Below the pieces are notes generated by a model. That model did no database searches. It worked only from the letters and a program-made list of their open reading frames with translations, and had not been told where the DNA came from. A stretch of 64,000 nt of DNA from Candidatus Thiopontia autotrophica (lineage in GTDB: Bacteria; Pseudomonadota; Gammaproteobacteria; GCF-002020875). The stretch is taken from assembly GCA_014384675.1 (NCBI GenBank), contig JACNFK010000014.1, positions 1,213 through 65,212 of the forward strand, read 5' to 3'. Shown piece after piece: positions 1 to 64,000 of the stretch; the stretch's first letter is position 1; every line of letters starts with the position of its first letter. The translations under genes and the position numbers were made by a program.

Positions 1-1289
1 GTTTGCTCCTCGGGATTCTTCTGCTCCTCTTCAAGAAGTTTTGGTGATCGTGCCAGTTTCTCAATCTGGGCAGGTTCGGTTATCTCTTTTTTGGGGTGAA
101 TTCCCATCTCTATAAAACGGCGAGCACTGGAAAACAGGTTTCGATCCAGTGAGCCAACCGCCTTGTTGAATGCATCAATACTGCCATCAAGATTTTTTCC
201 AACTTTTGCAAGGTGGCCACTGAATACGGCAAGGCGATCATAGAGCTGTACCCCTACTTCCCTGATGGTTTCAGCGTTTCTGGCGACCTCTTGTTGCCTC
301 CAGCCAAAGGATATTGCACGAAGCAGGGCAACCAGGCTGGTTGGGGTGGCAAGAATCACCTTCTCCTTGAGGGCATCTTCCAGCAGGGTGTGGTCCCGCT
401 CCAGGGCACTACTGAGAAATTGATCCCCGGGAATAAAGAGGACTACAAAATCGGGACTCTCGTCAAATTGCGACCAGTAGCTTTTGGCTGCCAGCTCCTT
501 GATCCGTTTGCGCACATTTCTGGTGTGGCGCCCCAGCTCTTGATCACGCTCCGCATCTGTGGCGGCCTCGGTTGCATTTATGTATGCATCCAGTGGGGTT
601 TTGGCATCAACAATAATGGCTCGATGATCGGGCAGATGGATGACCATGTCTGGACGGAGTATGCCATCCTCTCCATCGATCTGCTCCTGCTCTATAAAGT
701 CTGCATGTTCAACCATTCCTGCCAGCTCTGCCAGCCGTTTGAGGGTAAGTTCTCCCCACTGTCCACGAACCTCGGGGCGACGCAGGGCCTGAACCAGGTT
801 GCGGGTCTCTTGCTGTAGCTGCTCCTGGGTCAGGGTTATGCTTTTTAGGTGTTGGGTGAGAGAGCCATACTGCTCTTTGCGCTCCTTCTCTATCTCACGC
901 AGCTGTTTGTCACTCTTTTCCAGAGTCTCCTTGATTGGTTTCAGAAGGGTATCAATGGCCTGTTGACGCTGTTTTAGTTCACTATCCGATTGAGTGTGGT
1001 GTTTTGCCAGAGACTCCTCTGCCAGTTTAAGAAATGACTCGCTATTGTTCTTTAATGCTTTTGCAGTTAGATCATTAATTACCTGGTTCAGTTCATCGCG
1101 GTTTTTGCTGCGGGCGTGGCTTATCTTCTCCTCTACATGTTTCCGTTCACTATCCAGAACGGCCTCAAGTCTGGCATTCTCCGCACGTAGCTGCCTGTTT
1201 TCATCTCTATTGTGCTCTGCCTTGCGCCAGAGATAGAGGGAGACTGCAAGCAGGATGGCGAGGATTATGGTCAGGATGATTTCACTCAT
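1..1289 (-). CDS. rmuC: DNA recombination protein RmuC; the C-terminal end runs off the window start
   Basis: Minus-strand translation from ATG at 1289-1287 reads [38 protein letters not shown]... with an N-terminal TM, a coiled coil and a C-terminal RmuC-like region (FVVLFIPGDQF...ATPTSLVALLRAISFGWRQ). It is open to the window edge, so it is missing from the ORF track. The start overlaps the gph stop (ATGA). Confidence 0.8.
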   Translation of the reverse strand, partial: MSEIILTIILAILLAVSLYLWRKAEHNRDENRQLRAENARLEAVLDSERKHVEEKISHARSKNRDELNQVINDLTAKALKNNSESFLKLAEESLAKHHTQSDSELKQRQQAIDTLLKPIKETLEKSDKQLREIEKERKEQYGSLTQHLKSITLTQEQLQQETRNLVQALRRPEVRGQWGELTLKRLAELAGMVEHADFIEQEQIDGEDGILRPDMVIHLPDHRAIIVDAKTPLDAYINATEAATDAERDQELGRHTRNVRKRIKELAAKSYWSQFDESPDFVVLFIPGDQFLSSALERDHTLLEDALKEKVILATPTSLVALLRAISFGWRQQEVARNAETIREVGVQLYDRLAVFSGHLAKVGKNLDGSIDAFNKAVGSLDRNLFSSARRFIEMGIHPKKEITEPAQIEKLARSPKLLEEEQKNPEEQ

Positions 1290-1939
1290 TGGGATAGCCA
1301 GTTCAGTATTTCAGACGGGTGGTCAATAATGCCATCAGCGCACCACTCTGTAATCTTGTCATCACTGCTGAGATAGCCAAAGCGTGCGGCAATTGTAGTC
1401 ATCTCTGCCCTGTTTCCAGCCTCGATATCACGGCTGGCATCTCCAACATAGATGCACTGCTCTGGTGAGAGATTAAGTAACTCACAGGCATGGAGAAGTG
1501 GTTTTGGATGCGGTTTTGAGCTGTCTGTCGTATCTCCACTGATGATGCACGAGGCACGCTGAGAGAGCCCAAGTTGTTCGATCAGCGGATCGGTAAAGCG
1601 GGCAGGTTTGTTGGTGACAACCCCCCATGGAATATTCTGTCTGTCCAGATGCAGCAGAAGATCCTCCATTCCCCCCATAAGGGTGGTCTCACGAGCGATA
1701 TTTTCACTATAGATGTTCAGTAGTTGTTGACGATGCGCCTCAAATATCTGCTCTTCCAGCTGGTCACCAAAACCAAGATATATGAGGGGAGCACTGCCAT
1801 GGGAGGCCACCTCCCTGATGTCGGATAGCGGTAGTGGCTTCCTGTTGTTCTGGATTAGTACCTGATTCAGAGCATAGGCGAGATCAGGCGCAGTATCGGC
1901 AAGGGTGCCGTCAAGATCCAGGAGAACAGCTTTGATCAT
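1286..1939 (-). CDS. gph: Phosphoglycolate phosphatase (HAD family)
   Basis: [11 protein letters not shown] motif I and overall similarity to Gph. It overlaps ubiG by 4 nt. Confidence 0.85.
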
Positions 1940-2652
1940 GAACTGCCGAGAGGACGGGCATGGGCAAAGTAGTTTACATCCACATTTTTACCCAGTGAGT
2001 AGGTCATGGTGAGTGGGTTGTAGCTCATGCCGGTAAGGTCATCCATGGAGAGGTCTACCGCGCGGGCCCACTGCTCCAGCTCTGCTGGCTTGATGAACTT
2101 GTCATGGTCATGAGTGCCCTTGGGGAGAAGGTTGAGAATATACTCTGCCCCTATTATGGCCATCATGTAGGATTTCAGGTTGCGGTTGATGGTGGAGAAG
2201 AAGAGGTGGCCATCGGCCTTTACCAGCCTGCTACAGGCATCCACAACGGAGGCAGGGTTGGGGACATGTTCCAGCATCTCCATGCAGGTGACTATGTCAT
2301 AATTTCCTGGCTCTTTTTCTGCCAGCTCTTCCACTGTGATCTGTTGGTAATCAACATCCAGTTTTGACTCCAGCAGGTGCAGTCTTGCCACAGAGAGCGG
2401 AGCCTCTCCCATGTCAATACCGGTTACCGTCCCCCCAGCCCGAGCCATCCCCTCTGAGAGAATTCCGCCACCGCAGCCAACATCGAGAATTCGCATCCCA
2501 TTGATTGGGGTGTAGCGCTCGATATAGTCCAGGCGCAGTGGATTTATCTCATGCAGTGGCTTGAATTCGCTGTCCCGGTCCCACCAGCGGTGAGCCAGGG
2601 CCTCAAATTTGGCAATCTCTTCACTATCTACATTGTCTGCAACAGTTGTCAT
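1936..2652 (-). CDS. ubiG: Bifunctional 3-demethylubiquinone 3-O-methyltransferase / 2-polyprenyl-6-hydroxyphenol methylase
   Basis: Shows the [16 protein letters not shown] motif and UbiG-like N- and C-terminal regions. Confidence 0.9.
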
Positions 2653-3962
2653 TGATCTATTTTACCTTGCCACTCCATGGCTTGTTGTTTCAGTTTTTCC
2701 TGGTCCAGGGTGACCAGATCTCCGCCTCTTAGCAGGTGTTCTCCATTGACCCAAACCTCACGAACCTGGTTACGATTGGCAGAATATATCAGCTGGGAAG
2801 CGACATTGTATATGGGGTTAGTCTCCAGTGCACTGAGGTCAACGGCAATAAGGTCAGCCGCCTTTCCAGCAACTATGGAGCCGGTGATCTTTCCAAGCCC
2901 AAGTGCCTTGGCGCCATTCAGTGTTGCCATCTTTAGTGTCTGATGGGCAGACAGAGATGTGGGATCAAGGGAGACGCCTTTGGAGAGCAGGGCGGCAGTT
3001 CGTGCCTCACCCAGCATGTCCAGATCATTGTTGCTGGCGGCACTGTCTGTACCCAGTGCAACATTTACCCCTGCCTTCATCAATTTATCAACCGGGCAGA
3101 AACCACTGGCAAGCTTTAGATTTGATTCCGGGCAGTGGACTACACTGGCACCATACTCTGCAAGCAGCTTGATCTCGTCATCATTGAGCTGAGTCATGTG
3201 AACAGCAGTCAGTTGTGGCCCTAATAGCCCAAGATTGTGTAGCCGTTGCAGAGGTCTCATGCCAGATTGTTCAGTTGCCTCATCTACCTCATGGGCTGTC
3301 TCGTGAATATGCATGTGGATGGGTATGTCCAACTCCTCTGCAAGCATCTGAATTCTCTTCAGGGGTGCATCAGATACTGTGTATGGTGCATGTGGGGCAA
3401 ATGCAGTATGAATATGTGGGGAGTTTCGATACTGGTCATGTATTTTAAGCCCTTTCTCAAGATATTCATCGGGGCCGTCACCCCAGGCAGTTGGAAAATC
3501 GATGACAATCAGGCCGATTACTGCACGAATACCGCATTGGGCAGCGCTGTTTGCAGTCACCTCGGGGAAGAAGTACATGTCATTGAAGCAGGTTGTGCCT
3601 CCACGCAGCATCTCTGCCATCGCCAGCTCACTGCCGTCACGTACAAAATCTTCACTTACCCATTTCTGTTCAGCCGGCCAGATATGTTCCTGGAGCCAGG
3701 TCATAAGTGGAAGATCATCAGCAATCCCTCGTAACAGGGACATCGCTGTATGAGTATGGGAATTGATCAGCCCCGGCATCAATACGTGTCTCTCCAGGTC
3801 AAAACTCTGGGTCGCACTGTATTTTGCGCGCGCCTGTTCGCTTGTTAGTAGCTCAAGTATTAACCCATCATGGATAGCAACCGCATGGTTCTCCAGAATG
3901 GTCTCATCAGGCTCAATGGGGATGATCCATTCTGCATGAATTAATGTATCAATAGCTTGCAT
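2649..3962 (-). CDS. mtaD: 5-methylthioadenosine/S-adenosylhomocysteine deaminase (TRZ/ATZ amidohydrolase family)
   Basis: Contains the amidohydrolase metal motif [15 protein letters not shown] and is about 437 aa. It is divergent from mtnA, which fits a methionine-salvage context. Confidence 0.75.
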
Positions 3963-4015
3963 CCGGGTAAGATTACGGCCTGGATAGAAAAATACAAGTC
4001 ATAAGGAAGAAAGAG

Positions 4016-5059
4016 ATGATGATGGATAGAAAGGAGTCACCAGCAATTCAGTGGGATGGGGGTCAGTTGATCTTGCTGGACCAGAGAATTCTGCCGCTGC
4101 AGGAGGAGTATATTCAGTATCAGGATGTAGATGAGGTTGCAGTAGCAATACGGGACATGGTGGTTCGAGGGGCGCCGGCAATCGGGGTAACAGCCGCCTA
4201 TGGCGTGGTTCTGGCGACAAAAAATCGGCTCGCATCATCTGGAGAGAGATGGAGGGCGGATCTTGATAGTGATCTGAAGATGTTGGCACAGGCCAGACCT
4301 ACGGCAATCAATCTGCACTGGGCGATTGAGCGTATGCGTCCTCTGCTTGATGGTGACAAGAATACCCTGGTTCAGTCACTGACTGCAGAGGCTGAGGCTA
4401 TTCATCAGGAGGATATTGATGCCTGCAAAACAATGGGCGGGCTCGGTGCCGCCTATATCAACCCGGGAAGTGGGGTATTGACCCACTGTAATGCAGGGGC
4501 ATTGGCAACTGGGGGTTACGGGACGGCACTGGGGGTTATCCGTTCGGCATGGAGCGAAAATCGCCTGCAGGCGGTGTTTGCGGATGAGACCAGACCCTGG
4601 CTGCAGGGGGCACGACTCACCGCCTGGGAGCTGCTACAGGATGATATACCGGTGTCTCTGTTGGCAGATGGCGCCTCATCCTGGCTGATGAAACATGGCA
4701 AGGTGGATTGGGTGGTGGTTGGCTCTGACAGAATTGCAGCTAATGGGGATGTTGCCAACAAGATTGGCACCTACGCAACTGCTATAGCAGCCCGCCACCA
4801 CGGGGTTAAGTTCATGGTAGTTGCCCCAACCTCTACCATAGACAGGGATGTTGTCTCGGGTGATGAAATCCCGATAGAGGTACGTGAGGCCGAGGAGCTT
4901 TTTTCCTGTAGTGGGGGGCGCATGGCAGCGCAGGGAGCAGCCGGTTGGAACCCTGTTTTTGATGTGACCCCGGCTGAGTTGGTGGATGTGATTGTGACCG
5001 AGAGAGGGGTGGTGGAGAATCCCACAAGAGAGAAAATTGAGGCACTATTTTCCGCCTGA
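4016..5059 (+). CDS. mtnA: Methylthioribose-1-phosphate isomerase
   Basis: Belongs to the eIF-2B alpha/beta/delta-like family. The N-terminal region ([17 protein letters not shown]...[18 protein letters not shown]) is typical of MtnA. Confidence 0.85.
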
Positions 5060-5141
5060 TTCTGTTACAATTCACGGTTTGAAAAGAGCGGGATAAACCG
5101 TCTCTTTGTGGCTGTTCACAACTCATACCGTTTAATATTAA

Positions 5142-7709
5142 ATGACTGAATTTGCAAAGGAAGTCCTCCCTGTAAACATCGAGGAGGAGATGCGGCAGTC
5201 GTACCTTGACTACGCCATGAGCGTGATTGTCGGGCGTGCGCTCCCAGATGCCAGAGATGGCCTTAAACCTGTCCATCGTCGAGTGCTCTATGCGATGCAT
5301 GAGCTGGGGAATGACTGGAATAAATCCTACAAGAAATCGGCCCGCATTGTCGGTGACGTAATTGGTAAGTACCACCCTCATGGTGATACCGCGGTTTACG
5401 ATACGATTGTCCGTATGGCGCAGCCATTCTCGCTACGTTACATGCTGGTTGATGGTCAGGGTAACTTCGGTTCGGTGGATGGTGACTCCGCTGCCGCAAT
5501 GCGTTACACCGAGATCCGGATGTCAAAGATCGCCCATGATCTATTGGCTGACCTGGATAAGGAGACTGTCAATTTTACCCCCAACTACGATGAGAGTGAG
5601 CATGAGCCCTCCATCCTTCCGACCCGTCTGCCAAATCTACTGATCAACGGTTCTGAGGGAATTGCAGTAGGGATGGCAACCAAGATTCCTCCCCATAGTC
5701 TGACTGAGGTGGTTAGCGCAACAATAGCACTGGTTGATAATCCGGAGCTGGATATTGCTGGATTGATGGAGCATGTTCCTGGACCAGATTTCCCGACAGG
5801 GGCTATTATCAATGGGGTCAAGGGGATTCATGAGGCCTACAAGACGGGCCGTGGTCGTATATATTTGCGTGCGCGCACCCATATTGAGGGTGAAGAGGGG
5901 AAGAAGCAGACCCTGGTAGTTGATGAACTCCCATACCAAGTCAACAAGGCGAGACTGCTGGAGCGTATCGGTGAGCTGGTGCGCGAGAAGAAGTTGACCG
6001 GAATATCTGCCCTGCGTGACGAGTCCGATAAGGATGGCATGCGCATGGTGATTGAGCTGAAGAGGGGAGAGGTGGCGGACGTCGTTCGCAACAACCTCTT
6101 CAAGCAGACTGCTATGCAGAATGTCTTCGGCATCAATATGGTGGCGTTGGTTGATGGTCAGCCTCGTCTGATCAATCTGAAGCAGGCGCTTGAGGTGTTC
6201 ATTCGTCACCGCCGCGAGGTAGTAACTCGTCGTACTATATTTGAGCTACGCAAGGCACGTGAGCGTGCCCACGTACTGGAGGGGTTGGCGATTGCGTTAA
6301 CCAATATTGACCCTATTATTGCGCTGATCAAATCATCAGCAACACCAGCTGAAGCCAGAGAGAAGCTGGGATCGCAGGGGTGGCCGCCAGGAATCGTGGT
6401 GGAGATGCTGGATCGTGGCGATGCTGCAGATACCCGTCCCGAGGGGCTGGCTGATGGTTATGGTCTGATTGATGATCTATATCACCTCTCTCCAGTGCAG
6501 GTGCAGGCAATTCTTGATCTTAAACTTCACCGCCTTACCGGGCTGGAGAAGGAGAAAATTCTGGATGAGTACAGGGCCCTGCTGGAGAAGATTGGAGAGC
6601 TGCTCAATATCTTGCGCAATCCTGATCGCCTTATGGAGGTGATCCGTGAAGAGCTGGTAGAGATGCGGGACAAATATGGAGATGAGCGCAAGACCGAGAT
6701 TGTGCAGACTCAGGTAGATCTCTCGTTGGAGGATCTGATTAGTGAGGAGGATGTAGTTGTTACTCTTTCTCATGGTGGCTACGTCAAGGCGCAACCGGTT
6801 GCAGATTATCGCGCACAGCGCCGAGGTGGTCGTGGCAAGACGGCGGCAGCGATAAAGGATGAGGACTTTGTTGACAAGCTGGTTGTTGCCAATACCCATG
6901 ACACCATTCTCTGTTTCTCAACCAGAGGACGTCTCTATTGGTTGAAGGTGTATCAGTTACCGCAGGCTGGACGCACGGCTCGTGGAAAACCGATCAACAA
7001 CCTGCTTCCGCTGGAGGATGGGGAGCGTATTACCGCATTCCTGCCAGTGAGGGAATATAGTGAAGACAAGTTCATATTCATGGCGGCCACAAGCGGTATT
7101 GTTAAAAAGACACCTCTGACCGCATTTTCACGCCCCAGAACTGCAGGCATCATTGCTGTAGAGCTGAGGGATGATGATGAGCTGGTTGGGGTAGAGCTGA
7201 CTGGCGGGAGTAGTGACATTATGCTCTTTGCCAGCGGTGGCAAGGCGGTTCGTTTCCCTGAGTCGACAGTGCGGGCTATGGGACGTACAGCGCGCGGGGT
7301 CAAGGGAATGCGGCTCAATGTCGGTGAGCGCATTATCTCACTACTGGTTCCACAAAGGAGTCATGTTTTGACTGCAACCGAGCATGGGTTTGGCAAGCGC
7401 ACCTCGCTGGAGGAGTACCCATGCAAGGGCAGGGGAACCAAAGGGGTGATCTCAATTCAGACGTCAGAACGAAATGGTGCTGTTGTAGGTGCGGTTCAGG
7501 TTGATGAGGGAGAGGAGATCATGATGATCTCCAGTGGCGGTGTGCTGGTTCGTACCCGTGTGTCCGAGGTCTCCGTTTTGGCGCGCAATACCCAGGGTGT
7601 AACCCTTATTCGTCTGGGAGATGATGAGAGGTTGGTCGGGATCGAGCGTGTTGAGGAGAGTGAGGTGGAAGAAGCGGAAGAGGCAGTAGAGAATAGTGAA
7701 GATGAGTAA
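5142..7709 (+). CDS. gyrA: DNA gyrase subunit A
   Basis: 855 aa. The N-terminus ([29 protein letters not shown]) is the canonical GyrA motif, and the protein has an acidic C-terminal tail. Confidence 0.97.
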
Positions 7710-7759
7710 CGGCCGCCACCGGTGGCCACAATTGATGATATAGGCAAGGAAGATAGATA

Positions 7760-8842
7760 ATGGCAAGAAGCTACAATTTTAGTGCAGGTCCGGCAATGCT
7801 GCCGACTGCAGTTATCGAGCGCGCACAACAGGAGATGCTGGAGTGGGGTGATGCAGGAATGTCAGTGATGGAGATGAGCCATCGCGGCAAAGATTACATG
7901 TCCATTGCAGAGAGGGCAGAGGCTAACCTGCGCGAGGTTATGGCAATTCCAGAAAACTACAAGGTGCTATTCCTGCAGGGTGGCGCATCCAGCCAGTTTG
8001 CAATGGTTCCACTGAATCTGTTGCGTGGCAGGGAGAGTGCTGATTACCTCAATACCGGAATGTGGTCAAAGAAGGCTGTTGCCGAGGCAGGCCGTTACTG
8101 TAGTGTGAATCTGGCAGCTGATACCTCAGAGGGTGGTTTCACGGCGGTTCCAACAGCGGAGTCATTAAAACTGAATGCCGATGCGGCATATGTCCACTAC
8201 ACTCCCAATGAGACTATTGGCGGTGTGGAGTTTGACTATGTTCCAGAGACTGGCGATGTGCCTCTGGTTGCAGATATGTCATCTACTATCCTCTCTCGCC
8301 CTATGGATGTATCAAAGTATGGAGTGATCTATGCTGGGGCACAGAAGAATATCGGCCCTGCAGGACTAACTATTGTGATTGTCCGTGAGGATCTGGTTGG
8401 CGAGACCCTGGGTGGTACCCCGGCGATGTTTGACTATGCGACCCACGTAAAGGCTGGCTCAATGTATAACACCCCACCAACCTACAGCTGGTATATGGCA
8501 GGTCTGGTCTTTGAGTGGATCAAGGAGCAGGGTGGGCTGGCTACAATTGGAGAGATCAATGAGCGTAAGGCTGGAAAACTCTACGCCGCTATTGATGGTT
8601 CCGATTTCTATGGTAATCCGGTAGAGAAAAATGGTCGTTCATGGATGAATGTTCCGTTTACTCTGGCCGATGCGGAGCTGGATGGCGCATTCCTGAGTGG
8701 TGCTGCGGAGCGTGGCCTGGTCACTCTGAAGGGGCACCGTTCTGTTGGCGGCATGCGTGCCAGTATCTATAATGCAATGCCCGAGGCAGGTGTGGATGCA
8801 CTTGTCGAGTACATGAAAGAGTTCGAGAAAGATCAGGGATAG
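7760..8842 (+). CDS. serC: Phosphoserine aminotransferase
   Basis: 360 aa. The N-terminus (YNFSAGPAMLP) and a class V aminotransferase fold match SerC, and the gene sits downstream of gyrA as in Pseudomonas-type synteny. Confidence 0.95.
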   Translation: MARSYNFSAGPAMLPTAVIERAQQEMLEWGDAGMSVMEMSHRGKDYMSIAERAEANLREVMAIPENYKVLFLQGGASSQFAMVPLNLLRGRESADYLNTGMWSKKAVAEAGRYCSVNLAADTSEGGFTAVPTAESLKLNADAAYVHYTPNETIGGVEFDYVPETGDVPLVADMSSTILSRPMDVSKYGVIYAGAQKNIGPAGLTIVIVREDLVGETLGGTPAMFDYATHVKAGSMYNTPPTYSWYMAGLVFEWIKEQGGLATIGEINERKAGKLYAAIDGSDFYGNPVEKNGRSWMNVPFTLADAELDGAFLSGAAERGLVTLKGHRSVGGMRASIYNAMPEAGVDALVEYMKEFEKDQG

Positions 8843-8845
8843 ACA

Positions 8846-10006
8846 ATGAACAAGATTCTTACACTAAACAATATATCTGTGGCTGGGCTGGATCGTCTGC
8901 CACGTGACAACTATGAGGTTGCCTCCGAGATCCAGCATCCGGATGCAATCCTGCTGCGCTCCTACAAAATGCACGATATGGAGATCCCTGAGACCCTGAA
9001 AGCGGTTGGTCGTGCTGGTGCCGGGGTGAACAATATTCCGGTCGAGAAGATGACTGAGCATGGAATTCCGGTATTTAATGCCCCTGGTGCAAATGCCAAT
9101 GCGGTAAAGGAGCTGGTGATCTCCAGCATGTTGATGGCAAGTCGTAATATTGCCCAGGCGTGGAATTATGCAAAGAATCTCGAAGGAGATGATGCCTCCA
9201 TTGCCAAAAATGTCGAGGCAGGGAAGAAAAAATATGTCGGTTTTGAGCTGCCCGGACGTACCCTCGGGGTAATTGGTCTGGGTGCTATTGGGGTGCAGAT
9301 TGCCAATGCGGCAATCTCGCTGGGAATGAAGGTTATCGGTTATGATCCATCAGTAACAATTCAGAGCGCATGGAATCTCTCCTCCGAAGCGGTTCGTGCC
9401 CACAGTGTGGACGAGCTTCTGACAGAGGCCGATTTCATCACTTTTCATGTTCCGTTGATTGATGCGACAAAGAACATGATCAACGAAGATCGCCTCAAGA
9501 TCATGAAAGATGGCGTTGTGATAATGAACTTTGCCCGCGGCGGCATTGTTGATGATGCTGCTGTTCTGGAGGCCCTGGATTCTGGTAAGGTCTATGCGTA
9601 TATTAATGACTTCCCTACCAATGAGAACAAGGATCATCCCCGAGTAGTCTGTCTGCCACATCTGGGAGCATCTACTGCAGAGGCAGAGGACAACTGTGCC
9701 ATCATGGTTGCAGATCAGGTCAAGGACTACCTGGAGAATGGAAACATCACCAACTCGGTCAACTTCCCTGAGATGAAGATGCCACGGGCAGGTTCAGCGA
9801 GGATTGCAGTAGCGAACTCCAATGTTCCAAACATGGTGGGGCAGATAACCTCACTGTTGGCAGATGCTGGAATCAATATTGTTGATATGATGAACAAGTC
9901 GAGAGATGAGATCGCATACAACCTGCTTGATGTTGATGGAGATATGGATGATGTTGAGGAGAAGATTCGAGCTATTGAGGGGGTTTTGTCGGTTCGTATT
10001 ATTTAA
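8846..10006 (+). CDS. serA: D-3-phosphoglycerate dehydrogenase (2-hydroxyacid dehydrogenase with a C-terminal ACT-like domain)
   Basis: Contains a GxGxxG NAD-binding fold (GVIGLGAIGVQIA) and D-isomer-specific dehydrogenase catalytic residues. It is a 386 aa short-form PGDH. Confidence 0.75.
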   Translation: MNKILTLNNISVAGLDRLPRDNYEVASEIQHPDAILLRSYKMHDMEIPETLKAVGRAGAGVNNIPVEKMTEHGIPVFNAPGANANAVKELVISSMLMASRNIAQAWNYAKNLEGDDASIAKNVEAGKKKYVGFELPGRTLGVIGLGAIGVQIANAAISLGMKVIGYDPSVTIQSAWNLSSEAVRAHSVDELLTEADFITFHVPLIDATKNMINEDRLKIMKDGVVIMNFARGGIVDDAAVLEALDSGKVYAYINDFPTNENKDHPRVVCLPHLGASTAEAEDNCAIMVADQVKDYLENGNITNSVNFPEMKMPRAGSARIAVANSNVPNMVGQITSLLADAGINIVDMMNKSRDEIAYNLLDVDGDMDDVEEKIRAIEGVLSVRII

Positions 10007-10021
10007 CTGATTGGGGGCACA

Positions 10022-11119
10022 ATGGACGGAGAGAAGAGACTCGGAGAGATTCGCCAGGAGATTGATCAACTGGATCAGCAGATTCAGCAGATGATCAGTC
10101 GACGAGCAGAGCTTGCCCAGGAGGTGGCGGAGGTAAAGTTGTCTGCAGAAGATTCGGCTGGAGGCACAGTTGATTTCTACCGGCCGGAGCGAGAGGCGCA
10201 GGTTCTATCTCTGGTGATGGAGCGTAACCAGGGGCCGTTGGGCGACGAGGAGATGGCGCGCCTCTTCCGTGAAATCATGTCCGCCTGTCTAGCTCTGGAG
10301 AAGCCGATGCGTATCGCCTTTCTTGGTCCAAGGGGAACCTTTACTCAGGCAGCGGCACTGAAACAGTTTGGTAAGTCAGTAACAACAGTTCCACTGGGAG
10401 CCATTCCTGATGTGTTTCATGATGTGGAATCTGGTGAGGCCAACTATGGTGTGGTCCCGGTGGAAAACTCTACCGAAGGGGTGATCACCCATACCCTCGA
10501 CATGTTTATAAATTCACCACTGCAGATCAATGGTGAGGTGGAGCTTAGAATTCACCACCACCTTATGAGTCAGCTGGAAAATCTGGATGATGTAGTACGC
10601 ATCTATTCGCATCAACAGTCTCTGGCACAGTGTCGGGACTGGCTGGAGGCGCACCTTTCCGGAGTTGAGCAGGTTCCGGTCTCCAGTAATGCAGAGGCTG
10701 CCCGTCTTGCATCAGAGGAGAAGGGGGCTGCAGCAATAGCAGGTGAGGTCGCCGCAGAGATCTATGAGCTTGGTATCTTGGCACACAATATCGAGGATGA
10801 GCCGGACAATACCACCCGTTTTCTGGTGATAGGAAAACAGTCTCCTCGCCCCAGCGGCAACGACAAGACATCTCTGCTGGTCTCTACCAGTAATCGCCCG
10901 GGAGCACTTTATGATTTGCTCTCGCCATTCTCGGAAAACGGGGTCTCAATGAGTAGAATCGAATCTCGCCCGTCACGTCGTGGCAATTGGGACTACCTCT
11001 TCTTTGTTGATCTTGAAGGGCACTCGGAGGATGAGAATGTAAAGGATGCCCTGGAAAAACTGGAATCCAATGCAACCATGTTCCGGGTTTTGGGGGCGTA
11101 CCCCAAGGCTATCCTGTAA
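10022..11119 (+). CDS. pheA: Bifunctional chorismate mutase / prephenate dehydratase (P-protein)
   Basis: It has an N-terminal CM_2 domain (LGEIRQEIDQLDQQI), a PDT domain and a C-terminal ACT domain. Confidence 0.9.
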   Translation: MDGEKRLGEIRQEIDQLDQQIQQMISRRAELAQEVAEVKLSAEDSAGGTVDFYRPEREAQVLSLVMERNQGPLGDEEMARLFREIMSACLALEKPMRIAFLGPRGTFTQAAALKQFGKSVTTVPLGAIPDVFHDVESGEANYGVVPVENSTEGVITHTLDMFINSPLQINGEVELRIHHHLMSQLENLDDVVRIYSHQQSLAQCRDWLEAHLSGVEQVPVSSNAEAARLASEEKGAAAIAGEVAAEIYELGILAHNIEDEPDNTTRFLVIGKQSPRPSGNDKTSLLVSTSNRPGALYDLLSPFSENGVSMSRIESRPSRRGNWDYLFFVDLEGHSEDENVKDALEKLESNATMFRVLGAYPKAIL

Positions 11120-11130
11120 CAGAGTTTACA

Positions 11131-12249
11131 ATGGCCACTTGTGACATCCATGAATATGCCATGTCTGGAGTTCAGGGTATCAACCCATACCAGCCAGGCA
11201 AGCCAATCTCCACGCTGGCTCGTGAGATTGGAATGGATGAGTCTGCAATCATCAAGCTTGCATCCAACGAAAACCCGTTGGGGCCGTCTGCCAAGGTAAC
11301 GGAGGCCGTCTCCAGCGTACTTGGCGAGCAGTCTCGTTACCCCGATGGCGGAGCTGTTGAGTTACGAGATCGACTGGCTCAGCACCATGAATGCAATCCT
11401 GCGCAGATAACTGTCGGTAATGGGTCTAATGATGTGTTGGATCTGATTGCCAGAACATTTCTTGGCGAGGGGCGTTCTGCGGTCATGTCTGAACACGCCT
11501 TTGCGGTCTATCCGCTCTCCACCCAGGCTGTTGGTGCCTCCTCGGTTGTAACCCCGGCAAAGGAGTGGGGACATGATCTGGATGCAATGGCTGGTGCTGT
11601 CAGGGACGATACTCGTGTTGTCTGGATAGCTAACCCCAATAATCCAACAGGCAGCTGGGTTGATAGTGATGCACTGCACAGCTTTTTATTACAGCTACCA
11701 CAGGATGTGGTGGCGGTGGTTGATGAGGCCTATATAGAGTTTGTGGAAGATGATGATTATCCAGACAGCTCTCTCTGGCTGGGCCAATTTCCCAATCTGA
11801 TAGTGACCCGTACATTCTCCAAGGCATATGGCCTGGCCGGCTACAGAATAGGTTATGCACTATCCAGTGAGACCATTGCTGATCTGCTAAACCGTGTGCG
11901 TCAGCCATTCAATGTGAATACTCTGGCCCAGGCGGCAGCAATGGCTGCTCTTGATGACCAGGACCATATTCAGCGGGGGGTTGAGTTGAATCGAATCGAG
12001 ATGAGAAAGATGGAGCAGGGATTTGATCAGCTTGGTCTGAAATGGATTCCATCAGCAGGTAATTTTGTCTCGGTTGATATTGGACAGTCGGCAATGCCAG
12101 TTTTTGATGCCATGCAGAGAGAGGGAGTGATTGTGCGCCCTGTCGGTAACTATGGAATGGCTAACCATCTACGAATATCCATTGGCCTGCCTGACGAGAA
12201 CAGTCGTTGCCTGCAGGTGTTGACCAAAATATTGAGGGGGCAGCAATGA
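11131..12249 (+). CDS. hisC: Histidinol-phosphate aminotransferase
   Basis: Closely resembles Pseudomonas HisC2 (NPYQPGKP...KLASNENPLG...RTFSKAYGLAGYRIGY). Confidence 0.88.
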   Translation: MATCDIHEYAMSGVQGINPYQPGKPISTLAREIGMDESAIIKLASNENPLGPSAKVTEAVSSVLGEQSRYPDGGAVELRDRLAQHHECNPAQITVGNGSNDVLDLIARTFLGEGRSAVMSEHAFAVYPLSTQAVGASSVVTPAKEWGHDLDAMAGAVRDDTRVVWIANPNNPTGSWVDSDALHSFLLQLPQDVVAVVDEAYIEFVEDDDYPDSSLWLGQFPNLIVTRTFSKAYGLAGYRIGYALSSETIADLLNRVRQPFNVNTLAQAAAMAALDDQDHIQRGVELNRIEMRKMEQGFDQLGLKWIPSAGNFVSVDIGQSAMPVFDAMQREGVIVRPVGNYGMANHLRISIGLPDENSRCLQVLTKILRGQQ

Positions 12250-13103
12250 TCAAGCGTCTTGCACTGATTGGGGTTGGATTGATTGGGGGGTCACTGGTGC
12301 GCGCACTTCGCGGTCAGAATGTGGTGGCTGAGGTTGTTGGTTATGGAAGAGACCGGGAAAATCTGCAGCGGGCAGTTGAGTTGGGAGTTATTGATGAGAT
12401 TGCGACAACTGTAGCCGATGCGGTAACGGGTGCAGATGTGGTTGTGGTTGCAACCCCACTTGGATCCATGCGCTCGGTCTTTGCAGAGATGGCTGATCAC
12501 CTCTCATCTGAGGTGATAATTACTGATGTGGGGAGTGTAAAGGGTAGTGTTGTTGAGGATGCCAGAACCGTTTTTGGAGCTGTTCCTGTACGCTTTATCC
12601 CCGGCCACCCAATTGCAGGTACAGAGAGAAGCGGGGTAGAGGCGTCACTCACCGATCTATATCAAGATCGTCGAGTAATTCTTACCCCACTTGAGAATAG
12701 CGATCCTGAGGCACTTCGTGTTGTAACGGAAATGTGGCAGGCAACAGGTGCAGATGTTGTAGAGATGAACATTGAGCACCATGACAAGGTGCTGGCTGCA
12801 ACCAGCCACCTCCCTCACCTGCTCGCCTACGCCCTGGTAGATTCACTTGCCAGGCAAGAGTCCCATAGCGAGATCTTCCGCTTTGCCGCAGGTGGATTTC
12901 GTGACTTCAGCCGCATTGCATCCAGCAACCCAACCATGTGGCGTGATATATCCCTGGCCAATAGAGAACACCTGTTACAGGCAATAGATCTATTTCAGGA
13001 TGAGCTTGATCAGGTAAAGAGGATGGTCAGATCTGAAGATGGGGCATCACTACAGGAGCTGTTTTCACGTGCCAAACAGGCACGGGATGAACACTACGAA
13101 TAG
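12246..13103 (+). CDS. tyrA: Prephenate dehydrogenase
   Basis: MIKRLALIGVGLIGGSL Rossmann motif. The ATG at 12246 overlaps the hisC stop (ATGA), so the ORF-track start at 12207 is probably an N-terminal over-extension. Confidence 0.85.
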   Translation: MIKRLALIGVGLIGGSLVRALRGQNVVAEVVGYGRDRENLQRAVELGVIDEIATTVADAVTGADVVVVATPLGSMRSVFAEMADHLSSEVIITDVGSVKGSVVEDARTVFGAVPVRFIPGHPIAGTERSGVEASLTDLYQDRRVILTPLENSDPEALRVVTEMWQATGADVVEMNIEHHDKVLAATSHLPHLLAYALVDSLARQESHSEIFRFAAGGFRDFSRIASSNPTMWRDISLANREHLLQAIDLFQDELDQVKRMVRSEDGASLQELFSRAKQARDEHYE

Positions 13104-13113
13104 AAGAGGGAGC

Positions 13114-13141
13114 GGGTATAATCCGCGCAAATTAATAGCAG
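13114..13141. repeat. Left copy of a 28 bp direct repeat (GGGTATAATCCGCGCAAATTAATAGCAG) flanking the fic cassette
   Basis: The same 28-mer recurs at 14462-14489 with one mismatch. Confidence 0.85.
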
Positions 13142-13197
13142 CAATTACGGTGACAGTTTACTGAATACACTTAATTCACCACCTTCGGGCCATGTTT

Positions 13198-14316
13198 CTA
13201 CGGCCTCAAGGCGCGTCCCGTAGAAAAGGGTGCCAACTGATACCTGGAGTTTCTGCCTCCACCTGGCAACTGCTCGATGGCCCCTGTTTTTAACAGTGCA
13301 GAGAGGTCACGATAAGCTGTCGCTCTGGAGCAGTGACAGATAGTCTCGTACTTTTTAGTACTTATGCCTCCCTCAAAACCTTTCGTCCCTTCGGCAAATA
13401 CTCGATTGATCATTTTGATCTGCCTCTTGTTTAGATCAGTTTTATGCCTCTCCCAGAACCGTGCTTTTCCCAAAACAAAATCAACCTCTGTTTTGGCAAT
13501 ATCTTGAGCACTGTTAATTTCAGAGATAAAAAATTCAATCCATTCATTTAGATTGAGGTTGCCGCATGATATTTTTTGCAACTGTGAATAATACTCTTTA
13601 CGGTTATGTTCTATGGCCGTTGCAAGACAGGCGAGTGTTGACTGGTTAAGAGATTGAGAAAGTGCATGGTCGGCAATGGCCCTTCCAACACGCCCATTCC
13701 CATCATCAAAAGGGTGAATAATCTCAAACCATGCATGCGCAACCGCAGCCTGAATAGGCCCAGGAAGAGAGGTGCTATTGTACCAAGTGAGCATTACTGC
13801 CATCTCTTCGTAAATATGCTCTGCAGGCGGTGCCTCATAATAGACTCGCCTTTTACCATAATGACCGCCAACAATTTGCATCGGCTCGGGTGAATTACGA
13901 TACATTCCGCGTGTGATTAGGCTTAGTGGTTGGTGTGTGATAACCATCGATTGCCATCTGCCGAGCAGTTCATCGCTCAATGGGCTATTCCATTCGTTTC
14001 TAACATCAACCATCAGAGCTGCTGCACCCACTGCTTTTGTATCTTTATGAGTGGGTGCGGTAGAGTCTTTCGCAATCAGTTGCATAATTGAAGAACGAAC
14101 TGATTCACGATCTAGCATTTCACCCTCAATAGCACTGGTTTTAATGGCCTCAGAGAGCATTAAAGAGACGGTAGCATCAGTTTGATAACTAGCAGGCAAT
14201 GCATCAACTGTTCCCATTAAACGGGCGGATTTAAGTTTAAAGTGTTCTATTTCCACACTAAAAGCACTTGAATCAAACTCAAAGTTGGGCCAGTTTTTAT
14301 TTTGCCATGTCCACAT
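13198..14316 (-). CDS. Fic family protein (AMPylation / Fic-DOC domain)
   Basis: Carries the canonical Fic motif HPFDDGNGRVGR and a C-terminal winged-helix-like tail. It is inserted between tyrA and aroA on the opposite strand. Confidence 0.8.
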   Translation of the reverse strand: MWTWQNKNWPNFEFDSSAFSVEIEHFKLKSARLMGTVDALPASYQTDATVSLMLSEAIKTSAIEGEMLDRESVRSSIMQLIAKDSTAPTHKDTKAVGAAALMVDVRNEWNSPLSDELLGRWQSMVITHQPLSLITRGMYRNSPEPMQIVGGHYGKRRVYYEAPPAEHIYEEMAVMLTWYNSTSLPGPIQAAVAHAWFEIIHPFDDGNGRVGRAIADHALSQSLNQSTLACLATAIEHNRKEYYSQLQKISCGNLNLNEWIEFFISEINSAQDIAKTEVDFVLGKARFWERHKTDLNKRQIKMINRVFAEGTKGFEGGISTKKYETICHCSRATAYRDLSALLKTGAIEQLPGGGRNSRYQLAPFSTGRALRP

Positions 14317-14389
14317 GAAGCGATGATAATCATTATTCGCTTCAAAATCAACTTTAAAATGAAGCGAATAATAGCGCTATTCGCTTCAA
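14316..14389. promoter_or_regulatory. Cluster of overlapping inverted repeats at the fic start and 5' region
   Basis: The unit TTATTCGCTTCA and its complement TGAAGCGAATAA occur several times. One example is TTATTCGCTTCA-N15-TGAAGCGAATAA, a perfect 12 bp stem. This looks like an operator or attenuator. Confidence 0.4.
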
Positions 14390-14461
14390 AATGCCCTTGC
14401 CATAGGTGTCCGGTTGTGCGCATCCACGCATTGCGTAATACGATACATTAGATGGGGGAAT

Positions 14462-14489
14462 GGGTATAATTCGCGCAAATTAATAGCAG
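14462..14489. repeat. Right copy of the 28 bp direct repeat (GGGTATAATTCGCGCAAATTAATAGCAG)
   Basis: It matches 13114-13141 at 27 of 28 positions and lies immediately upstream of the aroA RBS. Confidence 0.85.
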
Positions 14490-14493
14490 GGTA

Positions 14494-15813
14494 ATGAACA
14501 AGATGTCAGGTTTAAAATTCAAGGTGCAGCCAGGGGGCAGGTTGCAGGGGACAATCCGTGTTCCTGGGGACAAATCAATTTCTCACCGCTCAATCATGTT
14601 CGGTTCTCTGGCAGAGGGGACTACGGAAGTCTCCGGTTTTCTTCAGGGAGATGATAGTCTGGCCACCCTGAATGCATTTCGTCAGATGGGCGTTGAGATT
14701 GAGGGGCCAATCGATGGAAAAGTAACTATACATGGGGTTGGAATGGATGGGTTGACCAGGCCCGATGCCCCGCTTTATCTGGGTAATTCCGGTACATCCA
14801 TGCGTCTGCTCTCGGGACTTCTTGCGGGACAGAAATTTGATGTAACCCTTGCTGGAGATGAATCTCTCTCGGGTCGTCCGATGGGGCGGGTTATAAATCC
14901 ATTGGGAGAGATGGGGGCAGAGATCAGAAGTAATTCTGATGGTACAGCTCCTCTCCAGATCTCTGGCGGTGCAGAGCTGAAGGGTATCGATTACGAGATG
15001 CCAATGGCCAGTGCTCAGGTAAAATCATCACTCCTGCTTGCTGGTCTCTATGCCGATGGTGATACCTGCGTTACCGAGCCTGCCCCCACACGTGACCATA
15101 CCGAGAGAATGCTCACCGGTTTTGGGGTGGAGGTAAAACGAGATAGCAACAAAGTATGCCTTAGTGGAGGCGGCTCACTGAAGGCAACCAAAGTGGATGT
15201 TCCGGCAGATATCTCCTCGGCGGCCTTCTTCCTGGTTGGGGCCTCAATTGCAGATGGGTCTGACTTGACCCTGCAGCATGTTGGGATGAATCCAACCAGG
15301 ATCGGGGTGATCAATATCCTGAGAGAGATGGGGGCAAATATTGAGGTGTTGAATGAGAGGATTTCCGGTGGTGAGCCAGTGGCTGATCTTCGGGTTCAAT
15401 CTGCACCACTTCATGGAATAGAGATTCCTGTGGATCAGGTTCCTCTGGCAATTGACGAGTTTCCGGTGCTATTTGTTGCTGCTGCCTGTGCTGATGGAGA
15501 GACAACTCTTACCGGGGCAGAGGAGCTGCGGGTCAAGGAGAGTGACCGGATACAGGTGATGGCAGATGGGCTAACTACTCTGGGGGTAGATGCCAGGCCA
15601 ACTCCTGATGGAGTTGTGATTCAGGGTGGAAACATTGGTGGGGGGACTGTCTATTCGCACCATGACCACCGCATCTCAATGTCATTTGCAATGGCTGGGT
15701 TGCGGGCCACGGCACCAATCGAGATTGAGGGGTGTGACAACGTAAATACGTCTTTCCCCGGGTTTGCATCCCTGGCCTCTGGAGCAGGACTTCATATAGA
15801 GGAGGAGTTATGA
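14494..15813 (+). CDS. aroA: 3-phosphoshikimate 1-carboxyvinyltransferase (EPSP synthase)
   Basis: LQGTIRVPGDKSISHRSIMFGSLAEG and LGNSGTSMRLL are EPSPS hallmarks. Confidence 0.93.
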   Translation: MNKMSGLKFKVQPGGRLQGTIRVPGDKSISHRSIMFGSLAEGTTEVSGFLQGDDSLATLNAFRQMGVEIEGPIDGKVTIHGVGMDGLTRPDAPLYLGNSGTSMRLLSGLLAGQKFDVTLAGDESLSGRPMGRVINPLGEMGAEIRSNSDGTAPLQISGGAELKGIDYEMPMASAQVKSSLLLAGLYADGDTCVTEPAPTRDHTERMLTGFGVEVKRDSNKVCLSGGGSLKATKVDVPADISSAAFFLVGASIADGSDLTLQHVGMNPTRIGVINILREMGANIEVLNERISGGEPVADLRVQSAPLHGIEIPVDQVPLAIDEFPVLFVAAACADGETTLTGAEELRVKESDRIQVMADGLTTLGVDARPTPDGVVIQGGNIGGGTVYSHHDHRISMSFAMAGLRATAPIEIEGCDNVNTSFPGFASLASGAGLHIEEEL

Positions 15814-16502
15814 CCCGGAATGGTTCTGTAGTAACAATAGACGGCCCCGGTGGGGCGGGAAAGGGGACGATCTCACTGGCAGTTGCCGGTAGACTGGGAT
15901 GGGATTACCTTGATAGCGGTGCCCTCTACCGTGTATTGGGGCTTGCGGCAATACGTAAACAGATTGCACTTGATGATGAAGATGCGCTGGCTGCTGAGGC
16001 GGCAGATCTGGGGGTATCCTTTGGGGCTGGAAGTTCCGGTCTTGGTGTGGAGGTATTGCTTGATGGAGAGGAGGTTACATCCGATATAAGAACGGAATCA
16101 GCAGGTGATGCAGCATCCAGAGTGGCAGCACTGCCGGCGGTACGTGAGGCACTGTTGAGGCGTCAGCGTGATTTTGAACGCCCCCCAGGGGTGGTGGCAG
16201 ATGGCCGAGACATGGGGACCACAGTTTTTCCTGATGCGGCATTAAAAATTTTTCTTACGGCAAGTGCTGAAGAGCGTGCAAAAAGACGTTATAAGCAGTT
16301 GATCGAGAAGGGTGATAATGCTAATATTCGCGCCCTTCAAAGTGAGATTGAAGCGCGTGATCGCAGAGATTCAGAACGATCCACCTCTCCATTACGTCCT
16401 GCAGAAGATGCGGTGATATTGGATACAACAGAGATGGATATAGAGTCGGTGGTTGCCGCAGTAATGGGACTGGCTGCAGAGCAGGGTCTGGTTGCTGAGT
16501 AG
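15810..16502 (+). CDS. cmk: Cytidylate kinase
   Basis: ITIDGPGGAGKGT P-loop. The gene sits just upstream of rpsA, as is canonical. Confidence 0.92.
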   Translation: MTRNGSVVTIDGPGGAGKGTISLAVAGRLGWDYLDSGALYRVLGLAAIRKQIALDDEDALAAEAADLGVSFGAGSSGLGVEVLLDGEEVTSDIRTESAGDAASRVAALPAVREALLRRQRDFERPPGVVADGRDMGTTVFPDAALKIFLTASAEERAKRRYKQLIEKGDNANIRALQSEIEARDRRDSERSTSPLRPAEDAVILDTTEMDIESVVAAVMGLAAEQGLVAE

Positions 16503-16684
16503 ATCTGCTCTGTTGTAACTGTGTAACGGTGGAAGACATCAATCAAATCAGGTGTTTTCTGTTTTATTAATGGGTTCTAAATAGCTCCGAATCTGGACGA
16601 CTGAACCCCAACCGCTCTGTTGATGATGCTGAATGGAATTAGCTTGATCATCTTCTTGAGTAGATATTTTAGGAAAGAATTATT

Positions 16685-18367
16685 ATGAGTGAGAATTTTG
16701 CCGAGCTTCTGGAAGAGAGCTTTCGTTCAACTGTCATGGAAAATGGCGAATTGGTCAGCGGTACTGTCATCGATGTTACTGATGAGGTAGTGCTGGTAAA
16801 TGCCGGACTAAAAACCGAGGCAGCAATCCCGGCCGAACAGTTCCGTGGCCGTAATGGTGATATGGAAGTAGCTGTTGGCGACATTGTTGAGGTTGCACTT
16901 GAGTCTGTTGCAGATGGGTATGGTGAGACAATTCTCTCTCGTGAAAAAGCAAAACGCCAGGAGGCGTGGAATCGCTTGCAGACTGCGCTGGATGCTAATG
17001 AGACTGTTATTGGTGTAATTAGTGGCAAGGTTCGTGGCGGCTTCACTGTTGATCTGGACGATATCCGCGCATTTTTGCCGGGCTCTCTGGTTGATGTGCG
17101 CCCAGTTCGCGATACTGCATATCTTGAAGGCAAGGATCTGGAGTTCAAGGTTATTAAACTTGATCAGAAGCGCAACAATGTTGTGGTTTCACGTCGTGCA
17201 GTGGTTGAGGCAGAGTACAGCGCAGAGCGTGAGGAGCTGCTCAAGACTCTGGAAGAAGGTGTCAACATCAATGGTATCGTCAAGAATCTTACCGACTATG
17301 GTGCATTTATTGACCTGGGTGGTATTGATGGCCTGCTCCATATTACAGACATGGCATGGAAGCGTGTTCGTCATCCTTCAGAGATTGTTAATGTTGGTGA
17401 AGAGATCAGTGTGCAGGTTCTCCGTTATGACCGTGAACGTAGCCGTGTTTCACTTGGACTCAAGCAGATGGGTGAAGATCCATGGATGAATATTGCTCGT
17501 CGCTATCCTGCAGGTACTCGTGTCTTCGGCAAGATCACAAATATTGCTGATTACGGTTCATTTGTTGAGATCGAGGATGGTGTAGAAGGTCTGGTTCACA
17601 CCTCAGAGATGGATTGGACCAACAAGAATATCCACCCATCCAAGGTTGTATCAATGGGTGATGAGGTCGAGGTTATGGTATTGGATATCGATGAGGAGCG
17701 TCGTCGCATCTCTCTCGGTATGAAGCAGTGTAAGGCCAATCCATGGGAGCTGTTTACTCTTACTCACAAGAAGGGTGATCGTATCGTTGGCAACATCAAG
17801 TCAATCACAGAGTTTGGAATCTTTATTGGTCTTGAGGGGGATATCGATGGCCTGGTTCACCTCTCTGATATCTCCTGGAATGAGAGTGGCGAGGATGTGA
17901 TCCGCAACTTCTCCAAGGGTGATGAGGTTGAGACAGTTGTACTTGCAATTGATGCAGAACGTGAGCGCATCTCTCTGGGAATCAAGCAGTTGGAGCAGAA
18001 TCCATTCTCCACTTATGTGGCAGAGAATCCAAGAGGCACTATTGTGACTGGTACAGTTGGTGAGGTTGATGCTCGTGGTGCGGTAATTGTATTGAATGAA
18101 GATGTAACTGGTTATCTGCGTGTATCCGAGATCTCAAAGGATCGTGTAGAGGATGCACGAACCAATTTGAGTGAAGGCGACGAGATCGAAGTCGCAATTC
18201 TCGGAGTTGACCGCAAGTCAAATACCTTGAATCTCTCTATCAAGCAGAAAGACTCGCTTGATGAAGAGAAGGCTATCAAGGATTACAATGAGGCCAATGC
18301 TGTAGAGGAGGAGGCGGCGGGATCAACCACAATTGGTGATCTCATTAAAGAGCAGATGGACTCGTAA
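16685..18367 (+). CDS. rpsA: 30S ribosomal protein S1
   Basis: 560 aa with six S1 repeats. The N-terminus (FAELLEESF) is canonical. Confidence 0.97.
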
Positions 18368-18381
18368 CAAGCGGTTTTTGT

Positions 18382-18418
18382 GTGACTCCAGTGTCAGGAA
18401 AGGGTACACTGGAGTCAC
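18382..18418 (+). terminator. Perfect 12 bp stem-loop downstream of rpsA (putative terminator or attenuator)
   Basis: GTGACTCCAGTG-N13-CACTGGAGTCAC. There is no clear T-run after it. Confidence 0.4.
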
Positions 18419-18477
18419 ATCATACAACCAATAATTAACAAGTTACGAGACTAGATAGGTAGTTTACGGGGAGAATT

Positions 18478-18774
18478 ATGACAAAATCAGAACTGATTGA
18501 ATCGTTGTACAAAAAACTTCCGCATCTGGCATATACCGATGTTGAGATGGCGGTAAAGACAATCATCGAATCAATGACTGACGCATTAGGATCTGGTGAG
18601 CGAATCGAGATTCGTGGCTTTGGGAGTTTCTCTCTTCACCACCGTCCAGCAAGAATGGGAAGAAATCCTAAAACCGGAGCATCGGTTGAGTTGCATGAGA
18701 AGTTTGTTCCCCACTTCAAACCTGGAAAGGATCTGCGTGAGCGGGTTAATGAGGCTTGGCTCAAGCAACAGTAG
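18478..18774 (+). CDS. ihfB: Integration host factor subunit beta
   Basis: MTKSELIE...[10 protein letters not shown]...GRNPKTG is the HU/IHF signature. Confidence 0.95.
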
Positions 18775-18798
18775 CAGTCCACCCATAGCAAGGGCTGT

Positions 18799-19038
18799 AT
18801 GCGTTTCCTTACCCTGATTCTGTTCCTGCTGGTTGCCGGTTTCGGCACTCTGTTTGCCGTACTTAATGCGGCCCCAGTCTTGTTTGATTACTATCTTGGG
18901 CAGGGCGAGATTCCACTCTCTCTATTGTTAGTTATTGTCCTGGCCTCTGGCGTACTGCTGGGAGTTCTATCTGCACTGCCACTGATACTCTCTCTGCGTA
19001 TTCGTCTTCGCAAGGCTGAGAAAAAAGCAGTAGAGTGA
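18799..19038 (+). CDS. lapA: Lipopolysaccharide assembly protein A (DUF1049 small membrane protein)
   Basis: 79 aa with two TM helices. It lies immediately upstream of lapB and downstream of ihfB. Confidence 0.75.
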   Translation: MRFLTLILFLLVAGFGTLFAVLNAAPVLFDYYLGQGEIPLSLLLVIVLASGVLLGVLSALPLILSLRIRLRKAEKKAVE

Positions 19039-20213
19039 GTACTCTATTTCCATACCTTGGTTTCGCACTGTTGCCGCTTGCAGCAGCCTCTGGCTGGTGG
19101 TTTGCCAGAAAAGGTGGGGTACAGGCTACGGACCAGCGCTGTTCCACACTATCTACAGACTACTTTCGCGGCCTAAACTATCTGATTAATGAGGAGCAGG
19201 ACCTGGCAATTGACCTCTTCTCCAAGCTGCTGGATGAGGATCCAAGCATGGTGGAGACACACCTGGCTCTGGGAACTCTGTTCCGCAGACAGGGTGATAC
19301 CTCACAGGCCATCCATCTCCACAGCAACCTGATTAAAAGTGAGAACCTTAACGACGAACAACGCAGTCTTGCCCTGTTGGAGTTGGGGCGGGACTATATG
19401 AAAGCCGGTCTGCTTGATCGTGCAGAGCAACCATTTCTTGATCTGATAGATCTTGGCTTTTACAAGAGTGATGCCTACGAATGGTTGGTAATGATCTACC
19501 AGCAGGAAAAAGAGTGGGATCGTGCTATTGATATGTTGGACAGACAACAGAAAAAAGATGGAAACAGTGCTGCAACAATTGCCCAGTTCCTTTGTGAAAA
19601 AGCGGAAATTGCCCGTTCTGGAGGAGACCTGAATGAGGCGTTTCATCTGGTGGAGCAGGCTCTTAAGCGAGATCCACTGGCAGTTAGAGCTACCATGATC
19701 AGGGCAGAGATTCTTGCTCTTAGGGAGGAAAATGGAGCAGCTATTGAAGAGTACAAGAAAATTGAGCAGCAGAACGCCAGTTATATACCAAATATTATCC
19801 ATCCACTGCTGAAACTTTATCGTCAGGATGGAGATCAGGAGGAGATTATCCGCTACCTTACCAATCTGTTGAAAAAGCATCCAAGCACCACGGTGTTGTT
19901 GGCAGCTGTTGAGCAGGTTCAATTGATGAGTGGTGATAGAAAGGCAGAGCTGTTTCTGGTAAACCAGTTGAAGAGCAAACCGTCCGTACGTGGTTTGGAG
20001 CGCCTGATTGAGCTGAATCTGAGACATGCCGAGGATGATCGTGCCAGAGAAGGGCTGTATGGTCTGCAGATGTTGACCAAGCAGCTACAGGAGGAGAAGC
20101 CAGAGTATCAGTGTAGCCACTGTGGTTTTCAGGCACACCACCTGCACTGGCAGTGCCCAGGGTGTAACAACTGGAATACCATTAAACCAATTGTCGGGGT
20201 ATCAGGGGAGTAG
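19035..20213 (+). CDS. lapB: Lipopolysaccharide assembly protein B (TPR repeats plus a C-terminal rubredoxin-like metal-binding domain)
   Basis: TPR repeats and a C-terminal CSHCGF...WQCPGCNNW motif. Confidence 0.85.
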
Positions 20214-20900
20214 GGTTGTGTTGATTGCGTGGAGTGCGGCAAGTGGATCTTCAGCAGCAGTAATCGGACGTCCAATGACTAGCCAGTTACTGCCAAGAGC
20301 AACAGCCTCTGCCGGTGTCATAACTCTTTTCTGATCACCACGCGCACTGCCGGCGGGGCGGATTCCTGGAGTAATCAGGCAGAAATCATCTCTCAGGGAG
20401 CCCCTTAATAGAGAGATCTCTCGTGGTGAGCAGACCACGCCATCCATTCCAGACTCCTCCGCAAGTGTGGCCAGGCGGAGTACCTGATTAGCAGGGTCAA
20501 TATCCAGACCGGTTTCGGCAAGGTCTCCACGGTCCATGCTGGTAAGAACAGTTACCGCAATAAGTAGTGGTGCACTCTCCCTGCTGGAAAGAGCATCGCG
20601 TGCAGCTTCCATCATCTTGCGTCCACCAGATGCATGAACATTGACCATCCACACCCCAAGGTCAGCCGCTGCTCTGCAGGCACTGGCTACAGTATTTGGG
20701 ATATCGTGATATTTAAGGTCAAGAAAAACATCAAACCCCATGGTTACCAACTGCTCTACACTCCTCGGGCCAGAGCGGGTAAAGAGCTCTTTGCCGACTT
20801 TGACTCTGCACTCTGCAGGGTCAAGTTGTCCTGCCAGATCCAGGGCCTTGCCAGCATCGGGAAAATCGAGTGCAACAACAACTTTTGACTGGTTTGCCAT
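20202..20900 (-). CDS. pyrF: Orotidine 5'-phosphate decarboxylase
   Basis: VVALDFP and KVGKELF motifs. The stop overlaps the lapB 3' end by 12 nt, with the two genes convergent. Confidence 0.9.
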
Positions 20901-20903
20901 GGG

Positions 20904-22361
<1,458 letters not shown>

Positions 22362-22384
22362 TTACAAGATGAGAAAATGGAGAG

Positions 22385-22990
22385 ATGAGTATAGATAGAG
22401 AGAAAGATTGCGCACTGCTTAATGAGCTCAAACAGGATCTTGTATTTCAGGACAATCTGCTTGGTACCCAACTTACATTCAATACTACCTGGGGGATTTT
22501 TAGCCCAAGAGGGATAGATGATGGGACCCATCTGTTGCTGAAATATCTGGAGGTGGAGGCTGATGAGACAATTATTGATATCGGTTGTGGGTATGGTCCT
22601 CTAGGTTTGGCTCTGGGGGGGCAGGCACCTGATGGAGAGGTTCATATGGTGGATAGAGATTATGTGGCTGTAGAGTATGCAAATAAAAATGCCAAAATAA
22701 ACAGGATGAGTCACTGTCGGGCATATACCTCCAATGGATTTAGCGAAGTACCAGAGAGCATGCGTTTTGACACAGTTGTATCCAATGTGCCGGCAAAAGT
22801 TGGTCGAGAGATGTTGACCATTTTATTGTGTGATGCCAGGTCCAGAATGAATCCCGGGGGGCAGATTGTGGTTGTTACAATCAATGGGTTGCGTGATTTT
22901 ATCAAGCGTAATTTCAAAGAGGTATTTGGGAACTACAAAAAACTCAAGCAGGGCAAGGCCTATACTGTGGCCAGAGCAATCATGGAGTAG
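22385..22990 (+). CDS. Class I SAM-dependent methyltransferase (MTS small domain, RsmC/RlmG-like)
   Basis: IDIGCGYGPLGLALGG SAM-binding motif and ...VVSNVPAKVG. 201 aa. Confidence 0.6.
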   Translation: MSIDREKDCALLNELKQDLVFQDNLLGTQLTFNTTWGIFSPRGIDDGTHLLLKYLEVEADETIIDIGCGYGPLGLALGGQAPDGEVHMVDRDYVAVEYANKNAKINRMSHCRAYTSNGFSEVPESMRFDTVVSNVPAKVGREMLTILLCDARSRMNPGGQIVVVTINGLRDFIKRNFKEVFGNYKKLKQGKAYTVARAIME

Positions 22991-22993
22991 CCT

Positions 22994-24382
22994 CTAAGGC
23001 TCCATGTCATACTGGCTAATCAGCCTTCTCAGGCGTGGGCGAGATACCCCCAGAATTTCACAGGCCCTTCCCTTATGCCATCCTGTGGCATCCAGAACGC
23101 GCAGTACATGTTCTCGCTCAACCTCTTGCAGAGATCGATTGACCTGGTCACTGACTGTTTCTGCCCGTTGCAGGGTTGAGTTCAGAGATTGATTCGGAAG
23201 GTCGCTTGCAAGAGCGCCGCTACAGAGATTTTCAGGTATCAGATCTGGGGTTATGGAGTCTCCTGGAGATAGTGCAACAAGCTTGGTTAGCAGGTTTTCC
23301 AGTTCACGAATATTCCCGGGCCAATCATACTGCTGAAAACAGTTGATAACCTCCATGCTTATCTGGCTTACATTTCTTCCCAGTTCACTGTTGATACGAT
23401 CCAGCAGGCTACGTACCAGATCCAGCAGATCATCCTTGCGTTCACGAAGTGGTGGAATATGGATAGTTACTACCTGGAGTCGATAGAATAGATCGGCACG
23501 GAACTCACCATTTTTAACCCGCTCATCAAAATCTATATTGGTAGCAGCTATAACACGTGCATTGTTGGTGATTGGATACTTGCCACCAACTGGAGTGAAC
23601 TCCTTCTCTTGTAGTACACGCAGTAATTTTGCCTGCATGTTTGGTGAGAGCTCTCCAATTTCATCAAGAAATATGGTTCCTCCCGAGGCAAGCTCAAATT
23701 TGCCAAGTTGTTTGGATGTGGCGCCGGTGAATGAGCCTTTTTCATGACCAAAAAGATCTGATTCCAGCAGGGTTTCGACAACGGCAGCACAATTTACGGC
23801 CACAAATGGACCGTCTGCAAGCTTTCCAGAGTTATGAATAGCATTGGCTACCAGCTCTTTTCCTGTGCCACTCTCTCCGGTAATAAGAACTGTGGCTGGG
23901 CTCTGTGCCACCATACCGATGGTCTTGAAAACCTCTCGCATCACATTGCTGTGGCCAACCATGGTTGAGCGGCTACTTGATGTGGATGCAGGTTCAACCA
24001 TCTGCTCAGTAGGACCATCTTGTGCCAGCAGGCGGGCTATCGACTGATCAAGTTCATCGATATCAATTGGTTTATGAATATAGTCATCAGCACCATTCTG
24101 CATTGCCTGAATAGTGCTCTCCATATCATGAAATGCAGTAATCATGATTATGTGTGCCTTGGGGAAAGTAGTAACAAATTCTGGTAGCCCCTCCAGTCCG
24201 GTTTTCCCCGGCATCTTAATATCGAGAATAATGATTTCAGGGGGGAGAGGCAGGGCTGATCCGGATGCGATTCCTTTATCAACACTGTGGCTGGTTGTAA
24301 CACTGTGCCCCTGCGCACCAAAATGGAGTTTAAGGGTTCTGCAGCTTGCCTCATCGTCATCGACAATTAATATATTTGCCAT
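22994..24382 (-). CDS. Sigma-54-dependent two-component response regulator (NtrC family: receiver, AAA+ and Fis-type HTH domains)
   Basis: Receiver domain (ILIVDDD...ILDIKMPG), a GESGTGKELVANAIH Walker A motif and a C-terminal HTH. Confidence 0.9.
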   Translation of the reverse strand: MANILIVDDDEASCRTLKLHFGAQGHSVTTSHSVDKGIASGSALPLPPEIIILDIKMPGKTGLEGLPEFVTTFPKAHIIMITAFHDMESTIQAMQNGADDYIHKPIDIDELDQSIARLLAQDGPTEQMVEPASTSSSRSTMVGHSNVMREVFKTIGMVAQSPATVLITGESGTGKELVANAIHNSGKLADGPFVAVNCAAVVETLLESDLFGHEKGSFTGATSKQLGKFELASGGTIFLDEIGELSPNMQAKLLRVLQEKEFTPVGGKYPITNNARVIAATNIDFDERVKNGEFRADLFYRLQVVTIHIPPLRERKDDLLDLVRSLLDRINSELGRNVSQISMEVINCFQQYDWPGNIRELENLLTKLVALSPGDSITPDLIPENLCSGALASDLPNQSLNSTLQRAETVSDQVNRSLQEVEREHVLRVLDATGWHKGRACEILGVSRPRLRRLISQYDMEP

Positions 24383-24425
24383 AATTCAGCTCTCTCTAAA
24401 TAATCTATATGCGGAAGGACAATTG

Positions 24426-27095
24426 TCATGACTTGCTTGTGGTTTCAGCCGTATCATCAAGTTTTTTGGTTTTAATGAATGTTGTCGGTGCTCTGTCTGC
24501 TTCAGTATCTGGAATATTATGTTTCATGTGGGTAACCGGAAGCGTAATAACTACACAAGTGCCAACCCCATTATTGCTCTCCATGGATATGGTTCCATTG
24601 TGTTGTTCAATAACTCGTTTAACGATAGCCAGCCCAAGTCCTGTCCCCTTTGATCGGCTGGTGACAAAAGGCTCAAAGATTTCGTCTCTGTTTGATTCAT
24701 CTATCCCTGTGCCATTGTCGCAGATCTCTAGCTGGATGATTGAGCCATCATCATGCAGATCCATGCGTGCATTGATGATTATTTTTGGTCTGTCTGGGGC
24801 TGCTTCGGTAATCGCATGGATTGCATTGCTTAGCAGGTTGGTTAATACACGACGCATCTTGGTTTTGTCGACCTGTATTGTGGGTAGGCCGGCTGGATAG
24901 TGGGTGATTACGTCAATGCTGTTTTCAATGATCTGTTTTTGAATGGCATTGATTGCGGTCTCGGTTAATTTATCAAGGCTGCTCCAGGAGAGATCCAGTT
25001 CATCTGGTCGGGAATATGCGAGTAGCCCGTCCAGAATACTCTCCATGTAACGAATCTGTTGTAGCCCAATTTCATGCAACTCTCTATCTTCAGCGTTTCC
25101 GCCCTCTTTTTTGCTGAGAATCTGTAGCCCCATTTTGATGGATGAGAGAGGGTTGCGCAGATCATGAGCAACCATGCTGGCCATGCGTCCAACTACAGCA
25201 AGAGTCTTGGCTTGTGCTAACTCATCTTTTCGTTTCCGAATCTCCTCTTCAAGATCTTTTTGTGCAGTGATATCTTCCTTAACGGAGAGGAAGTGAGTTA
25301 TCTCACCATCTTCGTTGCGAATTGGTGACATAAGGGCGGACTCCCAATATAGTTCACCGCTCTTCTTTCTATTATGAAGGATGCCGCGCCACTCTTTTCC
25401 ACTACTGATTGTCTGCCACAGATCTCTGTACTCTTCTGGAGAGGTGTCTCCTGATTTCAGGATGCGAGGGTTTTTTCCTATTACCTCTTGTGGCAGATAG
25501 CCGGTGAGTTCGGTGAATTTTGGATTGACGTACTCAATTCTGCCAGTTCTGTCTGTAATCAGGATTACAGCAGGGCTCTGTTCAGCAGCACGCGCCAGCT
25601 TGGTAAGCTCTTCACGAGTTTGGTGCTGCTCAGTAATGTCCTGTCCAATACAGGTGATGCTCTCTATCTGGTTTGCATCATTAATAGTGGTTGTTGAAGT
25701 CCATGCAATCAGTCTATTCTTGCCACGAAAATCAATAATATGAGACTCATGGTAAGTTGACCCCTGCAAGCCATCTTCTCCATCAAGAATCTGTTTTATC
25801 CCGTTTATACTGTCACCATCAGGAACAAAATTATCAAACCAGTTTTTTCCGATCACATCACTGCGACGTTTTCTGAGCAGGTGTAGCAGGTAGTTGTTGC
25901 AGAACAGGATGTTGCCATCCAGATCAATGGTGAGTGCGGCAAGATGTATCTCTTCAAGAGTGTCTCGGAAGCGCAGCTCATTTGCCCGCTGTAGCTCATG
26001 TTCCTCTCTGCGTATGATGTTGTTGGTGAGTAGCAATGACAGTAGTGAGATAAAGAAGAGAATTGCTATATAGAGCAATCTGTTTTTCTGCAGAAAACCA
26101 AGTGGCGTGGACTCAAGGTTGGATGTTGGCAGGTAAGAGATAACTTTCCAGTTATATCTATTTAGCTGATCTGTGCTGATTATATGGTCAGTTGTTCCTG
26201 CTCTTATCTGGGCAACCCTGAGAGGGTTTACAGTTATATGCGAGAAGAGGCCGTTTGCTGTAATGAACTGCCCGGATTTTGTGCCACTAATATGGCTCCA
26301 TTCACTTTTAAACTCACTACTGAAAATATTGTCAGGATTGCCCAGCATGAATCCCCACTCTTTTTCCGGATTATTATGGCTTAGCCAGTATCCGTCACTG
26401 TTAACCAGATGCACCCTGTCCGTAATAGAGGCCACAGCACTTCTGAAGTTGTTGACGAGATCGATACCAAGATAGTTGAGTACGATCATCCCCCGACGCT
26501 CACCAGAAGATGAGTAAATAGGGGTGACAAATCTGATAACAGGTTTGTATGGGGTCTCCAGGCTGTTATTCTCAATATTAAGGTCCATAGGAGACAGGTA
26601 GACCTCACCATCAAGAAGTTCGAGCCCCTCTTTGATGTAGTATCTGTCAGACTTGTTTTGCAACTCTGAATCTGCAACCGAGATTCCACCCTTGTTACTG
26701 TAGTTTATTCGGCAAAGCTCATTGCCGGAATCGTCTATATAACGGATCTGATCATATATTCCGTTGTTGTTGGCAAAACTCAGAAACAGCTGGTTGATGT
26801 CGCTCTTCTTTTGAGCCATTTCTGTCTTGTCTACAAACATGATGTTATCCATCTGTTCTGCAAGGAAGAGCAGGTCAGAGACAATCTTCGATATATCTTT
26901 TGTAATCATCTCCTCGGCAAGGTGAATATTTAGCTCTTCAGCTCGCTTGATTGCGTTACCACGCACCTCATAATCAGAGTAGAAATGGATAGTGGCAGCC
27001 ACAAACAGGACAACTATCATGGGTAAAAGGAAGAGCATTAACAGGCGGCTCTTCTTTAACAGTGATGGAGTGTAGTGGTGTAGCGTCATCCGCAA
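24426..27095 (-). CDS. Sensor histidine kinase with a periplasmic dCache-like domain, two PAS domains, HisKA and HATPase_c
   Basis: A TM helix (LLMLFLLPMIVVLFVAATI), a roughly 300 aa periplasmic domain, then a second TM. The H-box is MASMVAHDLRNPLSSIK. There is no receiver domain. Confidence 0.85.
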   Translation of the reverse strand: MRMTLHHYTPSLLKKSRLLMLFLLPMIVVLFVAATIHFYSDYEVRGNAIKRAEELNIHLAEEMITKDISKIVSDLLFLAEQMDNIMFVDKTEMAQKKSDINQLFLSFANNNGIYDQIRYIDDSGNELCRINYSNKGGISVADSELQNKSDRYYIKEGLELLDGEVYLSPMDLNIENNSLETPYKPVIRFVTPIYSSSGERRGMIVLNYLGIDLVNNFRSAVASITDRVHLVNSDGYWLSHNNPEKEWGFMLGNPDNIFSSEFKSEWSHISGTKSGQFITANGLFSHITVNPLRVAQIRAGTTDHIISTDQLNRYNWKVISYLPTSNLESTPLGFLQKNRLLYIAILFFISLLSLLLTNNIIRREEHELQRANELRFRDTLEEIHLAALTIDLDGNILFCNNYLLHLLRKRRSDVIGKNWFDNFVPDGDSINGIKQILDGEDGLQGSTYHESHIIDFRGKNRLIAWTSTTTINDANQIESITCIGQDITEQHQTREELTKLARAAEQSPAVILITDRTGRIEYVNPKFTELTGYLPQEVIGKNPRILKSGDTSPEEYRDLWQTISSGKEWRGILHNRKKSGELYWESALMSPIRNEDGEITHFLSVKEDITAQKDLEEEIRKRKDELAQAKTLAVVGRMASMVAHDLRNPLSSIKMGLQILSKKEGGNAEDRELHEIGLQQIRYMESILDGLLAYSRPDELDLSWSSLDKLTETAINAIQKQIIENSIDVITHYPAGLPTIQVDKTKMRRVLTNLLSNAIHAITEAAPDRPKIIINARMDLHDDGSIIQLEICDNGTGIDESNRDEIFEPFVTSRSKGTGLGLAIVKRVIEQHNGTISMESNNGVGTCVVITLPVTHMKHNIPDTEADRAPTTFIKTKKLDDTAETTSKS

Positions 27096-27418
27096 CGACT
27101 CCTTATCTCCAGTTCAACACGATCCAGATAATCGTCTAGGGATTCACCCCCGTCTCTGGGGACCAGAAAAATCAATTTTGCAGCAATCAGATAAGGTCTT
27201 CGCGCCCCATCTCCAGCTGGACGTTCATCCTGTAGATTGGCCTTCAGATAACGTAGTGCCTCTTCAGGATTTTCACAGTAGCGTGGGAGTGATACCTCAT
27301 CGGCATACCACTCAATAGCTGAAGAGACAGATAGCATCAGCACTACAACCACAACAACAAAAGGAAAAATCTTTCCAATTGGGAAGGCATCCGTATACAT
27401 GTTTTCCTGATTACTCAT
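27086..27418 (-). CDS. Small membrane-anchored protein of unknown function
   Basis: Single TM helix (FPFVVVVVVLMLSV). ATGA overlap with the HemY-like stop, and its own stop overlaps the kinase start, so it is translationally coupled in the operon. Confidence 0.4.
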   Translation of the reverse strand: MSNQENMYTDAFPIGKIFPFVVVVVVLMLSVSSAIEWYADEVSLPRYCENPEEALRYLKANLQDERPAGDGARRPYLIAAKLIFLVPRDGGESLDDYLDRVELEIRSRCG

Positions 27419-28884
27419 GATGTATGAAGCACCGAGTGGTCGGATGGTCTCCAAATTGAGCGAATGGTTGATACTGATGCAGTAGATGGAGAGATGTTCT
27501 CTTGTTTGAGAATCTCCGCTGATAAAATTTGCCCCTGGGCGATACGGTCACGTACTGAGACTCCTCCAATGTAGTTGGCAGCAATATGGATACCAGGGGA
27601 GGATGATATATTCGATTTTATCTGCTTCACTCGTGCAGCATATCTGCCATGGTATAGAGGTAGTGCGTCCTGGTGGCGGTGTAGTGTCACCATCTCTGGA
27701 GCCCCGTTAATTCCCAAAATTGGTTTAAGAGCAGAAACAGTTCTCTCTACAATCTCCTCACTCTTCCATTGCTGGATCTCCGGGTGACGTGCACCGCCCA
27801 GATATGTGGTTAGCAGAATCTTGCCCTCGGGGGCGCGATTGTTGAAAAGGCTGCTCATCCAGATATTGCCATTGAATGGTGTGTTCTCGGATTTCGGAGT
27901 AAGGAAGCCGGTACCATCCAGAGAGTGGTCAATCTGACCACGGTCAAAGCCTGTGTGCAGTACTGTGAGGGGGGCATATTCAATCCCGTCCAGAAGTCGA
28001 CTTGCCTCAGGGGATATCGAGCTTAGCAGAGTTGCAGTTACTGCTGCCGGGGTGCTGAAAATTATATGGTGAGCATCCTGTTCAATCTCTATGGATTGTG
28101 GGGATGACCTGTCATGGCCAAACAGACGCCATTTCGGGCTGTTGTTGGTTGATCCAGGTGCTCTTTCAATTGCTGTTGCCTCAAGATTGGTACGGAAGGT
28201 GATCCCCGACTGTCGTGCCAACTGTTCAACCAGGGTAGACATGCCTCCCTTAAAGGAGAAAGTCTCGGTAATGCATCCACTCTTTTTTCGATTGAATTTG
28301 TGAATCATGGCGCCTGCTGTCAGGCTACCATATCTCTTTTCCAGAGCAGTCAGTCTTCCAAGTGTTGCCTCGGCATTGGCCAGATCTGGATCGGAGGCCA
28401 GGGTTCCGGAGACAAATGGGTCCATCGCCTTTTCCAGAAGCTCTCTACCAAAACGGCGTGTAATAAACTCGCTAACCGTCTCATTCTCACTGCCACCACG
28501 AGGAATAAATGGCTCAGCCAGCATTCTCAGCCGTCCTCTCATGCTCCAGCTTTTAGAGAAGAGGACGCTCTGCATATTCATGGAGATGGAGTTGAGTTTC
28601 CCGTTGCTTAACAGGTATCGATTCTGCTCTGCAAGTTGGGTGCGACTGCTCTTTAGTTTCTCAAGCCCGCTCTTTGCTATCAGCTCAGCAACCTCGGGAC
28701 GGAAGTTCAGCAGCAGGGCTGCAGCCTGCTCCATTGTGTACCCATCATGCTCGGTGGTCTTTATCTTTCCTCCGGGTCGTTTGTCACGCTCCCAGATCTC
28801 CACCTCCATCCCGGCCTGGCTCAACCACCATGCAGTTGAAAGTCCGGAGATACCGCCACCAACAATCAATACCTTTTTGGTCAC
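27415..28884 (-). CDS. HemY-family FAD-dependent protoporphyrinogen/coproporphyrinogen oxidase homolog
   Basis: N-terminal VLIVGGGISGLSTAWWL dinucleotide fold. A central ETVSEFITRRFGRELLEKAMDPFVSGTLASDPD block resembles PPOX, and the C-terminus reads NYIGGVSVRDRI. Confidence 0.7.
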   Translation of the reverse strand: MTKKVLIVGGGISGLSTAWWLSQAGMEVEIWERDKRPGGKIKTTEHDGYTMEQAAALLLNFRPEVAELIAKSGLEKLKSSRTQLAEQNRYLLSNGKLNSISMNMQSVLFSKSWSMRGRLRMLAEPFIPRGGSENETVSEFITRRFGRELLEKAMDPFVSGTLASDPDLANAEATLGRLTALEKRYGSLTAGAMIHKFNRKKSGCITETFSFKGGMSTLVEQLARQSGITFRTNLEATAIERAPGSTNNSPKWRLFGHDRSSPQSIEIEQDAHHIIFSTPAAVTATLLSSISPEASRLLDGIEYAPLTVLHTGFDRGQIDHSLDGTGFLTPKSENTPFNGNIWMSSLFNNRAPEGKILLTTYLGGARHPEIQQWKSEEIVERTVSALKPILGINGAPEMVTLHRHQDALPLYHGRYAARVKQIKSNISSSPGIHIAANYIGGVSVRDRIAQGQILSAEILKQENISPSTASVSTIRSIWRPSDHSVLHTS

Positions 28885-30923
28885 TGTTTGGCCCCCTCTT
28901 TTTTGGAGGTTCGTGGTCTCTTTAGCTCTGCCTTCATCTTGTCGAGCATCTCACGATCCAGAATACCCAGGCCCTCACCATTCTCACCTTGATGGCTCTC
29001 AACGTGGGTACGAATTTCTCCAAAACGTTTCTCGGCCTGGGGGTTGTCTTTCAGGCGTGGCACCCGTTTTTTGGCAATCTCCCAAGCATCAAAATTCAGC
29101 TCATCCATGCCAAAGCCACGAAGTCTGCGTACCGCCTTCATCATTGCCCGATTACGAAAACGGGTAAGGTCATCAGGAGTGATGATGGACAGCCCTTCCC
29201 GACGCGCATTGAATTCAGCCGCTTTCTTGATTCCGGCACGAACAAATTCTGGTGCACCCTCAACCCTTTTCAGGGCAACAAGATCCCACTCAACTCCGGC
29301 AATCTGGGTATCAATAATAATCTGGATATCGCCAGCAGTTACAGTTATCGAGTTGCGCTGCTTTGCCGCCATCTCTGCAGCTGTCTCCAGTGTCGGCTTA
29401 ACGAACATCACAACCTGTGGCTCCCTGTTAGAGAGGAAATCATCAAGCAGATTATCGGCCTCATCCTCCCAGTTGAGCCTGCGACCAGGCTCATCCTCAG
29501 CCTCCAGTCGATCCAGTAGTTTGGTATTGACCTCCAGTCGCCCCTCGGTTTGGGCTACATCTTCCGCCACCGCACGTACCCCTTCACGCAGGAAGGATGG
29601 GGTCTCATCGAGCCGTTGCTGTGCCTCGGCAGTCCAGACAAGGTGAATTTCCCCGTTATTATTGTCATCTTTATGCCCTGGACGCTTCGGCATGTTGGCG
29701 CCGAATCTTTTGCTGGAGAGCTCGGTCAGCACCTCTGAGGTAACCTCGGAGAGTCCCTGTTCCAGTACATGTTGCTCGGCACGCTTCTTGACCATCTTGC
29801 GAAGAAATCCTGGAACCCGGCCGAGCCGTTTTTCAGCCTCCGCACTCCAGGCTACATCCTCTTGCTCTGTAGAGTTGAGAGGCTGGATTATCTTCCCATT
29901 CTGTGGCTGGTAGGAGCACCATGGATCGGTATCCATCAGATCAGCTCCCAGCGCCTTGGGACGGGCACGACAACCGCCACAGAGTATCTGGTATTCGCAC
30001 TCTCCACACTTTCCCTTGAGGGCTGGATTTCTTAGCTGTTCAAAGGTCTCTGACTCATCCCAGATCGAGAGGAAGCTCTGCTGACGGATATTGCCCTCCT
30101 CATCAGGGATATATGGACAGGCAGTAACACCACCCTCCGGGGTGATGCGACAATAGTGGGTTCCAGCAATACAGCCACCACCCTCGTACCCTTCGGCCCG
30201 CGTGACGGGGCTGTTGGGATCGTTCTGATAGGCGATTCGTTTGTAGTGGGGGGCACAGCGGGCGCGGATCATTAGGTCGGGGTGCTTCTGTTGTGCCGCA
30301 ATGATCTGGTTAAGGGCCGCTTCATAGCGTTGTGGGGTGATGTCGGACATCTTCTCGCCACGCCCGGTGCAGACGAGGAAAAAGATGTTGAGCAGGTGGG
30401 CACCAACGGATTTGGTGAAGTCGACCATCCCCTCCAGCTCTTCGGCATTGCCTTCAGTGATGGAGAAGTGAACCTGAAAAGGGAGTTCGTGTTTGCGGCA
30501 GGCGTCCATTCCAGCCAGAGTCTTCTCCCAGCTCCCAGGGCAGCCGCGGAACTGATCATGAAATCCCGGATCAAGAGAGTCAACGCTGATGCCTGCACCC
30601 ATTGCGCCAGCCGCCTTGAGTGATTTAACCCGCTTCTCATTTAGCAGAACGCCATTGGTGCCGATGACGATGGAGAGGCCTAGTTGAGATCCATGGGCAA
30701 CCAACGCCTCCAGATCTTTTCGTAGCAGTGGCTCTCCTCCAGTCAGAACCACCATGGTATCGGTACTGCGGGCGGCAATCTGATCCAGTAGCTGGATCAC
30801 CTCTTCAGTGCTCAACTCACCATCGCCCCCTTGTTGCAGTGTCTCTGCATCAAGATAGCAGTGGCTGCAGTTGAGATTGCAGCGACGCGTCAGGTTGATG
30901 GCAAGAAGGAAGAGATCGTTCAT
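28881..30923 (-). CDS. Radical SAM/SPASM-domain enzyme with C-terminal PCP_red (protochlorophyllide-reductase B C-terminal-like) repeats
   Basis: CNLNCSHC is a CxxxCxxC radical SAM motif. GKCGECEYQILCGGCRARP is a SPASM motif. At least three repeats of the W-x-x-EAE-x-RL-x-x-VP-x-F-x-R type follow. The start is moved to the ATG at 30923 because the upstream codons lie inside a 25 bp inverted repeat. Confidence 0.8.
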   Translation of the reverse strand: MNDLFLLAINLTRRCNLNCSHCYLDAETLQQGGDGELSTEEVIQLLDQIAARSTDTMVVLTGGEPLLRKDLEALVAHGSQLGLSIVIGTNGVLLNEKRVKSLKAAGAMGAGISVDSLDPGFHDQFRGCPGSWEKTLAGMDACRKHELPFQVHFSITEGNAEELEGMVDFTKSVGAHLLNIFFLVCTGRGEKMSDITPQRYEAALNQIIAAQQKHPDLMIRARCAPHYKRIAYQNDPNSPVTRAEGYEGGGCIAGTHYCRITPEGGVTACPYIPDEEGNIRQQSFLSIWDESETFEQLRNPALKGKCGECEYQILCGGCRARPKALGADLMDTDPWCSYQPQNGKIIQPLNSTEQEDVAWSAEAEKRLGRVPGFLRKMVKKRAEQHVLEQGLSEVTSEVLTELSSKRFGANMPKRPGHKDDNNNGEIHLVWTAEAQQRLDETPSFLREGVRAVAEDVAQTEGRLEVNTKLLDRLEAEDEPGRRLNWEDEADNLLDDFLSNREPQVVMFVKPTLETAAEMAAKQRNSITVTAGDIQIIIDTQIAGVEWDLVALKRVEGAPEFVRAGIKKAAEFNARREGLSIITPDDLTRFRNRAMMKAVRRLRGFGMDELNFDAWEIAKKRVPRLKDNPQAEKRFGEIRTHVESHQGENGEGLGILDREMLDKMKAELKRPRTSKKEGAKQ

Positions 30924-30936
30924 TATGGAAAAGCAA

Positions 30937-31151
30937 CAGCGCCTCGCGCAAAGACGCAAAGAGGCAAAGGTTCTTTCATCGTCTTTTCTGCAGGATGTGC
31001 GTGATTGATTGTGTGGGTGATTTTTTTAGCTCTATAGATGTACTGCATCACTGAGTAGATTGTAGGTAGTAATTCGTTGCCAATGGGCATTCTGAATTGA
31101 ATACCATTGAACGCTTTTCTTAGCGGCTTTGCGTCTTTGCGCGAGGCGCTG
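30937..31151. repeat. 215 bp element bounded by perfect 25 bp terminal inverted repeats (CAGCGCCTCGCGCAAAGACGCAAAG)
   Basis: Left arm 30937-30961, right arm 31127-31151 as the exact reverse complement. It fills the Usp / radical SAM intergenic gap. Confidence 0.8.
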
Positions 31152-31158
31152 TGGCAGT

Positions 31159-33318
31159 TCATTTATACTGATCCGGATTGGATTCGGAGTGGAATCCGCT
31201 GCCCATCTCCCAGGCGTCACTGGCCTTGTCGACGGCGGCATGAGTCACCTGCTCGAGCCCCAACTCCCGTGCGCATCGCTCTACCTCCAGAACGACCATG
31301 CCCTGGACAAAGTCTGGAATCTTTTTGATCCGTGCGCGGGCTGCAGGGTCCCACACCATGGTGGACTGCTTCTCTTTCGATCCTGCCGCCCACTCGCTAT
31401 ATTTCTCCTCAACCAGCGCCTCGGTAATCTCTTCGGTGCGATGTTTTTTTGCAAACTGCTCGACTCGCTGTTTAGTCAGGTCGCGCATAAACCCTTCAGG
31501 AATACGTTCCATGCGGGCCTCGGCCTCAGGGCTCCAGTGAAGGGAGGTGCGTTGTGCGAGATTGGCAAAGGGGCAGAGGCTCGCTTTTTTCTCTGCTGGC
31601 TGTGGAGGGGTAGAGGATTGTTCTTGCATGGCCTCGGTCATTGCCTCGCGCGCTTGTTCCAATCCCGCTTCGACGACTTCCAGTGTGATCTCTTGCAACT
31701 GGTTGTCGCGGGCATATGATTCAATGCGATCCCTGCTGGAGTCGCGCATGAACCCCTCGGGAACACGGGATAGGCGCGCGAGTGCAGCAGCACCCCATGT
31801 CAGTGTGGATGAGGTAGCAGTAGCCTCTTCTTGGCCGATGAATGGCCGGATATGCTCAATCTTGACCCGATTGGAGCGCTCTCCACGTGCCTTTTTCTCT
31901 GCACGCATACTGAGGTTGCCGCGCAGTGCCAGATCCTCAATCGTCATGAGTAACTGAGAGGCATCGCTGTCCCAGCGCATGATCTTGTCGGTGACGACTC
32001 CAGCTTCTTCCGGTTTACGTTTGAGTTCGCCTGCCTCGTAGGCATCTACAATCTCTCCCATCGCCTGCTCTGCATGGTTCGGCATCAACTGGGCGGTGGC
32101 CTCTTCAACAATTCGTTCGGTAATGACGGTATGGCCACGCTCCTGTGCATAACGGAGGATCGCCATTCTGGCCATATTGCGAACAAAGGAGGGGACCTTA
32201 TCCATTCTGGATTCAGCCTCATTTGTCCATGAGGTGGTGGTCTCCGCCACCACATCAATCTCTGGGCGGTAGGTGCGCTGGCTCAGTAGTACCGCACACT
32301 CGACATTGCGCAGTAATATCTCACTGTTGCCACCAATATCGAGCTCATCATCGGCATGAATCCCCAGCTTTCCGATAACCAGCAGGGAGGGGCGGGCGTT
32401 GGCGACATAGCGTTCAACTGCATCGTGCGCCTTGCCATCAAGCAGGGTGGTCTCAATCTCAACCCCATAATCTCGGGCAATAGATTCTGCCACATCCAGA
32501 TGCCCCTGATAAATCTTGGCCAGACCGGAGTCGATGATCTCCTCGTGGAGCTTCTCCTGCTCCTTGAACTTGAATACCTTGCCTGCCTCCTCGGAAAGAA
32601 CTCCTGCAATCCGGTTAAATGCTACGTAGTGGTAGTAGGGGTCAAAGGCGGAGATCACCTTAACCTTGCAGCTCCACTCTTTTGCCAGGGAGAAAGCCGT
32701 CAGTAATCCACCATAGGCTCTGTCAGAACCGTCAATGGCAACCACAATGGGGCCACGCTCAAGATTTATCTCTGGCTCCTTGATTACCAGAACATCAATC
32801 TCCGAGCGCCGAGCAACGCGGTCGGTTACTGTTCCCAGGCGACTGCCACGAATTGCGCCCAGCCCCAGTGCCCCCATAACCAGCAGGTCATACCTCCCAC
32901 TATTGGTTTCGCGGGTCAGTTCACGATAGTTTTTCCCCTCAAGTGGACGGCGATCAAATGCAATCTCGTTTTCCGCAGCAAGCTCCTCGGCCTGGTCCAG
33001 ATAAGAGTCGGTAATAATGGAGAGGCCCTTGGTGATCAAGTCATCGTGGACATCTCGTTGACGCTCCAGCTCCAGCTCCTCACGAAACTGCTCCGGCAGA
33101 CCTCCCTCCATCTGGCGGAAACGGATGTCATGTAGTTTGGCAGCATAGACATGCGTGCCCGTAATTTTTGCCCCCCAGTGCGCAGCCATTTGAAAGGCCT
33201 CGGTAGTGCCGCGGTTGGAGTGGTCCGAAGAGTCAACAGCAAGCAGTATCCCCTGGTAGGTTGGAAGAGGATCTGGCTTGGTTGGTTGCTCCATTTTTAC
33301 TACATTTTCATTTTGCAT
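31159..33318 (-). CDS. Tandem universal-stress-protein (UspA) domains fused to five PCP_red repeats
   Basis: Two Usp domains (ILLAVDSSDHS...LLVMGALG and IVVAIDGSDRA...LLVIGKLG). Five repeats follow, for example WTNEAESRMDKVPSFVRNMA and WSPEAEARMERIPEGFMRD. Confidence 0.75.
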   Translation of the reverse strand: MQNENVVKMEQPTKPDPLPTYQGILLAVDSSDHSNRGTTEAFQMAAHWGAKITGTHVYAAKLHDIRFRQMEGGLPEQFREELELERQRDVHDDLITKGLSIITDSYLDQAEELAAENEIAFDRRPLEGKNYRELTRETNSGRYDLLVMGALGLGAIRGSRLGTVTDRVARRSEIDVLVIKEPEINLERGPIVVAIDGSDRAYGGLLTAFSLAKEWSCKVKVISAFDPYYHYVAFNRIAGVLSEEAGKVFKFKEQEKLHEEIIDSGLAKIYQGHLDVAESIARDYGVEIETTLLDGKAHDAVERYVANARPSLLVIGKLGIHADDELDIGGNSEILLRNVECAVLLSQRTYRPEIDVVAETTTSWTNEAESRMDKVPSFVRNMARMAILRYAQERGHTVITERIVEEATAQLMPNHAEQAMGEIVDAYEAGELKRKPEEAGVVTDKIMRWDSDASQLLMTIEDLALRGNLSMRAEKKARGERSNRVKIEHIRPFIGQEEATATSSTLTWGAAALARLSRVPEGFMRDSSRDRIESYARDNQLQEITLEVVEAGLEQAREAMTEAMQEQSSTPPQPAEKKASLCPFANLAQRTSLHWSPEAEARMERIPEGFMRDLTKQRVEQFAKKHRTEEITEALVEEKYSEWAAGSKEKQSTMVWDPAARARIKKIPDFVQGMVVLEVERCARELGLEQVTHAAVDKASDAWEMGSGFHSESNPDQYK

Positions 33319-33419
33319 GTTATATAACCTCTTTTTACGGCCTCTTGTGGCCCCTCTCTCTTGTTTATGAATACTTGCAAAAGCACACTAATAATGCGGT
33401 TTTGTAAAGACCCTAAACG

Positions 33420-33445
33420 ATCATCCCCCAATAGAGGGGGATGAT
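33420..33445 (-). terminator. GC-rich hairpin downstream of the cupredoxin-like gene (candidate terminator)
   Basis: ATCATCCCCC-AATAGA-GGGGGATGAT, a 10 bp stem with a weak U-tract. Confidence 0.35.
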
Positions 33446-33580
33446 GTTACAGATTTGTTGGTTGTTCCTAGATCACCATGTACCAAATGATAATGGTGCA
33501 GACAACAACCATGTTGATAGCTCCACCTGTAAGTACCATACGGTCAAACAGGGTGAGTTTCTCTGGAAGCAGACGTCTCA

Positions 33581-34348
33581 TTACTTCATCTTGATATCAA
33601 CAGTTACAGTATCGCCACCCTTAACAGTAGCCTTGCCTTTTCCTGGCTTGAGGAAGCCATTGAAGGCCCTGACCTTGTATTTGCCAGGAGGTACGTTGTC
33701 GATAGTGTACTTTCCGTTGCCATCTACCACAGCGTAGTATGGGCTCTTGGCCACAAAGACGAAACCGTGCATAAAGTCATGAGCATCACACTCAACCTTC
33801 ATGGCATAACCTTTTTTCAGCTTTACAGTCTTGGTCACCTTGCTGCCCTGGTCAGGCTGGCTCACATTTGCAACGGTCTTTTTAGGCCCTTTGACGGTAC
33901 CGGTCATCAGCTCATAGGTGTGAAGATTGTGAAGAACAGGATCAGAGTTGATAGCAGTCATCTTGCCGCCATTTTGCATGATAGAGAGGAATGGGGTGAA
34001 TTCGCATCCTTTCTGATCTACATTGATCTCAGCAGGAGTGTCTCCCCACGCCTTGCCTGATTTTACCTTAGTCAGATAGACAACTGCATTGAGCAGTGCC
34101 TTGCCGTTGGTCTGAACGTAATCGATGATGCGCTGGTCATTGCCACATACGGCATTGTCCTTCTTTATGTCATAAACCTTGTGGGCAGACTTTGGTGCAG
34201 CCTTCTTCAGGGTTACGGTTCCGGTGATGGTGCCGCCATTAGCGACATCAACCACCTTGTAGCCAGCCTCTGAGCTGAGTGGGGTGAATGCAGCAGCAGT
34301 GATTGCTACAGCAGAGAGTGTCTTAAGTAGACGTTTTGATGTTTTCAT
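33581..34348 (-). CDS. Secreted cupredoxin-like (amicyanin/pseudoazurin-type) protein with a C-terminal carboxypeptidase-regulatory-like beta-sandwich
   Basis: Signal peptide. A VLHNLH ... VECDAHDFMHGF arrangement (H ... C-x2-H-x2-M) matches the amicyanin type-1 copper ligand spacing. The C-terminus (GKYTIDNVPPGKYKV) is CarboxypepD_reg-like. Confidence 0.5.
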   Translation of the reverse strand: MKTSKRLLKTLSAVAITAAAFTPLSSEAGYKVVDVANGGTITGTVTLKKAAPKSAHKVYDIKKDNAVCGNDQRIIDYVQTNGKALLNAVVYLTKVKSGKAWGDTPAEINVDQKGCEFTPFLSIMQNGGKMTAINSDPVLHNLHTYELMTGTVKGPKKTVANVSQPDQGSKVTKTVKLKKGYAMKVECDAHDFMHGFVFVAKSPYYAVVDGNGKYTIDNVPPGKYKVRAFNGFLKPGKGKATVKGGDTVTVDIKMK

Positions 34349-34404
34349 GTCAATTTGACTCCTGGGTTAAATAAAACAAAATAGTTAATGAAAAAATAGT
34401 TACT

Positions 34405-36846
34405 TTATGCGGCCTGAAGATGGTCGGGTTCCTGGCTGGTTTGGTATATCTCTTCCAGCATCTCGATCACAAATCTGCGCTCCGCACTGCTCTGCATGGA
34501 CTCCAGCAAGGGTAGCAGATGGTTTGCACCGATTACAGGGTCGAGAATTCTAAGTGCTCTTCCCATATGTCTTGCCTGTTCACCGGCACCAGCAAAACCT
34601 GCGTCCAGTATCTTTAGAATAAATTCTTTGCTCTCTTGGGGGCTTTCTGTGCCACTACTTAACAGCGAGGTTATTGCATCAGCCGCATATTTTCTGACTG
34701 AGGGTTGGTCATCTTCCAGTTTCTCACTGATTTTCTGCAAGATTTCACTGTTGGCAACCTCGTTGGTCACCATGTGAGCCTCTTCTACAGAGTCAAGTTT
34801 GCTTGAGGCAATGGTGGCAAGAGCACGCACCGACTCCATTCGTACAACGGTATCATCATCATCCAAACATTCAATCAGGGTTGGTATGGCAGCCCGGTTT
34901 TCCATTGCTCCAAGGGCGCGGATGGCAGCCATGCGAATGTCGGGGTCACCAAAATGGACCTGAGATATAAGTGTTCCCTGTGTATCAAGCAGTTTTGGGT
35001 TGGCCGGATTGCCAGCAGCAATCTCCGCCAGGGCCTCGGCAGCCAATCTACGAATCTCATGGTCATCATCACTAAGCGCAAGATTTAGCTCATTTATTGC
35101 CAGATTACTTTGTTGACGCCCCAGAATGGTTGCCGCCATGCGACGCACATCAGTATGTATGTCCTTGTTCTTGAACCTGCGTTCACGGCGAACTGTCGCC
35201 TCCTCGTTATCCTCCAGGATGCCAAGATACTCCTTGGTCTCTTCATCAAACTCCTCTTCAGCTGGGGCCTCCTCCTCATCCAGCAAAAGGGCTGCCTCAA
35301 CATTATCCATTGCAATGGCATCGAGTGTTGAGACACTATCGCGGCTTTCACCCTCCAGGGTTGGTGATTCAGGAAAGTCTGGCAACGCAGGTTCTTCGCT
35401 CACGGTATCTTCTTCCGTACCATTTTCAGTGTTGTTCTCCAGATCAACACTCTTGTTGAACTGAACCTCCTGAGACTGGGCAACCACCTCCTTCTGCTCC
35501 TCCTCCTCTTCCTCACGAGTCAGGTCAATCTCGCCATGGAGTGCCGAGAGGATGATCTCAATGGGGCGCGGATGATTTTCACTGTCATCACTGTCAGATG
35601 CTGCTACATATTTATCCTCACAATCCATAAGAGAGATCAGGGCGGCCAGACGAACAGGCTGTTCAGGATCGCTTAGTGCATTGGTGAGTGCATCAACTCC
35701 TGAATCTGTTATCTGGTCCATTAGTGACAGGCTAAGTGCGGCCTGTCTACGAATAGCGATTTCGTTACTGTCATCAGCAAGCAGAGTGACCAGTTTCTCT
35801 TCTGCATCACTGGTGTTCAGTTTTGAGAAGAGCTTGGTCGCTGCAGTAGAAGATTCAATGTCAGCATCACCGATTAATTCAATTATGCGATCAATGACTT
35901 CACCACCAAGCTTCTCTCTCAATACCTCTCTGCGCAGATTTGCCAGGGTATTGAGTGAGGTTGCACGTACCAGGGCGCTCTCATCGTCAAGAAGACCAGT
36001 AAACAGGTCTACAGTCTCCTGGGTTGGGTTTTTCATCTCTCCCAATGTGGTCGCAGCATGTGCTGCTGCACTGCGCACTTCGTCACTTGGGTTCTTTAGT
36101 AACAGCATAATGGCCGGCAGGTATCTCTTCGCATCCTGCTCCTCCAGGGCCTTAATTGCATGTACGCGGACATCAGTGTGTTTGGAGCTTAGTGCTCTAC
36201 CAAGAATCTTGACTGCCTCTGCAGAATTTGACCGTCCCAGAGCGGTAGCCGCACGGCGCTGTTTACGAACATCCCCTTCATTCAGGATCTTTTCCAGGGT
36301 TTTGATGCTCTCTTCACTACCAATAGCGGCCATGGATCGCAGAATCTCTGGCTCTATATCTTCACCTTCAATGCTGTTGAGCAGTCGTTCCAGTGCAGGT
36401 ACAGCGTCATTGGCCTTTAGCTTGCCGAGTGATTTAACCGCAGCGAGCTGAACATCCCACCAGAGATCCCATCCATCCTCGATGTAACCTATCTCATCAT
36501 CACGATTCTCCATAACGCGCATCAGCTCAGGTACTGCGGATTGGTCGCCGAGTTCCCCCAGGGCCTTGGCAACGGCAGTTTTTACCTCGCCATCAGGATC
36601 TTTCTCAAGAGACTCAATTAGTGAAGCAGCGACCCCCTCGCCACCAAGTTTTCCGAGTGTGGATGCTGCATCAACACATACATCAATATCCTTGTCTCTA
36701 AGGAATGGCAGAACTTTTTTGGATACACTATTTGTAGCTGATGGGGCACAAAGTTTCCCCAGAGCCTGAGTTACATAACAGCGATCAGCTTCGTCACCGG
36801 TCTCTAGCAGGTGGGTTAATGCATCAATTGTTTTATTCAGGCTCAT
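34405..36846 (-). CDS. Large HEAT-repeat (PBS-lyase-type) protein with acidic low-complexity segments
   Basis: Repeated VRxxAAxALGxLGD HEAT/E-Z motifs throughout its 813 aa, with EEEEEQKE and DEEEAPAEEEFDEE tracts. Confidence 0.7.
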   Translation of the reverse strand: MSLNKTIDALTHLLETGDEADRCYVTQALGKLCAPSATNSVSKKVLPFLRDKDIDVCVDAASTLGKLGGEGVAASLIESLEKDPDGEVKTAVAKALGELGDQSAVPELMRVMENRDDEIGYIEDGWDLWWDVQLAAVKSLGKLKANDAVPALERLLNSIEGEDIEPEILRSMAAIGSEESIKTLEKILNEGDVRKQRRAATALGRSNSAEAVKILGRALSSKHTDVRVHAIKALEEQDAKRYLPAIMLLLKNPSDEVRSAAAHAATTLGEMKNPTQETVDLFTGLLDDESALVRATSLNTLANLRREVLREKLGGEVIDRIIELIGDADIESSTAATKLFSKLNTSDAEEKLVTLLADDSNEIAIRRQAALSLSLMDQITDSGVDALTNALSDPEQPVRLAALISLMDCEDKYVAASDSDDSENHPRPIEIILSALHGEIDLTREEEEEEQKEVVAQSQEVQFNKSVDLENNTENGTEEDTVSEEPALPDFPESPTLEGESRDSVSTLDAIAMDNVEAALLLDEEEAPAEEEFDEETKEYLGILEDNEEATVRRERRFKNKDIHTDVRRMAATILGRQQSNLAINELNLALSDDDHEIRRLAAEALAEIAAGNPANPKLLDTQGTLISQVHFGDPDIRMAAIRALGAMENRAAIPTLIECLDDDDTVVRMESVRALATIASSKLDSVEEAHMVTNEVANSEILQKISEKLEDDQPSVRKYAADAITSLLSSGTESPQESKEFILKILDAGFAGAGEQARHMGRALRILDPVIGANHLLPLLESMQSSAERRFVIEMLEEIYQTSQEPDHLQAA

Positions 36847-36895
36847 GGTATTAGGCTCTCTATATAAAAATTATCTTTAGAATTCAGTAACAGTA

Positions 36896-36911
36896 TGCAT
36901 AAGGTGTGCCA
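36896..36911 (-). promoter_or_regulatory. Sigma-54 (-24/-12) promoter for the HEAT-cupredoxin transcript
   Basis: The minus strand reads TGGCACACCTTATGCA. GG and GC are spaced exactly as in TGGCAC-N5-TTGC, about 50 nt upstream of the HEAT start. Confidence 0.6.
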
Positions 36912-36975
36912 AATACTTTATCTTATTGATAATCAATGGGTTGATTATCTGGATATTTATATACTACCAGGTAAA

Positions 36976-37087
36976 TTGAACGATATGTTCAATTGGAAGA
37001 ATCGTTCCATAGATTATTGAACAAAACGTTCAGTTTGTGAACATTATGGTCTATTTTTTATAAACTTAAAACTGAACAAAACGTTCA
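36976..37087. promoter_or_regulatory. Three TGAAC-N5-GTTCA palindromes (candidate UAS/enhancer sites) plus one TGGAA-N6-TTCCA palindrome
   Basis: TTGAACGATATGTTCAA (36976-36992), TGAACAAAACGTTCA (37018-37032) and TGAACAAAACGTTCA (37073-37087), plus TGGAAGAATCGTTCCA (36994-37009). They lie in a divergent AT-rich intergenic region between two sigma-54 promoters. Confidence 0.6.
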
Positions 37088-37140
37088 CATTCATATGTAA
37101 CAGACTGTAAAATAAAATATATTTATAAAATTTTTATTTA

Positions 37141-37156
37141 TGGCATATAAAATGCA
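37141..37156 (+). promoter_or_regulatory. Sigma-54 (-24/-12) promoter for the CydA-like/cytochrome operon
   Basis: TGGCATATAAAATGCA with GG-N10-GC spacing. It is 62-158 bp downstream of the three palindromes. Confidence 0.6.
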
Positions 37157-37195
37157 AGTAGTTGGCGGATATTGGCATTAAACCAAGGGTTGGCT

Positions 37196-37348
37196 ATGAC
37201 AGAAGAGAACGAGAACAGAGAAAGTGTTAAGCAGGATAGTGAAGAGGTGACATGGGGGCCGAAGCTGTTTCTGGCGGTAACAGGCGGTGTTCTTCTCTTC
37301 TTCTGGTGGCTTCTGATCTATTCAGGTGGTGTGGTATTACACCACTGA
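37196..37348 (+). CDS. 50 aa small membrane protein (below the ORF-track size cutoff)
   Basis: MTEENENRESVKQDSEEVTWGPKLFLAVTGGVLLFFWWLLIYSGGVVLHH. It has an RBS-like AAGGG about 8 nt upstream and is the first ORF after the sigma-54 promoter. Confidence 0.3.
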   Translation: MTEENENRESVKQDSEEVTWGPKLFLAVTGGVLLFFWWLLIYSGGVVLHH

Positions 37349-37393
37349 CTTTTCAAACACCAAAGCGCTCATAATCATTTAGCAGGTAAACTG

Positions 37394-37519
37394 ATGAAAA
37401 CTGGAATTGCATTTGTAGTTGCCCTTTTTGTGGCATTTTTTCTGTTCTATGGAATGGATCATCTCATCATGGGAATGCAGGGGCTTCCTCTGAATCTCGA
37501 CATGTCGCCGGCGCAGTAG
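37394..37519 (+). CDS. 41 aa single-TM peptide, possibly a CydX-like accessory subunit
   Basis: MKTGIAFVVALFVAFFLFYGMDHLIMGMQGLPLNLDMSPAQ. It ends 16 nt before the CydA-like start. Confidence 0.3.
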   Translation: MKTGIAFVVALFVAFFLFYGMDHLIMGMQGLPLNLDMSPAQ

Positions 37520-37535
37520 AAGGAATAAAAATCCA

Positions 37536-39356
37536 ATGAAACAAAGACTATTTTTCTGGGTATTGCTCTTCTCTGTCATTGTGGCAGGGATGTTTGGGGG
37601 TGATTTCGGTTCACCTTCACTACTCAATGAGGCTCTCGCCTCTGATGCTGTAGTAGAGGAGGGGGCGCAACTGGCTTCAGCTCCTCAGCCAAATCGTGGC
37701 GATTATCCAAATATAGGGGTCAGTAGTCGGGCGGTTGTGTGGGTTATCGCACAGATGCACCTCTTCTTTGGGGCGCTGGTGTTGGCGGTACCGATGTTTG
37801 TGGTCGGTATTGAGTTTATGGGTTTCAAAACCGGTGATGAGCGCTATGATGATATGGCCCATGAGTTCATGAAGATCAGTATCACCGCCTACTCCATTAC
37901 TGCGCTGTTTGGTGGAACCCTGGCGATTGCCCTCTTCCTGCTCTATCCAACCTTTATGAGCTACATGATGGAGGTGTTCGGGGCACAGATGTTGGTCTAT
38001 GCGGTGCTCTTTTTCCTTGAGAGCTTCTTCCTCTATATCTACTACTATGGCTGGAATGTACTCCGTTATGGTAACAAAAAGTGGATCCACCTCTCTTTGG
38101 GGATGATGCTCAATGGGGTAGGGCTGACTCTGATGTTTATGGCTAACTCCTGGTCCACCTTCATGATGGCCCCATCCGGGGTGAGTGATGTGGGTGCAGT
38201 GGTGGGGAATATCTGGGAGGTTATGAAGGGGCCGCTGTGGAACCCAATCAATCTGCATCGATTCATCGCCAATGTCGCCTTTGGTGGAGCCGTAGTAGGG
38301 GCCTATGCCGGGTTTAAGTTTCTTGCAGCAAAAACGCAGGAGCAGAAAGCACACTATGACTGGATGGGATATACCTCTAACTTTATTGCGATCCTCGCCT
38401 TTTTACCCCTCCCCTTTGCGGGCTATTGGTTGATGGCAGAGGTCTATGCATACTCTCAGCAGATGGGAATTACCGCCATGGGTGGTATTCTTGCGTGGCT
38501 CTTTATTGTACAGGCGGTATTGATTGGAACCATCTTGTTGGCAGCCAACTACTATCTATGGTCAGGGATGTCTCGTACCGAGGGCTCCAAACGCTATCAG
38601 GGGTTTATTAAGTGGATTGCTGGAACGCTTGTGGTCTGCTTTCTGATCTGGATGACCCCTCACACCTTGCTGCTAACGGCAAGCGAGATCTCCGCCTTGG
38701 GTGGAAGTCACCACCATATTCTTGGGCCACTGGGGATCATGCCGGCGAAAAATATTGCGGTCAATCTGATGTTGATTATGACCTTTCTCTCCTTCCAGCT
38801 CTACCGTCGATCCGATAAAGTGGCAACCGTCTCTTGGGCGCCAGTTGGAAATGCACTGATGACAGCCATCTATATTGTGGCGATTGTGAATATTATCTTT
38901 GCAGGTGTCTATTATGGATATTTCACTAATACGGTATACAAGGTCGGATCCAGTGTGACCCAGGTGGTATCTACCTTGATGGTGATTATCATTGGGGTAA
39001 TGCTGGATGGCATCATGTATAAAAATGCCAAAGTGAAATTTCCTGCAGTTTGGGGAAAAGTCTCCAACCGTTCACAGTATGCACTCTTCGCCCTACCGGT
39101 TGCCTTTACCTGGTTGATGGGATTGATGGGATATGTACGCTCTTCGGTCAAGACCCATTGGCATGTCTATACGGTGATGAAAGATAACTCACCAGATAAC
39201 TATATTCCTGCAATTGGTTATGCGGGAAATATGGTTACTCTGGTTACGGTACTGTTTATTGTCTTCCTGTTATTCGTGTTCTGGATTGCCAACCTTAGTG
39301 GGCAGAAACAGATTGCACCCCAAGCTGCCAATGGTGAAAAAGGAGCAGAGGGATGA
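37536..39356 (+). CDS. Cytochrome bd-type quinol oxidase subunit I-like membrane protein (an orphan CydA homolog with no CydB partner)
   Basis: 606 aa and polytopic. MHLFFGALVLAVPMF corresponds to the CydA helix-1 His region. LESFFLYIYYYGWNVL matches the CydA FLES...FFFGWDRL block. The C-terminus is extended. Confidence 0.7.
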   Translation: MKQRLFFWVLLFSVIVAGMFGGDFGSPSLLNEALASDAVVEEGAQLASAPQPNRGDYPNIGVSSRAVVWVIAQMHLFFGALVLAVPMFVVGIEFMGFKTGDERYDDMAHEFMKISITAYSITALFGGTLAIALFLLYPTFMSYMMEVFGAQMLVYAVLFFLESFFLYIYYYGWNVLRYGNKKWIHLSLGMMLNGVGLTLMFMANSWSTFMMAPSGVSDVGAVVGNIWEVMKGPLWNPINLHRFIANVAFGGAVVGAYAGFKFLAAKTQEQKAHYDWMGYTSNFIAILAFLPLPFAGYWLMAEVYAYSQQMGITAMGGILAWLFIVQAVLIGTILLAANYYLWSGMSRTEGSKRYQGFIKWIAGTLVVCFLIWMTPHTLLLTASEISALGGSHHHILGPLGIMPAKNIAVNLMLIMTFLSFQLYRRSDKVATVSWAPVGNALMTAIYIVAIVNIIFAGVYYGYFTNTVYKVGSSVTQVVSTLMVIIIGVMLDGIMYKNAKVKFPAVWGKVSNRSQYALFALPVAFTWLMGLMGYVRSSVKTHWHVYTVMKDNSPDNYIPAIGYAGNMVTLVTVLFIVFLLFVFWIANLSGQKQIAPQAANGEKGAEG

Positions 39357-40177
39357 GTCAGAGTAACCAGGTACTTCCAAAGATATTGGCATTTAGTGTG
39401 GGGCTGGTGTTGCTCTTTACCTTTGTTGCCAACATTCTTCCACAGGTTGAGGGCGAGGCGCCGGTGGACAAGAAGGTGGATCTCGGTGCGCTCACCATGG
39501 ATGGCTTTGTCTCGATGGGAGAAGAGTTATTCAAGGGGAAGGGGACCTGTACCCTCTGTCATAATAATCTTGGGCGCGCGCCTGATATTCTGGCATTGAA
39601 TATGGTGGAGACTGCCGCTGAGCGGTTAAAAGATGAGCGCTATCAAGGAAAATCTACTGATTCGGCCAGTTACTTTATGGAGTCAATGGTAGACCCCTCG
39701 ATCTATGTGGTGGCGAGCTTTGGAAAGAAGGGCAGTAATGATACGGAATCACCTATGCCCGCTGTGAATAAGGCCCCCATTAACCTTTCAGCGATAGAGA
39801 TGGATGCGGTCATCGCCTTTATGCAGGCCAAGGATGGTGGTGAGGTTACGGTGGAGCTGCCTACAGAGGCTCCAGTGGTCGATGAATCTGCTGTCACAGG
39901 CGGCGGAGCACCTGCCCCGGCAGCAACTGGTGAAGAGGCGGTAGGAAAATATGGTTGTGCGGCCTGTCATGTTATTAACGGTTCAGGAGGCGATCTTGGT
40001 CCGGACCTGACTGGGCTAGGCAGCAGACAAAATGTTCTGGTTATTCAACAGAGTATTGTTGATCCAAATGCAGTTATTGCAGATGGATTTGCCCAAGGAC
40101 TTATGCCGGCTGATTTTGGTGACAAGATGACAGTCAAGGAGTTGTCGATGATTGTTGAATTGCTGCAGGGGCAGTAG
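39353..40177 (+). CDS. Membrane-anchored diheme cytochrome c
   Basis: Two CxxCH motifs (CTLCH and CAACH) and an N-terminal TM anchor. Its start overlaps the CydA-like stop (ATGA). Confidence 0.8.
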   Translation: MSQSNQVLPKILAFSVGLVLLFTFVANILPQVEGEAPVDKKVDLGALTMDGFVSMGEELFKGKGTCTLCHNNLGRAPDILALNMVETAAERLKDERYQGKSTDSASYFMESMVDPSIYVVASFGKKGSNDTESPMPAVNKAPINLSAIEMDAVIAFMQAKDGGEVTVELPTEAPVVDESAVTGGGAPAPAATGEEAVGKYGCAACHVINGSGGDLGPDLTGLGSRQNVLVIQQSIVDPNAVIADGFAQGLMPADFGDKMTVKELSMIVELLQGQ

Positions 40178-40242
40178 TCGAGATTTCAATGGCAGCGGAT
40201 GCTGCGATTTTTTTAACTTTTTATCAATGTAAGGAATTAATA

Positions 40243-40560
40243 ATGAACAAGGTAATGATTAGTGTTGTGGCAACTGTAGTAATGGCTTCAAGCCAGTCTG
40301 TAATGGCCGATGCCGCCGGTGATTTTGCCGCCGGCTGTTTTGCCTGTCACAGCCCTGCAACTGCAGCTGCAGTAGGCGCTCCTGGCATGGGTGATAAGGC
40401 TGCCTGGGCGCCACGCATCGCCAAGGGTATGGATGCACTCTATGCAACCGCAATCAATGGCTCTCCAACAAACCCACTGATGATGCCGCGTGGTGGAACC
40501 GCTTTGAGTGATGATGCGCTAAAGGCTGTGGTGGACTACATGGTTGAGCAGTCAAAATAA
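40243..40560 (+). CDS. Monoheme cytochrome c (c5/c553-like)
   Basis: Signal peptide, then a CFACH heme motif in a roughly 85-residue mature domain. The start is taken at MNKVMIS, which has a better RBS than the ORF-track start at 40189. Confidence 0.75.
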   Translation: MNKVMISVVATVVMASSQSVMADAAGDFAAGCFACHSPATAAAVGAPGMGDKAAWAPRIAKGMDALYATAINGSPTNPLMMPRGGTALSDDALKAVVDYMVEQSK

Positions 40561-40615
40561 GTTGGCTGATATTTTTTTACCAAAATAGCTATTAGAGATT
40601 TGGAGTAGACCCCCC

Positions 40616-43051
40616 ATGAAACGATTTGGAATTTCGGCATTCTGGCAGGCAATTATTGTAACTATTGCGGCCTACCTGATATTTACCAATGCCTTTCCTC
40701 CATTGATGCCAAAGTCACTGGTGGTTCAGTTTATGCTGATTACCGTGATAGGGGTGCTACTCTACTTCTCTTTTGATGATGAGCGCTGGGCAGAATTTTT
40801 AAGTCCCATTCAGAATGTTCTGCGAGGCGGTGGTTTCCGTTTGACGGTTACCCGTTGGCTCTTCCTGCTTGCAATCCCTGCAGTGGTTGGTTACACAACC
40901 TATGGGTTGGTCAAACCATCACTGGACTCTCCTGTGGAGCTGCGCCAGGTTCATCCTGCCCCTCCATCAACCGTCAAGATCTGGGGCAAGAATTTTGATC
41001 TAAACAGTCTGGAGAGCCCGATCCGTACCGAGGTGCTGACCCAGTGGAAGAGTGGTGAGCGTGAGGGAGCCATGGAGATCTATAACGAGTCAGTCAATGC
41101 GGGCCGTGATGTCTACTATGGCAACTGCTTCTTCTGTCACGGTGATCTGCTGGATGGCAAGGGCCACTATGCGGAAGGGTTTAACCCTCAACCCATCAAT
41201 TTTCAGGATCCAACTGTAATTCCACAACAGCAGGAGGCCTTCCTCTTCTGGCGTGCGGCAACAGGTGGTCCAGGTCTGCCCAAGGAGGGAACTCCATGGA
41301 ACTCTGCAATGCCGGTCTGGCACGAAATGTTGAGTGAGGATGATATCTGGAATGTGCTGATGTTTATCTTCGACTACAACGAGCAGGTTCCAAGAATCTG
41401 GAATCTGGAAGATTCTGAGGCAGCTACAGGAATCAGAGACTCTATTCTCGAGGCCCGCAAAGGGATGGGGGGAGATGAACTCTACCAGTTCCGCTGTATG
41501 GTCTGTCACGGTGAGGAGGGCATGGGTGATGGTGTTGCTGCAGAGTTGATGTACCCCAAGCCACGTGATTTCTCCTTGTCGATGTTTAAATACAAAAGCT
41601 CTCCAGGAACAATCCTGCCAAGGGATGAAGATCTTTTCCATACCATCAAGTTTGGACTGGATGGTACGGGAATGCCAGGTTGGGGAACCCTGCTTAGCGA
41701 TGAGCAGATCAGTAGTCTGATACCGGTAATCAAGTCGTTTGATATTGCCGCAGCATGGCCGCCAGAAGAGGCGGATGATGAAGATTATGATGAGGATAGC
41801 GGCCGTTATCTGAAGGATGATTTCCAGGTAATTACCGAGCGTGAACCGGAAGAGGGACAGATTGCATACACCCCGGAGTCAATAGAGAAGGGCAAGGCTG
41901 CCTTCGAAAAGTCATGTACAGAGTGTCACGGTGATACTGGACGAGGCAATATCATGTCCGGTAAACAGCTAGCGGATGACTGGGGTAATCGTATCTGGCC
42001 ACGAGATCTGACCAAGCCATGGACTTGGCGCGCCACCAACTATACTGCTGGCAAGACTCCGGAAGAGAGCCGAGATCAGACTGTGCGCAATATCTATAGT
42101 CGACTATCTATCGGCATACCAGGAACTCCAATGCCAGCTCACCGAGCTACAGAAGAGGGGAATAAAGATCCGGTAAGTCTGGAGGATCGTTGGCATATTG
42201 CCAATTATGTATACAGCCTGCGCGAAACCACTACCCAGCTGGGTGATAATAATGTGATTCGTGCAGCCAAGGTAGCTGGGGCTCTCCCTGATAGTATGGA
42301 TGATGCCGGTTGGGAAGGGGCTGAGCCTACAACTCTGATGATGGTTCCTAATATCATCAAGGAAGAGCGTCTCTTCACCCCGCTTAATGATGCAATTACT
42401 GTGCGTGCCCTCTACAACAAAAAGGAGATCGCCCTGCTGCTGGAGTTTGATGACCGTACTGATAGTCGTCCCGGTGAAGAGACCTCGGAGGGAATTCAGG
42501 ATGAGGATCTGGAGCTGTTCTCGGATGCGGTTGCGGTTCAGTTCCCCAAGGAGGATGGATTTGAGACCTCACCGGTAGTGGTTAAGCCGTTATACCGCCA
42601 CGGTGATGGCAGACACCACACAACCATGTGGTACTGGAATGCTGGTAGTGTAGAGCCGGCTGTTGCCGATTCCGGGATGTTGCTGGATGCCTCTGGCCCA
42701 GACAAGAAGATCGAGCCACGAATTGGTGATACCTCTCTCTTGACCGAAGGTAGATGGAAAGATGGTCGCTGGCAGGTACTGATGAAGCGTTCACGCAATG
42801 GTGGAGGCAGGGATGGCAAAACTGGTGATCTCAACTTTGTTGAGGGCAGATTCCTCCCCATCTCCTTTGCCAACTGGGATGGCAGTAATGGCGAGAAGGG
42901 TGCCAGACATACCCTCACCACATGGACCTGGTTGGTGCTGCCACCAGAGATTGATGAGCAGCGACTCTATGGGGTTCCTGGGGGTGTTGCCTTTGCCATC
43001 TTCCTTGCCGGCCTTATTTTGGTAAGAACCCAGCGTAGAGGTGCCAAGTAG
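40616..43051 (+). CDS. Membrane-bound triheme cytochrome c with a large C-terminal domain
   Basis: Three N-terminal TM helices, three class-I-like heme sites (CFFCHGD, CMVCHGE, CTECHGD) and a C-terminal TM helix. 811 aa. Confidence 0.75.
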   Translation: MKRFGISAFWQAIIVTIAAYLIFTNAFPPLMPKSLVVQFMLITVIGVLLYFSFDDERWAEFLSPIQNVLRGGGFRLTVTRWLFLLAIPAVVGYTTYGLVKPSLDSPVELRQVHPAPPSTVKIWGKNFDLNSLESPIRTEVLTQWKSGEREGAMEIYNESVNAGRDVYYGNCFFCHGDLLDGKGHYAEGFNPQPINFQDPTVIPQQQEAFLFWRAATGGPGLPKEGTPWNSAMPVWHEMLSEDDIWNVLMFIFDYNEQVPRIWNLEDSEAATGIRDSILEARKGMGGDELYQFRCMVCHGEEGMGDGVAAELMYPKPRDFSLSMFKYKSSPGTILPRDEDLFHTIKFGLDGTGMPGWGTLLSDEQISSLIPVIKSFDIAAAWPPEEADDEDYDEDSGRYLKDDFQVITEREPEEGQIAYTPESIEKGKAAFEKSCTECHGDTGRGNIMSGKQLADDWGNRIWPRDLTKPWTWRATNYTAGKTPEESRDQTVRNIYSRLSIGIPGTPMPAHRATEEGNKDPVSLEDRWHIANYVYSLRETTTQLGDNNVIRAAKVAGALPDSMDDAGWEGAEPTTLMMVPNIIKEERLFTPLNDAITVRALYNKKEIALLLEFDDRTDSRPGEETSEGIQDEDLELFSDAVAVQFPKEDGFETSPVVVKPLYRHGDGRHHTTMWYWNAGSVEPAVADSGMLLDASGPDKKIEPRIGDTSLLTEGRWKDGRWQVLMKRSRNGGGRDGKTGDLNFVEGRFLPISFANWDGSNGEKGARHTLTTWTWLVLPPEIDEQRLYGVPGGVAFAIFLAGLILVRTQRRGAK

Positions 43052-43120
43052 GCTCTCTATTCTCGGACAGCCTCCAAGTAGTCTTCTCTGCAGTGATAGT
43101 TAATTGATTGCCCTTGATTT

Positions 43121-43154
43121 ACCCTCCCGGCACTGTCGGCGAGGGTATTTTTTT
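43121..43154 (+). terminator. Rho-independent terminator after the triheme cytochrome gene
   Basis: ACCCTC...GAGGGT stem followed by ATTTTTTT. Confidence 0.5.
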
Positions 43155-43183
43155 GAATGTAACGTTCTGTTTGAGTGGTCAGT

Positions 43184-43241
43184 TGAACGATTCGTTTAAG
43201 TAGTTCACCATAGTTACAGATAAAGTGAATAATGTGTTCAC
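43184..43241. promoter_or_regulatory. Two TGAA-N7-TTCA palindromes (candidate UAS sites) upstream of the CCP operon promoter
   Basis: TGAACGATTCGTTTA (43184-43198, one mismatch) and GTGAATAATGTGTTCAC (43225-43241). Both have the same half-site and spacing as the 36976-37087 sites. Confidence 0.5.
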
Positions 43242-43328
43242 TTTTTGCTATATAAGCTGGCGCTAATAATTGGGCAAATAAATAATAACTAACTGAAAAC
43301 ACTGATATAAGTAAAATATTATATTTTC

Positions 43329-43344
43329 TGGCACAGAAAATGCT
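43329..43344 (+). promoter_or_regulatory. Sigma-54 (-24/-12) promoter for the CCP-CCP-Rieske-Mo operon
   Basis: TGGCACAGAAAATGCT, exact TGGCAC with a correctly spaced GC, about 120 nt upstream of the first CCP start. Confidence 0.6.
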
Positions 43345-43466
43345 TAATACTTAGTGGTTATAAATAGATTGGGCGGGGGTTATTGCCCAAAGAACCAGGT
43401 TTTTTATAGGTTCGTCAGCAGTTTTGGCGAATATTTTTTTGTTAAACCATACAACGGAGAAACAAT

Positions 43467-44603
43467 ATGGGAGAACGACTGAAAACAGTGCAAGGTGCAA
43501 TCGCAGCAACGATTGCCCTGAGCCTGAGTGTCGGGGTATCCACAGCGGTTGCAGCAGGGTCTCATGGACCAGTTGCCAAGATCGATGTGAATGCTGCGAA
43601 GGCTGAGCTCGGTAAACGACTCTTCTTTGACCGCCGCCTATCGGGTGATGCGGGTATAGCATGTGCGGATTGTCACAGTCCAGATCACGGTTTTGGTAGT
43701 AAGGATGCGCTTTCACCTGGATACCCAGGTAACGGCCATTTCCGCAACGCACCATCACTGGTGAATACGGCACATAAGAAGACATGGATGCATGATGGCC
43801 GCCTCGGTACCAACCTCAATGATGTTACTCGTGAGATGCTCACAGAGGACTACATCATGAATATGGACATGCGGATGATGCAGGAACGTGTCAAACAGGA
43901 TTCAGAATACCTGGCACTCTACAAGGCTGCAGGTATGAATGAGCCATCAAATGGCAGTATTCGTAAAATGCTCCCTATCTTCATGAAGACTCTGACCACA
44001 CGCAATGCGCCAGTGGACAATGGGACTATGAGTGATGCAGCAAAACGTGGCGGAGCAATCTTTGACGGCAAGGGTGGATGTAACCAGTGTCATACTGGTG
44101 CCCTCTACTCAGATGGTGGTCGTCACAACACAGGTGTTCCTGAGAATCTGGATGTCTTCCTTGATCCAATGAACCATCAGGCATACCTAGCCTACGGAAT
44201 TGGTATGGGGGTTGAGAATATTTTCAATACCAAACGTGATATTGGTGCGGCAGTACAGACTCATGAGGCTGACGGTTCTGACCGCGGCATGTTCATGACC
44301 CCGCAGTTACGTGGTCTCAAGTACAGTGCTCCATATATGCATAACGGCATGATGGGCACGCTTGATGATGTGGTTGAGTTCTACAATCAGGGTGGTGGTC
44401 AGGATAGCAACAAGAGCTCTCTGCTTAAGCCACTACGTTTGACTGACGGTGAGAAAGCTGATCTGGTGGCCTATCTTGAGGCACTATCAGGCGACGCACT
44501 GACTGGTCCAGAGTTTGTATGGTCCAAGCCATTCCCTGCAGAGTATGAGGTTATCGAGAACTGGAGACAGGTCGATAACCGTACACGTGCACCAATCAAA
44601 TAA
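43467..44603 (+). CDS. Di-heme cytochrome c peroxidase (CCP/MauG family); IdrP1-like
   Basis: Signal peptide. Two CxxCH motifs (CADCHSP and CNQCHTG) and a conserved CCP C-terminal block (MHNGMMGTLDDVVEFYNQGGG). Confidence 0.85.
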   Translation: MGERLKTVQGAIAATIALSLSVGVSTAVAAGSHGPVAKIDVNAAKAELGKRLFFDRRLSGDAGIACADCHSPDHGFGSKDALSPGYPGNGHFRNAPSLVNTAHKKTWMHDGRLGTNLNDVTREMLTEDYIMNMDMRMMQERVKQDSEYLALYKAAGMNEPSNGSIRKMLPIFMKTLTTRNAPVDNGTMSDAAKRGGAIFDGKGGCNQCHTGALYSDGGRHNTGVPENLDVFLDPMNHQAYLAYGIGMGVENIFNTKRDIGAAVQTHEADGSDRGMFMTPQLRGLKYSAPYMHNGMMGTLDDVVEFYNQGGGQDSNKSSLLKPLRLTDGEKADLVAYLEALSGDALTGPEFVWSKPFPAEYEVIENWRQVDNRTRAPIK

Positions 44604-44622
44604 GCGATCAGGAGAGTTAATT

Positions 44623-45882
44623 ATGTTTGAAAAGAAAAACAGAAACCCAATCGCTGTTGCTGTCGTAATGACTACAACATTGATGGTTGGATGTACCTCA
44701 CAGGCGGGTTCTGTTGCCACCGAGACTGCAGCTGCTCCAACAGTTGTTGCCTCCATGGATAGTGGAACACCTATAGTAGCACCTGGCCTTAAGCCGGCTG
44801 GCGCCTCAATCAACCCATCTCTGGCGGCACTTGGTCCAGTACCGGTTCCTCCAGATAACCCCATCACTCCTGCAAAGGTAGAGCTGGGCAAGATGTTGTT
44901 TTTTGAGCCAGCAATCGGTGGTGATACCTCAACTCCTTGCTCTGCATGTCATGAGCCGGATCAGGGTTGGGCATGGGCCGAGGATATCTCTCGTGGATAC
45001 CCAGGTACTGTTCACTGGCGTAACAGCCAGACTGCGGTTAACTCAGCCTACTACCCACGTCTCTTCTGGGCAGGTTCTGTATCCTCACTAGAGGCACAGG
45101 CCAAGTCTGCGGCAGGCGGTGCAGTAGCAGGTAATGCGGAGTTCGATATTGTTGAGGCCCGTCTTGCTCTGATGCCAGAGTACAGAAAACGTTTCAATGA
45201 GGTCTTCGGCGACGAAATGCCTCTATACAGAAATGCATTCCGTGCGATTGCTGCTTTTGAGCGTGCTGAGCTGGTTCAGCGTGATGCACCAATTGATAAC
45301 TACTTCAATGGTGATGACAGCGCACTGAGCGAAGAGCAGAAGCGCGGTATGGCTCTGTTTAACGGCAAGGCAAACTGTATTGAGTGTCATAATGGCCCAA
45401 TGGCTACGGATTTTGACTTCTACAATATTGGTGTGCCTACTCTAGAGCGTTGGAAGACCGATGGTCTGGCACAGATAACTTATCGTTATGAGATGTATGC
45501 CAAGGGTTCAAACGAGGAGATGTATCGCAACTCCAAGGGCGATCCAGGCTTCTACTTCCGTGGTAAGAATAGCTGGGACAAGGGTAAATTCCGGGTTCCA
45601 TCACTGCGCTACACTATGTATACCGCACCGTATATGCATAACGGCACACTCATGACACTGGAAGATGTTGTTGACTTCTATAATGAGGGCGGTGGCCATA
45701 ATGACTACTCCAAAAACAAGAGTGATCTTATCAAGCCTCTTGGTCTGAGTGATGAAGAGAAAGAAGATCTGGTTGCGTTCCTGGAGGCATTCTCTGGTGA
45801 TGAGATTGAGATTGAGCGTCCCAAGATGCCTGGTTATGCACCTCTGTTTACCAAGGCAGAGCTGATGATGGAGAAGAAATAA
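44623..45882 (+). CDS. Di-heme cytochrome c peroxidase, lipoprotein; IdrP2-like
   Basis: LMVGC lipobox. CSACHEP and CIECHNG heme motifs, and the CCP block MHNGTLMTLEDVVDFYNEGGG. The start is taken at MFEKKN, which has an AGGAG RBS. Confidence 0.85.
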   Translation: MFEKKNRNPIAVAVVMTTTLMVGCTSQAGSVATETAAAPTVVASMDSGTPIVAPGLKPAGASINPSLAALGPVPVPPDNPITPAKVELGKMLFFEPAIGGDTSTPCSACHEPDQGWAWAEDISRGYPGTVHWRNSQTAVNSAYYPRLFWAGSVSSLEAQAKSAAGGAVAGNAEFDIVEARLALMPEYRKRFNEVFGDEMPLYRNAFRAIAAFERAELVQRDAPIDNYFNGDDSALSEEQKRGMALFNGKANCIECHNGPMATDFDFYNIGVPTLERWKTDGLAQITYRYEMYAKGSNEEMYRNSKGDPGFYFRGKNSWDKGKFRVPSLRYTMYTAPYMHNGTLMTLEDVVDFYNEGGGHNDYSKNKSDLIKPLGLSDEEKEDLVAFLEAFSGDEIEIERPKMPGYAPLFTKAELMMEKK

Positions 45883-46478
45883 TGAGCACTAAAACAGAAG
45901 TGACAAAGAAAAGAGAGGACCAGACTGCTGGTGAGCACGGCAAGTGCATGCTCAACCGCCGTCAGTTCCTGATGTACAGTGGTGCTACTGCAGCCACTGC
46001 GAGCACTGTCTCTCTTACCCTGTTCCCAGGAACAGCCAAGGCTGTACAGACCAAGGCACGAGTGGTTGGTTATCCTCGCAAACTGGTTGGTAAGCTGAGT
46101 GAGATGAAGGATAACGTTCCAGTAATGATCAACTATCCAGATAATGGCAAGAACTCCATGGCTACCATGGTGAAGACTGGCGTTAAATGTGGTGGTGGAG
46201 TCGGTGCTGGACGTGACCTGGTTGCATTCAGTGCGCTCTGTACACATCAGGGTGGCCCACTGCTGGGACGTTACACTGCGGTAGATGAGCATAGAGTTAT
46301 GGGTTCATGCCCACTGCATCTATCTACCTACGATGTGACTCGCCATGGAATCATTGTCTCTGGTCAGGCTTATGAGAGTCTGCCACAGGTCCTCCTGGAG
46401 CTGGATGGAGATGATATCTACGCAGTTGGCATGATGGGGCTGATTTACGGCCGTAACCAGAACCTGATGGAATCTTAA
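45882..46478 (+). CDS. TAT-exported Rieske [2Fe-2S] small subunit (AioB/IdrB-like)
   Basis: RRQFL twin-arginine motif. The Rieske ligands are CTHQGGPL ... CPLHLSTY. The start overlaps the CCP2 stop. Confidence 0.8.
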   Translation: MSTKTEVTKKREDQTAGEHGKCMLNRRQFLMYSGATAATASTVSLTLFPGTAKAVQTKARVVGYPRKLVGKLSEMKDNVPVMINYPDNGKNSMATMVKTGVKCGGGVGAGRDLVAFSALCTHQGGPLLGRYTAVDEHRVMGSCPLHLSTYDVTRHGIIVSGQAYESLPQVLLELDGDDIYAVGMMGLIYGRNQNLMES

Positions 46479-46490
46479 GGAGAAAAAGAT

Positions 46491-49184
46491 ATGTCTACAA
46501 ATTATTATCTGCCAGAAGACTCCGCACCATTGCCACCCAAGCATGCGGAAGTCCTGACTACAGCCTGTGACTACTGTATTGTTGCCTGTGGCTATAAAGT
46601 CTATCGCTGGCCTGTCGGCTCTGGTGATGGTGGTCCAACTGCTGATGCAAATGCATTCGGTCAGGACTTCCCAACCAGCGCCCTTCAAAACTGGGTAGCC
46701 CCTGCACAGCATAATGTTGTTATGCACGGTGGTCGTCCACATAACGTGATCGTTGTCCCTGATAAGGACACTCAAGCGGTTAACAAAACCGGTGACTCCT
46801 CCATGCGTGGTGGTCTGCTTGCAGCCAAGTGCTACAATCCAAAGACCCCTACCCGTGATCGTCTCACCAATCCTATGGTACGTATCAACGGTACCCTTCA
46901 GCCAGTTAGTTGGGACTTCGCTCTCGATATTGCTGCTGAGGTTGGTAAGTATGTCATCAAGAACCATGGCGCTAACGCCTACTCGGTGAAGACATTCTCC
47001 TACCAGTATCTTGAGAACACCTATGCGATCAAGAAGTATGCACGTCGTAATGTAAATACTGCATCCTTCACCTTCCACGATACCCCATCTGACGTAACCT
47101 CTACACCAGGTTTCCGTGATGCCGGTTTCGATAACTTTGGCCCATCATATGATGACTGGGGAGATGCAGATGTACTGCAGATCCATGGTACAGATCCGTA
47201 TGAGACCAAGACCATTATCTATACGCAGTTCATCAAACCTGCGATTGAGCGTGGCATGAAGACCATCTGGCTGAATCCTCGTGAGACTGCCGGTATCGCC
47301 TATGCAAACAGCAAGGGTCCTGATCAGACTATCCACTTCCAGCTGACACTTGGTACCGATACGGTGCTTATGGGTGCAATTGCCCGTGTCATCTGTGAGA
47401 ACGGATGGGAGGACAAGGATTGGGTAAACAACTGGGTCAACAGCAAGTGGGAGACCTCTTCCGGCTTCGGTCAGGGAACCCGTAATACCCCATGGCAGTG
47501 GCGTACAACCTGGGGCATGTTCCAGCTCAAGGGTGGCTATAAAGGCTACAGCAAGTGGGTTCAGTCCAAGGATGAGTACAAGGTAGAGAATGCCGCGAAG
47601 ATCTGTGATGTTCCTGCTGCAGATATCATCAAGGCTGCTGAGTGGCTCACCAACAAGGGCGCTGGAACCAAGGCCTCCTTCGGTATCGAGAAGGGCTACT
47701 ACTGGTCCAACAATACCGGTAACACCAATGCTGTATCTTCACTGGCAACCATCTGTGGTGCCGGCGGACGTCCAGGACAGGTTGTTGGTCGCTTCGGTGG
47801 TCACCAGCGTGGTGGTGCAGGTGGCGGTAGCTATCCTCGTAACAAGTCTCCAGAGAAGCGTCCAGGTCGTCGTCGTCGTTCACTCGACACCGATCGTTAC
47901 CTGATCTCCGGTCACACCCGCTTTGCACACGTAATCGGCACTACCTGGATTCAGGCAATGACCGGTTCTCAGAGCCTCTACCACAAGTTCCATGAGCTGG
48001 TACTTGCCAACCCTAATCAGGTTAAATCCTATGATAAGGGTGATATCATCGAGACCCTGAAGAAGCGTGCTGATTCTGGTGGTATGGTTGTGATCAATCA
48101 GGATATCTATCTACGTGATCCAATCGGTGCCCGTTTCGCGGATGTGGTCTTCCCGGCTGCAACCTGGGGTGAGTCTGACTTCACCAGATCAAACGGTGAG
48201 CGTCGTCTTCGTATCTACAACAAGTTCTACGATGCCCCAGGACAGGCAATGCCAGACTGGTGGATTATTGGTGGAATGGCGAGCCGTATGGGCTACGAAG
48301 GCTTCGACTGGAAGAGCGCCAATGAGGTTGCGGAGGAGTCTACACGCTCCAGCCGTGGTAACCGTAAGGCATACCATATGATCAAGGTCGCGGCACATCG
48401 TGAGGGTAAAACCTTCCATGAGAAGATGCGTGAGTTTGGTACTACTGGTATCCAGGGACCAACAGTCTATAACTACAACACCGGTGAACTGCATGGAACC
48501 AAGCGTCTCCATGACACTACACTGACTGAAGCAGATATGGAGCGTATGGGTGTCACCCAGGGTGCCAACATGACCAACAAGAAGATGACGCACTTCAACT
48601 CTCAGACCGGTAAGGTCAATATCCAGAAGCATCCATGGAAACTGTTTGCAGACTTCCATGATTGGCTCTCTCCCAAGGGGGACGAGCTCTGGTTCTCGAA
48701 TGGTCGTATCAACGAGATCTGGCAGTCTGGATTTGATGATGTTGAGCGTCGTCCTTACGTGACACAGCGTTGGCCTGAGAACTGGGTAGAGATCCATCCT
48801 GATGATGCCAAGGCTCGTGGAATCGAGTCTGGTGATCAGGTCATGCTCTACTCTGATCGTGTGGTCGAGTCCAAGGACACCATCCTCGGTGTTCATGGCA
48901 ATGACTTCCAGTTCTCTGAGATGATGAAGAATGGTCATCTCAAGCTAACCAAGGCCGCAGTCACAGCCGTTGCAGTAATCGCTCCCCACCTGAAGAAGGG
49001 AATGATGTACGGCAATATGCTGGATATGCGCCAGCCCAACAATGCGTTGCAGAACCGCGTGGTCGATCAGATCAGTGGTAACTACAACTACAAGATGGGT
49101 GTGGCCAGGGTCAAGAAGATTGGTGAGTCGAAGTACAAGAAGGAGTTCCGCTCCATGTCCTTCGCACCACGTAATATCATCTAG
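46491..49184 (+). CDS. Molybdopterin (bis-MGD) oxidoreductase large subunit of the AioA/IdrA clade; an iodate reductase-type catalytic subunit is the favoured reading
   Basis: N-terminal LPPKHAEVLTTACDYCIVACGYKVYRWP contains the Cys-X2-Cys-X3-Cys 3Fe-4S motif diagnostic of arsenite oxidase-like enzymes. Further blocks (NVIVVPDKD, IWLNPRET, RFGGHQRGG) align with AioA. 897 aa. Confidence 0.85.
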   Translation: MSTNYYLPEDSAPLPPKHAEVLTTACDYCIVACGYKVYRWPVGSGDGGPTADANAFGQDFPTSALQNWVAPAQHNVVMHGGRPHNVIVVPDKDTQAVNKTGDSSMRGGLLAAKCYNPKTPTRDRLTNPMVRINGTLQPVSWDFALDIAAEVGKYVIKNHGANAYSVKTFSYQYLENTYAIKKYARRNVNTASFTFHDTPSDVTSTPGFRDAGFDNFGPSYDDWGDADVLQIHGTDPYETKTIIYTQFIKPAIERGMKTIWLNPRETAGIAYANSKGPDQTIHFQLTLGTDTVLMGAIARVICENGWEDKDWVNNWVNSKWETSSGFGQGTRNTPWQWRTTWGMFQLKGGYKGYSKWVQSKDEYKVENAAKICDVPAADIIKAAEWLTNKGAGTKASFGIEKGYYWSNNTGNTNAVSSLATICGAGGRPGQVVGRFGGHQRGGAGGGSYPRNKSPEKRPGRRRRSLDTDRYLISGHTRFAHVIGTTWIQAMTGSQSLYHKFHELVLANPNQVKSYDKGDIIETLKKRADSGGMVVINQDIYLRDPIGARFADVVFPAATWGESDFTRSNGERRLRIYNKFYDAPGQAMPDWWIIGGMASRMGYEGFDWKSANEVAEESTRSSRGNRKAYHMIKVAAHREGKTFHEKMREFGTTGIQGPTVYNYNTGELHGTKRLHDTTLTEADMERMGVTQGANMTNKKMTHFNSQTGKVNIQKHPWKLFADFHDWLSPKGDELWFSNGRINEIWQSGFDDVERRPYVTQRWPENWVEIHPDDAKARGIESGDQVMLYSDRVVESKDTILGVHGNDFQFSEMMKNGHLKLTKAAVTAVAVIAPHLKKGMMYGNMLDMRQPNNALQNRVVDQISGNYNYKMGVARVKKIGESKYKKEFRSMSFAPRNII

Positions 49185-49203
49185 ATCTGACCTTCGTGTT
49201 GTG

Positions 49204-49241
49204 AAAAACCCCGGTAGCTTAAATGCTACCGGGGTTTTTTT
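49204..49241. terminator. Strong bidirectional rho-independent terminator
   Basis: AAAAACCCCGGTAGC-TTAAAT-GCTACCGGGGTTTTTTT, a 15 bp perfect stem with an A-tract upstream and a T-tract downstream. Confidence 0.85.
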
Positions 49242-49478
49242 ATGGTGTTTGAATCCTTGTGAAAATTCTGAAAAAACTTTTTCAGAGGCTCCCTAACTAA
49301 CCATAGGTAGAAAAATTGATCCAGGTCAATTCAGTAGAATCAGTAATCAACTATAGTCTTAAGTGTCTGTTGTGATCTCCGATTATTATTCCTACATTAG
49401 TATGAAGAGGGAGCAGGCACCGCACCGGTTCACTTCTCCAAGCGAACCGGTGCATCTGTGTGAATGGTTGATGTAGTG

Positions 49479-49958
49479 CTAGAAGTGGGGATTTTGTAGG
49501 TGAAAGAAGGGTGTATCTTCCCCTTTTTTACCATTTAGCCTCTCTTCAGCCTCGTTGAGGATATCAATCATCTCAATCTGAAAATCGTTAAACGGTATCT
49601 CTTTGCCTTTGGTGCTACCCCAGTGGTCACGTACAAACTTTCCAAGCCTGTCTGTGATCTGGTCAGCATCTGCGAATAGTTTTTTTCCATAAGCGACTGT
49701 TTCAGCAGGGCAATCGGGTTGGCTGATGGTTGATTTAATGTGGTCAGTCTCTACGGAGAAGTACTCTGATAGAGAGGTGGTGAATTTTTGCAGCTCATTC
49801 ACCAGGTAGGGGATATCAAAATGACCACTACCACAATGGCTTCTGATTGCCGATAGTGTCCCTAACAGACTGTGTTGCTCATCAAGAAGATCTTGATCCA
49901 TCTTTATCTCCAATATCAATGGGTTGTGTATGGTCTGGATGAGATTCCTACTTCTCAT
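49479..49958 (-). CDS. Hypothetical protein. The true start is probably the internal Met at 49901, and hemerythrin-like His/Glu spacing is unconfirmed.
   Basis: An ORF with no recognisable family by eye. Scattered H/E/D pairs (DEQHSLL, HCGSGHF, RDHWGS) are seen. Confidence 0.3.
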   Translation of the reverse strand: MRSRNLIQTIHNPLILEIKMDQDLLDEQHSLLGTLSAIRSHCGSGHFDIPYLVNELQKFTTSLSEYFSVETDHIKSTISQPDCPAETVAYGKKLFADADQITDRLGKFVRDHWGSTKGKEIPFNDFQIEMIDILNEAEERLNGKKGEDTPFFHLQNPHF

Positions 49959-50107
49959 GCCATCCTGTCCAAGGGTTTTAACTTTACTGTTTTAGTTGTT
50001 TATGGCCAACCAAAATAGTAGCTATTAATAGTAGTTTTTCAAAGTAAATTGCTGGCAGTCATGATGATAGATCGAGGCATCTGCTTAATTAAGGTACAAT
50101 TAGGCAG

Positions 50108-50608
50108 ATGCAAAATAGTTACCAATCTGTTGAGACGGGACTGAATCCGAAGATTCCCCCATTTATTGCAGCACCACTGAAAATGGTACCCAATGTGGTC
50201 CATACGCAGCTGTTGGTTGCGGTGCTTAACCATCTGTTCAAGCAGCAGCTGAGTGAGGGTGATCTCGATTTTCTGGAGTCGCGTACTGCAGTGATTCGCC
50301 TGCTGGATGCCGGGGTGGAGTTTCGTTTCACCAAGGGGCGCAAGGGGTTGGTGGCCCACTCCGGAGAGGGGCCGATTGACCTTGCTATTAGTGGTGATCT
50401 CTACGATTTTTTGCAGTTATCACTGGGCAAGGAGGATCCTGATACTCTCTTTTTCCAGCGTCGTATTCGGCTTGAGGGTGATGTAGAGTTGGGGCTGGAG
50501 ACCAAAAATCTTATATACGGACTGGATGTCGAGGCTCTATCGATTCCTGCCCCACTGCGCATGGCCTTTAACAAGGCTATGAGCTTCTATCAGACAAGAT
50601 CAAAGTAA
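50108..50608 (+). CDS. ubiT: SCP2-domain ubiquinone biosynthesis accessory factor UbiT (YhbT)
   Basis: EDPDTLFFQRRIRLEGDVELGLETKNL closely matches the E. coli UbiT block QDPDTLFFQRRLVIEGDTELGLYVKNL. Confidence 0.75.
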   Translation: MQNSYQSVETGLNPKIPPFIAAPLKMVPNVVHTQLLVAVLNHLFKQQLSEGDLDFLESRTAVIRLLDAGVEFRFTKGRKGLVAHSGEGPIDLAISGDLYDFLQLSLGKEDPDTLFFQRRIRLEGDVELGLETKNLIYGLDVEALSIPAPLRMAFNKAMSFYQTRSK

Positions 50609-50681
50609 CCAACCTTTTTTATCAGGAAATTTCCCTCGCTCCTCTACTGATTCCCCGGGGGATCCGATATACTTTCGCCCC

Positions 50682-51614
50682 ATGGCGCTGACCGACTATA
50701 TCCACACATTTGGAAGCACAATGCAGGCCCGTTTTGGCGAGCGGGTGCACAAGGTGTCGATTGATGCCGGCTTCACCTGCCCAAACATCGATGGCTCCAA
50801 GGGGCGTGGCGGCTGTACTTTTTGTAATAATATCTCTTTTAGCCCACATGGCAGAAATCCACGAACTGTTGCCGAGCAGATTGAGTCCGGCAGGCAGGTG
50901 ATTCGCAAACGTACGGGCGCACAGAGTTATATTGCCTATTTTCAGGCCTACACCAATACCTATGCAGACCCGGATGTTCTGGACAAGATGTATCGAGAGG
51001 CATTGGATGAGCCGGATGTGGTTGGTCTTTCGATTGGCACACGCCCAGATTGTGTCCCAGATCCGGTACTGGATCTGTTGGCAGGTTATCGTGAGGAGGG
51101 TTATGAGATATGGCTGGAGCTTGGTCTGCAATCCGCCTTTGATGAGACCCTTGATCGAGTCAATCGACTTCACTACTTTTCGGAATATCGTCAGGCTGTA
51201 AGGTCGGCACAACTGCGGGGGATTCAGCTCTGCACTCATCTTATTGCAGGACTCCCTGGTGAAAATGCATACCATTATCGCGAGAGCATGGAGCGAGTGC
51301 TCGAGTTGGGAACTGATGGATTTAAATTTCACCCTCTGCATGTGGTCAAGGGGACAATGTTGGCCAATGAGTGGCGCAGTGGGGATTTTGTCTCATTGAC
51401 CCAGGAGGAGTATGTGAACGTTGTGGTCAACTGGATTGAACAGGCCCCGAATAGCATGGTCTACCACCGTCTTACTGCTACAGCATCGGAAGATATTCTG
51501 CTGGATCCTGCGTGGTGCAGTAAGAAATGGCTGGTTCTCAATGCCATTGAGGATGAGTTGGCGCGCCGTCAGGTAGATACGGATAATCTGATATCACAGG
51601 TAAAAGCGGTATGA
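50682..51614 (+). CDS. Radical SAM protein of the TIGR01212 (YhcC-like) family
   Basis: CPNIDGSKGRGGCTFC cluster motif, typical of the YhcC family. 310 aa. Confidence 0.75.
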   Translation: MALTDYIHTFGSTMQARFGERVHKVSIDAGFTCPNIDGSKGRGGCTFCNNISFSPHGRNPRTVAEQIESGRQVIRKRTGAQSYIAYFQAYTNTYADPDVLDKMYREALDEPDVVGLSIGTRPDCVPDPVLDLLAGYREEGYEIWLELGLQSAFDETLDRVNRLHYFSEYRQAVRSAQLRGIQLCTHLIAGLPGENAYHYRESMERVLELGTDGFKFHPLHVVKGTMLANEWRSGDFVSLTQEEYVNVVVNWIEQAPNSMVYHRLTATASEDILLDPAWCSKKWLVLNAIEDELARRQVDTDNLISQVKAV

Positions 51615-52873
51615 GTACCATGCAGTATGACATTGTTGTAATTGGTGGAGGTTCTGCCGGCCTCAGTTTTGGCTGCTCATTGGCTGAGAGTGGTATTGGG
51701 GTGTTGATCCTGGAGCGACAGGATCTGGATTCGCTACAGAACCCGAAAATGGACGGCCGAGATTTTGCCAACACCCACCTCTCAAAAAAGGTTATGCAAG
51801 AGTTGGGGGTCTGGCAGCGCATTCCGGCAGAGGAGATAGCCCCATTAAAGGCGGCCAGAGTGGTGGATGGCGACTCTGATTATGCACTACGTTTCGATAC
51901 CAGTGGACGCTCGATAGATGAGCTTGGATATCTCATATCCAACCATGTAATTCGCAAAGCTCTTTATGAGCAGGTCTCAGAGGCGCGTAATGTAGAGATT
52001 CGTTGCGGTGTTGAGGTGACAGCCCTGAGCACAAATAGTGGTTCCGCATCAGTAACACTCTCTACAGGAGAGCAGATAGAGACAGAGATGGTGGTATCTG
52101 CCGACAGCAGATTCTCCGGTACGCGCAGAATGATGGGGATATCGGCAGATATGTTCGATTTTGGTCGCACCGCAATAGTCTGTCGTGTCACTCATGAAAA
52201 GCCCCACCATGAAACTGCCTATGAGTGTTTTCGTTATAGCCGTACTCTGGCCCTGCTTCCATTGAATGGTAACCGTGCCTCAGTGGTAATTACCGTCCCC
52301 TCTAATCAGGCGAAGCGATATATGGAGATGACAGTTGATGATTTCAACACAACCATCGAGGAGGGGCTGGGTGGAGAGTTTGGCAGAATGGAGCTGGAGG
52401 GCGAGCGTTTCTCATATCCGCTGGTGGCGGTTCATGCCAACCACTTTGTGGGCACCCGTTATGCTCTGCTGGGGGATGCGGCAGTTGGCATGCATCCGGT
52501 AACTGCACATGGATTCAATCTTGGCCTGCGTGGACAGAATACCCTGGCAACGGCCATGAAGAGTGCGATCAGCAGAGGTGAACCGTTCTATGGTCACTCT
52601 GTGCTGGGTCACTATGAGCGCCAGCAGATGGTTGCCAGTCGTCCCATCTATCATGGAACAAATGCCATTGTGCGTCTCTTTACCAATGATAGTGCCGCGG
52701 CACGACTATTGAGAAAGGCGGCACTGCGCTTTGGCAACAACTTCCCTCCGGTGCAGTGGGCAATTATTCACAAGCTGACTGAGGTTGGGGGGACAGGTGG
52801 GATCGATCTCCATTTGCTGGATGGAATTACCGAGCGGATCCCGAAGAAATTTCCTAAATACTCAACCCGTTAG
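51611..52873 (+). CDS. FAD-dependent ubiquinone-biosynthesis hydroxylase (UbiH/UbiF/VisC/Coq6 family)
   Basis: YDIVVIGGGSAGLSFGCSLA dinucleotide fold, and the DAAVGMHPVTAHGFNLGL motif typical of UbiH-family monooxygenases. Confidence 0.8.
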   Translation: MSTMQYDIVVIGGGSAGLSFGCSLAESGIGVLILERQDLDSLQNPKMDGRDFANTHLSKKVMQELGVWQRIPAEEIAPLKAARVVDGDSDYALRFDTSGRSIDELGYLISNHVIRKALYEQVSEARNVEIRCGVEVTALSTNSGSASVTLSTGEQIETEMVVSADSRFSGTRRMMGISADMFDFGRTAIVCRVTHEKPHHETAYECFRYSRTLALLPLNGNRASVVITVPSNQAKRYMEMTVDDFNTTIEEGLGGEFGRMELEGERFSYPLVAVHANHFVGTRYALLGDAAVGMHPVTAHGFNLGLRGQNTLATAMKSAISRGEPFYGHSVLGHYERQQMVASRPIYHGTNAIVRLFTNDSAAARLLRKAALRFGNNFPPVQWAIIHKLTEVGGTGGIDLHLLDGITERIPKKFPKYSTR

Positions 52874-52969
52874 GGAGCCGCTGAAAAAGCTTAATGGCTG
52901 GGGTGATCTGAATCAAATTTTGCTGTTATAGCATTCGATTCTGCAGGGTGAATCAACTACAATCCCCCG

Positions 52970-53968
52970 ATGGAATTGGTATGTCCGGCAGGTAATCTTC
53001 CCTCACTGAAAGCAGCGGTCGATAATGGCGCTGATGCGGTATATATGGGGTTTAAGGATGACACGAACGCCAGAAATTTTGCCGGGCTCAATTTTAATGA
53101 GAATAATATCGGGCAGGGGATTGAGTATGCTCACAGCCATGGCGCCAGAATGTTTGCAGCCATCAACACCTTCCCACAACCGAGCGGCTGGGAGCGCTGG
53201 ACCAGTGCAGTAGACCGTGCCGCCGAGGCCGGGATTGATGCAGTTATCCTGGCAGATATGGGAATTCTCGACTACGCAGCCAACCGCTGGCCTGATCTGA
53301 AACTGCACCTCTCGGTTCAGGGGTCGGCAACCAACTATGAGGCGATCAGCTTCATGCATAAAACATTCGGCATAAGCAGGGTGGTTATCCCCCGGGTACT
53401 CTCTGCCCCGCAGGTACGTCATCTTGCAGAGCACACCCCAGTTCCACTTGAGTTGTTTGGTTTTGGCAGTCTCTGTGTGATGGTGGAGGGGCGTTGTCTG
53501 CTCTCCTCCTATGCAACAGGCAGATCTCCAAACACCTATGGTGCCTGCTCTCCGGGTAGCCATGTGGAGTGGATTGAGCGTGATGATGGCGGCATGGAGA
53601 CCAGGCTGGGCGGTATTCTGGTGGACAGTTATAACGCTGGCGAGAGTGCTGGCTATCCAACCATCTGCAAGGGTCGTTTCGAGGTCCAGGGCAAGGAGGG
53701 GTACGCAATTGAGGAACCCACTAGTCTGAATACCCTGGAGCTGTTGCCAGAGATGATGGATATGGGGATTGCTGCAATCAAGATTGAGGGGCGTCAGCGC
53801 AGCCCTGCCTATGTGGCGCAGGTAACCAGGGTTTGGCGCGAGGCTATTGATGCCTGCAAACGTAATCCTGAGGCATTCCAGGTCAAGGATGCATGGAATG
53901 CAGAGTTAAGCAAGGTGGCGGAGGGGGCACAGACTACACTTGGTGCCTACCACCGTTCGTGGCAATAG
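52970..53968 (+). CDS. ubiU: O2-independent ubiquinone hydroxylase subunit UbiU (peptidase U32 family)
   Basis: MELVCPAGNLPSLKAAVDNGADAVYMGFKDDTNARNFAGLNF is nearly identical to the E. coli UbiU N-terminus. Confidence 0.85.
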   Translation: MELVCPAGNLPSLKAAVDNGADAVYMGFKDDTNARNFAGLNFNENNIGQGIEYAHSHGARMFAAINTFPQPSGWERWTSAVDRAAEAGIDAVILADMGILDYAANRWPDLKLHLSVQGSATNYEAISFMHKTFGISRVVIPRVLSAPQVRHLAEHTPVPLELFGFGSLCVMVEGRCLLSSYATGRSPNTYGACSPGSHVEWIERDDGGMETRLGGILVDSYNAGESAGYPTICKGRFEVQGKEGYAIEEPTSLNTLELLPEMMDMGIAAIKIEGRQRSPAYVAQVTRVWREAIDACKRNPEAFQVKDAWNAELSKVAEGAQTTLGAYHRSWQ

Positions 53969-53970
53969 AG

Positions 53971-54867
53971 ATGAAGATCTCACTGGGCCCAATCCTCTAC
54001 TTCTGGCCTGAGGAGGATATTAGATCGTTCTACCGCAAGGTGGCAGAGTCTCCGGTAGATATTGTCTATCTGGGAGAGACCATCTGTTCCAAGCGCCGCT
54101 CTCTTAATACAGACCAGTGGATTGAGATCGCACAGCAACTCAAGACGGCAGGGAAAGAGGTGGTGCTCTCTACATTGGCACTGCTGGAGGCTGAATCGGA
54201 GCTTAAAACCCTGAGAAGAATATGTGGCAATGGCGAGTTTCTGGTGGAGGCAAATGACCTTGCGGCTGTTAATCTGCTCTCCGGGCAGGGCGCAAATTTT
54301 GTGGTCGGACACTCGGTAAATATCTATAACCAGGGCACCATGAAGGTGTTGGCTGAGGCTGGAATGAGTCGCTGGGTTCTTCCGGTCGAGCTATCTCGGG
54401 ATACCTTGCGCGAACTGCAGGCAGAGCGCCCGGATTTGGTAGAGACAGAGGTCTTCGCATGGGGAAGAATCCCATTGGCATATGCTGCCCGTTGCTATAC
54501 AGCACGCCACTATGAGCTACCAAAAGATGACTGCCAGTATAGATGTCTGGCTGATCCTGATGGAATGTTGTTGAATACCAAGGAGGGTGAGCCGTTCCTT
54601 ACCATCAATGGAATCCAGACCCAGTCGGCACAGAGCTGTAATTTGTTGGGTGCAATGGAGGAGATGCGTGAACTTGGGGTGGATGTAGTAAGAATCAGTC
54701 CGCAGTCACAATTTACTCCAGAGATAATCGCCCTGTTTGATCAACTTCAGCGTGGTGACATATCCGTCAAAGATGCAATGGAGCAGGCCGCAAGTTATTT
54801 GCCCAATGGTGGGGTGGATGGTTACTGGCGTGGTGAGGCGGGGATAGCGCAGACAGAACCGGCCTGA
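53971..54867 (+). CDS. ubiV: O2-independent ubiquinone hydroxylase subunit UbiV (peptidase U32 family)
   Basis: MKISLGPILYFWPEEDIRSFY...VYLGETICSKRRS matches the E. coli UbiV N-terminus. The ATG at 53971 directly follows the ubiU stop. Confidence 0.85.
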   Translation: MKISLGPILYFWPEEDIRSFYRKVAESPVDIVYLGETICSKRRSLNTDQWIEIAQQLKTAGKEVVLSTLALLEAESELKTLRRICGNGEFLVEANDLAAVNLLSGQGANFVVGHSVNIYNQGTMKVLAEAGMSRWVLPVELSRDTLRELQAERPDLVETEVFAWGRIPLAYAARCYTARHYELPKDDCQYRCLADPDGMLLNTKEGEPFLTINGIQTQSAQSCNLLGAMEEMRELGVDVVRISPQSQFTPEIIALFDQLQRGDISVKDAMEQAASYLPNGGVDGYWRGEAGIAQTEPA

Positions 54868-54884
54868 CACTGAAGTCAGAATGG

Positions 54885-55757
54885 TTACAGGATGACACTC
54901 GCCATCTTGCGCCGCCATGTCCCTGCTACTGCCGGATCCTGGATTGATTCCAGTATTGCCAGCATCCCTTTGCGTGCGCCATCATCACCATATTCACGGT
55001 CTCTCATCATCAGGTTTAAGAGCTCACCAAGCGCACTCTCCGTCTCGCCGTCAACCACCATTCTGGCAGCAAGACGGTAGCGTGATGCGCTATCGTTTGG
55101 ATCTTTCTCAATAAGTGTCATCAGCTCATCTGCTAACGGGGCATCTGCAGCTGCTTTTACAAACAGAAGTCTGTTCTCAAGCTCCTTGATCTCCGGTGCC
55201 TCTCTCTCATTGACAGGGAGGGCGGCAACAGCCTGCTCAACACTCTCATAATCACCCTTGGCAAATAGTGCACCAATCAGGTCCATCCGTACCCCGGGGT
55301 TATCGGGATCCTCCTGATTAGCCTGTTGCAGAAGCGTGACTGCTTCGTCAACATTGCCTTGCTTGACCAGCTCACCAGCCTTGGCTCTTAATTTGTCGGA
55401 TTCACTTTCAATATGGTTGCCCAGAACCTTGCGTACATTTCCCTCTGGCTGTGCTCCCATAAACTCATCAACCACCTCTCCATTACGGAATATTTTTACT
55501 GTCGGAACACTGCGTGCATTATATTTTCCAGCTAGTGGCTGATTATCATCCACATTGACCTTTGCCAAAATGAATTTTCCACCAAACTCCTCGGCCAGCT
55601 TGGTGACTATCGGCATTAAGGTTTTACACGGATTGCACCAGGGGGCCCAGAAATCGACCATCACCGGAACAGTAAAGGATTTTTTAACTACCTCATCCTC
55701 AAAGTTGCTCTCATTTACATCAACAATATATGTTGAAGGCTGGTTGTCTGTACTCAT
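54885..55757 (-). CDS. cnoX: Thioredoxin-domain / TPR chaperedoxin (CnoX/YbbN)
   Basis: Thioredoxin fold with a WAPWCNPCK active-site-like motif, followed by TPR repeats. The start is taken at MSTDNQ (55757), giving a protein of about 290 aa like E. coli YbbN. Confidence 0.7.
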   Translation of the reverse strand: MSTDNQPSTYIVDVNESNFEDEVVKKSFTVPVMVDFWAPWCNPCKTLMPIVTKLAEEFGGKFILAKVNVDDNQPLAGKYNARSVPTVKIFRNGEVVDEFMGAQPEGNVRKVLGNHIESESDKLRAKAGELVKQGNVDEAVTLLQQANQEDPDNPGVRMDLIGALFAKGDYESVEQAVAALPVNEREAPEIKELENRLLFVKAAADAPLADELMTLIEKDPNDSASRYRLAARMVVDGETESALGELLNLMMRDREYGDDGARKGMLAILESIQDPAVAGTWRRKMASVIL

Positions 55758-55800
55758 TTTTCTGTTCCTGAAATTGTCCGGATAGTGGGTGTGGCGAGAC

Positions 55801-56178
55801 CTACTTGTCCCACCGCTTGAATCGTTTGCGGCAGTATGCCAGAAGCTCGTCATAACTGGTGAAGTAACGTCTGAAATGTTTCTCAGCCGGTTCATCATAT
55901 TCGCACCAATCGTTATCGTACTCCCTGCAGACAGTTGGGCGTTGGTCATAAATGGTGCAACTGCCACCGTTGCCGATGAATTGACAACGGTTATTTATTA
56001 TCAGAAACCAGCCATCTTCATCCTGATAAATCTCTATATCCCGATGGGCAATCTGCCAGAGCAGGGTCTGAAAGTCATCTTTGCTGCGTGGAGTATCAAC
56101 CTGTTGAGTAAAGTAACTGCAACATTTGGTTCCACTGCAGAAGCTACATTTGTTTTCTGTGGTGATTTTTGTCATCAC
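55801..56178 (-). CDS. YkgJ-family (UPF0153) zinc/iron-chelating CxxCxxCC domain protein
   Basis: CSFCSGTKCC motif plus further Cys residues. 125 aa. Confidence 0.55.
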   Translation of the reverse strand: MMTKITTENKCSFCSGTKCCSYFTQQVDTPRSKDDFQTLLWQIAHRDIEIYQDEDGWFLIINNRCQFIGNGGSCTIYDQRPTVCREYDNDWCEYDEPAEKHFRRYFTSYDELLAYCRKRFKRWDK

Positions 56179-56255
56179 TATTTGGAATACTGTCCGGGTA
56201 GAATGGTCAATAATATAGTTGGCCTACAAGAATACCAAACCAGAGGAGTTGATGG

Positions 56256-56495
56256 ATGAGAAGATTGATTGCGTTTTTTATGGTGCTGTTTGCATCTGGT
56301 GTAGTTGCAGAAAATGTGGTGCGTGACTATCCGTTTGAACAGGTTGCAGAAAACACATGGGTAATTCATGGGCCACTTGGGGTGCCAAATGTAGAGAATC
56401 AGGGGTTTATGAATAATCCCGGGATTGTTATAACAGATGCTGGTGTGGTGATAGTTGACCCTGGATCAAGTGTCATGCCAGCCACGCATATTTAG
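56256..56495 (+). pseudogene. N-terminal remnant of a secreted MBL-fold metallo-hydrolase (truncated after 79 codons)
   Basis: Signal peptide followed by TWVIHGPLGVPNVENQGFMNNPGIVITDAGVVIVDPGSS, which resembles an MBL-fold N-terminus. The ORF stops before the HxHxDH metal motif, and no continuation is found in other frames. Confidence 0.35.
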
Positions 56496-56534
56496 AGGTA
56501 GAGGCCAACGAGTTTTGATGTAGAATCAGTTTTC

Positions 56535-56705
56535 GATCTCTCGGGTGTCCTCTCTCCAGGTCTGGAGATGGGAAGAATCGGGAAAGCGGTGTAAATCCGC
56601 TACGTGCCCAGCGCTGTAATGGGGATCTCTCAACCAGAACCCACTGATCCTGTGATCGGGAAGGGGGTTGAGAGAGTTGAACCAGAGTCAGAAGACCGGC
56701 CTGAG
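56535..56705 (+). promoter_or_regulatory. Cobalamin (adenosylcobalamin) riboswitch upstream of bluB
   Basis: Conserved core GGGAAGAATCGGGAAAGCGGTGTAAATCCGCTACGTGCCCAGCGCTGTAATGGGGA and a B12-box-like CCCACTGATCCTGTGATCGGGAAGGGGG. Confidence 0.75.
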
Positions 56706-56764
56706 AGAGTAACAGGAGATGCCGTGGAGTGGCCTCTTCAGATGTTTTTCATAAGGGGACTATA

Positions 56765-57460
56765 ATGGAAAAACATGCTTTTTCAGATGATGAACGTGCA
56801 GCTGTATACAAGGCAATTTTTAATCGCCGCGATGTCAGAGGTGAATTTTTGGCAGATCCGGTGCCGGATGATGTTCTTGGACGGGTGCTCAATGCGGCGC
56901 ACCATGCCCCCTCGGTTGGCTTTATGCAACCGTGGGATTTTATGGTGATTCGTTCCATGGATGTGCGCAAAAGAGTTCATGAACTATTCAACAAGGCGCA
57001 TGCCGAGGCGACAGATATGTTTCCTGAGGAGAAGCAGGATACCTACCGTAACCTCAAGCTGGAGGGGATTCTGGAGTCACCGCTGAATCTGGTAATAACC
57101 TGTGACCGTTCCCGTACCGGGCCTGTAGTAATAGGCCGTACCCATATGGAGTGGATGGATCTCTATAGCAGTGTCTGTGCAGTGCAAAATTTCTGGCTGG
57201 CAGCACGCAGTGAGGGGTTGGGTGTGGGCTGGGTCAGCATTATGGATCCGGATGCATTGACAGAGACTCTGGAGCTACCGGAATCTGTGGTGCCGGTGGC
57301 ATACCTCTGTGTTGGTTATGTATCACAATTTCATGAAAAGCCTGAACTGGAGAAGGCAGGATGGCTACCCAGAATGCCGCTGGATGAGGTGATCCATTTT
57401 GACCAGTGGGGAGAGAGGGAGAAAGATACCGAATTTCTTGATGTTATACGGCAACTGTAA
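56765..57460 (+). CDS. bluB: 5,6-dimethylbenzimidazole synthase (BluB, nitroreductase fold)
   Basis: FSDDERAAVYKAIFNRRDVRGEFLADPVPDDVLGRVLNAAHHAPSVGFMQPWDF is the BluB signature. The ATG at 56765 has an AAGGGGA RBS. Confidence 0.85.
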   Translation: MEKHAFSDDERAAVYKAIFNRRDVRGEFLADPVPDDVLGRVLNAAHHAPSVGFMQPWDFMVIRSMDVRKRVHELFNKAHAEATDMFPEEKQDTYRNLKLEGILESPLNLVITCDRSRTGPVVIGRTHMEWMDLYSSVCAVQNFWLAARSEGLGVGWVSIMDPDALTETLELPESVVPVAYLCVGYVSQFHEKPELEKAGWLPRMPLDEVIHFDQWGEREKDTEFLDVIRQL

Positions 57461-57530
57461 CTGTTTTATGCGTAATATCAATGTGTTACGTTTGGTTGGT
57501 GTGGTAAAATTCGGCGCAATTTGAAATTGC

Positions 57531-58433
57531 GTGTGGAGTACAGTTATGAGTGACAGCAACCCCTTTGACCTTAATGATGATTCTGCCTACCAGGCCTGGC
57601 GTGAGCGCAAGCTGAGAGAGGCCCCTCAAGAGGTGGGTGACCTGATTGTCGAGATCAACGATCCGAGAACAATTACAAACTCCGAACATGATGCAATCCT
57701 TGATCGTGTGCGTCGATTCAATATGGCGGTCTATGTCAGCAATATTGGGGATATGGAGGGGACCCACATTCCACGTGCCGTCGGGATGCGCTTTGGCTGT
57801 AACAATATCAATCGTAATCGTGGTGCAGAGGATGATGGGGTAACTGCAATTACGATACAGGCTGATGAGATCCACTCACCCTATATTCCATACTCCAACA
57901 AGGAGATCCACTGGCATACCGATGGATACTATAATCGATTGGATCTGCAGAACTATGCACTGCTGCTCCACTTTGTACGTCCCGCTATGGAGGGTGGGGA
58001 GAATGCGGTGATGGATCACGAGATGGCCTATCTGCTGATGCGTGATGAGAATCCGGATTATGTCTGTGCCCTGATGCGTGAGGATGCAATGATCATCCCC
58101 AACCATGTGGTGGATGGGTGTGAGCTGCGCCCGGAACGTGCCGGCCCGGTGTTTCTGGAGACGGCAGCAGGAAATCTGCATATGCGTTATACCATGCGCA
58201 AGCGCAACATCATCTGGAACAGCGATCCACTGGTACAAGAGGCGGTTGCATGGCTGGAGAATCTGCTAAAGAGTGATTGTGATCAGATATTCCGCGCAAC
58301 CATGCAGTCAGGATGGGGCTTTGTCTCCAATAATGTTCTGCATGATCGAACCGGCTTTACCGATGATCCTGATCCGGCGAAGAAGCGTCTGATGTATCGG
58401 GCACGTTATTATGATCGTGTTCACAACACCTAG
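57531..58433 (+). CDS. TauD/TfdA-family Fe(II)/2-oxoglutarate-dependent dioxygenase
   Basis: HWHTDGYY is an HxD iron-binding motif, with a later His. 300 aa. The substrate is unknown. Confidence 0.6.
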   Translation: MWSTVMSDSNPFDLNDDSAYQAWRERKLREAPQEVGDLIVEINDPRTITNSEHDAILDRVRRFNMAVYVSNIGDMEGTHIPRAVGMRFGCNNINRNRGAEDDGVTAITIQADEIHSPYIPYSNKEIHWHTDGYYNRLDLQNYALLLHFVRPAMEGGENAVMDHEMAYLLMRDENPDYVCALMREDAMIIPNHVVDGCELRPERAGPVFLETAAGNLHMRYTMRKRNIIWNSDPLVQEAVAWLENLLKSDCDQIFRATMQSGWGFVSNNVLHDRTGFTDDPDPAKKRLMYRARYYDRVHNT

Positions 58434-58443
58434 GGAACCCGTC

Positions 58444-58463
58444 ATCCCAGCGAAGGCTGGGAT
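58444..58463. terminator. Hairpin between the convergent TauD-like and sbcB genes
   Basis: ATCCCAGC-GAAG-GCTGGGAT, an 8 bp perfect stem. Confidence 0.4.
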
Positions 58464-58471
58464 CCGGTGAT

Positions 58472-59923
58472 TTAAAAACCTGACACCAGCGTCTGCCCAT
58501 AATCTGACAGCTGTTCCAGCACCCTGAGCTTCTCCGGGTTACTGGCGTGGGTCTCTGTCAGCGTGGATAGCTGTCGCATGTACTCCTCGTAATGGATTGT
58601 TCCTCCTCCATCACTATCCATAATTCTGTGTTGGCAGATGCGCCGCCACCGTTGTTGCTCCTGTTCGGTAAGTGAATCTGGCCAGTTGCGGGCACGATAG
58701 CGGAATAGCATCTCCCCAAGGCGCGGATCCTCAAACTGTAGTTTCTGGCTAGCTAGTTCTTGCGGAGAGAGGGAGTGGATCTTGCGCATAAGCTGCTTGT
58801 CGATATCACCAAAGAATCCACTGTAGATCATACGGTCAGGGTCACTCTCTTCCGGAAAGTGATGAAGTTGATGAGCCGCAGCAACCTTCTCTGCAAGATA
58901 TGGGTCGTTCTGTAGGGGGGCTATATGTTCCAGTTGCTGTTGCAGGTCTATTCCGAGTCGCTCTTGCGTCTCTTCATTTAGTGTATTGAGTGGGGCCAGT
59001 ACCGGGCACCTGTTTAGGTGGATGGTTTTTAGCGGGATTCTCTTGACCCCCTCTGGAAGATCGGTACTACGGGTAAATAGACGTTGGTGAATCTCATCAA
59101 TGGATAGCGTGAGCAGGGGAGTGGGATCCTCTCTTAGGTTATAGACAATTACCCCGTTACTATTGGTTGGGTGGCGTGCTATTGGAAGCACTACGGCAAG
59201 ATTGCCATGCTCGGAAGGGAACATTGAGGAGGCATGGAGGATTGGTGTGGGGCTACTACTCATGCTGTTAAGGTTGAGGAGTCTTCCAGCACTTGCCTTG
59301 TCTCTATGAGAAAGTACATATTCGTAGAGTCGTGGCTGTCTCTCTTTCACCAGTCTGGCCATGGCAATGGTGGCATGGACATCTGCCAGTGCATCATGTG
59401 CCATGCCGTGGTCAATGCCATTGGCAATGGTCAAATGCTCCAGTCTCATGCTTGGTTTGCCGTCATCATAGAGTGGCCACTCAATACCGTCTGGACGGAG
59501 TGCCCTGGTGAGGCGGAGCAGATCAATAAGATCCCAGCGTGAGTTACCGTTTTTATACTCGCGCTCATATGGATCGTAGAGGTTTCGATAGAGGGTGTTG
59601 CGGGTCACCTCATCATCAAAGCGCAGTGAGTTGTAACCTACACCACATGTTCCCGGTGTTGCTAGCTCATCCATTATCTCTCTAATGAAGTCTACCTCGA
59701 GCAGCCCTTTTTCAAGCGCCTCCTGTGGGGTGATCCCAGTCACCATGCAGGCCTCTGGTTGGGGAAGAAAGTCTGCGGATGGCCTGCTGTATACCATCAA
59801 GGGGTCACCAACTATATTCAGATCATAGTCGGTACGAATGCCTGCAAATTGAACAGGGCGATCACTGCGTGTATCAGCGCCGAAAGTCTCGTAGTCGTGC
59901 CAGTAGAAAGTTTGTGGAGACAT
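58472..59923 (-). CDS. sbcB: Exodeoxyribonuclease I
   Basis: FYWHDYETFGADTRSDRPVQFAGIRTD is the ExoI DEDDh N-terminus. 483 aa. Confidence 0.9.
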   Translation of the reverse strand: MSPQTFYWHDYETFGADTRSDRPVQFAGIRTDYDLNIVGDPLMVYSRPSADFLPQPEACMVTGITPQEALEKGLLEVDFIREIMDELATPGTCGVGYNSLRFDDEVTRNTLYRNLYDPYEREYKNGNSRWDLIDLLRLTRALRPDGIEWPLYDDGKPSMRLEHLTIANGIDHGMAHDALADVHATIAMARLVKERQPRLYEYVLSHRDKASAGRLLNLNSMSSSPTPILHASSMFPSEHGNLAVVLPIARHPTNSNGVIVYNLREDPTPLLTLSIDEIHQRLFTRSTDLPEGVKRIPLKTIHLNRCPVLAPLNTLNEETQERLGIDLQQQLEHIAPLQNDPYLAEKVAAAHQLHHFPEESDPDRMIYSGFFGDIDKQLMRKIHSLSPQELASQKLQFEDPRLGEMLFRYRARNWPDSLTEQEQQRWRRICQHRIMDSDGGGTIHYEEYMRQLSTLTETHASNPEKLRVLEQLSDYGQTLVSGF

Positions 59924-60114
59924 AATTGTGCGAGGGTAGCAGAACCATGGTTAATCAACCACACTGTCCCATTAAGATTTTCCAGAGGTTCCCTATATTT
60001 TTTCCCAGAAAATAACTCACTATAGGTAAGGCTTTTTCTTGTAATAACTGTTTTTATTGTGTAGACTCCCTGTCGGTTGCATTAAGTTAGTTTATTTGCG
60101 ATATTCTGCAAACA

Positions 60115-60132
60115 AATTGCTAAATAGCAATT
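60115..60132. promoter_or_regulatory. Perfect 18 bp palindrome AATTGCTAAATAGCAATT abutting a TATAAT hexamer upstream of ccoN
   Basis: It has a TTGCT-N4-AGCAA core, reminiscent of but not identical to an FNR/Anr box (TTGAT-N4-ATCAA). TATAAT lies at 60133-60138. Confidence 0.35.
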
Positions 60133-60202
60133 TATAATGTTTTTGGTGGTGCGAAAGCACCTTTTGTTTCTAATTTTTCATGATCCCTTAGGGAGGTTTT
60201 TC

Positions 60203-61597
60203 GTGGAAGCAGCAGAAAAATATGACTTTGGTGCCGTCCGATGGTTCTCCATCGCTGCGGTTATCTATCTGGTTGTAGGAACCCTAGTCGGTTTCTATAT
60301 CGCAGCGGAGTTGGCCTGGCCGGCATTAAACCTGGACCTGCCATATACGACTTTTGGTCGTCTCCGTCCTCTTCATACCAACGCGGTTATCTTTGCATTT
60401 GGTGGTTGTACCTTGATGGCAACCGCCTTCTATAGTGTGCAACGTACCTGTGGCACCAGAATCTGGAGCCCAGGGATGGCATGGTTCACCTTCTGGGGCT
60501 GGAACCTGATCATCGTCTCGGCCGTAATCACTCTGCCACTGGGTATTACTCAGGGCAAGGAGTATGCAGAGCTGGAGTGGCCAATTGATCTGGCCATTGC
60601 CGTGGTCTGGTTGAGCTTCTTCCTCAACTTCGTGATGACTCTGGTGAACAAGAAGACCTCTCATATATATGTATCAAACTGGTTCTTCCTGGGAATGCTG
60701 GTAATGATCACATATCTGCATGTGGTTAACAGCCTGGCAATTCCTGTAAGTCTCTTCAAGTCCTACTCGCTGTTCTCGGGAGTACAGGATGCGATGATTC
60801 AGTGGTGGTGGGGACATAATGCTGTTGGCTTCTACCTGACTGCAGGCTTCCTCGGGATCATGTACTACTTTGTACCAAAGCAGGCTAACCGTCCTATCTA
60901 CTCATACCGGCTCTCCGTGATCCACTTCTGGGCACTGATGTTCGGTTATGTATGGCTTGGTGCGCACCATCTTCAGTATACGGCACTGCCTGACTGGACT
61001 GGTTCACTTGGTGCTGCGGTATCATTGGCGATGATTATCCCTTCGTGGGGTGGTGCGGTGAACGGAATGATGACTCTCTCCGGAGCTTGGGACAAGCTGC
61101 GTGATGACTACATCCTCCGCTTCATGATTGTCTCACTGGCATTCTATGCAATGTCTACTTTTGAAGGGCCAGTAATGTCAGTGAAGACAGTGAATGCACT
61201 CTCTCACTATACAGACTGGACCGTTGGTCACGTACACTCCGGTGCACTGGGCTGGGTTGCAATGGTTGCAGCCGGCGCACTCTACCACCTGGTAGAGAGA
61301 CTCTGGAATGTGAAGATCTACTCACCAAAACTGGTCAACACCCACTTCTGGCTCGCTACCATCGGTACCGTAGTCTACATTACTGCGATGTGGGTATCCG
61401 GAATCATGCAGGGTCTGATGTGGCGTGATTATGATGAGTTCGGAACACTGAGTTATACCTTTGCAGAGTCTGTAGCGGCGATGGTGCCTTACTACAAGAT
61501 GCGTGCAATTGGTGGCCTGATTTTCTGGCTTGGGGGCGTTGTGATGCTTTACAACGTGGTTATGACAATTCGCAAGGCTCCGGCCCGCACAGTCTAA
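60203..61597 (+). CDS. ccoN: cbb3-type cytochrome c oxidase subunit I
   Basis: Heme-copper oxidase helices with conserved His residues ([29 protein letters not shown]). The start is reassigned to the GTG at 60203, downstream of a GGGAGG RBS. The ORF-track ATG at 60137 adds an implausible leader. Confidence 0.9.
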
Positions 61598-61613
61598 GGA
61601 AAGGAGAATAGAT

Positions 61614-62339
61614 ATGTCTGATAAGATTTATTCAACCAAGCTTCAAGACAAGATCGAGCGTAGCGGAATCTTGATGATGCTCTTCGTGATGGTTGCTGTT
61701 TCAGTTGGTGGCCTGGTAGAGATCGTGCCACTTTTCACTATTGATGAGACCATGGAGCACAATGCCAACCCGGAAATCGTCTGGCAGCGTAAGGACGGCG
61801 ATACTCTGGATACATGGAAGGCTGGTGATGGTATCCGTCCATATACTGCTCTTGAGCTGGCAGGGCGTGATGTCTATATCCGTGAGGGGTGCTATCTGTG
61901 TCACTCACAGATGATCCGTCCATTCCGTGATGAGAAGGAGCGTTATGGTCACTACTCACTGGCTTCCGAGTCAATGTATGACCATCCATTCCAGTGGGGA
62001 TCAAAGCGTACCGGACCTGATCTGGCTCGTGTCGGTGGCAAGTACTCTGATGAGTGGCACCGCCAGCATATGATGGCACCACGCTCTGTTGTTCCTGAGT
62101 CAGTCATGCCAAACTATCCTTGGTTGGCAGAGAACAAACTGGATGACTTTGATGTTGAGAGTCATATGAAGGTGATGCAGATGATGCCGGGCGTGGGTCA
62201 CGTACCATATACCGATGCTGATATCGACGGTGCGAATGCCAAGATGGCGGGCAAGACTGAAATGGATGCAGTAATTGCATACCTTCAGGTGCTCGGAACC
62301 ATGGCCAAGCTCGACTACAACAAGACCTATCGCAAATAA
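61614..62339 (+). CDS. ccoO: cbb3-type cytochrome c oxidase subunit II (monoheme)
   Basis: TM anchor plus a [12 protein letters not shown] heme motif. Confidence 0.93.
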
Positions 62340-62353
62340 CGGATGTTATTAGC

Positions 62354-62554
62354 ATGAATAAGGATACTAGCTACTTCTTTACCGACTGGTCTGCAATGAC
62401 AGTAAACGATTGGGTGGGAATGATCGTTACTGTGACTGTGGCCGTCGTTATGGTTGTAGCCTATATCCTGGTCTTTCATCCAAAGAACAAAGAGCATTTA
62501 GAATCTCAACGCTATCTCGTTGACGGGGTAGACGGAGAAGGAGAAAACAAATGA
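62354..62554 (+). CDS. ccoQ: cbb3-type cytochrome c oxidase subunit IV
   Basis: 66 aa single-TM protein located between ccoO and ccoP. Confidence 0.7.
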   Translation: MNKDTSYFFTDWSAMTVNDWVGMIVTVTVAVVMVVAYILVFHPKNKEHLESQRYLVDGVDGEGENK

Positions 62555-63468
62555 GTGAGAATAATCCGTTTCCAAACGAAAATAATACAGGTCACTTCTG
62601 GGACGACAACCTGCGTGAACTGAGTAATGATCCTCCGGGCTGGTGGCGCATAGGCTTCCATGCAAGCTGGATATTTTGTATTGTCTATTTTGTCCTCTAT
62701 CCAGCACTTCCATCGCTGGATGGGTATACCAAGGGCACTATGGGTTGGACTGCAGTAGGTGAGTACAAGCAGGATCTGAGCGCAATTGATCAGGTTCGTG
62801 AGAAGTGGGAGAGGCAGATCAATGATCCCGCAACAACTCCTGCGATGATCATCGCTGATGATGAGCTCCGTAACTATACAGTACGTTCTGCAAAGGTACT
62901 GTTCGGTGATTACTGTGCGGCATGTCATGGTGCTGGTGGTGCAGGAAATGCTGCAATGTCAGTATCTGAGTCAGGTTACCCGGTATTGGCTGATGATGAC
63001 TGGCTCTATGGCGGTACTGTCGAGCAGATTCAGACCACTATTAACAATGGTCGCAAGGGTATTATGACCCCTTACGGGGCGCGTCTGAGTAGTGATGAGA
63101 TCGAAGATCTTGCCAAGCACGTTGTTGCCCTTAGTGAGGGCAGTGAACATGCCGCTGGTAAGGCTCTCTTTATGGAGCCAACCAAGGGTGGATGTTTTGC
63201 CTGTCACGGTATGGACGCTAAAGGTCTGGCGCCGCTCGGTTCTGCCAACCTGACAGATGCAGTATGGCGTTTTGATGTGCAGGGAGGTGGGGATAATCGC
63301 CTGGCTAGTGCACGTCATACAATTGCTCACGGTGTTAATGGTGAATTGATGGATCCGCAATCACGCAATGCGGTAATGCCTGCATTCGGACCTTTGGGTA
63401 AAAGCCTGAGCGAGGGCACCATCAAAAAGCTTGCTGTCTATGTCCATCAGTTGGGTGGCGGAAAATAA
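62551..63468 (+). CDS. ccoP: cbb3-type cytochrome c oxidase subunit III (diheme)
   Basis: CAACHGAGGAG and CFACHGMDAKG heme motifs with an N-terminal TM anchor. Confidence 0.9.
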   Translation: MSENNPFPNENNTGHFWDDNLRELSNDPPGWWRIGFHASWIFCIVYFVLYPALPSLDGYTKGTMGWTAVGEYKQDLSAIDQVREKWERQINDPATTPAMIIADDELRNYTVRSAKVLFGDYCAACHGAGGAGNAAMSVSESGYPVLADDDWLYGGTVEQIQTTINNGRKGIMTPYGARLSSDEIEDLAKHVVALSEGSEHAAGKALFMEPTKGGCFACHGMDAKGLAPLGSANLTDAVWRFDVQGGGDNRLASARHTIAHGVNGELMDPQSRNAVMPAFGPLGKSLSEGTIKKLAVYVHQLGGGK

Positions 63469-63480
63469 GGAGAAAACATA

Positions 63481-63633
63481 ATGATTGATATCATAAAGAA
63501 TACATTCTCTGGAGCAGATGTTGATCTGGTAGTGGTGGGTTCAATTGTTTCGGTTGCAATTGCTGCTGTTATCGCCATCTATCTTGGGTTCAAGATTCGG
63601 ACGTTGATGAACTCAACACACTCTGAAGATTGA
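63481..63633 (+). CDS. 50 aa single-TM small protein at the end of the cco operon
   Basis: MIDIIKNTFSGADVDLVVVGSIVSVAIAAVIAIYLGFKIRTLMNSTHSED. A strong AAGGAG RBS lies 8 nt upstream, and a terminator follows. Confidence 0.4.
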   Translation: MIDIIKNTFSGADVDLVVVGSIVSVAIAAVIAIYLGFKIRTLMNSTHSED

Positions 63634-63663
63634 TATATAGATAGAGAGTCTGTCTGTAGAAAA

Positions 63664-63694
63664 GGGGGAGTAGTGTGAGCTACTCCCCTTTTTT
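63664..63694 (+). terminator. Rho-independent terminator ending the ccoNOQP transcript
   Basis: GGGGAGTAG-TGTGAG-CTACTCCCC followed by TTTTTT. Confidence 0.75.
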
Positions 63695-63802
63695 CATATG
63701 TAATAATGGTAAAATCGGCTGATTGGAAATATTATTGAAACAGTCTGCTAATACGATCAATTTGTAATAATAATAAATGTAATAAACAGGAAATATGTTA
63801 GA

Positions 63803-64000
63803 TGTCAGAGAGAGAACAAGATCAATGTTGTCAGGCAGCTGACGAGCTCTATGCCGAGGCTGGTGAGTGGAAGATCAATACTGGTGAAGAGACTATTCAT
63901 GCCAAGCGTATGTCTGGCAAGTTCCGCACCCTTAAATGGCTGGCTGCATCAACCTGGTTGATTTTCTTTTTTGGGCCATATATGCGCTGGAATGATAGCC
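63803..64000 (+). CDS. ccoG: Cytochrome c oxidase accessory protein CcoG (FixG); N-terminal fragment, running off the window end
   Basis: MSEREQDQCC...LYAEAGEWKINTGEETIHAKRMSGKFRTLKWLAASTWLIFFFGPYMRW resembles the CcoG N-terminus, and the gene sits downstream of ccoP. Confidence 0.6.

Follow-up and report, generated by a model that had tools for sequence, protein, structure and literature searches.

An apparently foreign fic gene between two copies of a probable aroA promoter core at the tyrA-aroA junction of Candidatus Thiopontia autotrophica

Introduction

How does a lone gene come to lie, on the opposite strand, within a tightly conserved junction of amino-acid biosynthesis genes, bracketed by near-perfect direct repeats and accompanied by no integrase? 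This question is raised by the tyrA-aroA junction of Candidatus Thiopontia autotrophica, where a Fic-domain gene (fic) separates the two genes. The window to which we refer is the whole stretch of DNA that was analysed, 64 kb in length. A first-pass annotation had described the opposite-strand gene, its 27/28 repeats and the lack of an integrase, and had read the repeats as a duplication of the original spacer on insertion. The description holds, with the repeats at 13114-13141 and 14462-14489 and only core genes around the insert, and the interpretation is revised below. With slightly more belief than doubt, we hold that a foreign class II Fic module entered a genus-level hotspot by recombination anchored on short homology, and that the repeated 28-mer is the core of the aroA promoter.

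Results and Discussion

Anatomy of the locus

The gene order is gyrA-serC-(serA-like gene)-pheA-hisC-tyrA-(fic)-aroA-cmk-rpsA-ihfB, and the genes from the upstream gyrA to beyond lapB are syntenic core genes. The first-pass annotation had given the order of tyrA and aroA correctly, but its list of the block lacked the serA-like gene. The features of the locus are as follows:

8846-10006, serA-like gene
12246-13103, + strand, tyrA (prephenate/arogenate dehydrogenase), 285 aa, Pfam PDH_N and PDH_C
13104-13113, + strand, native tyrA trailer AAGAGGGAGC, 10 nt; homology to the closest relative (locus L191) reaches about 13109
13114-13141, + strand, left 28-mer copy GGGTATAATCCGCGCAAATTAATAGCAG, C at position 10; agrees in 28/28 positions with the one copy that precedes aroA in loci L102 and L105
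13142-13197, no strand, 56-nt segment from the left 28-mer to the fic stop; insert DNA
13198-14316, - strand, fic, 372 aa, intact, Pfam DUF4172 and Fic
14315-14392, - strand, fic regulatory region, two 34-nt direct repeats with dyads
14393-14461, no strand, 69-nt segment from the fic regulatory region to the right 28-mer, compared with the tyrA 3' end by anchored and gapped alignment
14462-14489, + strand, right 28-mer copy GGGTATAATTCGCGCAAATTAATAGCAG, T at position 10; native position upstream of aroA
14490-15813, + strand, aroA leader GGTAATGAACAAG and aroA (EPSP synthase), Pfam EPSP_synthase 401 bits

The tyrA reading frame starts with an ATG at 12246 (the mechanical ORF begins with TTG at 12207) and ends with TAG at 13101-13103; the collection lists its 285-aa product with exactly this sequence in 40 blocks, from which 24 contigs were read. 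The likely start of aroA is the ATG at 14503 (436 aa), with a further in-frame ATG upstream at 14494 that is missing in L191, and the aroA leader is kept in L102 and L105, the loci of two sister species. At the position of the tyrA trailer, L191 reads ATAGAGGAGAG. Native homology to the relatives stops at about 13109 and starts again at 14461, with 93% identity to sister species over 14461-14560. We take the insert to span 1.3 kb, from about 13142 to 14461 within the tyrA-aroA spacer, and to carry a self-contained module with fic as its only gene. Its leftmost segment, 13142-13197, showed no significant similarity to the sister loci, to loci of fic homologues or to the aroA leader.

All 24 conspecific contigs read have the identical gene arrangement (37 blocks of the collection list the Fic protein), and the four contigs that were fetched, which stem from two sequencing runs, are 99.99-100% identical to the window. 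At 28 nt, the repeat falls short of the k-mer used in assembly, as given in some contig titles (k141). An empty-site allele was found neither among the 24 contigs read nor among the four fetched, and the conspecific population is clonal.

The 28-mer repeat

The 28-mer GGGTATAAT(C/T)CGCGCAAATTAATAGCAG occurs exactly twice in the window, both times on the + strand and with 27/28 positions identical, and this count stays at two with up to three mismatches allowed. Among 100 dinucleotide-preserving shuffles of the window, none held any 28-mer match at the same tolerance. The 28-mer had no match in JGI metagenome contigs or viral contigs, and among 197 fetched loci it was confined to conspecific loci and to L102, L103 and L105, which rules out a dispersed repeat. 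In the two sister species it is single, identical in 28/28 positions and located 13 nt upstream of the aroA ATG, while L191 holds a half-conserved copy at the same position relative to that ATG. The earlier view of the 28-mer as native spacer sequence, present once in relatives, is thereby borne out.

Within the 28-mer, a perfect TATAAT is followed by a GC-rich stretch, CCGCGC. Because of the perfect TATAAT, the position and the conservation across species, the 28-mer is most likely the core of the aroA(-cmk) promoter, consisting of a -10 element and the GC-rich stretch. A consensus promoter scan called no -35/-10 pair at either copy. An RNA element was rejected, as there was no Rfam match and the 28-mer displayed no secondary structure beyond that of shuffled sequences. 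The left copy is evidently a displaced duplicate of this probable promoter core next to aroA and faces the 3' end of fic; the stretch from tyrA through the left copy to fic contains no predicted terminator.

Ungapped extension of the repeat leads to a length of 41 nt (13101-13141 and 14449-14489, 36/41 identical), the left copy starting at the TAG stop of tyrA. In the 13 added bases, 9/13 positions agree (background 3.3, P ~0.002), i.e., four mismatches fall in the outer 13 nt vs one in the inner 28, and the next 27 nt match at about 37%. An anchored comparison of the 40 nt upstream of the two 28-mers gave 19/40 matches (P ~0.0015), and gapped local alignment of 14393-14461 with the tyrA 3' end gave P = 0.028. 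A longer, decayed duplication is therefore possible, in which 14393-14461 may be what is left of a copied tyrA 3' end together with its TAG and trailer. The same segment has no significant similarity to the hsdR-aroA spacer of the sisters, that spacer has none to the tyrA 3' end, and none was found between the sequences downstream of the two 28-mers, including the aroA leader and coding start. If the similarity to the tyrA 3' end is real, the duplication would be an old one, in which case selection or conversion would have to account for the perfect left 28-mer.

The Fic protein and its regulatory region

The fic ORF matches Pfam DUF4172 with 85 bits and Fic with 54.3 bits (Fic cut-off 24 bits). 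[quoted passage not shown] Both motifs are invariant in an alignment of ten sequences, which are the window Fic and nine homologues. CbFic2 (PDB 8cil) is matched with E = 9e-79 (residues 2-361 vs 6-369, HTH region covered), and the PADLOC SoFic profile PDLC03963 with E = 3.3e-43 (residues 11-360 aligned with positions 17-350 of the 361-position profile). The score for the NCBIfam SoFic equivalog NF046030 is 52.7 bits, far below the cut-off of 550 bits, and SoFic structures are matched with E = 2e-9 only. As judged from these motifs and matches, the window Fic belongs to class II, with DUF4172-Fic-HTH architecture and an inhibitory helix of its own. It represents a paralogous subfamily nearer to CbFic2 and is not a SoFic ortholog. 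Truncation of fic at the junction is ruled out, as the protein is full length with only a naturally variable C-terminal tail unaligned.

We posit that the window Fic may be an AMPylating toxin restrained by its own N-terminal inhibitory helix. Since a class II enzyme has its own inhibitory helix, no antitoxin gene is expected. The search for an adjacent antitoxin proposed in the first-pass annotation yielded no plausible small partner ORF beside fic and no AS1-like ORF, with 56 nt between the fic stop and the left 28-mer. An AS1-like antitoxin may not be universal in the SoFic family. The window Fic is probably a SoFic-like abortive-infection (anti-phage) defence protein; a defence role is suggested indirectly, by association with the type I restriction-modification (R-M) island that the sister species carry at the same site.

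Two 34-nt direct repeats lie upstream of fic (14315-14348 and 14359-14392), each containing the dyad TGAAGCGA...TCGCTTCA (14316-14344 and 14360-14388), and the dyads fold with z = -4.3. A minus-strand fic promoter, TTGATT-17-TATCAT from 14351 to 14323, is predicted to overlap dyad 1. This stretch is also preserved at a fic locus in a different organism (L094-L101), where a TGAAGCGAATA pair is found 44 bp apart. It is thus predicted that fic carries its own promoter and two operator-like dyads, and binding of these dyads by the HTH domain of Fic may result in autorepression.

Foreign origin of fic

At the tyrA-aroA junction, fic is absent in 160/160 relatives, so that no relative has the gene there without the repeats. 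Its GC content is 44.7% and its GC3 39.9%, compared with 51-53% and 46-56% in the neighbours, which places fic in the 6th percentile of equal-sized windows for GC. Composition, which the first-pass annotation had named as a check, favours a foreign origin only moderately. Including its operators, the module shares 79% nucleotide identity over window 13256-14388 with the fic locus L094-L101, which sits in an unrelated glycogen gene cluster. Homologues of the protein were found in 465 plasmid records and 0 phage records; a phage origin was rejected, as viral contigs yielded no Fic relative either. We found no donor of fic, and no recombination or mosaic tracts in tyrA or aroA pointed to one among the sampled relatives. 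No flanking repeats were seen around the nearest fic homologue (L094-L101), nor around another opposite-strand insertion at the tyrA-aroA junction, a TonB-receptor gene in L132. The earlier proposal of an insertion holds, and fic is evidently a foreign, lineage-specific gain.

The tyrA-aroA junction in related genomes

In 122/160 relatives, aroA lies directly downstream of tyrA, with a median gap of 28 nt. Four congeneric species display four states of the junction, which are as follows: (i) fic, (ii) R-M with AlbA_2/PIN, (iii) R-M with a Fic protein of 303 aa, and (iv) an hsdR relic. The type I R-M islands of the two sister species are about 6-8 kb long and differ in their embedded cargo, being arranged as hsdM-hsdS-AlbA_2-DUF6364/PIN-hsdR in L102/L103 and as hsdM-hsdS-Fic(303 aa)-hsdR in L105. 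PADLOC assigned the sister genes to type I MTase, S and REase, and its profiles for the two Fic proteins were SoFic and PDC-S04. The closest relative, L191, has a 356-bp spacer with an hsdR 3' relic only; its positions 2312-2700 align at 79-80% identity with the sister sequences from the hsdR 3' end up to and including the aroA start, and their translation corresponds to the last ~95 aa of HsdR. The junction is empty in the outgroups, with 209-232-bp spacers lacking the 28-mer in L107, L194 and L005 and about 75 nt in L110. Neither the insert in the window nor the spacers of the outgroups contained R-M relics. The first-pass annotation had also suggested looking for an empty site with a single 28-mer, and no clean site of this kind was found among the relatives.

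In a neighbour-joining tree (2575 aa), the window falls inside the R-M-bearing clade, whose internal branches are short. An R-M operon was most likely present at the junction in the common ancestor of the species and its three nearest relatives, and its loss from the window lineage is deduced by parsimony on this tree with its short internal branches. The operon would thus have stayed intact in two species, decayed to a relic in the closest relative and vanished from Thiopontia autotrophica, where fic now sits. We conclude that the tyrA-aroA spacer is evidently a genus-level variable defence hotspot, flanked by core genes and free of integrases. The earlier statement that the insertion split a conserved junction needs to be qualified, as the junction was not pristine in this genus and would have previously held a type I R-M island.

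A second duplication is found within this hotspot. In a sister island, a 39-nt direct repeat (37/39 identical) lies on both sides of a 968-bp PIN toxin-antitoxin cassette (DUF6364/PIN). It duplicates codons 3-15 of hsdR; the right-hand copy is the functional one and the left-hand copy a relic. This duplication of the hsdR start around the PIN cassette is a parallel case to the 28-mer around fic. The sister R-M islands themselves have the 28-mer on their right side only, with nothing similar on the left.

Mode of entry

Neither the insert nor the syntenic core genes that flank it for ~10 kb in each direction include an integrase or recombinase, and the same holds for every sister locus. A transposon or IS element is ruled out, as no inverted repeat spans the insert, no transposase ORF is present and the duplication is at least 28 nt long. 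A tRNA or tmRNA target is likewise ruled out, as there is none in the window. A XerC/D dif or integron attC site is unlikely, as the 28-mer does not resemble, by eye, the E. coli dif consensus and no inverted core sites were seen.

We favour recombination anchored on the conserved 28-mer as the probable mechanism of entry. Without an element-encoded recombinase, incoming DNA may have been anchored on the 28-mer or on aroA, either through a single crossover of the Campbell type with a circular or looped donor, or through homology-facilitated illegitimate recombination. The cassette would have entered just 3' of one 28-mer, so that this copy was stranded beside tyrA and the other still serves aroA. 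Selection would keep only products with a promoter before aroA-cmk, which is needed because the convergent fic interrupts read-through from tyrA.

RecA-type recombination on 28 nt is inefficient, a point that counts against this explanation.

Site-specific integration, which we regard as unlikely, would make the 28-mer an att core and its copies attL and attR, a circular fic element having been placed at attB by a tyrosine recombinase that is encoded elsewhere or was deleted. The region would then be what remains of such an event, or a cassette mobilisable in cis. The near-perfect direct repeats bracket the insert exactly, one at each junction with native DNA, and 28 nt is a typical size for att cores. 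A common attB would also account for the repeated occupation of the junction in the genus, and the sequence left of the right 28-mer may mimic the tyrA 3' end like the attP arms of elements that target gene ends. However, the sisters, which have the one expected copy, are occupied by another island with the 28-mer on the right only. The lack of an integrase or recombinase in the insert and the ~10 kb flanks of the window and the sister loci, the lack of 28-mer matches in viral contigs and JGI metagenomes, the absence of a tRNA and the dissimilarity to the E. coli XerC/D dif consensus, as compared by eye, argue against it as well.

Whatever its origin, the left 28-mer might have been kept by selection, either as an antisense promoter through fic that damps a toxic enzyme or as a second binding site for the factor that recognises the aroA promoter core. 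Its 28/28 identity to the sisters' copy, set against 9/13 matches in the adjacent bases and ~37% in the next 27 nt, is suggestive in this respect, and if these flanks are a decayed duplicate, a neutral 28-mer should hold several changes (P ~0.05 by our own estimate). Wild-type proteins of the SoFic type are toxic when expressed (PMC12249575). With no terminator predicted between tyrA, the left copy and fic, such a promoter would add to read-through from tyrA. On the other hand, the flank similarity may be due to chance and the duplication simply young, and the unameliorated GC content of fic likewise points to an insertion of recent date. A -35 element was not detected, no antisense promoter was seen at the L094 homologue, and no comparable antisense promoter is known for Fic genes. 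We consider selection on the left copy improbable.

A true target-site duplication had been the reading of the first-pass annotation, and we judge it very unlikely. A staggered-cut insertion with an unusually long stagger, from 28 to ~70 nt, would have produced the repeats around fic and also the 39-nt duplication around the sister PIN cassette. Such a reading gains from the presence of two independent ~1 kb cassettes in one hotspot, each with a 28-39 nt target duplication 5' of or inside the downstream gene, and from the reconstructed pre-insertion spacer (TAG + 10 nt + 28-mer + 13 nt + ATG), which at 51 nt would be normal for the junction. However, the two cases share no terminal inverted repeats, transposase or cassette ends. 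Bacterial transposases generate duplications of 2-15 bp, and a length of 28 nt or more is far above the usual range. The L094-L101 fic homologue and the L132 TonB-receptor insertion lack flanking repeats, and for a 41-nt duplication, the four differences in the outer 13 nt against one in the inner 28 would not be expected from a simple recent event.

We attach equally little weight to an unrecognised, recombinase-poor route that shuttles toxin-type cassettes between orthologous sites (by short homology or a long-stagger integrase, the cassettes carrying a copy of a conserved patch of host DNA), combined with a left 28-mer that acts as an antisense promoter taming Fic. A chance match or an assembly artefact, for which only the generic possibility of chimeric joins in MAGs can be cited, is effectively refuted by the 0/100 shuffles, the shared arrangement of the 24 contigs, the match of the four contigs from two runs and a repeat length below k141.

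Returning to the anchored entry that we favour, the fic case is one of real but fairly ordinary gene turnover at a defence hotspot. It indicates that a tightly conserved biosynthetic junction can act as an exchange point for defence genes. In this genus of uncultured marine sulfur oxidisers, a type I R-M island, the decayed form of that island and a solitary SoFic-like fic gene would replace one another at the junction with no visible mobility gene. The duplicated promoter core may represent a testable footprint of such integrase-less turnover and of an essential downstream gene keeping its promoter. Finally, the occurrence in a non-pathogen of a Fic that resembles CbFic2 and has clear dyad operators bears on the distinction between self-regulated defence toxins and host-targeting effectors.

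Comparison with known systems

CbFic2 of Coxiella burnetii (8CIL) has the layout DUF4172/TSAIEG/HPFDDGNGRIGR/HTH, with TSAIEG at residues 62-67, and is regulated by DNA binding (PMC10628234). The window Fic resembles it in the full-length match, the DUF4172 domain with the TSAIEG helix, the motif HPFDDGNGR(I/V)GR and the C-terminal HTH. CbFic2 has been investigated for its role as a secreted effector, with host histone H3 as the protein that it modifies, whereas the window Fic belongs to a free-living marine sulfur oxidiser and lies in a defence hotspot, where its upstream dyads suggest autoregulation.

SoFic has been described as a toxic abortive-infection defence protein, and the E. coli SoFic is accompanied by a small downstream antitoxin, AS1, of 47 aa (PMC12249575). 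With the SoFic proteins of Shewanella and E. coli (PADLOC/DefenseFinder), the window Fic shares a near full-length profile match, the three-domain architecture and its occurrence as a lone gene in a variable region where other defence genes occur. It differs in falling under the equivalog cut-off and in lacking an AS1-like downstream ORF. CccR of Yersinia pseudotuberculosis represses its own promoter via promoter palindromes (summarised in PMC10628234). It has the same DUF4172-Fic-wHTH organization, and the window dyads overlap the predicted fic promoter in a similar manner; it is, however, distant in sequence and a T6SS effector, and the window Fic would only by analogy bind its dyads.

Defence hotspots that are flanked by core genes and lack integrases have been reported as cDHS1/2 in P. 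aeruginosa and for some sites in E. coli (PMC10250203, PMC10121019). The tyrA-aroA junction has in common with them the fixed core flanks, the varying defence cargo, the lack of an integrase and a probable exchange through the flanks. It is much smaller (0.3-8 kb), is located inside an amino-acid biosynthesis operon and not by a tRNA or tmRNA, and varies at the genus and not the strain level, with a duplicated promoter core marking one junction.

A parallel for the proposed entry may be homology-facilitated illegitimate recombination with anchor-based displacement, as known from T6SS effector-immunity arrays and from the displacement of Rhs C-termini (PMC3240628, PMC5361080). There, a conserved stretch anchors the incoming DNA and the old sequence is left as a relic beside the new module, which would fit both the 28-mer relic and the relic of the hsdR 5' end in L102. 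The relics of those systems are genes or gene ends beyond the anchor, whereas here they consist of 28-39 nt of the anchor itself.

Layout of the fic locus

Exactly two copies of the 28-mer are present in the 64-kb window, each on the plus strand, with an intact fic gene between them, as the first-pass annotation had proposed. Dinucleotide-preserving shuffles yielded no match to it (0/100). The main features are as follows:

8846-10006: serA-like D-2-hydroxyacid dehydrogenase with ACT domain, between serC and pheA
13114-13141, plus strand: left 28-mer, beginning GGGTATAATCCGCGC
13198-14316, minus strand: fic, the sole ORF between the 28-mer copies (372 aa; Pfam DUF4172 and Fic)
14316-14344 and 14360-14388: dyads upstream of fic
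14462-14489, plus strand: right 28-mer, beginning GGGTATAATTCGCGC

According to a repeat finder, the pair grows to 41 nt (13101-13141 and 14449-14489, 36/41 identical), the left copy starting at the tyrA stop codon. On the tyrA side lie gyrA, serC, the serA-like gene, pheA, hisC and tyrA, and on the other side aroA, cmk, rpsA, ihfB, lapA and lapB; the annotation had placed fic correctly between tyrA and aroA but missed the serA-like gene. The tyrA start is ambiguous, with a mechanical ORF from TTG 12207 that overlaps hisC, while gene callers choose ATG 12246. For aroA, in-frame ATGs are present at 14494 and 14503, of which the latter is favoured since the closest relative (L191) lacks the first. 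GC content is also lower (about 45%) at 21000-28000, where ORF sizes match the core-gene order of an outgroup, L107 (pyrF, purB, methyltransferase, sigma-54 response regulator), so that this region does not look island-like.

An assembly artefact was ruled out, because the gene arrangement is identical in 24/24 contigs read and four fetched conspecific contigs from two sequencing runs are 99.99-100% identical to the window. The exact Fic and TyrA protein sequences are recorded as Candidatus Thiopontia autotrophica MAG proteins. No empty-site allele was obtained among the conspecific contigs because the population is clonal.

Foreign origin and extent of the insert

The tyrA neighbourhoods of 80 GTDB genomes and 80 metagenome contigs were compared, together with contigs encoding the closest TyrA homologues. 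In 122 of the 160 relatives' loci aroA follows tyrA directly and in the same orientation (median gap 28 nt, 90th percentile 120 nt), and none of the 160 carries a Fic gene at this junction. The fic gene is a lineage-specific, foreign gene. The suggested compositional check supports this moderately, with a GC content of 44.7% and GC3 of 39.9% against 51-53% and 46-56% in the neighbours; among windows of its size, fic ranks at the 6th percentile. The closest homologue (identity 77% at the protein and 79% at the nucleotide level) belongs to a gene cluster for glycogen metabolism in another organism, beside an IS3-family element in one strain. Remoter homologues turned up on 465 plasmid records, among them that of a mobilisable Sedimenticola plasmid, and none in phage records. 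The nearest homologue's loci (L094 6530-6629, likewise L095-L101) contain 42-nt tandem repeats within the coding region that add a repeated SDQYHLRSSRDNTT-like loop, which the window protein lacks.

Nucleotide homology to the foreign locus covers 13256-14388 and thus takes in 72 nt upstream of the fic start codon. Homology to the sister species stops at about 13109 and restarts at 14461, which delimits the insert to about 13142-14461. Within it, the fic module is flanked by 56 nt without assigned origin on the tyrA side and by 69 nt of uncertain origin on the aroA side.

The Fic protein and its regulatory region

The Fic protein is intact and full length, with only the naturally variable C-terminal tail unaligned; TSAIEGE (residues 60-66) and HPFDDGNGRVGR (residues 201-212) are among the positions that do not vary. 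The best solved relative is Coxiella CbFic2 (8CIL; E = 9e-79, residues 2-361), a class II Fic in which DNA binding switches the activity (PMC10628234); the two share the arrangement of DUF4172, inhibitory helix, Fic domain and HTH. Against the PADLOC SoFic profile the protein aligns across the whole length (E = 3e-43), while the score against the NCBIfam SoFic equivalog is 52.7 bits versus the 550 required, so the protein shares the SoFic architecture without being a SoFic orthologue. SoFic is a toxic defence protein acting by abortive infection, and in E. coli a small antitoxin, AS1, is encoded downstream (PMC12249575). Unlike in E. coli, the search for an adjacent antitoxin proposed in the annotation found no AS1-like partner beside fic; none is expected, since the intramolecular inhibitory helix removes the need for one.

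Two 34-nt direct repeats precede fic, each with a dyad TGAAGCGA...TCGCTTCA. The dyads, which the foreign homologue also conserves, overlap a promoter predicted on the minus strand. The plasmid-borne Sedimenticola homologue (L197 3975-4001) has a different dyad, GGGCAAATTAGCGGTTATAATTTGCCC, at the same place, by the start codon. CccR represses its own promoter via palindromes (PMC10628234), and we posit that fic may likewise be autorepressed through its HTH domain. The Sedimenticola dyad has GCAAATTA and TATAAT in common with the 28-mer, a likeness that is probably due to chance.

Identity of the 28-mer

Two sister species, L102/L103 (TyrA 82% identical) and L105 (75%), carry a single 28-mer that is 28/28 identical to the left copy of the window. 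It lies immediately upstream of aroA and is followed by a shared 13-nt leader (GGTAATGA..AAG) and then ATG. In both sister species the junction holds the anticipated single copy and also a restriction-modification (R-M) island. L191 keeps the first 15 nt (GGGTATAATTCGCGC), the remainder having drifted. Coding DNA of these species is just 75-90% identical, so that the 28-mer is evidently constrained. A perfect TATAAT, with GC-rich CCGCGC after it, is part of the 28-mer, which lies 20-41 nt ahead of the aroA start; judging from its sequence and position we predict that it is the aroA promoter core. A consensus scan called no -35/-10 pair at the 28-mer, and it showed no Rfam match and no RNA structure. 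The single C/T difference, where the left copy agrees with L102 and L105 and the right copy with L191, is compatible with several histories. The annotation had also considered a common dispersed repeat; this was ruled out by the count of two in the window, by the lack of hits in JGI metagenome and viral contigs, and by its restriction, among the fetched loci, to conspecific and sister-species loci.

The tyrA-aroA junction as a defence hotspot

The junction contents of the relatives are as follows:

L102/L103 (sister species): 8-kb co-oriented island with hsdM, hsdS, AlbA_2/Schlafen ATPase, 68-aa ORF, DUF6364/PIN pair and hsdR
L105 (sister species): hsdM, hsdS, a 303-aa Fic/DOC protein of another subfamily, hsdR
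L191 (closest relative): 356-bp spacer
L107, L194, L005, L110 (outgroups): empty junction, spacers of 209-232 bp (L110 about 75 nt)

PADLOC profiles for the methyltransferase, specificity and restriction subunits of type I systems match the genes of the sister species, and the left island junction is common to L102 and L105. In L191, positions 2312-2700 align at 79-80% identity with the sisters' sequence from the 3' end of hsdR up to and including the aroA start, and their translation gives the last ~95 residues of HsdR. None of the four outgroup spacers contains the 28-mer. A neighbour-joining tree of 2575 aligned residues gave (((L190/L191, window), L102), L105), L107, L110. Parsimony places the R-M island in the ancestor shared by the four species, with a loss in the lineage of the window, where fic is found today; given the short internal branches, this history is likely but not certain. 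The site is a reused defence hotspot and not, as first annotated, a pristine junction split by fic.

The Fic/DOC protein of L105 (13738-14649, PADLOC PDC-S04-like, between hsdS and hsdR) is unrelated to the window Fic, so Fic-domain cargo reached the hotspot twice independently. Many metagenome contigs from the sister species stop at the insert or just within it: L190, L192 and L193 end 17 nt past tyrA, and L087-L089, L092 and L104 end inside hsdM/hsdS. L102 and L103, two strains of one sister species, differ at 12381-15316 in hsdS (411 vs 378 aa) and the AlbA_2/Schlafen ATPase (566 vs 484 aa), the islands being otherwise identical. These breaks and differences suggest strain-level variation as well. 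In distant gammaproteobacteria, the junction holds an opposite-strand TonB-dependent receptor without flanking repeats (L132 3487-5529) or a small ORF (L031/L032, about 6844-7399), and is thus occasionally invaded elsewhere.

Origin of the duplication

The right 28-mer copy is in the native position, while the left adjoins a 10-nt native tyrA trailer. The reconstructed pre-insertion spacer, TAG + AAGAGGGAGC + 28-mer + GGTAATGAACAAG + ATG, measures 51 nt, a normal length for this junction. Downstream of the two copies there is no similarity. Upstream, 9/13 nt (P about 0.002) and 19/40 nt (P about 0.0015) match, and a gapped alignment of 14393-14461 with the tyrA 3' end gives P = 0.028. These matches are only suggestive, but the duplication may originally have spanned about 70 nt, of which the part not under constraint would since have decayed. 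What the two copies duplicate is the predicted aroA promoter core.

A second case is found in L102/L103, where a 968-bp segment (68-aa ORF, DUF6364 antitoxin-like gene and PIN toxin) has a 39-nt direct repeat on both sides (37/39; L102 15457-15495 and 16425-16463, same in L103). Codons 3-15 of hsdR are what is duplicated: the right-hand copy is functional, and the left-hand one is a relic whose start codon has decayed; L105 lacks the cassette and has the 39-nt sequence once. This layout equals that of the fic cassette: two cassettes in one hotspot with one signature.

We posit that recombination would have been anchored on a conserved stretch around the 5' end of the downstream gene, with entry by a Campbell-type crossover or homology-facilitated illegitimate recombination, and that selection would keep only products leaving aroA (or hsdR) with an intact 5' region. 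No mosaic tract hinting at a donor among the sampled relatives was seen, and neither a donor nor an empty-site allele was found. Alternatively, the 28-mer may be the att core of a site-specific integration whose recombinase acted in trans. Integrase, transposase and tRNA genes are absent in and near the window insert and the sister-species islands. The repeats may also reflect target duplication from a long stagger. The insert has no inverted repeats; the annotated duplication of native spacer around a foreign, integrase-less fic holds, while a classical target-site duplication is not demonstrated. Finally, the left copy, with its predicted promoter core, may have been selected as an antisense promoter.

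Comparison with known systems

Anchored recombination of the kind we favour has a precedent in the displacement described for T6SS and Rhs genes, for which such a route has been proposed (PMC3240628, PMC5361080). Core-flanked defence hotspots without mobility genes are a known pattern (PMC10250203; PMC10121019), which the tyrA-aroA junction fits, no mobility genes being seen. The locus represents kinds already known, on the one hand a defence hotspot flanked by core genes and lacking an integrase, on the other a Fic gene of the SoFic/CbFic2 type; its unusual detail is the 28-39-nt duplications around small toxin cassettes.

What the first reader, a model, noticed from the sequence alone, without database searches (positions are those of the whole stretch)
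22994..49250. A 26 kb island wired as one sigma-54 regulon: a cognate two-component system, three TGGCAY-N5-ATGC promoters and shared TGAA-N7-TTCA enhancer palindromes
Three candidate sigma-54 promoters (36896-36911 on the minus strand, 37141-37156 and 43329-43344 on the plus strand) share the same unusual -12 variant (ATGC rather than TTGC) with exact GG-N10-GC spacing. Each sits 60-170 bp from 15-17 bp palindromes of one family: TGAAC-N5-GTTCA, three copies at 36976-37087 and two at 43184-43241. An NtrC-family sigma-54 activator and a dCache/PAS histidine kinase lie at the island's left end, translationally coupled to island enzymes. Together this implies a single signal-responsive regulon that covers tetrapyrrole-like enzymes, a cytochrome chain and an Idr-like reductase. 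The sensor-plus-regulon architecture does not match any characterized system I recognise.
Basis: seen in the sequence. Interest (0 to 1): 0.85.

Follow-up and report, generated by a model that had tools for sequence, protein, structure and literature searches.

The report
Conserved sigma-54 regulon around iodate reductase
Three neighbouring operons (an iodate-reductase operon, an uncharacterised cytochrome bd-like oxidase module, and haem-related helper genes that end in a sensor kinase and regulator) share sigma-54-type promoters and one repeated palindrome, a layout conserved in many marine sulfur-oxidising bacteria and best read as a new variant of a known control scheme.

Summary
All three TGGCAY-N5-ATGC sites in the 64 kb window lie in two intergenic regions and face operon starts. 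All three exact TGAAC-N5-GTTCA palindromes lie between the divergent promoters, and two one-mismatch copies lie upstream of the third. About 20 related genomes, mostly Gammaproteobacteria plus Parvularculaceae, keep the same promoter-palindrome-promoter layout while the surrounding DNA diverges. 20 of 21 exact palindromes in 1.2 Mb of related loci fall in these regulatory regions. The kinase and NtrC-type regulator are the last genes of the leftward operon in three distant relatives. Unrelated metagenome loci show homologous regulators next to the same palindrome pair plus a sigma-54 promoter.

The right operon is a typical idrP1-P2-B-A iodate-reductase cluster: 47% identical to the large subunit of a proven iodate respirer, 27-29% to arsenite oxidases. 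The middle operon is an OR-N-like cytochrome bd module. The left operon encodes HemY-like and AhbD/NirJ-like proteins.

AioXSR/RpoN control of arsenite oxidase is a close analogue, and Rhodocyclales idr clusters have their own sigma-54 two-component system. ATGC is conserved only at the idr promoter. Nothing marks the region as a transferred island. All function is inferred.

The parts
22994..24382 (-). NtrC-family response regulator / bacterial enhancer-binding protein (receiver D54, AAA+ sigma-54 activation domain with GSFTGA loop, Fis-type HTH); last gene of the leftward operon
   Evidence: Pfam; translation; 60-65% orthologues at the same operon position in Sedimenticola and a tubeworm symbiont
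24426..27095 (-). Sensor histidine kinase: TM, periplasmic HK_sensor_dom_bact/Cache-like domain, TM, two PAS, HisKA, HATPase
   Evidence: Pfam; TM prediction; sensor domain 27% identical (E 8e-26) to the kinase next to idr in Azonexus hydrophilus
27086..27454 (-). Small single-TM protein (p122; likely start at 27418, ATGA overlap with the upstream gene), no family match; conserved partner of the cluster
27415..28884 (-). HemY-type FAD oxidase (protoporphyrinogen/coproporphyrinogen oxidase family)
   Evidence: Pfam Amino_oxidase; NCBIfam TIGR00562, 250 bits against a cutoff of 98
28881..30959 (-). Radical SAM/SPASM enzyme (AhbD/NirJ2-like) fused to three PCP_red domains
31159..33318 (-). Usp domains fused to four PCP_red domains
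33581..34348 (-). CarboxypepD_reg-like beta-sandwich protein
34405..36846 (-). HEAT / PBS-lyase-like repeat protein; first gene of the leftward operon
36896..36911 (-). P1: sigma-54-type promoter TGGCACACCTTATGCA; predicted start near 36885, about 39 nt before the HEAT start codon
   Evidence: conserved in 22 related loci
36931..36943 (+). IHF-consensus site AATCAATGGGTTG between P1 and the first palindrome
   Evidence: partly conserved in L003; ihfB is encoded at 18478-18774
36977..37087 (.). Shared upstream activating region: exact TGAAC-N5-GTTCA at 36977-36991, 37018-37032 and 37073-37087, plus a two-mismatch copy at 37039-37053
   Evidence: same three sites with the same 42/55 bp spacing in L003
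37141..37156 (+). P2: sigma-54-type promoter TGGCATATAAAATGCA; predicted start near 37167
37196..37519 (+). Two small ORFs: a 50-aa single-TM protein (37196-37348) and a 41-aa ORF (37394-37519), at the head of the bd-like operon
37536..39356 (+). Cytochrome bd subunit-I-like membrane protein (OR-N-like; only the N-terminal part matches CydA)
   Evidence: literature
39353..40560 (+). Two c-type cytochromes (dihaem 274 aa, membrane-anchored; monohaem 105-123 aa)
40616..43051 (+). Membrane protein with three CXXCH haem c sites and an EB_dh (haem b) domain
43120..43153 (+). Intrinsic-terminator-like hairpin (about 12 bp stem plus a U run) that ends the bd-like operon
43155..43240 (.). Upstream activating region of the idr operon: TGAAC-N5-GTTCA-type sites at 43155 (2 mismatches), 43184 (1) and 43226 (1)
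43329..43344 (+). P3: sigma-54-type promoter TGGCACAGAAAATGCT; predicted start near 43355
   Evidence: conserved 86-139 bp upstream of idrP1 in 12 gammaproteobacterial loci
43467..45882 (+). idrP1 (43467-44603) and idrP2 (44623-45882): di-haem cytochrome c peroxidase homologues
45882..46478 (+). idrB: Rieske subunit with a twin-arginine signal (NRRQFL)
46491..49184 (+). idrA: AioA-family molybdopterin subunit with the C-X2-C-X3-C 3Fe-4S motif
49203..49240 (+). Strong intrinsic terminator (16 bp stem plus a T run); right end of the regulon

Best explanation
The 26 kb region is three operons under one two-component/sigma-54 circuit.

Proposed mechanism:
1. The membrane kinase senses a cue through its periplasmic Cache-like domain and/or its two cytoplasmic PAS domains. 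Low oxygen or redox state is the most likely cue, possibly together with an oxyanion such as iodate.
2. The kinase phosphorylates the NtrC-type regulator on D54.
3. Regulator dimers bind TGAAC-N5-GTTCA palindromes, typically a pair about 41-42 bp apart, 60-170 bp upstream of three sigma-54 promoters.
4. The regulator oligomerises and loops across AT-rich DNA. An IHF-consensus site lies at P1.
5. ATP hydrolysis opens the promoter complexes.

What each promoter drives:
- P1 drives the haem-related accessory operon, which ends with the kinase and regulator genes. This gives positive autoregulation.
- P2 drives an OR-N-like cytochrome bd module with its c-type and b-type cytochromes.
- P3 drives idrP1-P2-B-A, the periplasmic iodate reductase with its two peroxidases.

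Shown here: the motifs, their positions, their conservation and the gene families. Inferred: sigma-54 dependence, regulator binding, the signal and co-induction.
For: Motif presence and placement in the window.

Conservation of the promoters and palindromes:
- P1, P2 and the palindromes between them recur in about 20 loci, mostly Gammaproteobacteria plus Parvularculaceae. The flanking bases are unconserved, and the HEAT protein is only 29-39% identical in most of these loci.
- P3 recurs 86-139 bp upstream of idrP1 in 12 gammaproteobacterial loci, with a palindrome about 90-100 bp further upstream.
- 20 of 21 exact palindromes in 1.21 Mb of related loci lie in the regulatory 7% of that sequence.
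- Sites with up to two mismatches occur at 7.5 per kb there against 0.63 per kb overall. The commonest spacing is 40-42 bp.
- Alignment with the closest genome shows conserved blocks exactly at P1, the IHF-like site, the palindromes, P2 and P3.

Link between the regulator and the palindrome:
- The regulator has every domain of an enhancer-binding protein.
- Kinase and regulator end the same operon in Sedimenticola hydrogenitrophicus and a Lamellibrachia symbiont, although the flanking genes differ. The same holds in Parvularculaceae.
- An unbiased metagenome scan for paired palindromes recovered loci L101, L144 and L127. There a kinase and a homologous regulator are immediately followed by the pair and then a sigma-54 promoter 75-89 bp further on. 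The L101 and L127 regulators are 44-45% identical over the full length. L144 shows a partial tblastn match of 55%.

Supporting context:
- Terminators close the middle and right operons.
- ihfB is encoded in the window.
- Analogy: AioR/RpoN at aioBA; sigma-54 promoter TGGCACAGTGACTGCA upstream of idrP1 in Azonexus.
- idr is induced by iodate and by static, oxygen-limited culture in Roseovarius azorensis.
Against: No experimental data exist: no mapped transcription starts, no rpoN mutant and no binding assay.

rpoN itself is not in the window and could not be searched in this genome.

The count of three promoter matches is not very improbable on its own (5 of 100 shuffles). The case rests on position and conservation.

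The regulator loop reads GSFTGA rather than GAFTGA, whereas orthologues have GAFTGA.

The P3 palindromes are imperfect in the window.

Sneathiellales and Hyphomicrobiales relatives (L034, L036, L049) have sigma-54-like promoters. L034 and L049 also carry a 45-50% identical regulator with a similar HTH. No TGAAC palindromes were found in any of the three.

Rhodobacterales relatives have neither motif. Roseovarius L050 carries a Crp/Fnr-type regulator instead. The wiring is therefore lineage-specific.

The related loci are not phylogenetically independent, so the enrichment p-value is inflated.
Confidence: 0.68

Rival explanations
1. The sigma-54 promoters are real, but the palindromes are bound by a different protein, either another enhancer-binding protein or a repressor/anti-activator. 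In that case the adjacent two-component system would control something else, or only part of the region.
For: The regulator gene lies 12-14 kb from the sites it is proposed to bind. Relatives L034 and L049 carry a regulator with a similar SRP-containing recognition helix but have no detectable TGAAC palindromes. GAAC/GTTC half-sites are also used by unrelated regulators, for example the AioR footprint GTTCGGATTTCCGAAC.
Against: The two-component system is co-inherited with the cluster across classes. In unrelated contexts, homologous regulators sit directly beside the same palindrome pair plus a sigma-54 promoter. The sites sit at enhancer distance, not over the promoters. No other regulator gene is present in the region.
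Confidence: 0.12
2. The region is not one co-induced unit. The two-component system is the cognate regulator of the bd-like module and its accessory operon only. The idr operon is mainly controlled by other inputs, such as iodate through another sensor, FNR-type oxygen control or read-through, and P3 makes a minor contribution.
For: The two-component system accompanies the bd-like module where idr is not adjacent (L028; probably L058 and L066). The P3 palindromes are imperfect in the window. idr has different regulators elsewhere: its own two-component system in Azonexus, Crp/Fnr next to the Roseovarius cluster, and nothing obvious in Vibrio. The window has a 112-nt 5'UTR with terminator-like hairpins between P3 and idrP1.
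Against: P3 and an upstream palindrome are conserved in 12 gammaproteobacterial loci at a fixed distance from idrP1. L003 has an exact palindrome there. A terminator separates the middle operon from idr, so idr needs its own promoter.
Confidence: 0.15
3. The motifs are chance matches in AT-rich intergenic DNA, and the operons are transcribed from sigma-70 promoters.
For: Three TGGCAY-N5-ATGC matches are reached in 5 of 100 shuffles. Sigma-70-like hexamers are also found in the same intergenic regions.
Against: GG-N10-GC sites and palindromes are conserved in position and orientation in about 20 genomes while the flanking bases vary. The count of sigma-70-like hits equals the shuffle expectation.
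Confidence: 0.03

Closest known systems
AioXSR / RpoN control of arsenite oxidase aioBA (Rhizobium/Pseudorhizobium NT-26, Agrobacterium tumefaciens, Herminiimonas arsenicoxydans)
   Same: A sensor kinase and an NtrC-type sigma-54 activator are encoded next to a periplasmic Rieske/molybdopterin enzyme of the same enzyme family. The activator binds a palindrome with GTTC/GAAC half-sites upstream of a -24/-12 promoter.
   Different: No AioX periplasmic binding protein is encoded here, and the kinase has its own large Cache-like domain. The regulator is only 32% identical to AioR. The site is TGAAC-N5-GTTCA, not GTTCGG-N4-CCGAAC. The enzyme is Idr-type, 27-29% identical to AioA. The regulon spans three operons, and the regulator genes sit at the far end of one of them.
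Canonical idr (iodate reductase) clusters of Rhodocyclales: Azonexus hydrophilus NCP973 and Azoarcus sp. DN11
   Same: The physical gene order idrP1-idrP2-idrB-idrA is the same. A kinase and a sigma-54-dependent regulator lie adjacent, and a sigma-54 promoter lies upstream of idrP1. The kinases share a related periplasmic sensor domain.
   Different: The regulator is only 36% identical and has a different HTH. The upstream repeat differs: CCGGTTAAAAAT-N14-ATTTTTAACCGG. There the two-component system lies immediately upstream and serves idr alone, with no bd-like module or haem-related operon. IdrA identity is 47%.
NtrC / glnAp2 paradigm of enhancer-dependent sigma-54 transcription
   Same: A phosphorylated receiver-AAA+-HTH activator binds tandem dyad sites on the same face of the helix about 100 bp upstream. 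Activation works by DNA looping, often with IHF, and by ATP-driven open-complex formation (established knowledge; anatomy).
   Different: The binding site, the signal and the target genes all differ. One enhancer region serves two divergent promoters.
OR-N family of cytochrome bd-like proteins (Murali, Gennis and Hemp classification; Nitrospirota, Nitrospinota, Ca. Manganitrophus)
   Same: The protein matches CydA only over the N-terminal haem-binding helices. It has many TM helices and is encoded with c-type cytochromes. Homologues occur in Nitrospinota and Magnetococcales, sometimes as tandem paralogues.
   Different: Subfamily assignment was not possible with these tools. The published operon contexts (petABD and others) do not mention the HemY/radical SAM/PCP_red/HEAT genes, the sigma-54 control or the link to idr seen here.
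Rhodobacterales version of the same gene string (Roseovarius sp. L050; cf. iodate-reducing R. azorensis)
   Same: p122, the bd-like protein, the cytochromes and idrP1P2BA lie on one strand. idr is induced by iodate and low oxygen in R. azorensis.
   Different: There is no two-component system, GG-N10-GC promoter or TGAAC palindrome. A divergent Crp/Fnr-type regulator is present instead.

Membership tests
sigma-54-dependent promoter | GG at -24 and GC at -12 with exact 10-nt spacing and a TGGCAC/TTGCW-like context | tested here: met
   TGGCACACCTTATGCA, TGGCATATAAAATGCA and TGGCACAGAAAATGCT
sigma-54-dependent promoter | Located upstream of, and oriented towards, a gene start; conserved in orthologous regions | tested here: met
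   29-112 nt before the start codons. Conserved in about 20 loci (P1, P2) and 12 loci (P3)
sigma-54-dependent promoter | Transcription start about 12 nt downstream of GC; dependence on rpoN | not testable with these tools
   No expression data; rpoN is not in the window
NtrC-family bacterial enhancer-binding protein | Receiver domain with a phospho-acceptor Asp; AAA+ sigma-54 interaction domain with Walker A and a GAFTGA-type loop; C-terminal HTH | tested here: met
   Pfam Response_reg, Sigma54_activat (232 bits), AAA_lid_14 and HTH_8. D54, GESGTGKE, and GSFTGA, which differs from the canonical loop by one residue
NtrC-family bacterial enhancer-binding protein | Membership of a named equivalog (NtrC, AtoC, ZraR, NorR and others) | tested here: not met
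   All NCBIfam equivalog scores are below their cutoffs; the best is ntrC at 419 against 559. The regulator is 32% identical to AioR and 36% to the Azonexus idr regulator
Enhancer (UAS) for the regulator | Dyad-symmetric sites about 70-200 bp upstream of the promoter, conserved and enriched | tested here: met
Enhancer (UAS) for the regulator | Specific binding by the encoded regulator | not testable with these tools
   Indirect support only: homologous regulators lie beside the same paired sites in loci L101, L127 and L144
Iodate reductase cluster idrABP1P2 | AioA-family molybdopterin subunit with the 3Fe-4S motif that falls with IdrA rather than AioA | tested here: met
   CDYCIVAC motif at residue 26. 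66% identical to the Vibrio homologue, 47% to Azonexus hydrophilus NCP973 (a proven iodate respirer) and 27-29% to AioA of NT-26, Thermus and others. No tree was built
Iodate reductase cluster idrABP1P2 | Adjacent Rieske subunit with a Tat signal | tested here: met
   NRRQFL twin-arginine motif; CTH and CPLH motifs; arsenite_ox_S 115 bits
Iodate reductase cluster idrABP1P2 | Two di-haem cytochrome c peroxidase genes in the same cluster (the feature that separates idr from aio neighbourhoods, PMC8692401) | tested here: met
   CCP_MauG twice, each with two CXXCH. Definition quoted. Same order as Azonexus
Iodate reductase cluster idrABP1P2 | Iodate-reducing activity | not testable with these tools
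   Uncultured source
AioXSR three-component system | AioX periplasmic binding protein gene next to the kinase; AioR-type binding site GTTCGG-N4-CCGAAC | tested here: not met
   No binding-protein gene in the region. The palindrome has a different arrangement and spacing
OR-N cytochrome bd-like oxidase | CydA-like N-terminal haem-binding helices, no quinol-binding Q-loop, 10-14 TM helices, cytochrome c partners | tested here: inconclusive
   Pfam matches profile positions 2-251 of 418 only. At least 11 hydrophobic segments. Cytochrome c genes are adjacent. The subfamily HMMs and haem-ligand positions were not checked
Genomic island (horizontally transferred) | Atypical composition, a flanking tRNA or repeats, mobility genes | tested here: not met
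   GC is 0.45-0.55 inside and outside. No tRNA. Flanks are housekeeping genes. The cluster does sit in different neighbourhoods in different genomes

The most novel reading that the evidence does not exclude
The co-regulation reflects a functional unit that nobody has described. In this reading the OR-N-type bd-like complex works with IdrAB during iodate respiration. It could be the cytochrome-c-linked sink for O2, H2O2 or HOI released by iodate reduction, or the route that feeds electrons to IdrAB. The HemY-like, AhbD/NirJ-like-PCP_red, Usp-PCP_red and HEAT proteins would make or insert a modified tetrapyrrole specific to that complex. SCO1/PCuAC genes in relatives hint at a copper site as well. 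The conserved TGAAC-N5-GTTCA/sigma-54 circuit would then define a low-oxygen/iodate respiratory stimulon in sulfur-oxidising symbionts and oxygen-minimum-zone bacteria.
Probability: 0.2. Interest if true: 0.8.

Novelty: new variant of a known kind. Interest (0 to 1): 0.55.

Why it matters
Iodate reduction by Idr is a recently recognised respiratory process in oxygen-minimum zones, and its regulation has not been studied beyond expression measurements. In the papers read here, OR-N cytochrome bd-like oxidases are treated as putative high-affinity oxidases of low-oxygen specialists, and no enzyme of the family has been characterised.

This analysis provides:
- a concrete, conserved cis-regulatory code: three sigma-54 promoters and a defined palindrome;
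- a candidate regulator that ties both systems and a set of tetrapyrrole-related genes together in sulfur-oxidising symbionts and relatives;
- cultured organisms that carry the same circuit and can be used for tests, notably Sedimenticola hydrogenitrophicus.

It also shows that the same structural genes are wired to three different regulators in different lineages: this two-component system, a separate two-component system in Rhodocyclales, and Crp/Fnr in Rhodobacterales. That is useful when interpreting idrA abundance and expression in metagenomes. Automatic annotation would also call this enzyme an arsenite oxidase, which is a mis-annotation risk.

Tried and rejected
1. Covariation between the regulator's recognition helix and the presence of palindromes. 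Regulators next to TGAAC sites share C-x-(I/L)-L-G-(V/I)-S-R-P-x-L-x-R. L034 and L049 also have SRP yet lack detectable palindromes, so this is not a clean discriminator.

2. An internal sigma-54 promoter for p122-kinase-regulator. The site at 27634-27649 (-) scores well but is not conserved in 21 relatives, so I treat it as chance.

3. Defining the regulon by scanning metagenomes for paired palindromes. Only 1 of 80 loci was an island relative. It was still useful for the three or four regulator-adjacent cases.

4. Sigma-54-like sites within 30-250 bp of those pairs. These were only modestly enriched: 7 loci against about 3 expected.

5. Island status. GC profile, tRNA search and Rfam search were all negative.

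6. The ATGC -12 variant as a unifying signature. Rejected for P1 and P2, kept for P3.

7. Literature on PCP_red-containing proteins, and the supplements of the bd-superfamily paper. Neither describes these accessory genes.

8. Vibrio sp. THAF190c, which has the closest idrA in the plasmid collection. It has idr alone, with none of the motifs.

9. Not done: subfamily assignment of the bd-like protein, an IdrA phylogeny, structure prediction.

Full report
**What is in the sequence**

The region 22994-49250 holds 16 sizeable genes and several small ORFs in three blocks.

The leftward block runs from 36846 down to 22994. In order it encodes:
- a HEAT/PBS-lyase-like repeat protein;
- a CarboxypepD_reg-like protein;
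- a Usp protein with four PCP_red domains;
- a radical SAM/SPASM protein with three PCP_red domains;
- a HemY-type FAD oxidase;
- a 110-122 aa single-TM protein (p122);
- a sensor kinase;
- an NtrC-type response regulator.

The first rightward block (37196-43051) encodes two tiny membrane proteins, a cytochrome bd subunit-I-like protein, two c-type cytochromes, and a membrane protein with three haem c sites and an EB_dh haem b domain. It ends in a hairpin plus U run.

The second rightward block (43467-49184) encodes two di-haem cytochrome c peroxidases, a Tat-signal Rieske protein and an AioA-family molybdopterin subunit. It ends in a 16-bp-stem terminator.

The flanks are housekeeping genes: aroA, cmk, rpsA, ihfB, lapB, pyrF, purB and a methyltransferase on the left; UbiT/U/V-type genes, thioredoxin and sbcB on the right. 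The contig is a metagenome assembly. The closest genome is a Saanich Inlet Thiotrichales MAG.

**Check of the observation**

TGGCAY-N5-ATGC occurs three times in 64 kb and nowhere else. By count this is only mildly unusual: 0.72 are expected and 5 of 100 shuffles reach three. Each copy, however, is intergenic and points at an operon start 29-112 nt away.

Exact TGAAC-N5-GTTCA occurs three times, all between the divergent promoters. One-mismatch copies occur twice upstream of the third promoter. With up to one mismatch there are 11 hits against 2.35 expected, and none of 100 shuffles reaches that.

The regulator has a receiver with D54, the Walker A GESGTGKE, a GSFTGA loop and a Fis-type HTH. 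The kinase has two TM helices around a Cache-like HK_sensor_dom_bact domain, then two PAS domains, HisKA and HATPase. Overlapping stop and start codons link the rSAM, HemY-like, p122 and kinase genes.

**Comparative test**

The bd-like protein has thousands of homologues. They are 75-80% identical in Thiodiazotropha, Sedimenticola, Thiolapillus and tubeworm symbionts.

Eighty genome loci anchored on this protein were compared by tblastn, with these results:
- The full divergent architecture is kept in about 14 gammaproteobacterial genomes. These include the cultured Sedimenticola hydrogenitrophicus, plus Motiliproteus and Aestuariirhabdus.
- In alphaproteobacterial loci (Hyphomicrobiales, Sneathiellales, Rhodobacterales), the bd-like module and idr follow each other on one strand.
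- Magnetococcales, Burkholderiales, Rhodospirillaceae, deltaproteobacterial and Nitrospinota genomes have the bd-like module together with the Usp-PCP_red, rSAM-PCP_red and HemY-like genes, but no idr nearby.
- The core unit is therefore the bd-like module with its accessory genes. idr is an add-on in some lineages.

**Footprinting**

In every locus with the divergent arrangement the same layout recurs (about 20 loci, including two Parvularculaceae). A GG-N10-GC site lies 60-120 bp upstream of the HEAT gene on its strand. A second lies upstream of the small ORF and bd-like gene. One to four TGAAC-N5-GTTCA-type palindromes lie between them. The bases flanking the motifs are not conserved.

The pooled site consensus is TGAACGATTCGTTCA. 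Two sites about 40-42 bp apart, roughly four helical turns, form the commonest arrangement.

The idr promoter recurs 86-139 bp upstream of idrP1 in 12 gammaproteobacterial loci, with a palindrome about 90-100 bp further upstream.

In 1.21 Mb of these loci, 20 of 21 exact palindromes fall in the two regulatory regions, which make up 7% of the DNA. That statistic is inflated by shared ancestry. Sites with up to two mismatches are 12-fold enriched.

Pairwise alignment with the closest genome shows conserved blocks exactly at P1, an IHF-consensus site, each palindrome, P2, P3 and the ribosome-binding sites.

At P1 and P2 it is lineage-specific. At the idr promoter xATGCA is common across genera.

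**Is the adjacent two-component system the regulator?**

Orthologues of the regulator (60-65% identical) come from the same taxa. In S. hydrogenitrophicus and a Lamellibrachia symbiont they end the same operon: CPDreg, Usp-PCP_red, rSAM-PCP_red, HemY-like, small protein, kinase, regulator. The flanking genes are unrelated to those in the window. Parvularculaceae show the same order.

It did return one island relative. It also returned three or four unrelated loci in which a kinase and a homologous NtrC-type regulator are immediately followed by the palindrome pair and a sigma-54 promoter 75-89 bp further on. Two of those regulators are 44-45% identical to ours over the full length. These promoters drive a Crp/Fnr-type regulator or a Tim44-like protein. 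The regulators share the HTH pattern C-x-(I/L)-L-G-(V/I)-S-R-P-x-L-x-R with ours.

This is the best available evidence that this regulator subfamily recognises TGAAC-N5-GTTCA. It remains indirect.

**What the genes are**

The right operon meets the published operational definition of an iodate-reductase cluster: an AioA-like subunit, a Rieske subunit and two cytochrome c peroxidases (PMC8692401).
- The large subunit has the C-X2-C-X3-C motif.
- It is 66% identical to a Vibrio homologue, 47% to the enzyme of the proven iodate respirer Azonexus hydrophilus NCP973, and only 27-29% to arsenite oxidases.
- The Azonexus record shows that the physical gene order idrP1-P2-B-A is the normal one.
- NCBIfam would name both subunits arsenite oxidase, which is a mis-annotation risk.

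The bd-like protein matches CydA only over its N-terminal part and sits with c-type cytochromes. This fits the uncharacterised OR-N family, which is thought to be a cytochrome-c-dependent, high-affinity oxidase family. I could not assign a subfamily.

The oxidase in the left operon passes the HemY (protoporphyrinogen oxidase) model. The radical SAM protein is closest to AhbD and NirJ2, although below their cutoffs. PCP_red is the C-terminal domain of the protochlorophyllide reductase 57 kD subunit (Pfam description). A tetrapyrrole-related role for the left operon is therefore a reasonable inference, not a demonstrated function.

**Most likely mechanism (inferred)**

The kinase senses low oxygen or redox state through its PAS domains, and possibly a periplasmic solute through its Cache-like domain. 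It phosphorylates the regulator. The regulator binds the palindromes and activates sigma-54 holoenzyme at P1, P2 and P3 by looping across 75-87% AT spacers, with an IHF-consensus site at P1.

P1 also transcribes the regulator genes, which gives positive feedback.

The signal need not be iodate, because the two-component system accompanies the bd-like module where idr is not adjacent (L028). On the other hand, the sensor domain is related to that of the Azonexus idr kinase, and idr is induced by 0.1 uM iodate and by static culture in Roseovarius azorensis. The question stays open.

**Comparison with known systems**

The nearest characterised analogue is AioXSR/RpoN at aioBA. It also pairs a kinase and an NtrC-type activator with a sister enzyme, and its footprint GTTCGGATTTCCGAAC is also built from GTTC/GAAC half-sites. 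The present system differs in several ways. It lacks AioX. Its site has a different arrangement. Its regulator is only 32% identical.

Canonical Rhodocyclales idr clusters have their own kinase, sigma-54 regulator and sigma-54 promoter (TGGCACAGTGACTGCA), but a different inverted repeat and a regulator only 36% identical. Rhodobacterales carry the same structural genes next to a Crp/Fnr-type regulator without any of these motifs. Vibrio has idr alone.

The structural genes are thus conserved while the regulation has been rewired at least three times.

**Novelty and score**

The control logic is a textbook enhancer-dependent sigma-54 circuit, and a sigma-54 two-component system next to idr had already been noted from annotation. 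The following parts were not found described in the papers searched:
- the defined palindrome;
- its use at three promoters;
- the conserved coupling of Idr to an OR-N-like oxidase module and tetrapyrrole-related genes.

No compositional or mobility signal marks the region as an island.

I rate it a new variant of a known kind. Interest is moderate to good at 0.55, because it gives testable handles on two poorly understood respiratory systems. Everything functional remains to be shown.

Noticed in passing
L047 15458-16093; L013 15036-15671; L022 15226-15900 and 15904-16443: Relatives carry SCO1/SenC genes between the cytochrome c/EB_dh gene and idrP1. L022 also carries a PCu(A)C copper-chaperone gene there. 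The window has none. This hints that the bd-like module or a partner has a copper site.
   Followed up: partly
L050 8323-9078 (Roseovarius sp. MAG): The same p122, bd-like, cytochrome and idrP1P2BA string is preceded by a divergent Crp/Fnr-type regulator. It has no sigma-54 promoters or TGAAC palindromes, so the same structural genes are regulated differently here.
   Followed up: partly
window 43376-43440: The 5'UTR of the idr operon has an insertion of about 65 nt relative to the closest genome (L003). It forms two hairpins followed by U runs and could be an attenuator or a repeat-element remnant.
   Followed up: partly
window 37196-37348, 37394-37519, 33468-33581: Three small ORFs of 50, 41 and 37 aa lie at operon heads or junctions. 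The 50-aa one has a single predicted TM helix and is 46-73% identical in relatives. They may be small subunits of the bd-like complex.
   Followed up: partly
window 18478-18774: ihfB (IHF beta subunit) lies between rpsA and lapB, so the looping factor that many sigma-54 promoters use is encoded in this genome.
   Followed up: yes
window 50108-54867: An SCP2 (UbiT-like) gene, a radical SAM gene, a flavoprotein gene and two U32 peptidase (UbiU/UbiV-like) genes lie just right of the cluster. They look like the oxygen-independent ubiquinone pathway, which fits a low-oxygen lifestyle.
   Followed up: no
L101 2584-2717; L144 148-281; L127 2142-2300; L111: In unrelated metagenome contigs a kinase and NtrC-type regulator are directly followed by a pair of exact TGAAC-N5-GTTCA palindromes (41 or 44 bp apart) and a sigma-54 promoter 75-89 bp further on. 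These promoters drive a Crp/Fnr-type regulator (L101) or a Tim44-like protein (L127).
   Followed up: partly
L086 8940-9060 (Azonexus hydrophilus NCP973 plasmid): The canonical idr operon of a proven iodate respirer has a sigma-54 promoter (TGGCACAGTGACTGCA) and a different inverted repeat (CCGGTTAAAAAT-N14-ATTTTTAACCGG) just after its own sigma-54 regulator gene.
   Followed up: partly
window 27634-27649 (-): A good sigma-54-like match (TGGCAGATATGCTGCA) lies inside the HemY-like gene, 216 nt before p122. It is not conserved in 21 relatives and is probably chance.
   Followed up: yes
L023 2215: This is the only exact TGAAC-N5-GTTCA outside the two regulatory regions in 1.2 Mb of related loci. 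It sits at the junction of the rSAM-PCP_red and HemY-like genes.
   Followed up: no
window 13198-14316: A Fic/DUF4172 protein gene lies among housekeeping genes to the left of the cluster.
   Followed up: no

What the first reader, a model, noticed from the sequence alone, without database searches (positions are those of the whole stretch)
30937..31151. 215 bp element with perfect 25 bp terminal inverted repeats between the Usp-PCP_red and radical SAM genes
CAGCGCCTCGCGCAAAGACGCAAAG at 30937-30961 is exactly reverse-complementary to 31127-31151. The arms enclose 165 bp and precisely fill the intergenic gap. This could be a MITE-like insertion. If the genes are co-transcribed, the arms could instead form a 25 bp RNA stem that acts as a processing or attenuation signal. 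The repeat also produces an ORF-calling artifact: both strands start with MRLCARRC.
Basis: seen in the sequence. Interest (0 to 1): 0.55.

Follow-up and report, generated by a model that had tools for sequence, protein, structure and literature searches.

The report
Palindromic insertion bridged by relay ORF
A roughly 232-bp hairpin-forming repeat element appears to have inserted at the stop/start junction of two co-oriented genes, and a sequence-unconserved 79-codon reading frame that stays open right through it probably relays ribosomes to the downstream gene, as mycobacterial MIRU repeats are thought to do.

Summary
There is a perfect 25-bp inverted repeat at 30937-30961 / 31127-31151, extendable to 42 nt at 86% complementarity. 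It lies between two minus-strand genes, Usp-PCP_red and radical-SAM/SPASM-PCP_red.

Six orthologous junctions in related uncultured Gammaproteobacteria are empty (overlap or gap of 9 nt or less). Three are filled and one holds a 46-nt remnant. In the window the insert is flanked by a 7-bp direct repeat, AATGAAC. This fits a MITE/REPIN-like insertion.

The start codon in the upstream copy of the repeat, read here as the old rSAM start, overlaps the Usp stop (ATGA). It opens a 79-codon ORF that crosses both arms and stops on the present rSAM start (TAATG). An equivalent open frame exists in every insert-bearing ortholog, including two with unrelated palindromes. Its amino-acid sequence is not conserved.

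Best reading: a ribosome-relay ORF keeps translational coupling across a stem that would otherwise bury the rSAM start. MIRUs are the closest known analogue.

Separately, the arm core CCTCGCGCAAAGACGCAAAG recurs in at least ten phyla (≥133 exact copies; about 1 expected by chance). It has no Rfam family, and no paper was found by sequence string. That module is unexplained.

The parts
30937..30961 (.). Left arm on the + strand (the 3' arm in mRNA sense). This is the perfect 25-bp inverted-repeat core. The extended arm runs 30928-30969. It contains the head CCTCGCG and 8-nt periodic GCAAAG units.
31127..31151 (.). Right arm on the + strand (the 5' arm in mRNA sense), the perfect partner of the left arm. 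The extended arm runs 31119-31160.
30962..31126 (.). AT-rich interior of 165 bp (about 40% GC against about 55% in the flanks). Between orthologous filled loci it is only about 50% identical.
30925..31156 (.). The whole inserted element (232 bp) as delimited by the flanking direct repeat.
   Evidence: Comparison of filled and empty orthologous junctions.
31157..31163 (-). Upstream copy of the direct repeat AATGAAC. Its ATG (31162-31160) overlaps the Usp-PCP_red stop TGA (31161-31159). It is the inferred original rSAM start codon and now starts the bridging ORF.
   Evidence: the same arrangement is seen in L028, L128 and L133
30918..30924 (-). Downstream copy of the direct repeat AATGAAC. It contains the present rSAM start codon (30923-30921).
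30923..31162 (-). Bridging (relay) ORF: 79 codons plus stop. It has an ATGA overlap with the Usp-PCP_red stop and a TAATG overlap with the rSAM start. It has no Pfam match, and its only relative is the L128 counterpart.
30929..30957 (-). Terminator-like local hairpin inside the 3' arm (GCGUCUU-UGCGC-GAGGCGC) followed by the U-rich UGUUGCUUUU, just upstream of the rSAM ATG.
   Evidence: a consensus scan only
31159..33318 (-). Upstream gene: Usp plus 4x PCP_red domains, 719 aa.
28881..30923 (-). Downstream gene: radical SAM-SPASM plus PCP_red domains, 680 aa. The N-terminus MNDLFLLAINLTRRCN is conserved in all orthologues.

Best explanation
The feature is a roughly 232-bp non-autonomous palindromic insertion element (MITE/REPIN-like).

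Its arms are built from a T-poor module: head YCTCRCG followed by (CARAGNCG)n. The inferred history is that it landed in what used to be a tight stop/start junction of a translationally coupled gene pair, Usp-PCP_red then rSAM-SPASM-PCP_red, and duplicated AATGAAC. On that reading, the old rSAM start codon still overlaps the Usp stop (ATGA). It now opens a 79-codon ORF that runs through the 5' arm, the interior and the 3' arm, and terminates on the new rSAM start codon (TAATG).

The proposed mechanism has two parts. First, ribosomes finishing Usp-PCP_red re-initiate on this ORF. Second, as they translate it they melt the 25- to 42-bp stem, which would otherwise occlude the region up to 4-13 nt upstream of the rSAM ATG and leave about 235 nt of untranslated, double-stranded mRNA, and they are delivered to the rSAM start by termination-reinitiation.

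Selection therefore appears to act on the frame staying open and ending at the ATG, not on the peptide.

Shown directly: the repeat, the insertion polymorphism, the direct repeat, the ORF and its persistence, and the lack of peptide conservation. Inferred: coupling, stem melting and the fitness rationale.
For: **Insertion.**
- Six orthologous junctions are empty, with an overlap or a gap of 9 nt or less: L124, L126, L130, L131, L132, L139.
- Three are filled: window, L028, L128.
- L133 keeps a 46-nt left-arm remnant.
- All filled and remnant loci read AAATGAA(C/T) at the upstream end and ATGAAC at the downstream end. The repeat is 7 bp (AATGAAC) in the window and L128, 6 bp in L133 and 5 bp in L028. 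None of the six empty junctions carries the repeat twice.

**ORF.**
- In the window, L028 and L128 the frame starting at that ATG has 0 stops, while the other five frames have 2-9 stops each. The probability of being open by chance is 0.045, 0.042 and 0.025.
- With the criterion 'some frame open over the whole spacer and stopping within 12 nt of the ATG', all six insert-bearing junctions pass. These include L138 and L140, which carry unrelated palindromes. Null probabilities are 0.023, 0.009, 0.046, 0.65, 0.042 and 0.50.
- Stop/start geometry: TAATG (window), TGATG (L028), TAA+6 nt (L128), ATGA (L133), ATGA (L138), TAA immediately followed by ATG (L140).

**Not a conserved protein.**
- pN/pS is about 0.6-1.0 with little or no codon-position pattern.
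- The nucleotide alignment needs frame-shifting indels.
- GC1/2/3 is 0.39/0.33/0.45 in the ORF interior against 0.64/0.41/0.60 in the neighbouring genes.
- An exhaustive HMMER search of 1.84 billion proteins finds only the L128 counterpart (E = 3e-6) plus three weak, partial matches to much longer proteins. There is no Pfam hit.

**Stem.** MFE is -86.9 kcal/mol with z = -6.6. Similar folds are predicted for L028 and L057.

**No independent ribosome-binding site.** By direct reading, no Shine-Dalgarno-like sequence precedes either ATG.

Against: - There are no expression data, so co-transcription, translation of the ORF and coupling are all inferred.
- The three module-bearing filled loci share ancestry or a family master copy (the interior is exactly 157 nt in all three), so their ORF tests are not fully independent.
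- The arms are stop-free in all six frames by composition, which raises the baseline chance of open frames.
- In a second copy of the element family (L057, between ahcY and metF) the open frame that ends 2 nt before the metF ATG has no start codon until mid-element (TTG), so there is no complete bridge there.
- The direct repeat could partly reflect site preference or chance, because 3 nt of it also extend the inverted repeat.
- The NJ tree is star-like and filled loci are not cleanly monophyletic. The number of gains and losses is unresolved.
Confidence: 0.6

Rival explanations
1. A neutral fossil of a selfish palindromic element. It inserted, is tolerated and does nothing. The open frame would then be a by-product of T-poor/A-poor arms plus chance, and rSAM would be translated by independent initiation.
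For: The arms are stop-free in all six frames by composition. The arms decay in L128 (76% complementary). The element has been deleted or lost in some lineages (L133 remnant). The L057 copy lacks a complete bridging ORF. Interiors evolve almost freely.
Against: The roughly 157-nt AT-rich interiors, where stops are expected (2-9 in every other frame), are open in the one relevant frame in 3 of 3 module-bearing loci. The same holds in loci with unrelated palindromes (L138: 62 sense codons, p = 0.04). In every case the frame ends at or within 6 nt of the rSAM ATG. No Shine-Dalgarno-like sequence precedes the rSAM ATG, and the stem abuts it.
Confidence: 0.2
2. An RNA-level processing or attenuation signal. 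The 25-bp perfect duplex would be an RNase III site, or the 3'-arm hairpin plus U-rich tail would be a partial terminator. Either would set different levels of the Usp-PCP_red and rSAM products.
For: A very stable stem is predicted. A 25-bp perfect duplex exceeds the roughly two helical turns that RNase III needs (established knowledge). A terminator-like hairpin with U-rich tail lies on the sense strand at 30957-30929. Correia elements are cleaved by RNase III at their terminal inverted repeats (PMC2649163 and PMC10969869). This reading is compatible with the best explanation.
Against: The pairing is not maintained by compensatory change. L128 arms have 8-10 mismatches and L028 has an A-C mismatch. 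Most relatives have no element and a gap of 9 nt or less, so no such regulation is ancestral or required. A translating ribosome would keep the stem open.
Confidence: 0.12
3. A genuine small protein gene, for example a precursor peptide for the adjacent radical-SAM/SPASM enzyme, whose ends happen to be encoded by the repeat arms.
For: The ORF lies immediately upstream of a SPASM-domain radical SAM enzyme, is translationally linked to it and was called as a gene in some assemblies (L122, L128). L138 has a Cys-rich 59-codon ORF with a GGGAG Shine-Dalgarno-like sequence in the same position.
Against: The ORF is absent from most orthologous clusters (six empty junctions). Exhaustive search finds no homologues beyond one orthologue. 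pN/pS is near 1. The codon-position GC pattern is atypical. The only conserved parts are the DNA repeat arms, which also occur in an unrelated locus of a relative (L057) and in other phyla. The rSAM gene itself is conserved in many genera without any such ORF.
Confidence: 0.05
4. A DNA-level operator: the inverted arms with 8-bp iterated GCAAAG units are binding sites for a regulator or a nucleoid protein.
For: The arms are better conserved than the interior or even the flanking coding sequence (3' arm 95% between window and L028, against about 77% for coding sequence). The module has a defined head plus iterated units.
Against: The site lies inside an operon junction, not at a promoter. No promoter-like site was found in the element. 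The same module sits next to unrelated housekeeping genes in many phyla, with no common neighbour.
Confidence: 0.03

Closest known systems
MIRU (mycobacterial interspersed repetitive units; Supply et al. 1997, as summarised in PMC3184786 and PMC12548453)
   Same: A small repeat inserted at start codons or intercistronic junctions of operons. It carries an ORF in the same direction as the neighbours, and the ends of that ORF overlap the flanking stop and start codons. It is thought to preserve expression by translational coupling ('ribosome delivery').
   Different: MIRUs are 46-101-bp tandem units restricted to Mycobacterium and are not long hairpins. This element is a single 232-bp palindrome with 25- to 42-bp arms in a gammaproteobacterium, and its sequence is unrelated. 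Here the start codon of the relay ORF seems to be the host gene's own duplicated start codon.
Correia repeat-enclosed elements (Neisseria)
   Same: A 100- to 160-bp MITE with roughly 26-bp terminal inverted repeats. It is often co-transcribed with neighbouring genes and forms a long RNA stem (PMC2649163, PMC10969869).
   Different: Correia elements have a TA target duplication and an IHF site, can create promoters, and have experimentally shown RNase III cleavage. None of these is shown here. The host range is different, and no relay ORF is described for them.
REP / BIME / REPIN elements
   Same: Short palindromic modules scattered next to housekeeping genes, often as inverted doublets with a spacer, at intercistronic or 3' positions. 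There is no transposase inside. The cross-phylum module behaves like this in the Verrucomicrobiota and Acidobacteriota MAGs.
   Different: REPs are species- or genus-specific, are linked to a RAYT transposase and carry a GTAG head. Here the same 20-mer occurs across phyla, no RAYT was found near 120 loci and the head is YCTCRCG.
Rickettsia palindromic elements (RPE)
   Same: Palindromic repeats that are free of stop codons and can sit inside translated sequence (PMC10969869).
   Different: RPEs are inserted in-frame inside protein genes and encode conserved peptides. Here the element lies between genes and the peptide is not conserved.
Chunjie MITE of Geobacter uraniireducens Rf4
   Same: [quoted passage not shown]
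   Different: Chunjie has 9-bp direct repeats against 5-7 bp here. Its sequence could not be obtained, so relatedness is untested.

Membership tests
MITE (generic definition) | Terminal inverted repeats enclosing a short core without a transposase gene, under about 400 bp in total | tested here: met
   25 bp perfect or 42 bp at 86% inverted repeat, 232-bp element, no transposase-like ORF.
MITE (generic definition) | Empty and filled orthologous sites | tested here: met
   Six empty, three filled, one remnant.
MITE (generic definition) | Target-site duplication flanking the element | tested here: inconclusive
   AATGAAC (5-7 bp) flanks the element in the window, L028, L128 and L133. The ancestral empty sequence cannot be reconstructed unambiguously. 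No clear duplication is seen at the L057 copy.
MITE (generic definition) | Multiple near-identical copies in the same genome | tested here: inconclusive
   One copy in the 64-kb window. The 25-mer gave 0 hits and a 24-mer gave 1 hit in the JGI metagenome scans. A relative's MAG has at least two loci with the same arms but different interiors (L028, L057). The source genome as a whole could not be scanned.
MITE (generic definition) | A parent insertion sequence with the same terminal inverted repeats | tested here: not met
   No module pair encloses a transposase-sized ORF in 120 loci. No transposase family is enriched among 137 neighbouring ORFs.
REP/REPIN | Associated RAYT (Y1 transposase) gene flanked by the repeats | tested here: not met
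   No Y1_Tnp or other transposase family among the listed top families for neighbours of 120 loci. Whole genomes were not searched.
REP/REPIN | Inverted doublets of a short module with a variable spacer | tested here: met
   49 of 133 module copies have an inverted partner (at most 4 mismatches) within 600 bp, in either polarity.
REP/REPIN | Lineage-specific sequence with tens to hundreds of copies per genome | tested here: not met
   The same 20-mer occurs in at least ten phyla, and there is only one copy in this window.
MIRU | Internal ORF co-oriented with, and overlapping, the stop and start codons of the flanking operon genes | tested here: met
   ATGA and TAATG overlaps in the window, with equivalent geometry in five other insert-bearing orthologues.
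MIRU | 46-101-bp units, often tandemly repeated, with the Mycobacterium-specific consensus | tested here: not met
   Size and copy structure: a single 232-bp palindrome with no direct or tandem repeat. Sequence: the MIRU consensus was not compared directly. The host is inferred to be a gammaproteobacterium from the named homologues.
Correia element | RNase III cleavage at the stem formed by the terminal inverted repeats, and an IHF site | not testable with these tools
   Only the fold prediction is available.
Chunjie | Sequence identity of the 21-bp terminal inverted repeats, and 9-bp direct repeats | not testable with these tools
   The paper (PMC2516098) and the genome NC_009483 are not held. 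The direct repeat here is 5-7 bp, not 9.
Rfam structured RNA | A match to any curated covariance model | tested here: not met
   Nothing at the gathering threshold in the window or in 18 module-bearing loci. Only chance-level hits (E = 4-7) appeared at the permissive threshold.

The most novel reading that the evidence does not exclude
The arms may belong to an undescribed class of palindrome-building modules, found here in MAGs assigned to at least ten bacterial phyla: head YCTCRCG plus 8-nt periodic (CARAGNCG)n. On one strand they are almost T-free, so they cannot create a stop codon in any of the six frames. That 'frame-neutral hairpin' design would let them settle in translated gene junctions, where a read-through relay ORF keeps operon translation coupled. 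The machinery that spreads or regenerates the same 20-mer across phyla is unknown and has no linked transposase in the loci examined.
Probability: 0.3. Interest if true: 0.75.

Novelty: new variant of a known kind. Interest (0 to 1): 0.55.

Why it matters
Locally, this is a clean natural example of how an operon can absorb a 232-bp hairpin at a stop/start overlap without uncoupling two genes: an ORF whose only conserved properties are being open and ending at the next start codon. It would extend the MIRU 'ribosome delivery' idea from Mycobacterium to Gammaproteobacteria and to palindromic elements. It is directly testable with stop-codon and frameshift mutants.

It also matters for annotation. 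Gene callers variously call the relay ORF, extend the rSAM N-terminus into an arm, or call nothing.

More broadly, one 20-nt module was found in palindromic repeats of at least ten phyla. It has no Rfam family and no transposase among the neighbouring ORFs examined, and no paper was found by sequence string. This raises an open question about how such modules arise and spread.

Tried and rejected
- **Rfam.** Scans of the window (gathering and permissive thresholds) and of 18 module-bearing loci found nothing at the element.
- **Literature.** Full-text searches for the arm sequence, its variants and its translated peptides gave no relevant paper.
- **Plasmid and phage collections.** BLAST of the element gave no match in plasmids. 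A consensus arm query gave only short, noise-level hits, apart from a similar element on a Ca. Thiodictyon syntrophicum plasmid.
- **Metagenome scans.** The 25-mer gave 0 hits. A lineage-specific 24-mer gave 1 unrelated hit. No evidence of high copy number.
- **Search for a parent insertion sequence.** No inverted module pairs 0.6-4.5 kb apart enclose a transposase. A Pfam scan of 137 neighbouring ORFs shows ordinary housekeeping genes and no enriched family.
- **Real-protein hypothesis.** No Pfam match. The exhaustive HMMER search found only one orthologue. pN/pS and codon-position GC are not gene-like.
- **RNA covariation.** Too few independent filled loci. The arm differences that exist are not compensatory.
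- **Crude genic/intergenic classification of the 133 module copies.** Too noisy, because of shadow ORFs and ORFs extended through the stop-free arms.
- **Chunjie MITE.** The sequence could not be obtained.

Full report
**1. Observation**

The window holds a perfect 25-bp inverted repeat, CAGCGCCTCGCGCAAAGACGCAAAG, at 30937-30961 and, reverse-complemented, at 31127-31151. It extends to 42 nt at 86% complementarity (30928-30969 / 31119-31160). No match within three mismatches occurs in 100 shuffles of the window, and there is no further copy in the 64 kb.

The arms contain three 8-nt periodic GCAAAG units after a head CCTCGCG. The interior is AT-rich, about 40% GC against about 55% in the flanks.

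Both neighbouring genes are on the minus strand:
- upstream, Usp + 4x PCP_red, 31159..33318;
- downstream, radical SAM-SPASM + PCP_red, 28881..30923.

**2.

On the coding strand, an ATG at 31162 overlaps the Usp-PCP_red stop (ATGA). It opens a 79-codon ORF (30923..31162) that runs through the 5' arm, the interior and the 3' arm. Its TAA overlaps the rSAM ATG (TAATG). The ORF has no Pfam match.

**3. Comparative evidence for an insertion**

The rSAM protein has close homologues (76-84% identity) in uncultured Gammaproteobacteria. More distant homologues (about 65-68%) occur in Sedimenticola, Thiodiazotropha and Thiolapillus. I fetched the orthologous junctions.

Empty junctions, written in mRNA sense as Usp stop ... 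rSAM start:

| Locus | Junction |
|---|---|
| L124 | TAG ttccc GTG |
| L126 | TAA accacagcc ATG |
| L130 | TAGTG overlap |
| L131 | TAG ccgacactc ATG |
| L132 | TAA gtcccc ATG |
| L139 | TAG cctcc ATG |

Other states:
- Filled with the same kind of element: the window, L028 (NCBI MAG labelled Piscirickettsiaceae) and L128.
- Remnant: L133 keeps only a 46-nt piece of the left arm.
- L137 has an unrelated 38-nt spacer.

In the window and L128 the element is flanked by AATGAAC on both sides. The repeat is 6 bp in L133 and 5 bp in L028. The upstream copy supplies the ATG that overlaps the Usp stop, and the downstream copy is the present rSAM start. The simplest history is insertion into an ATGA-type stop/start overlap with a 5-7-bp target duplication.

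The arms are much better conserved than anything around them. The 3' arm is 95% identical between the window and L028, against about 77% for the flanking coding sequence and about 50% for the interior. Pairing as such is not preserved, because the L128 arms are only 76% complementary.

A neighbour-joining tree of the rSAM gene is star-like. Filled loci are not cleanly monophyletic, so the number of gains and losses is open.

**4. The open frame is the conserved property**

In the window, L028 and L128 the frame that starts at the ATGA overlap has no stop codon. The other five frames each have 2-9 stops. Shuffling the 157-nt interiors gives an open frame in 4.5%, 4.2% and 2.5% of trials.

The remnant in L133 also forms a 17-codon ORF that ends in an ATGA overlap with rSAM.

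Two further junctions carry unrelated palindromes. L138 has nested inverted repeats of 20 and 24 nt. L140, from Sedimenticola, has a (CACAGAGN)n-type palindrome. Each is also crossed by an open frame that stops on or next to the rSAM ATG.

All six insert-bearing junctions pass the test 'some frame open over the whole spacer and ending within 12 nt of the ATG'. Null probabilities are 0.023, 0.009, 0.046, 0.65, 0.042 and 0.50. The three module-bearing loci are not fully independent, so the joint probability is not simply the product.

By contrast, the peptide is not conserved:
- pN/pS is about 0.6-1.0 even on a protein-guided alignment.
- The best nucleotide alignment needs frame-shifting indels.
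- The interior lacks the genome's GC1 > GC2 codon signature.
- An exhaustive HMMER search of 1.84 billion representatives finds only the L128 counterpart, at E = 3e-6.

**5. Mechanism proposed**

In the empty relatives the two genes overlap or are at most 9 nt apart. No obvious Shine-Dalgarno sequence precedes the rSAM start, so rSAM translation is probably coupled to Usp-PCP_red termination. This is an inference from the known behaviour of -4 to +9 nt junctions (review PMC12548453).

The insertion would put about 235 nt between stop and start. It would also add a stem (predicted -86.9 kcal/mol, z = -6.6) whose 3' strand ends 4-13 nt before the ATG. The relay ORF addresses both problems. Ribosomes re-initiate at the retained start codon, unwind the stem as they translate, keep the RNA covered, and terminate on the rSAM ATG, where they can re-initiate.

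[quoted passage not shown] Translation, coupling and stem melting are inferred here, not shown.

**6. Rivals**

- **Neutral fossil.** The arms are stop-free by composition, and one other copy (L057, between ahcY and metF) lacks a full bridge.
- **RNase III site or attenuator.** This is compatible with the stem and with a terminator-like hairpin in the 3' arm, but there is no compensatory evolution and it is not required in most relatives.
- **True small protein or RiPP precursor.** Disfavoured and by the empty sites.
- **DNA operator.** There is little support for this.

**7. The arms are a cross-phylum module**

About one copy is expected by chance. The hosts are MAGs of Verrucomicrobiota, Chloroflexaceae, Acidobacteriota, Planctomycetota, Binatia, Nitrospirota, Desulfobacterota, Cyanobacteria, Bacteroidota, Gammaproteobacteria and others. 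A similar element sits on a plasmid of Ca. Thiodictyon syntrophicum Cad16T.

The module is embedded in different, genome-specific repeat families:
- nested long palindromes in a Verrucomicrobiae MAG;
- palindromes of the opposite polarity in an Acidobacteriota MAG;
- a 108-nt unit with sharp ends in a Chloroflexaceae MAG;
- singletons.

It has a non-periodic head. Of 59 additional GCARAG arrays in these loci, 33 start with YCTCRC.

Palindromes that carry the module are T-poor in one half, with T at 2-12% in most (13 of 20). They therefore lack stop codons: 67 open frames over 20 elements, against 25.8 ± 3.9 in shuffles.

I found no Rfam family, no paper by sequence or peptide string, no enclosing transposase and no enriched neighbouring protein family. 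What maintains or spreads this module is unexplained.

**8. Verdict**

The feature is real. It is best explained as a MITE/REPIN-like palindromic insertion at a translationally coupled gene junction, made tolerable by a relay ORF. That makes it a new variant of a known kind: it works like a MIRU and is built like a Correia or Chunjie element. The cross-phylum arm module is the most novel and least understood part.

Noticed in passing
L138 1538-1722: A close relative (rSAM 84% identical) carries a completely different 185-nt nested palindrome (inverted repeats 1541-1560/1691-1710 and 1577-1600/1645-1668) in the same Usp/rSAM junction. It is crossed by a 59-codon GTG-started ORF that has a GGGAG Shine-Dalgarno-like sequence and ends in an ATGA overlap with rSAM. 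The peptide is Cys-rich (FWKKCCSCLS).
   Followed up: partly
L140 2911-3000: The Sedimenticola orthologue has a 90-nt spacer with a (CACAGAGN)n-type palindrome. The spacer is open in frame with the Usp gene and ends with TAA directly abutting the rSAM ATG. This junction seems to be a recurrent landing site, or a tolerant site, for palindromic repeats.
   Followed up: partly
L057 5903-6062: A second copy of the same arm family in the L028 genome lies between ahcY (preceded by an SAH riboswitch, 7517-7597) and metF. Its interior is different and contains an extra near-perfect hairpin (GAGAATGTTGCAACACTCTC).
   Followed up: partly
window 56526-56718 (+): Cobalamin riboswitch (RF00174, 108.8 bits).
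   Followed up: no
window 33468-33581 (-): A conserved 37-codon ORF (MRRLLPEKLTLFDRMVLTGGAINMVVVCTIIIWYMVI; hydrophobic C-terminal half, possibly membrane-spanning) abuts the CarboxypepD_reg-domain gene. It was called as a 36-37-aa gene in six of the orthologous contigs examined and has no Pfam hit on record.
   Followed up: no
window 24426-36846 (-): A conserved gene cluster of unknown function: HEAT-repeat protein, CarboxypepD_reg protein, 37-aa ORF, Usp-PCP_red, rSAM-SPASM-PCP_red, amine-oxidase-like flavoprotein, 110-aa ORF, PAS sensor kinase. In relatives a sigma54 activator follows. The cluster is syntenic across sulfur-oxidising Gammaproteobacteria and lies next to a cytochrome bd-like/cytochrome c cluster in relatives.
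   Followed up: no
L134 573-650 (Nostoc punctiforme pNPUN04): Downstream of an alcohol dehydrogenase gene, GCAAAG units (AGACGCAAAGACGCAAAGAAAG) form the loop of a terminator-like hairpin (GACACGGAGAGT...ACTCTCCGTGTC). Here they are in the loop, not in the stem.
   Followed up: no
L028 5163-5212: A 21-nt in-frame tandem duplication (ATGAAYARCAGCCACAGCG, two copies) at the upstream end of the element adds seven codons to the relay ORF and creates a second ATGAAC.
   Followed up: partly
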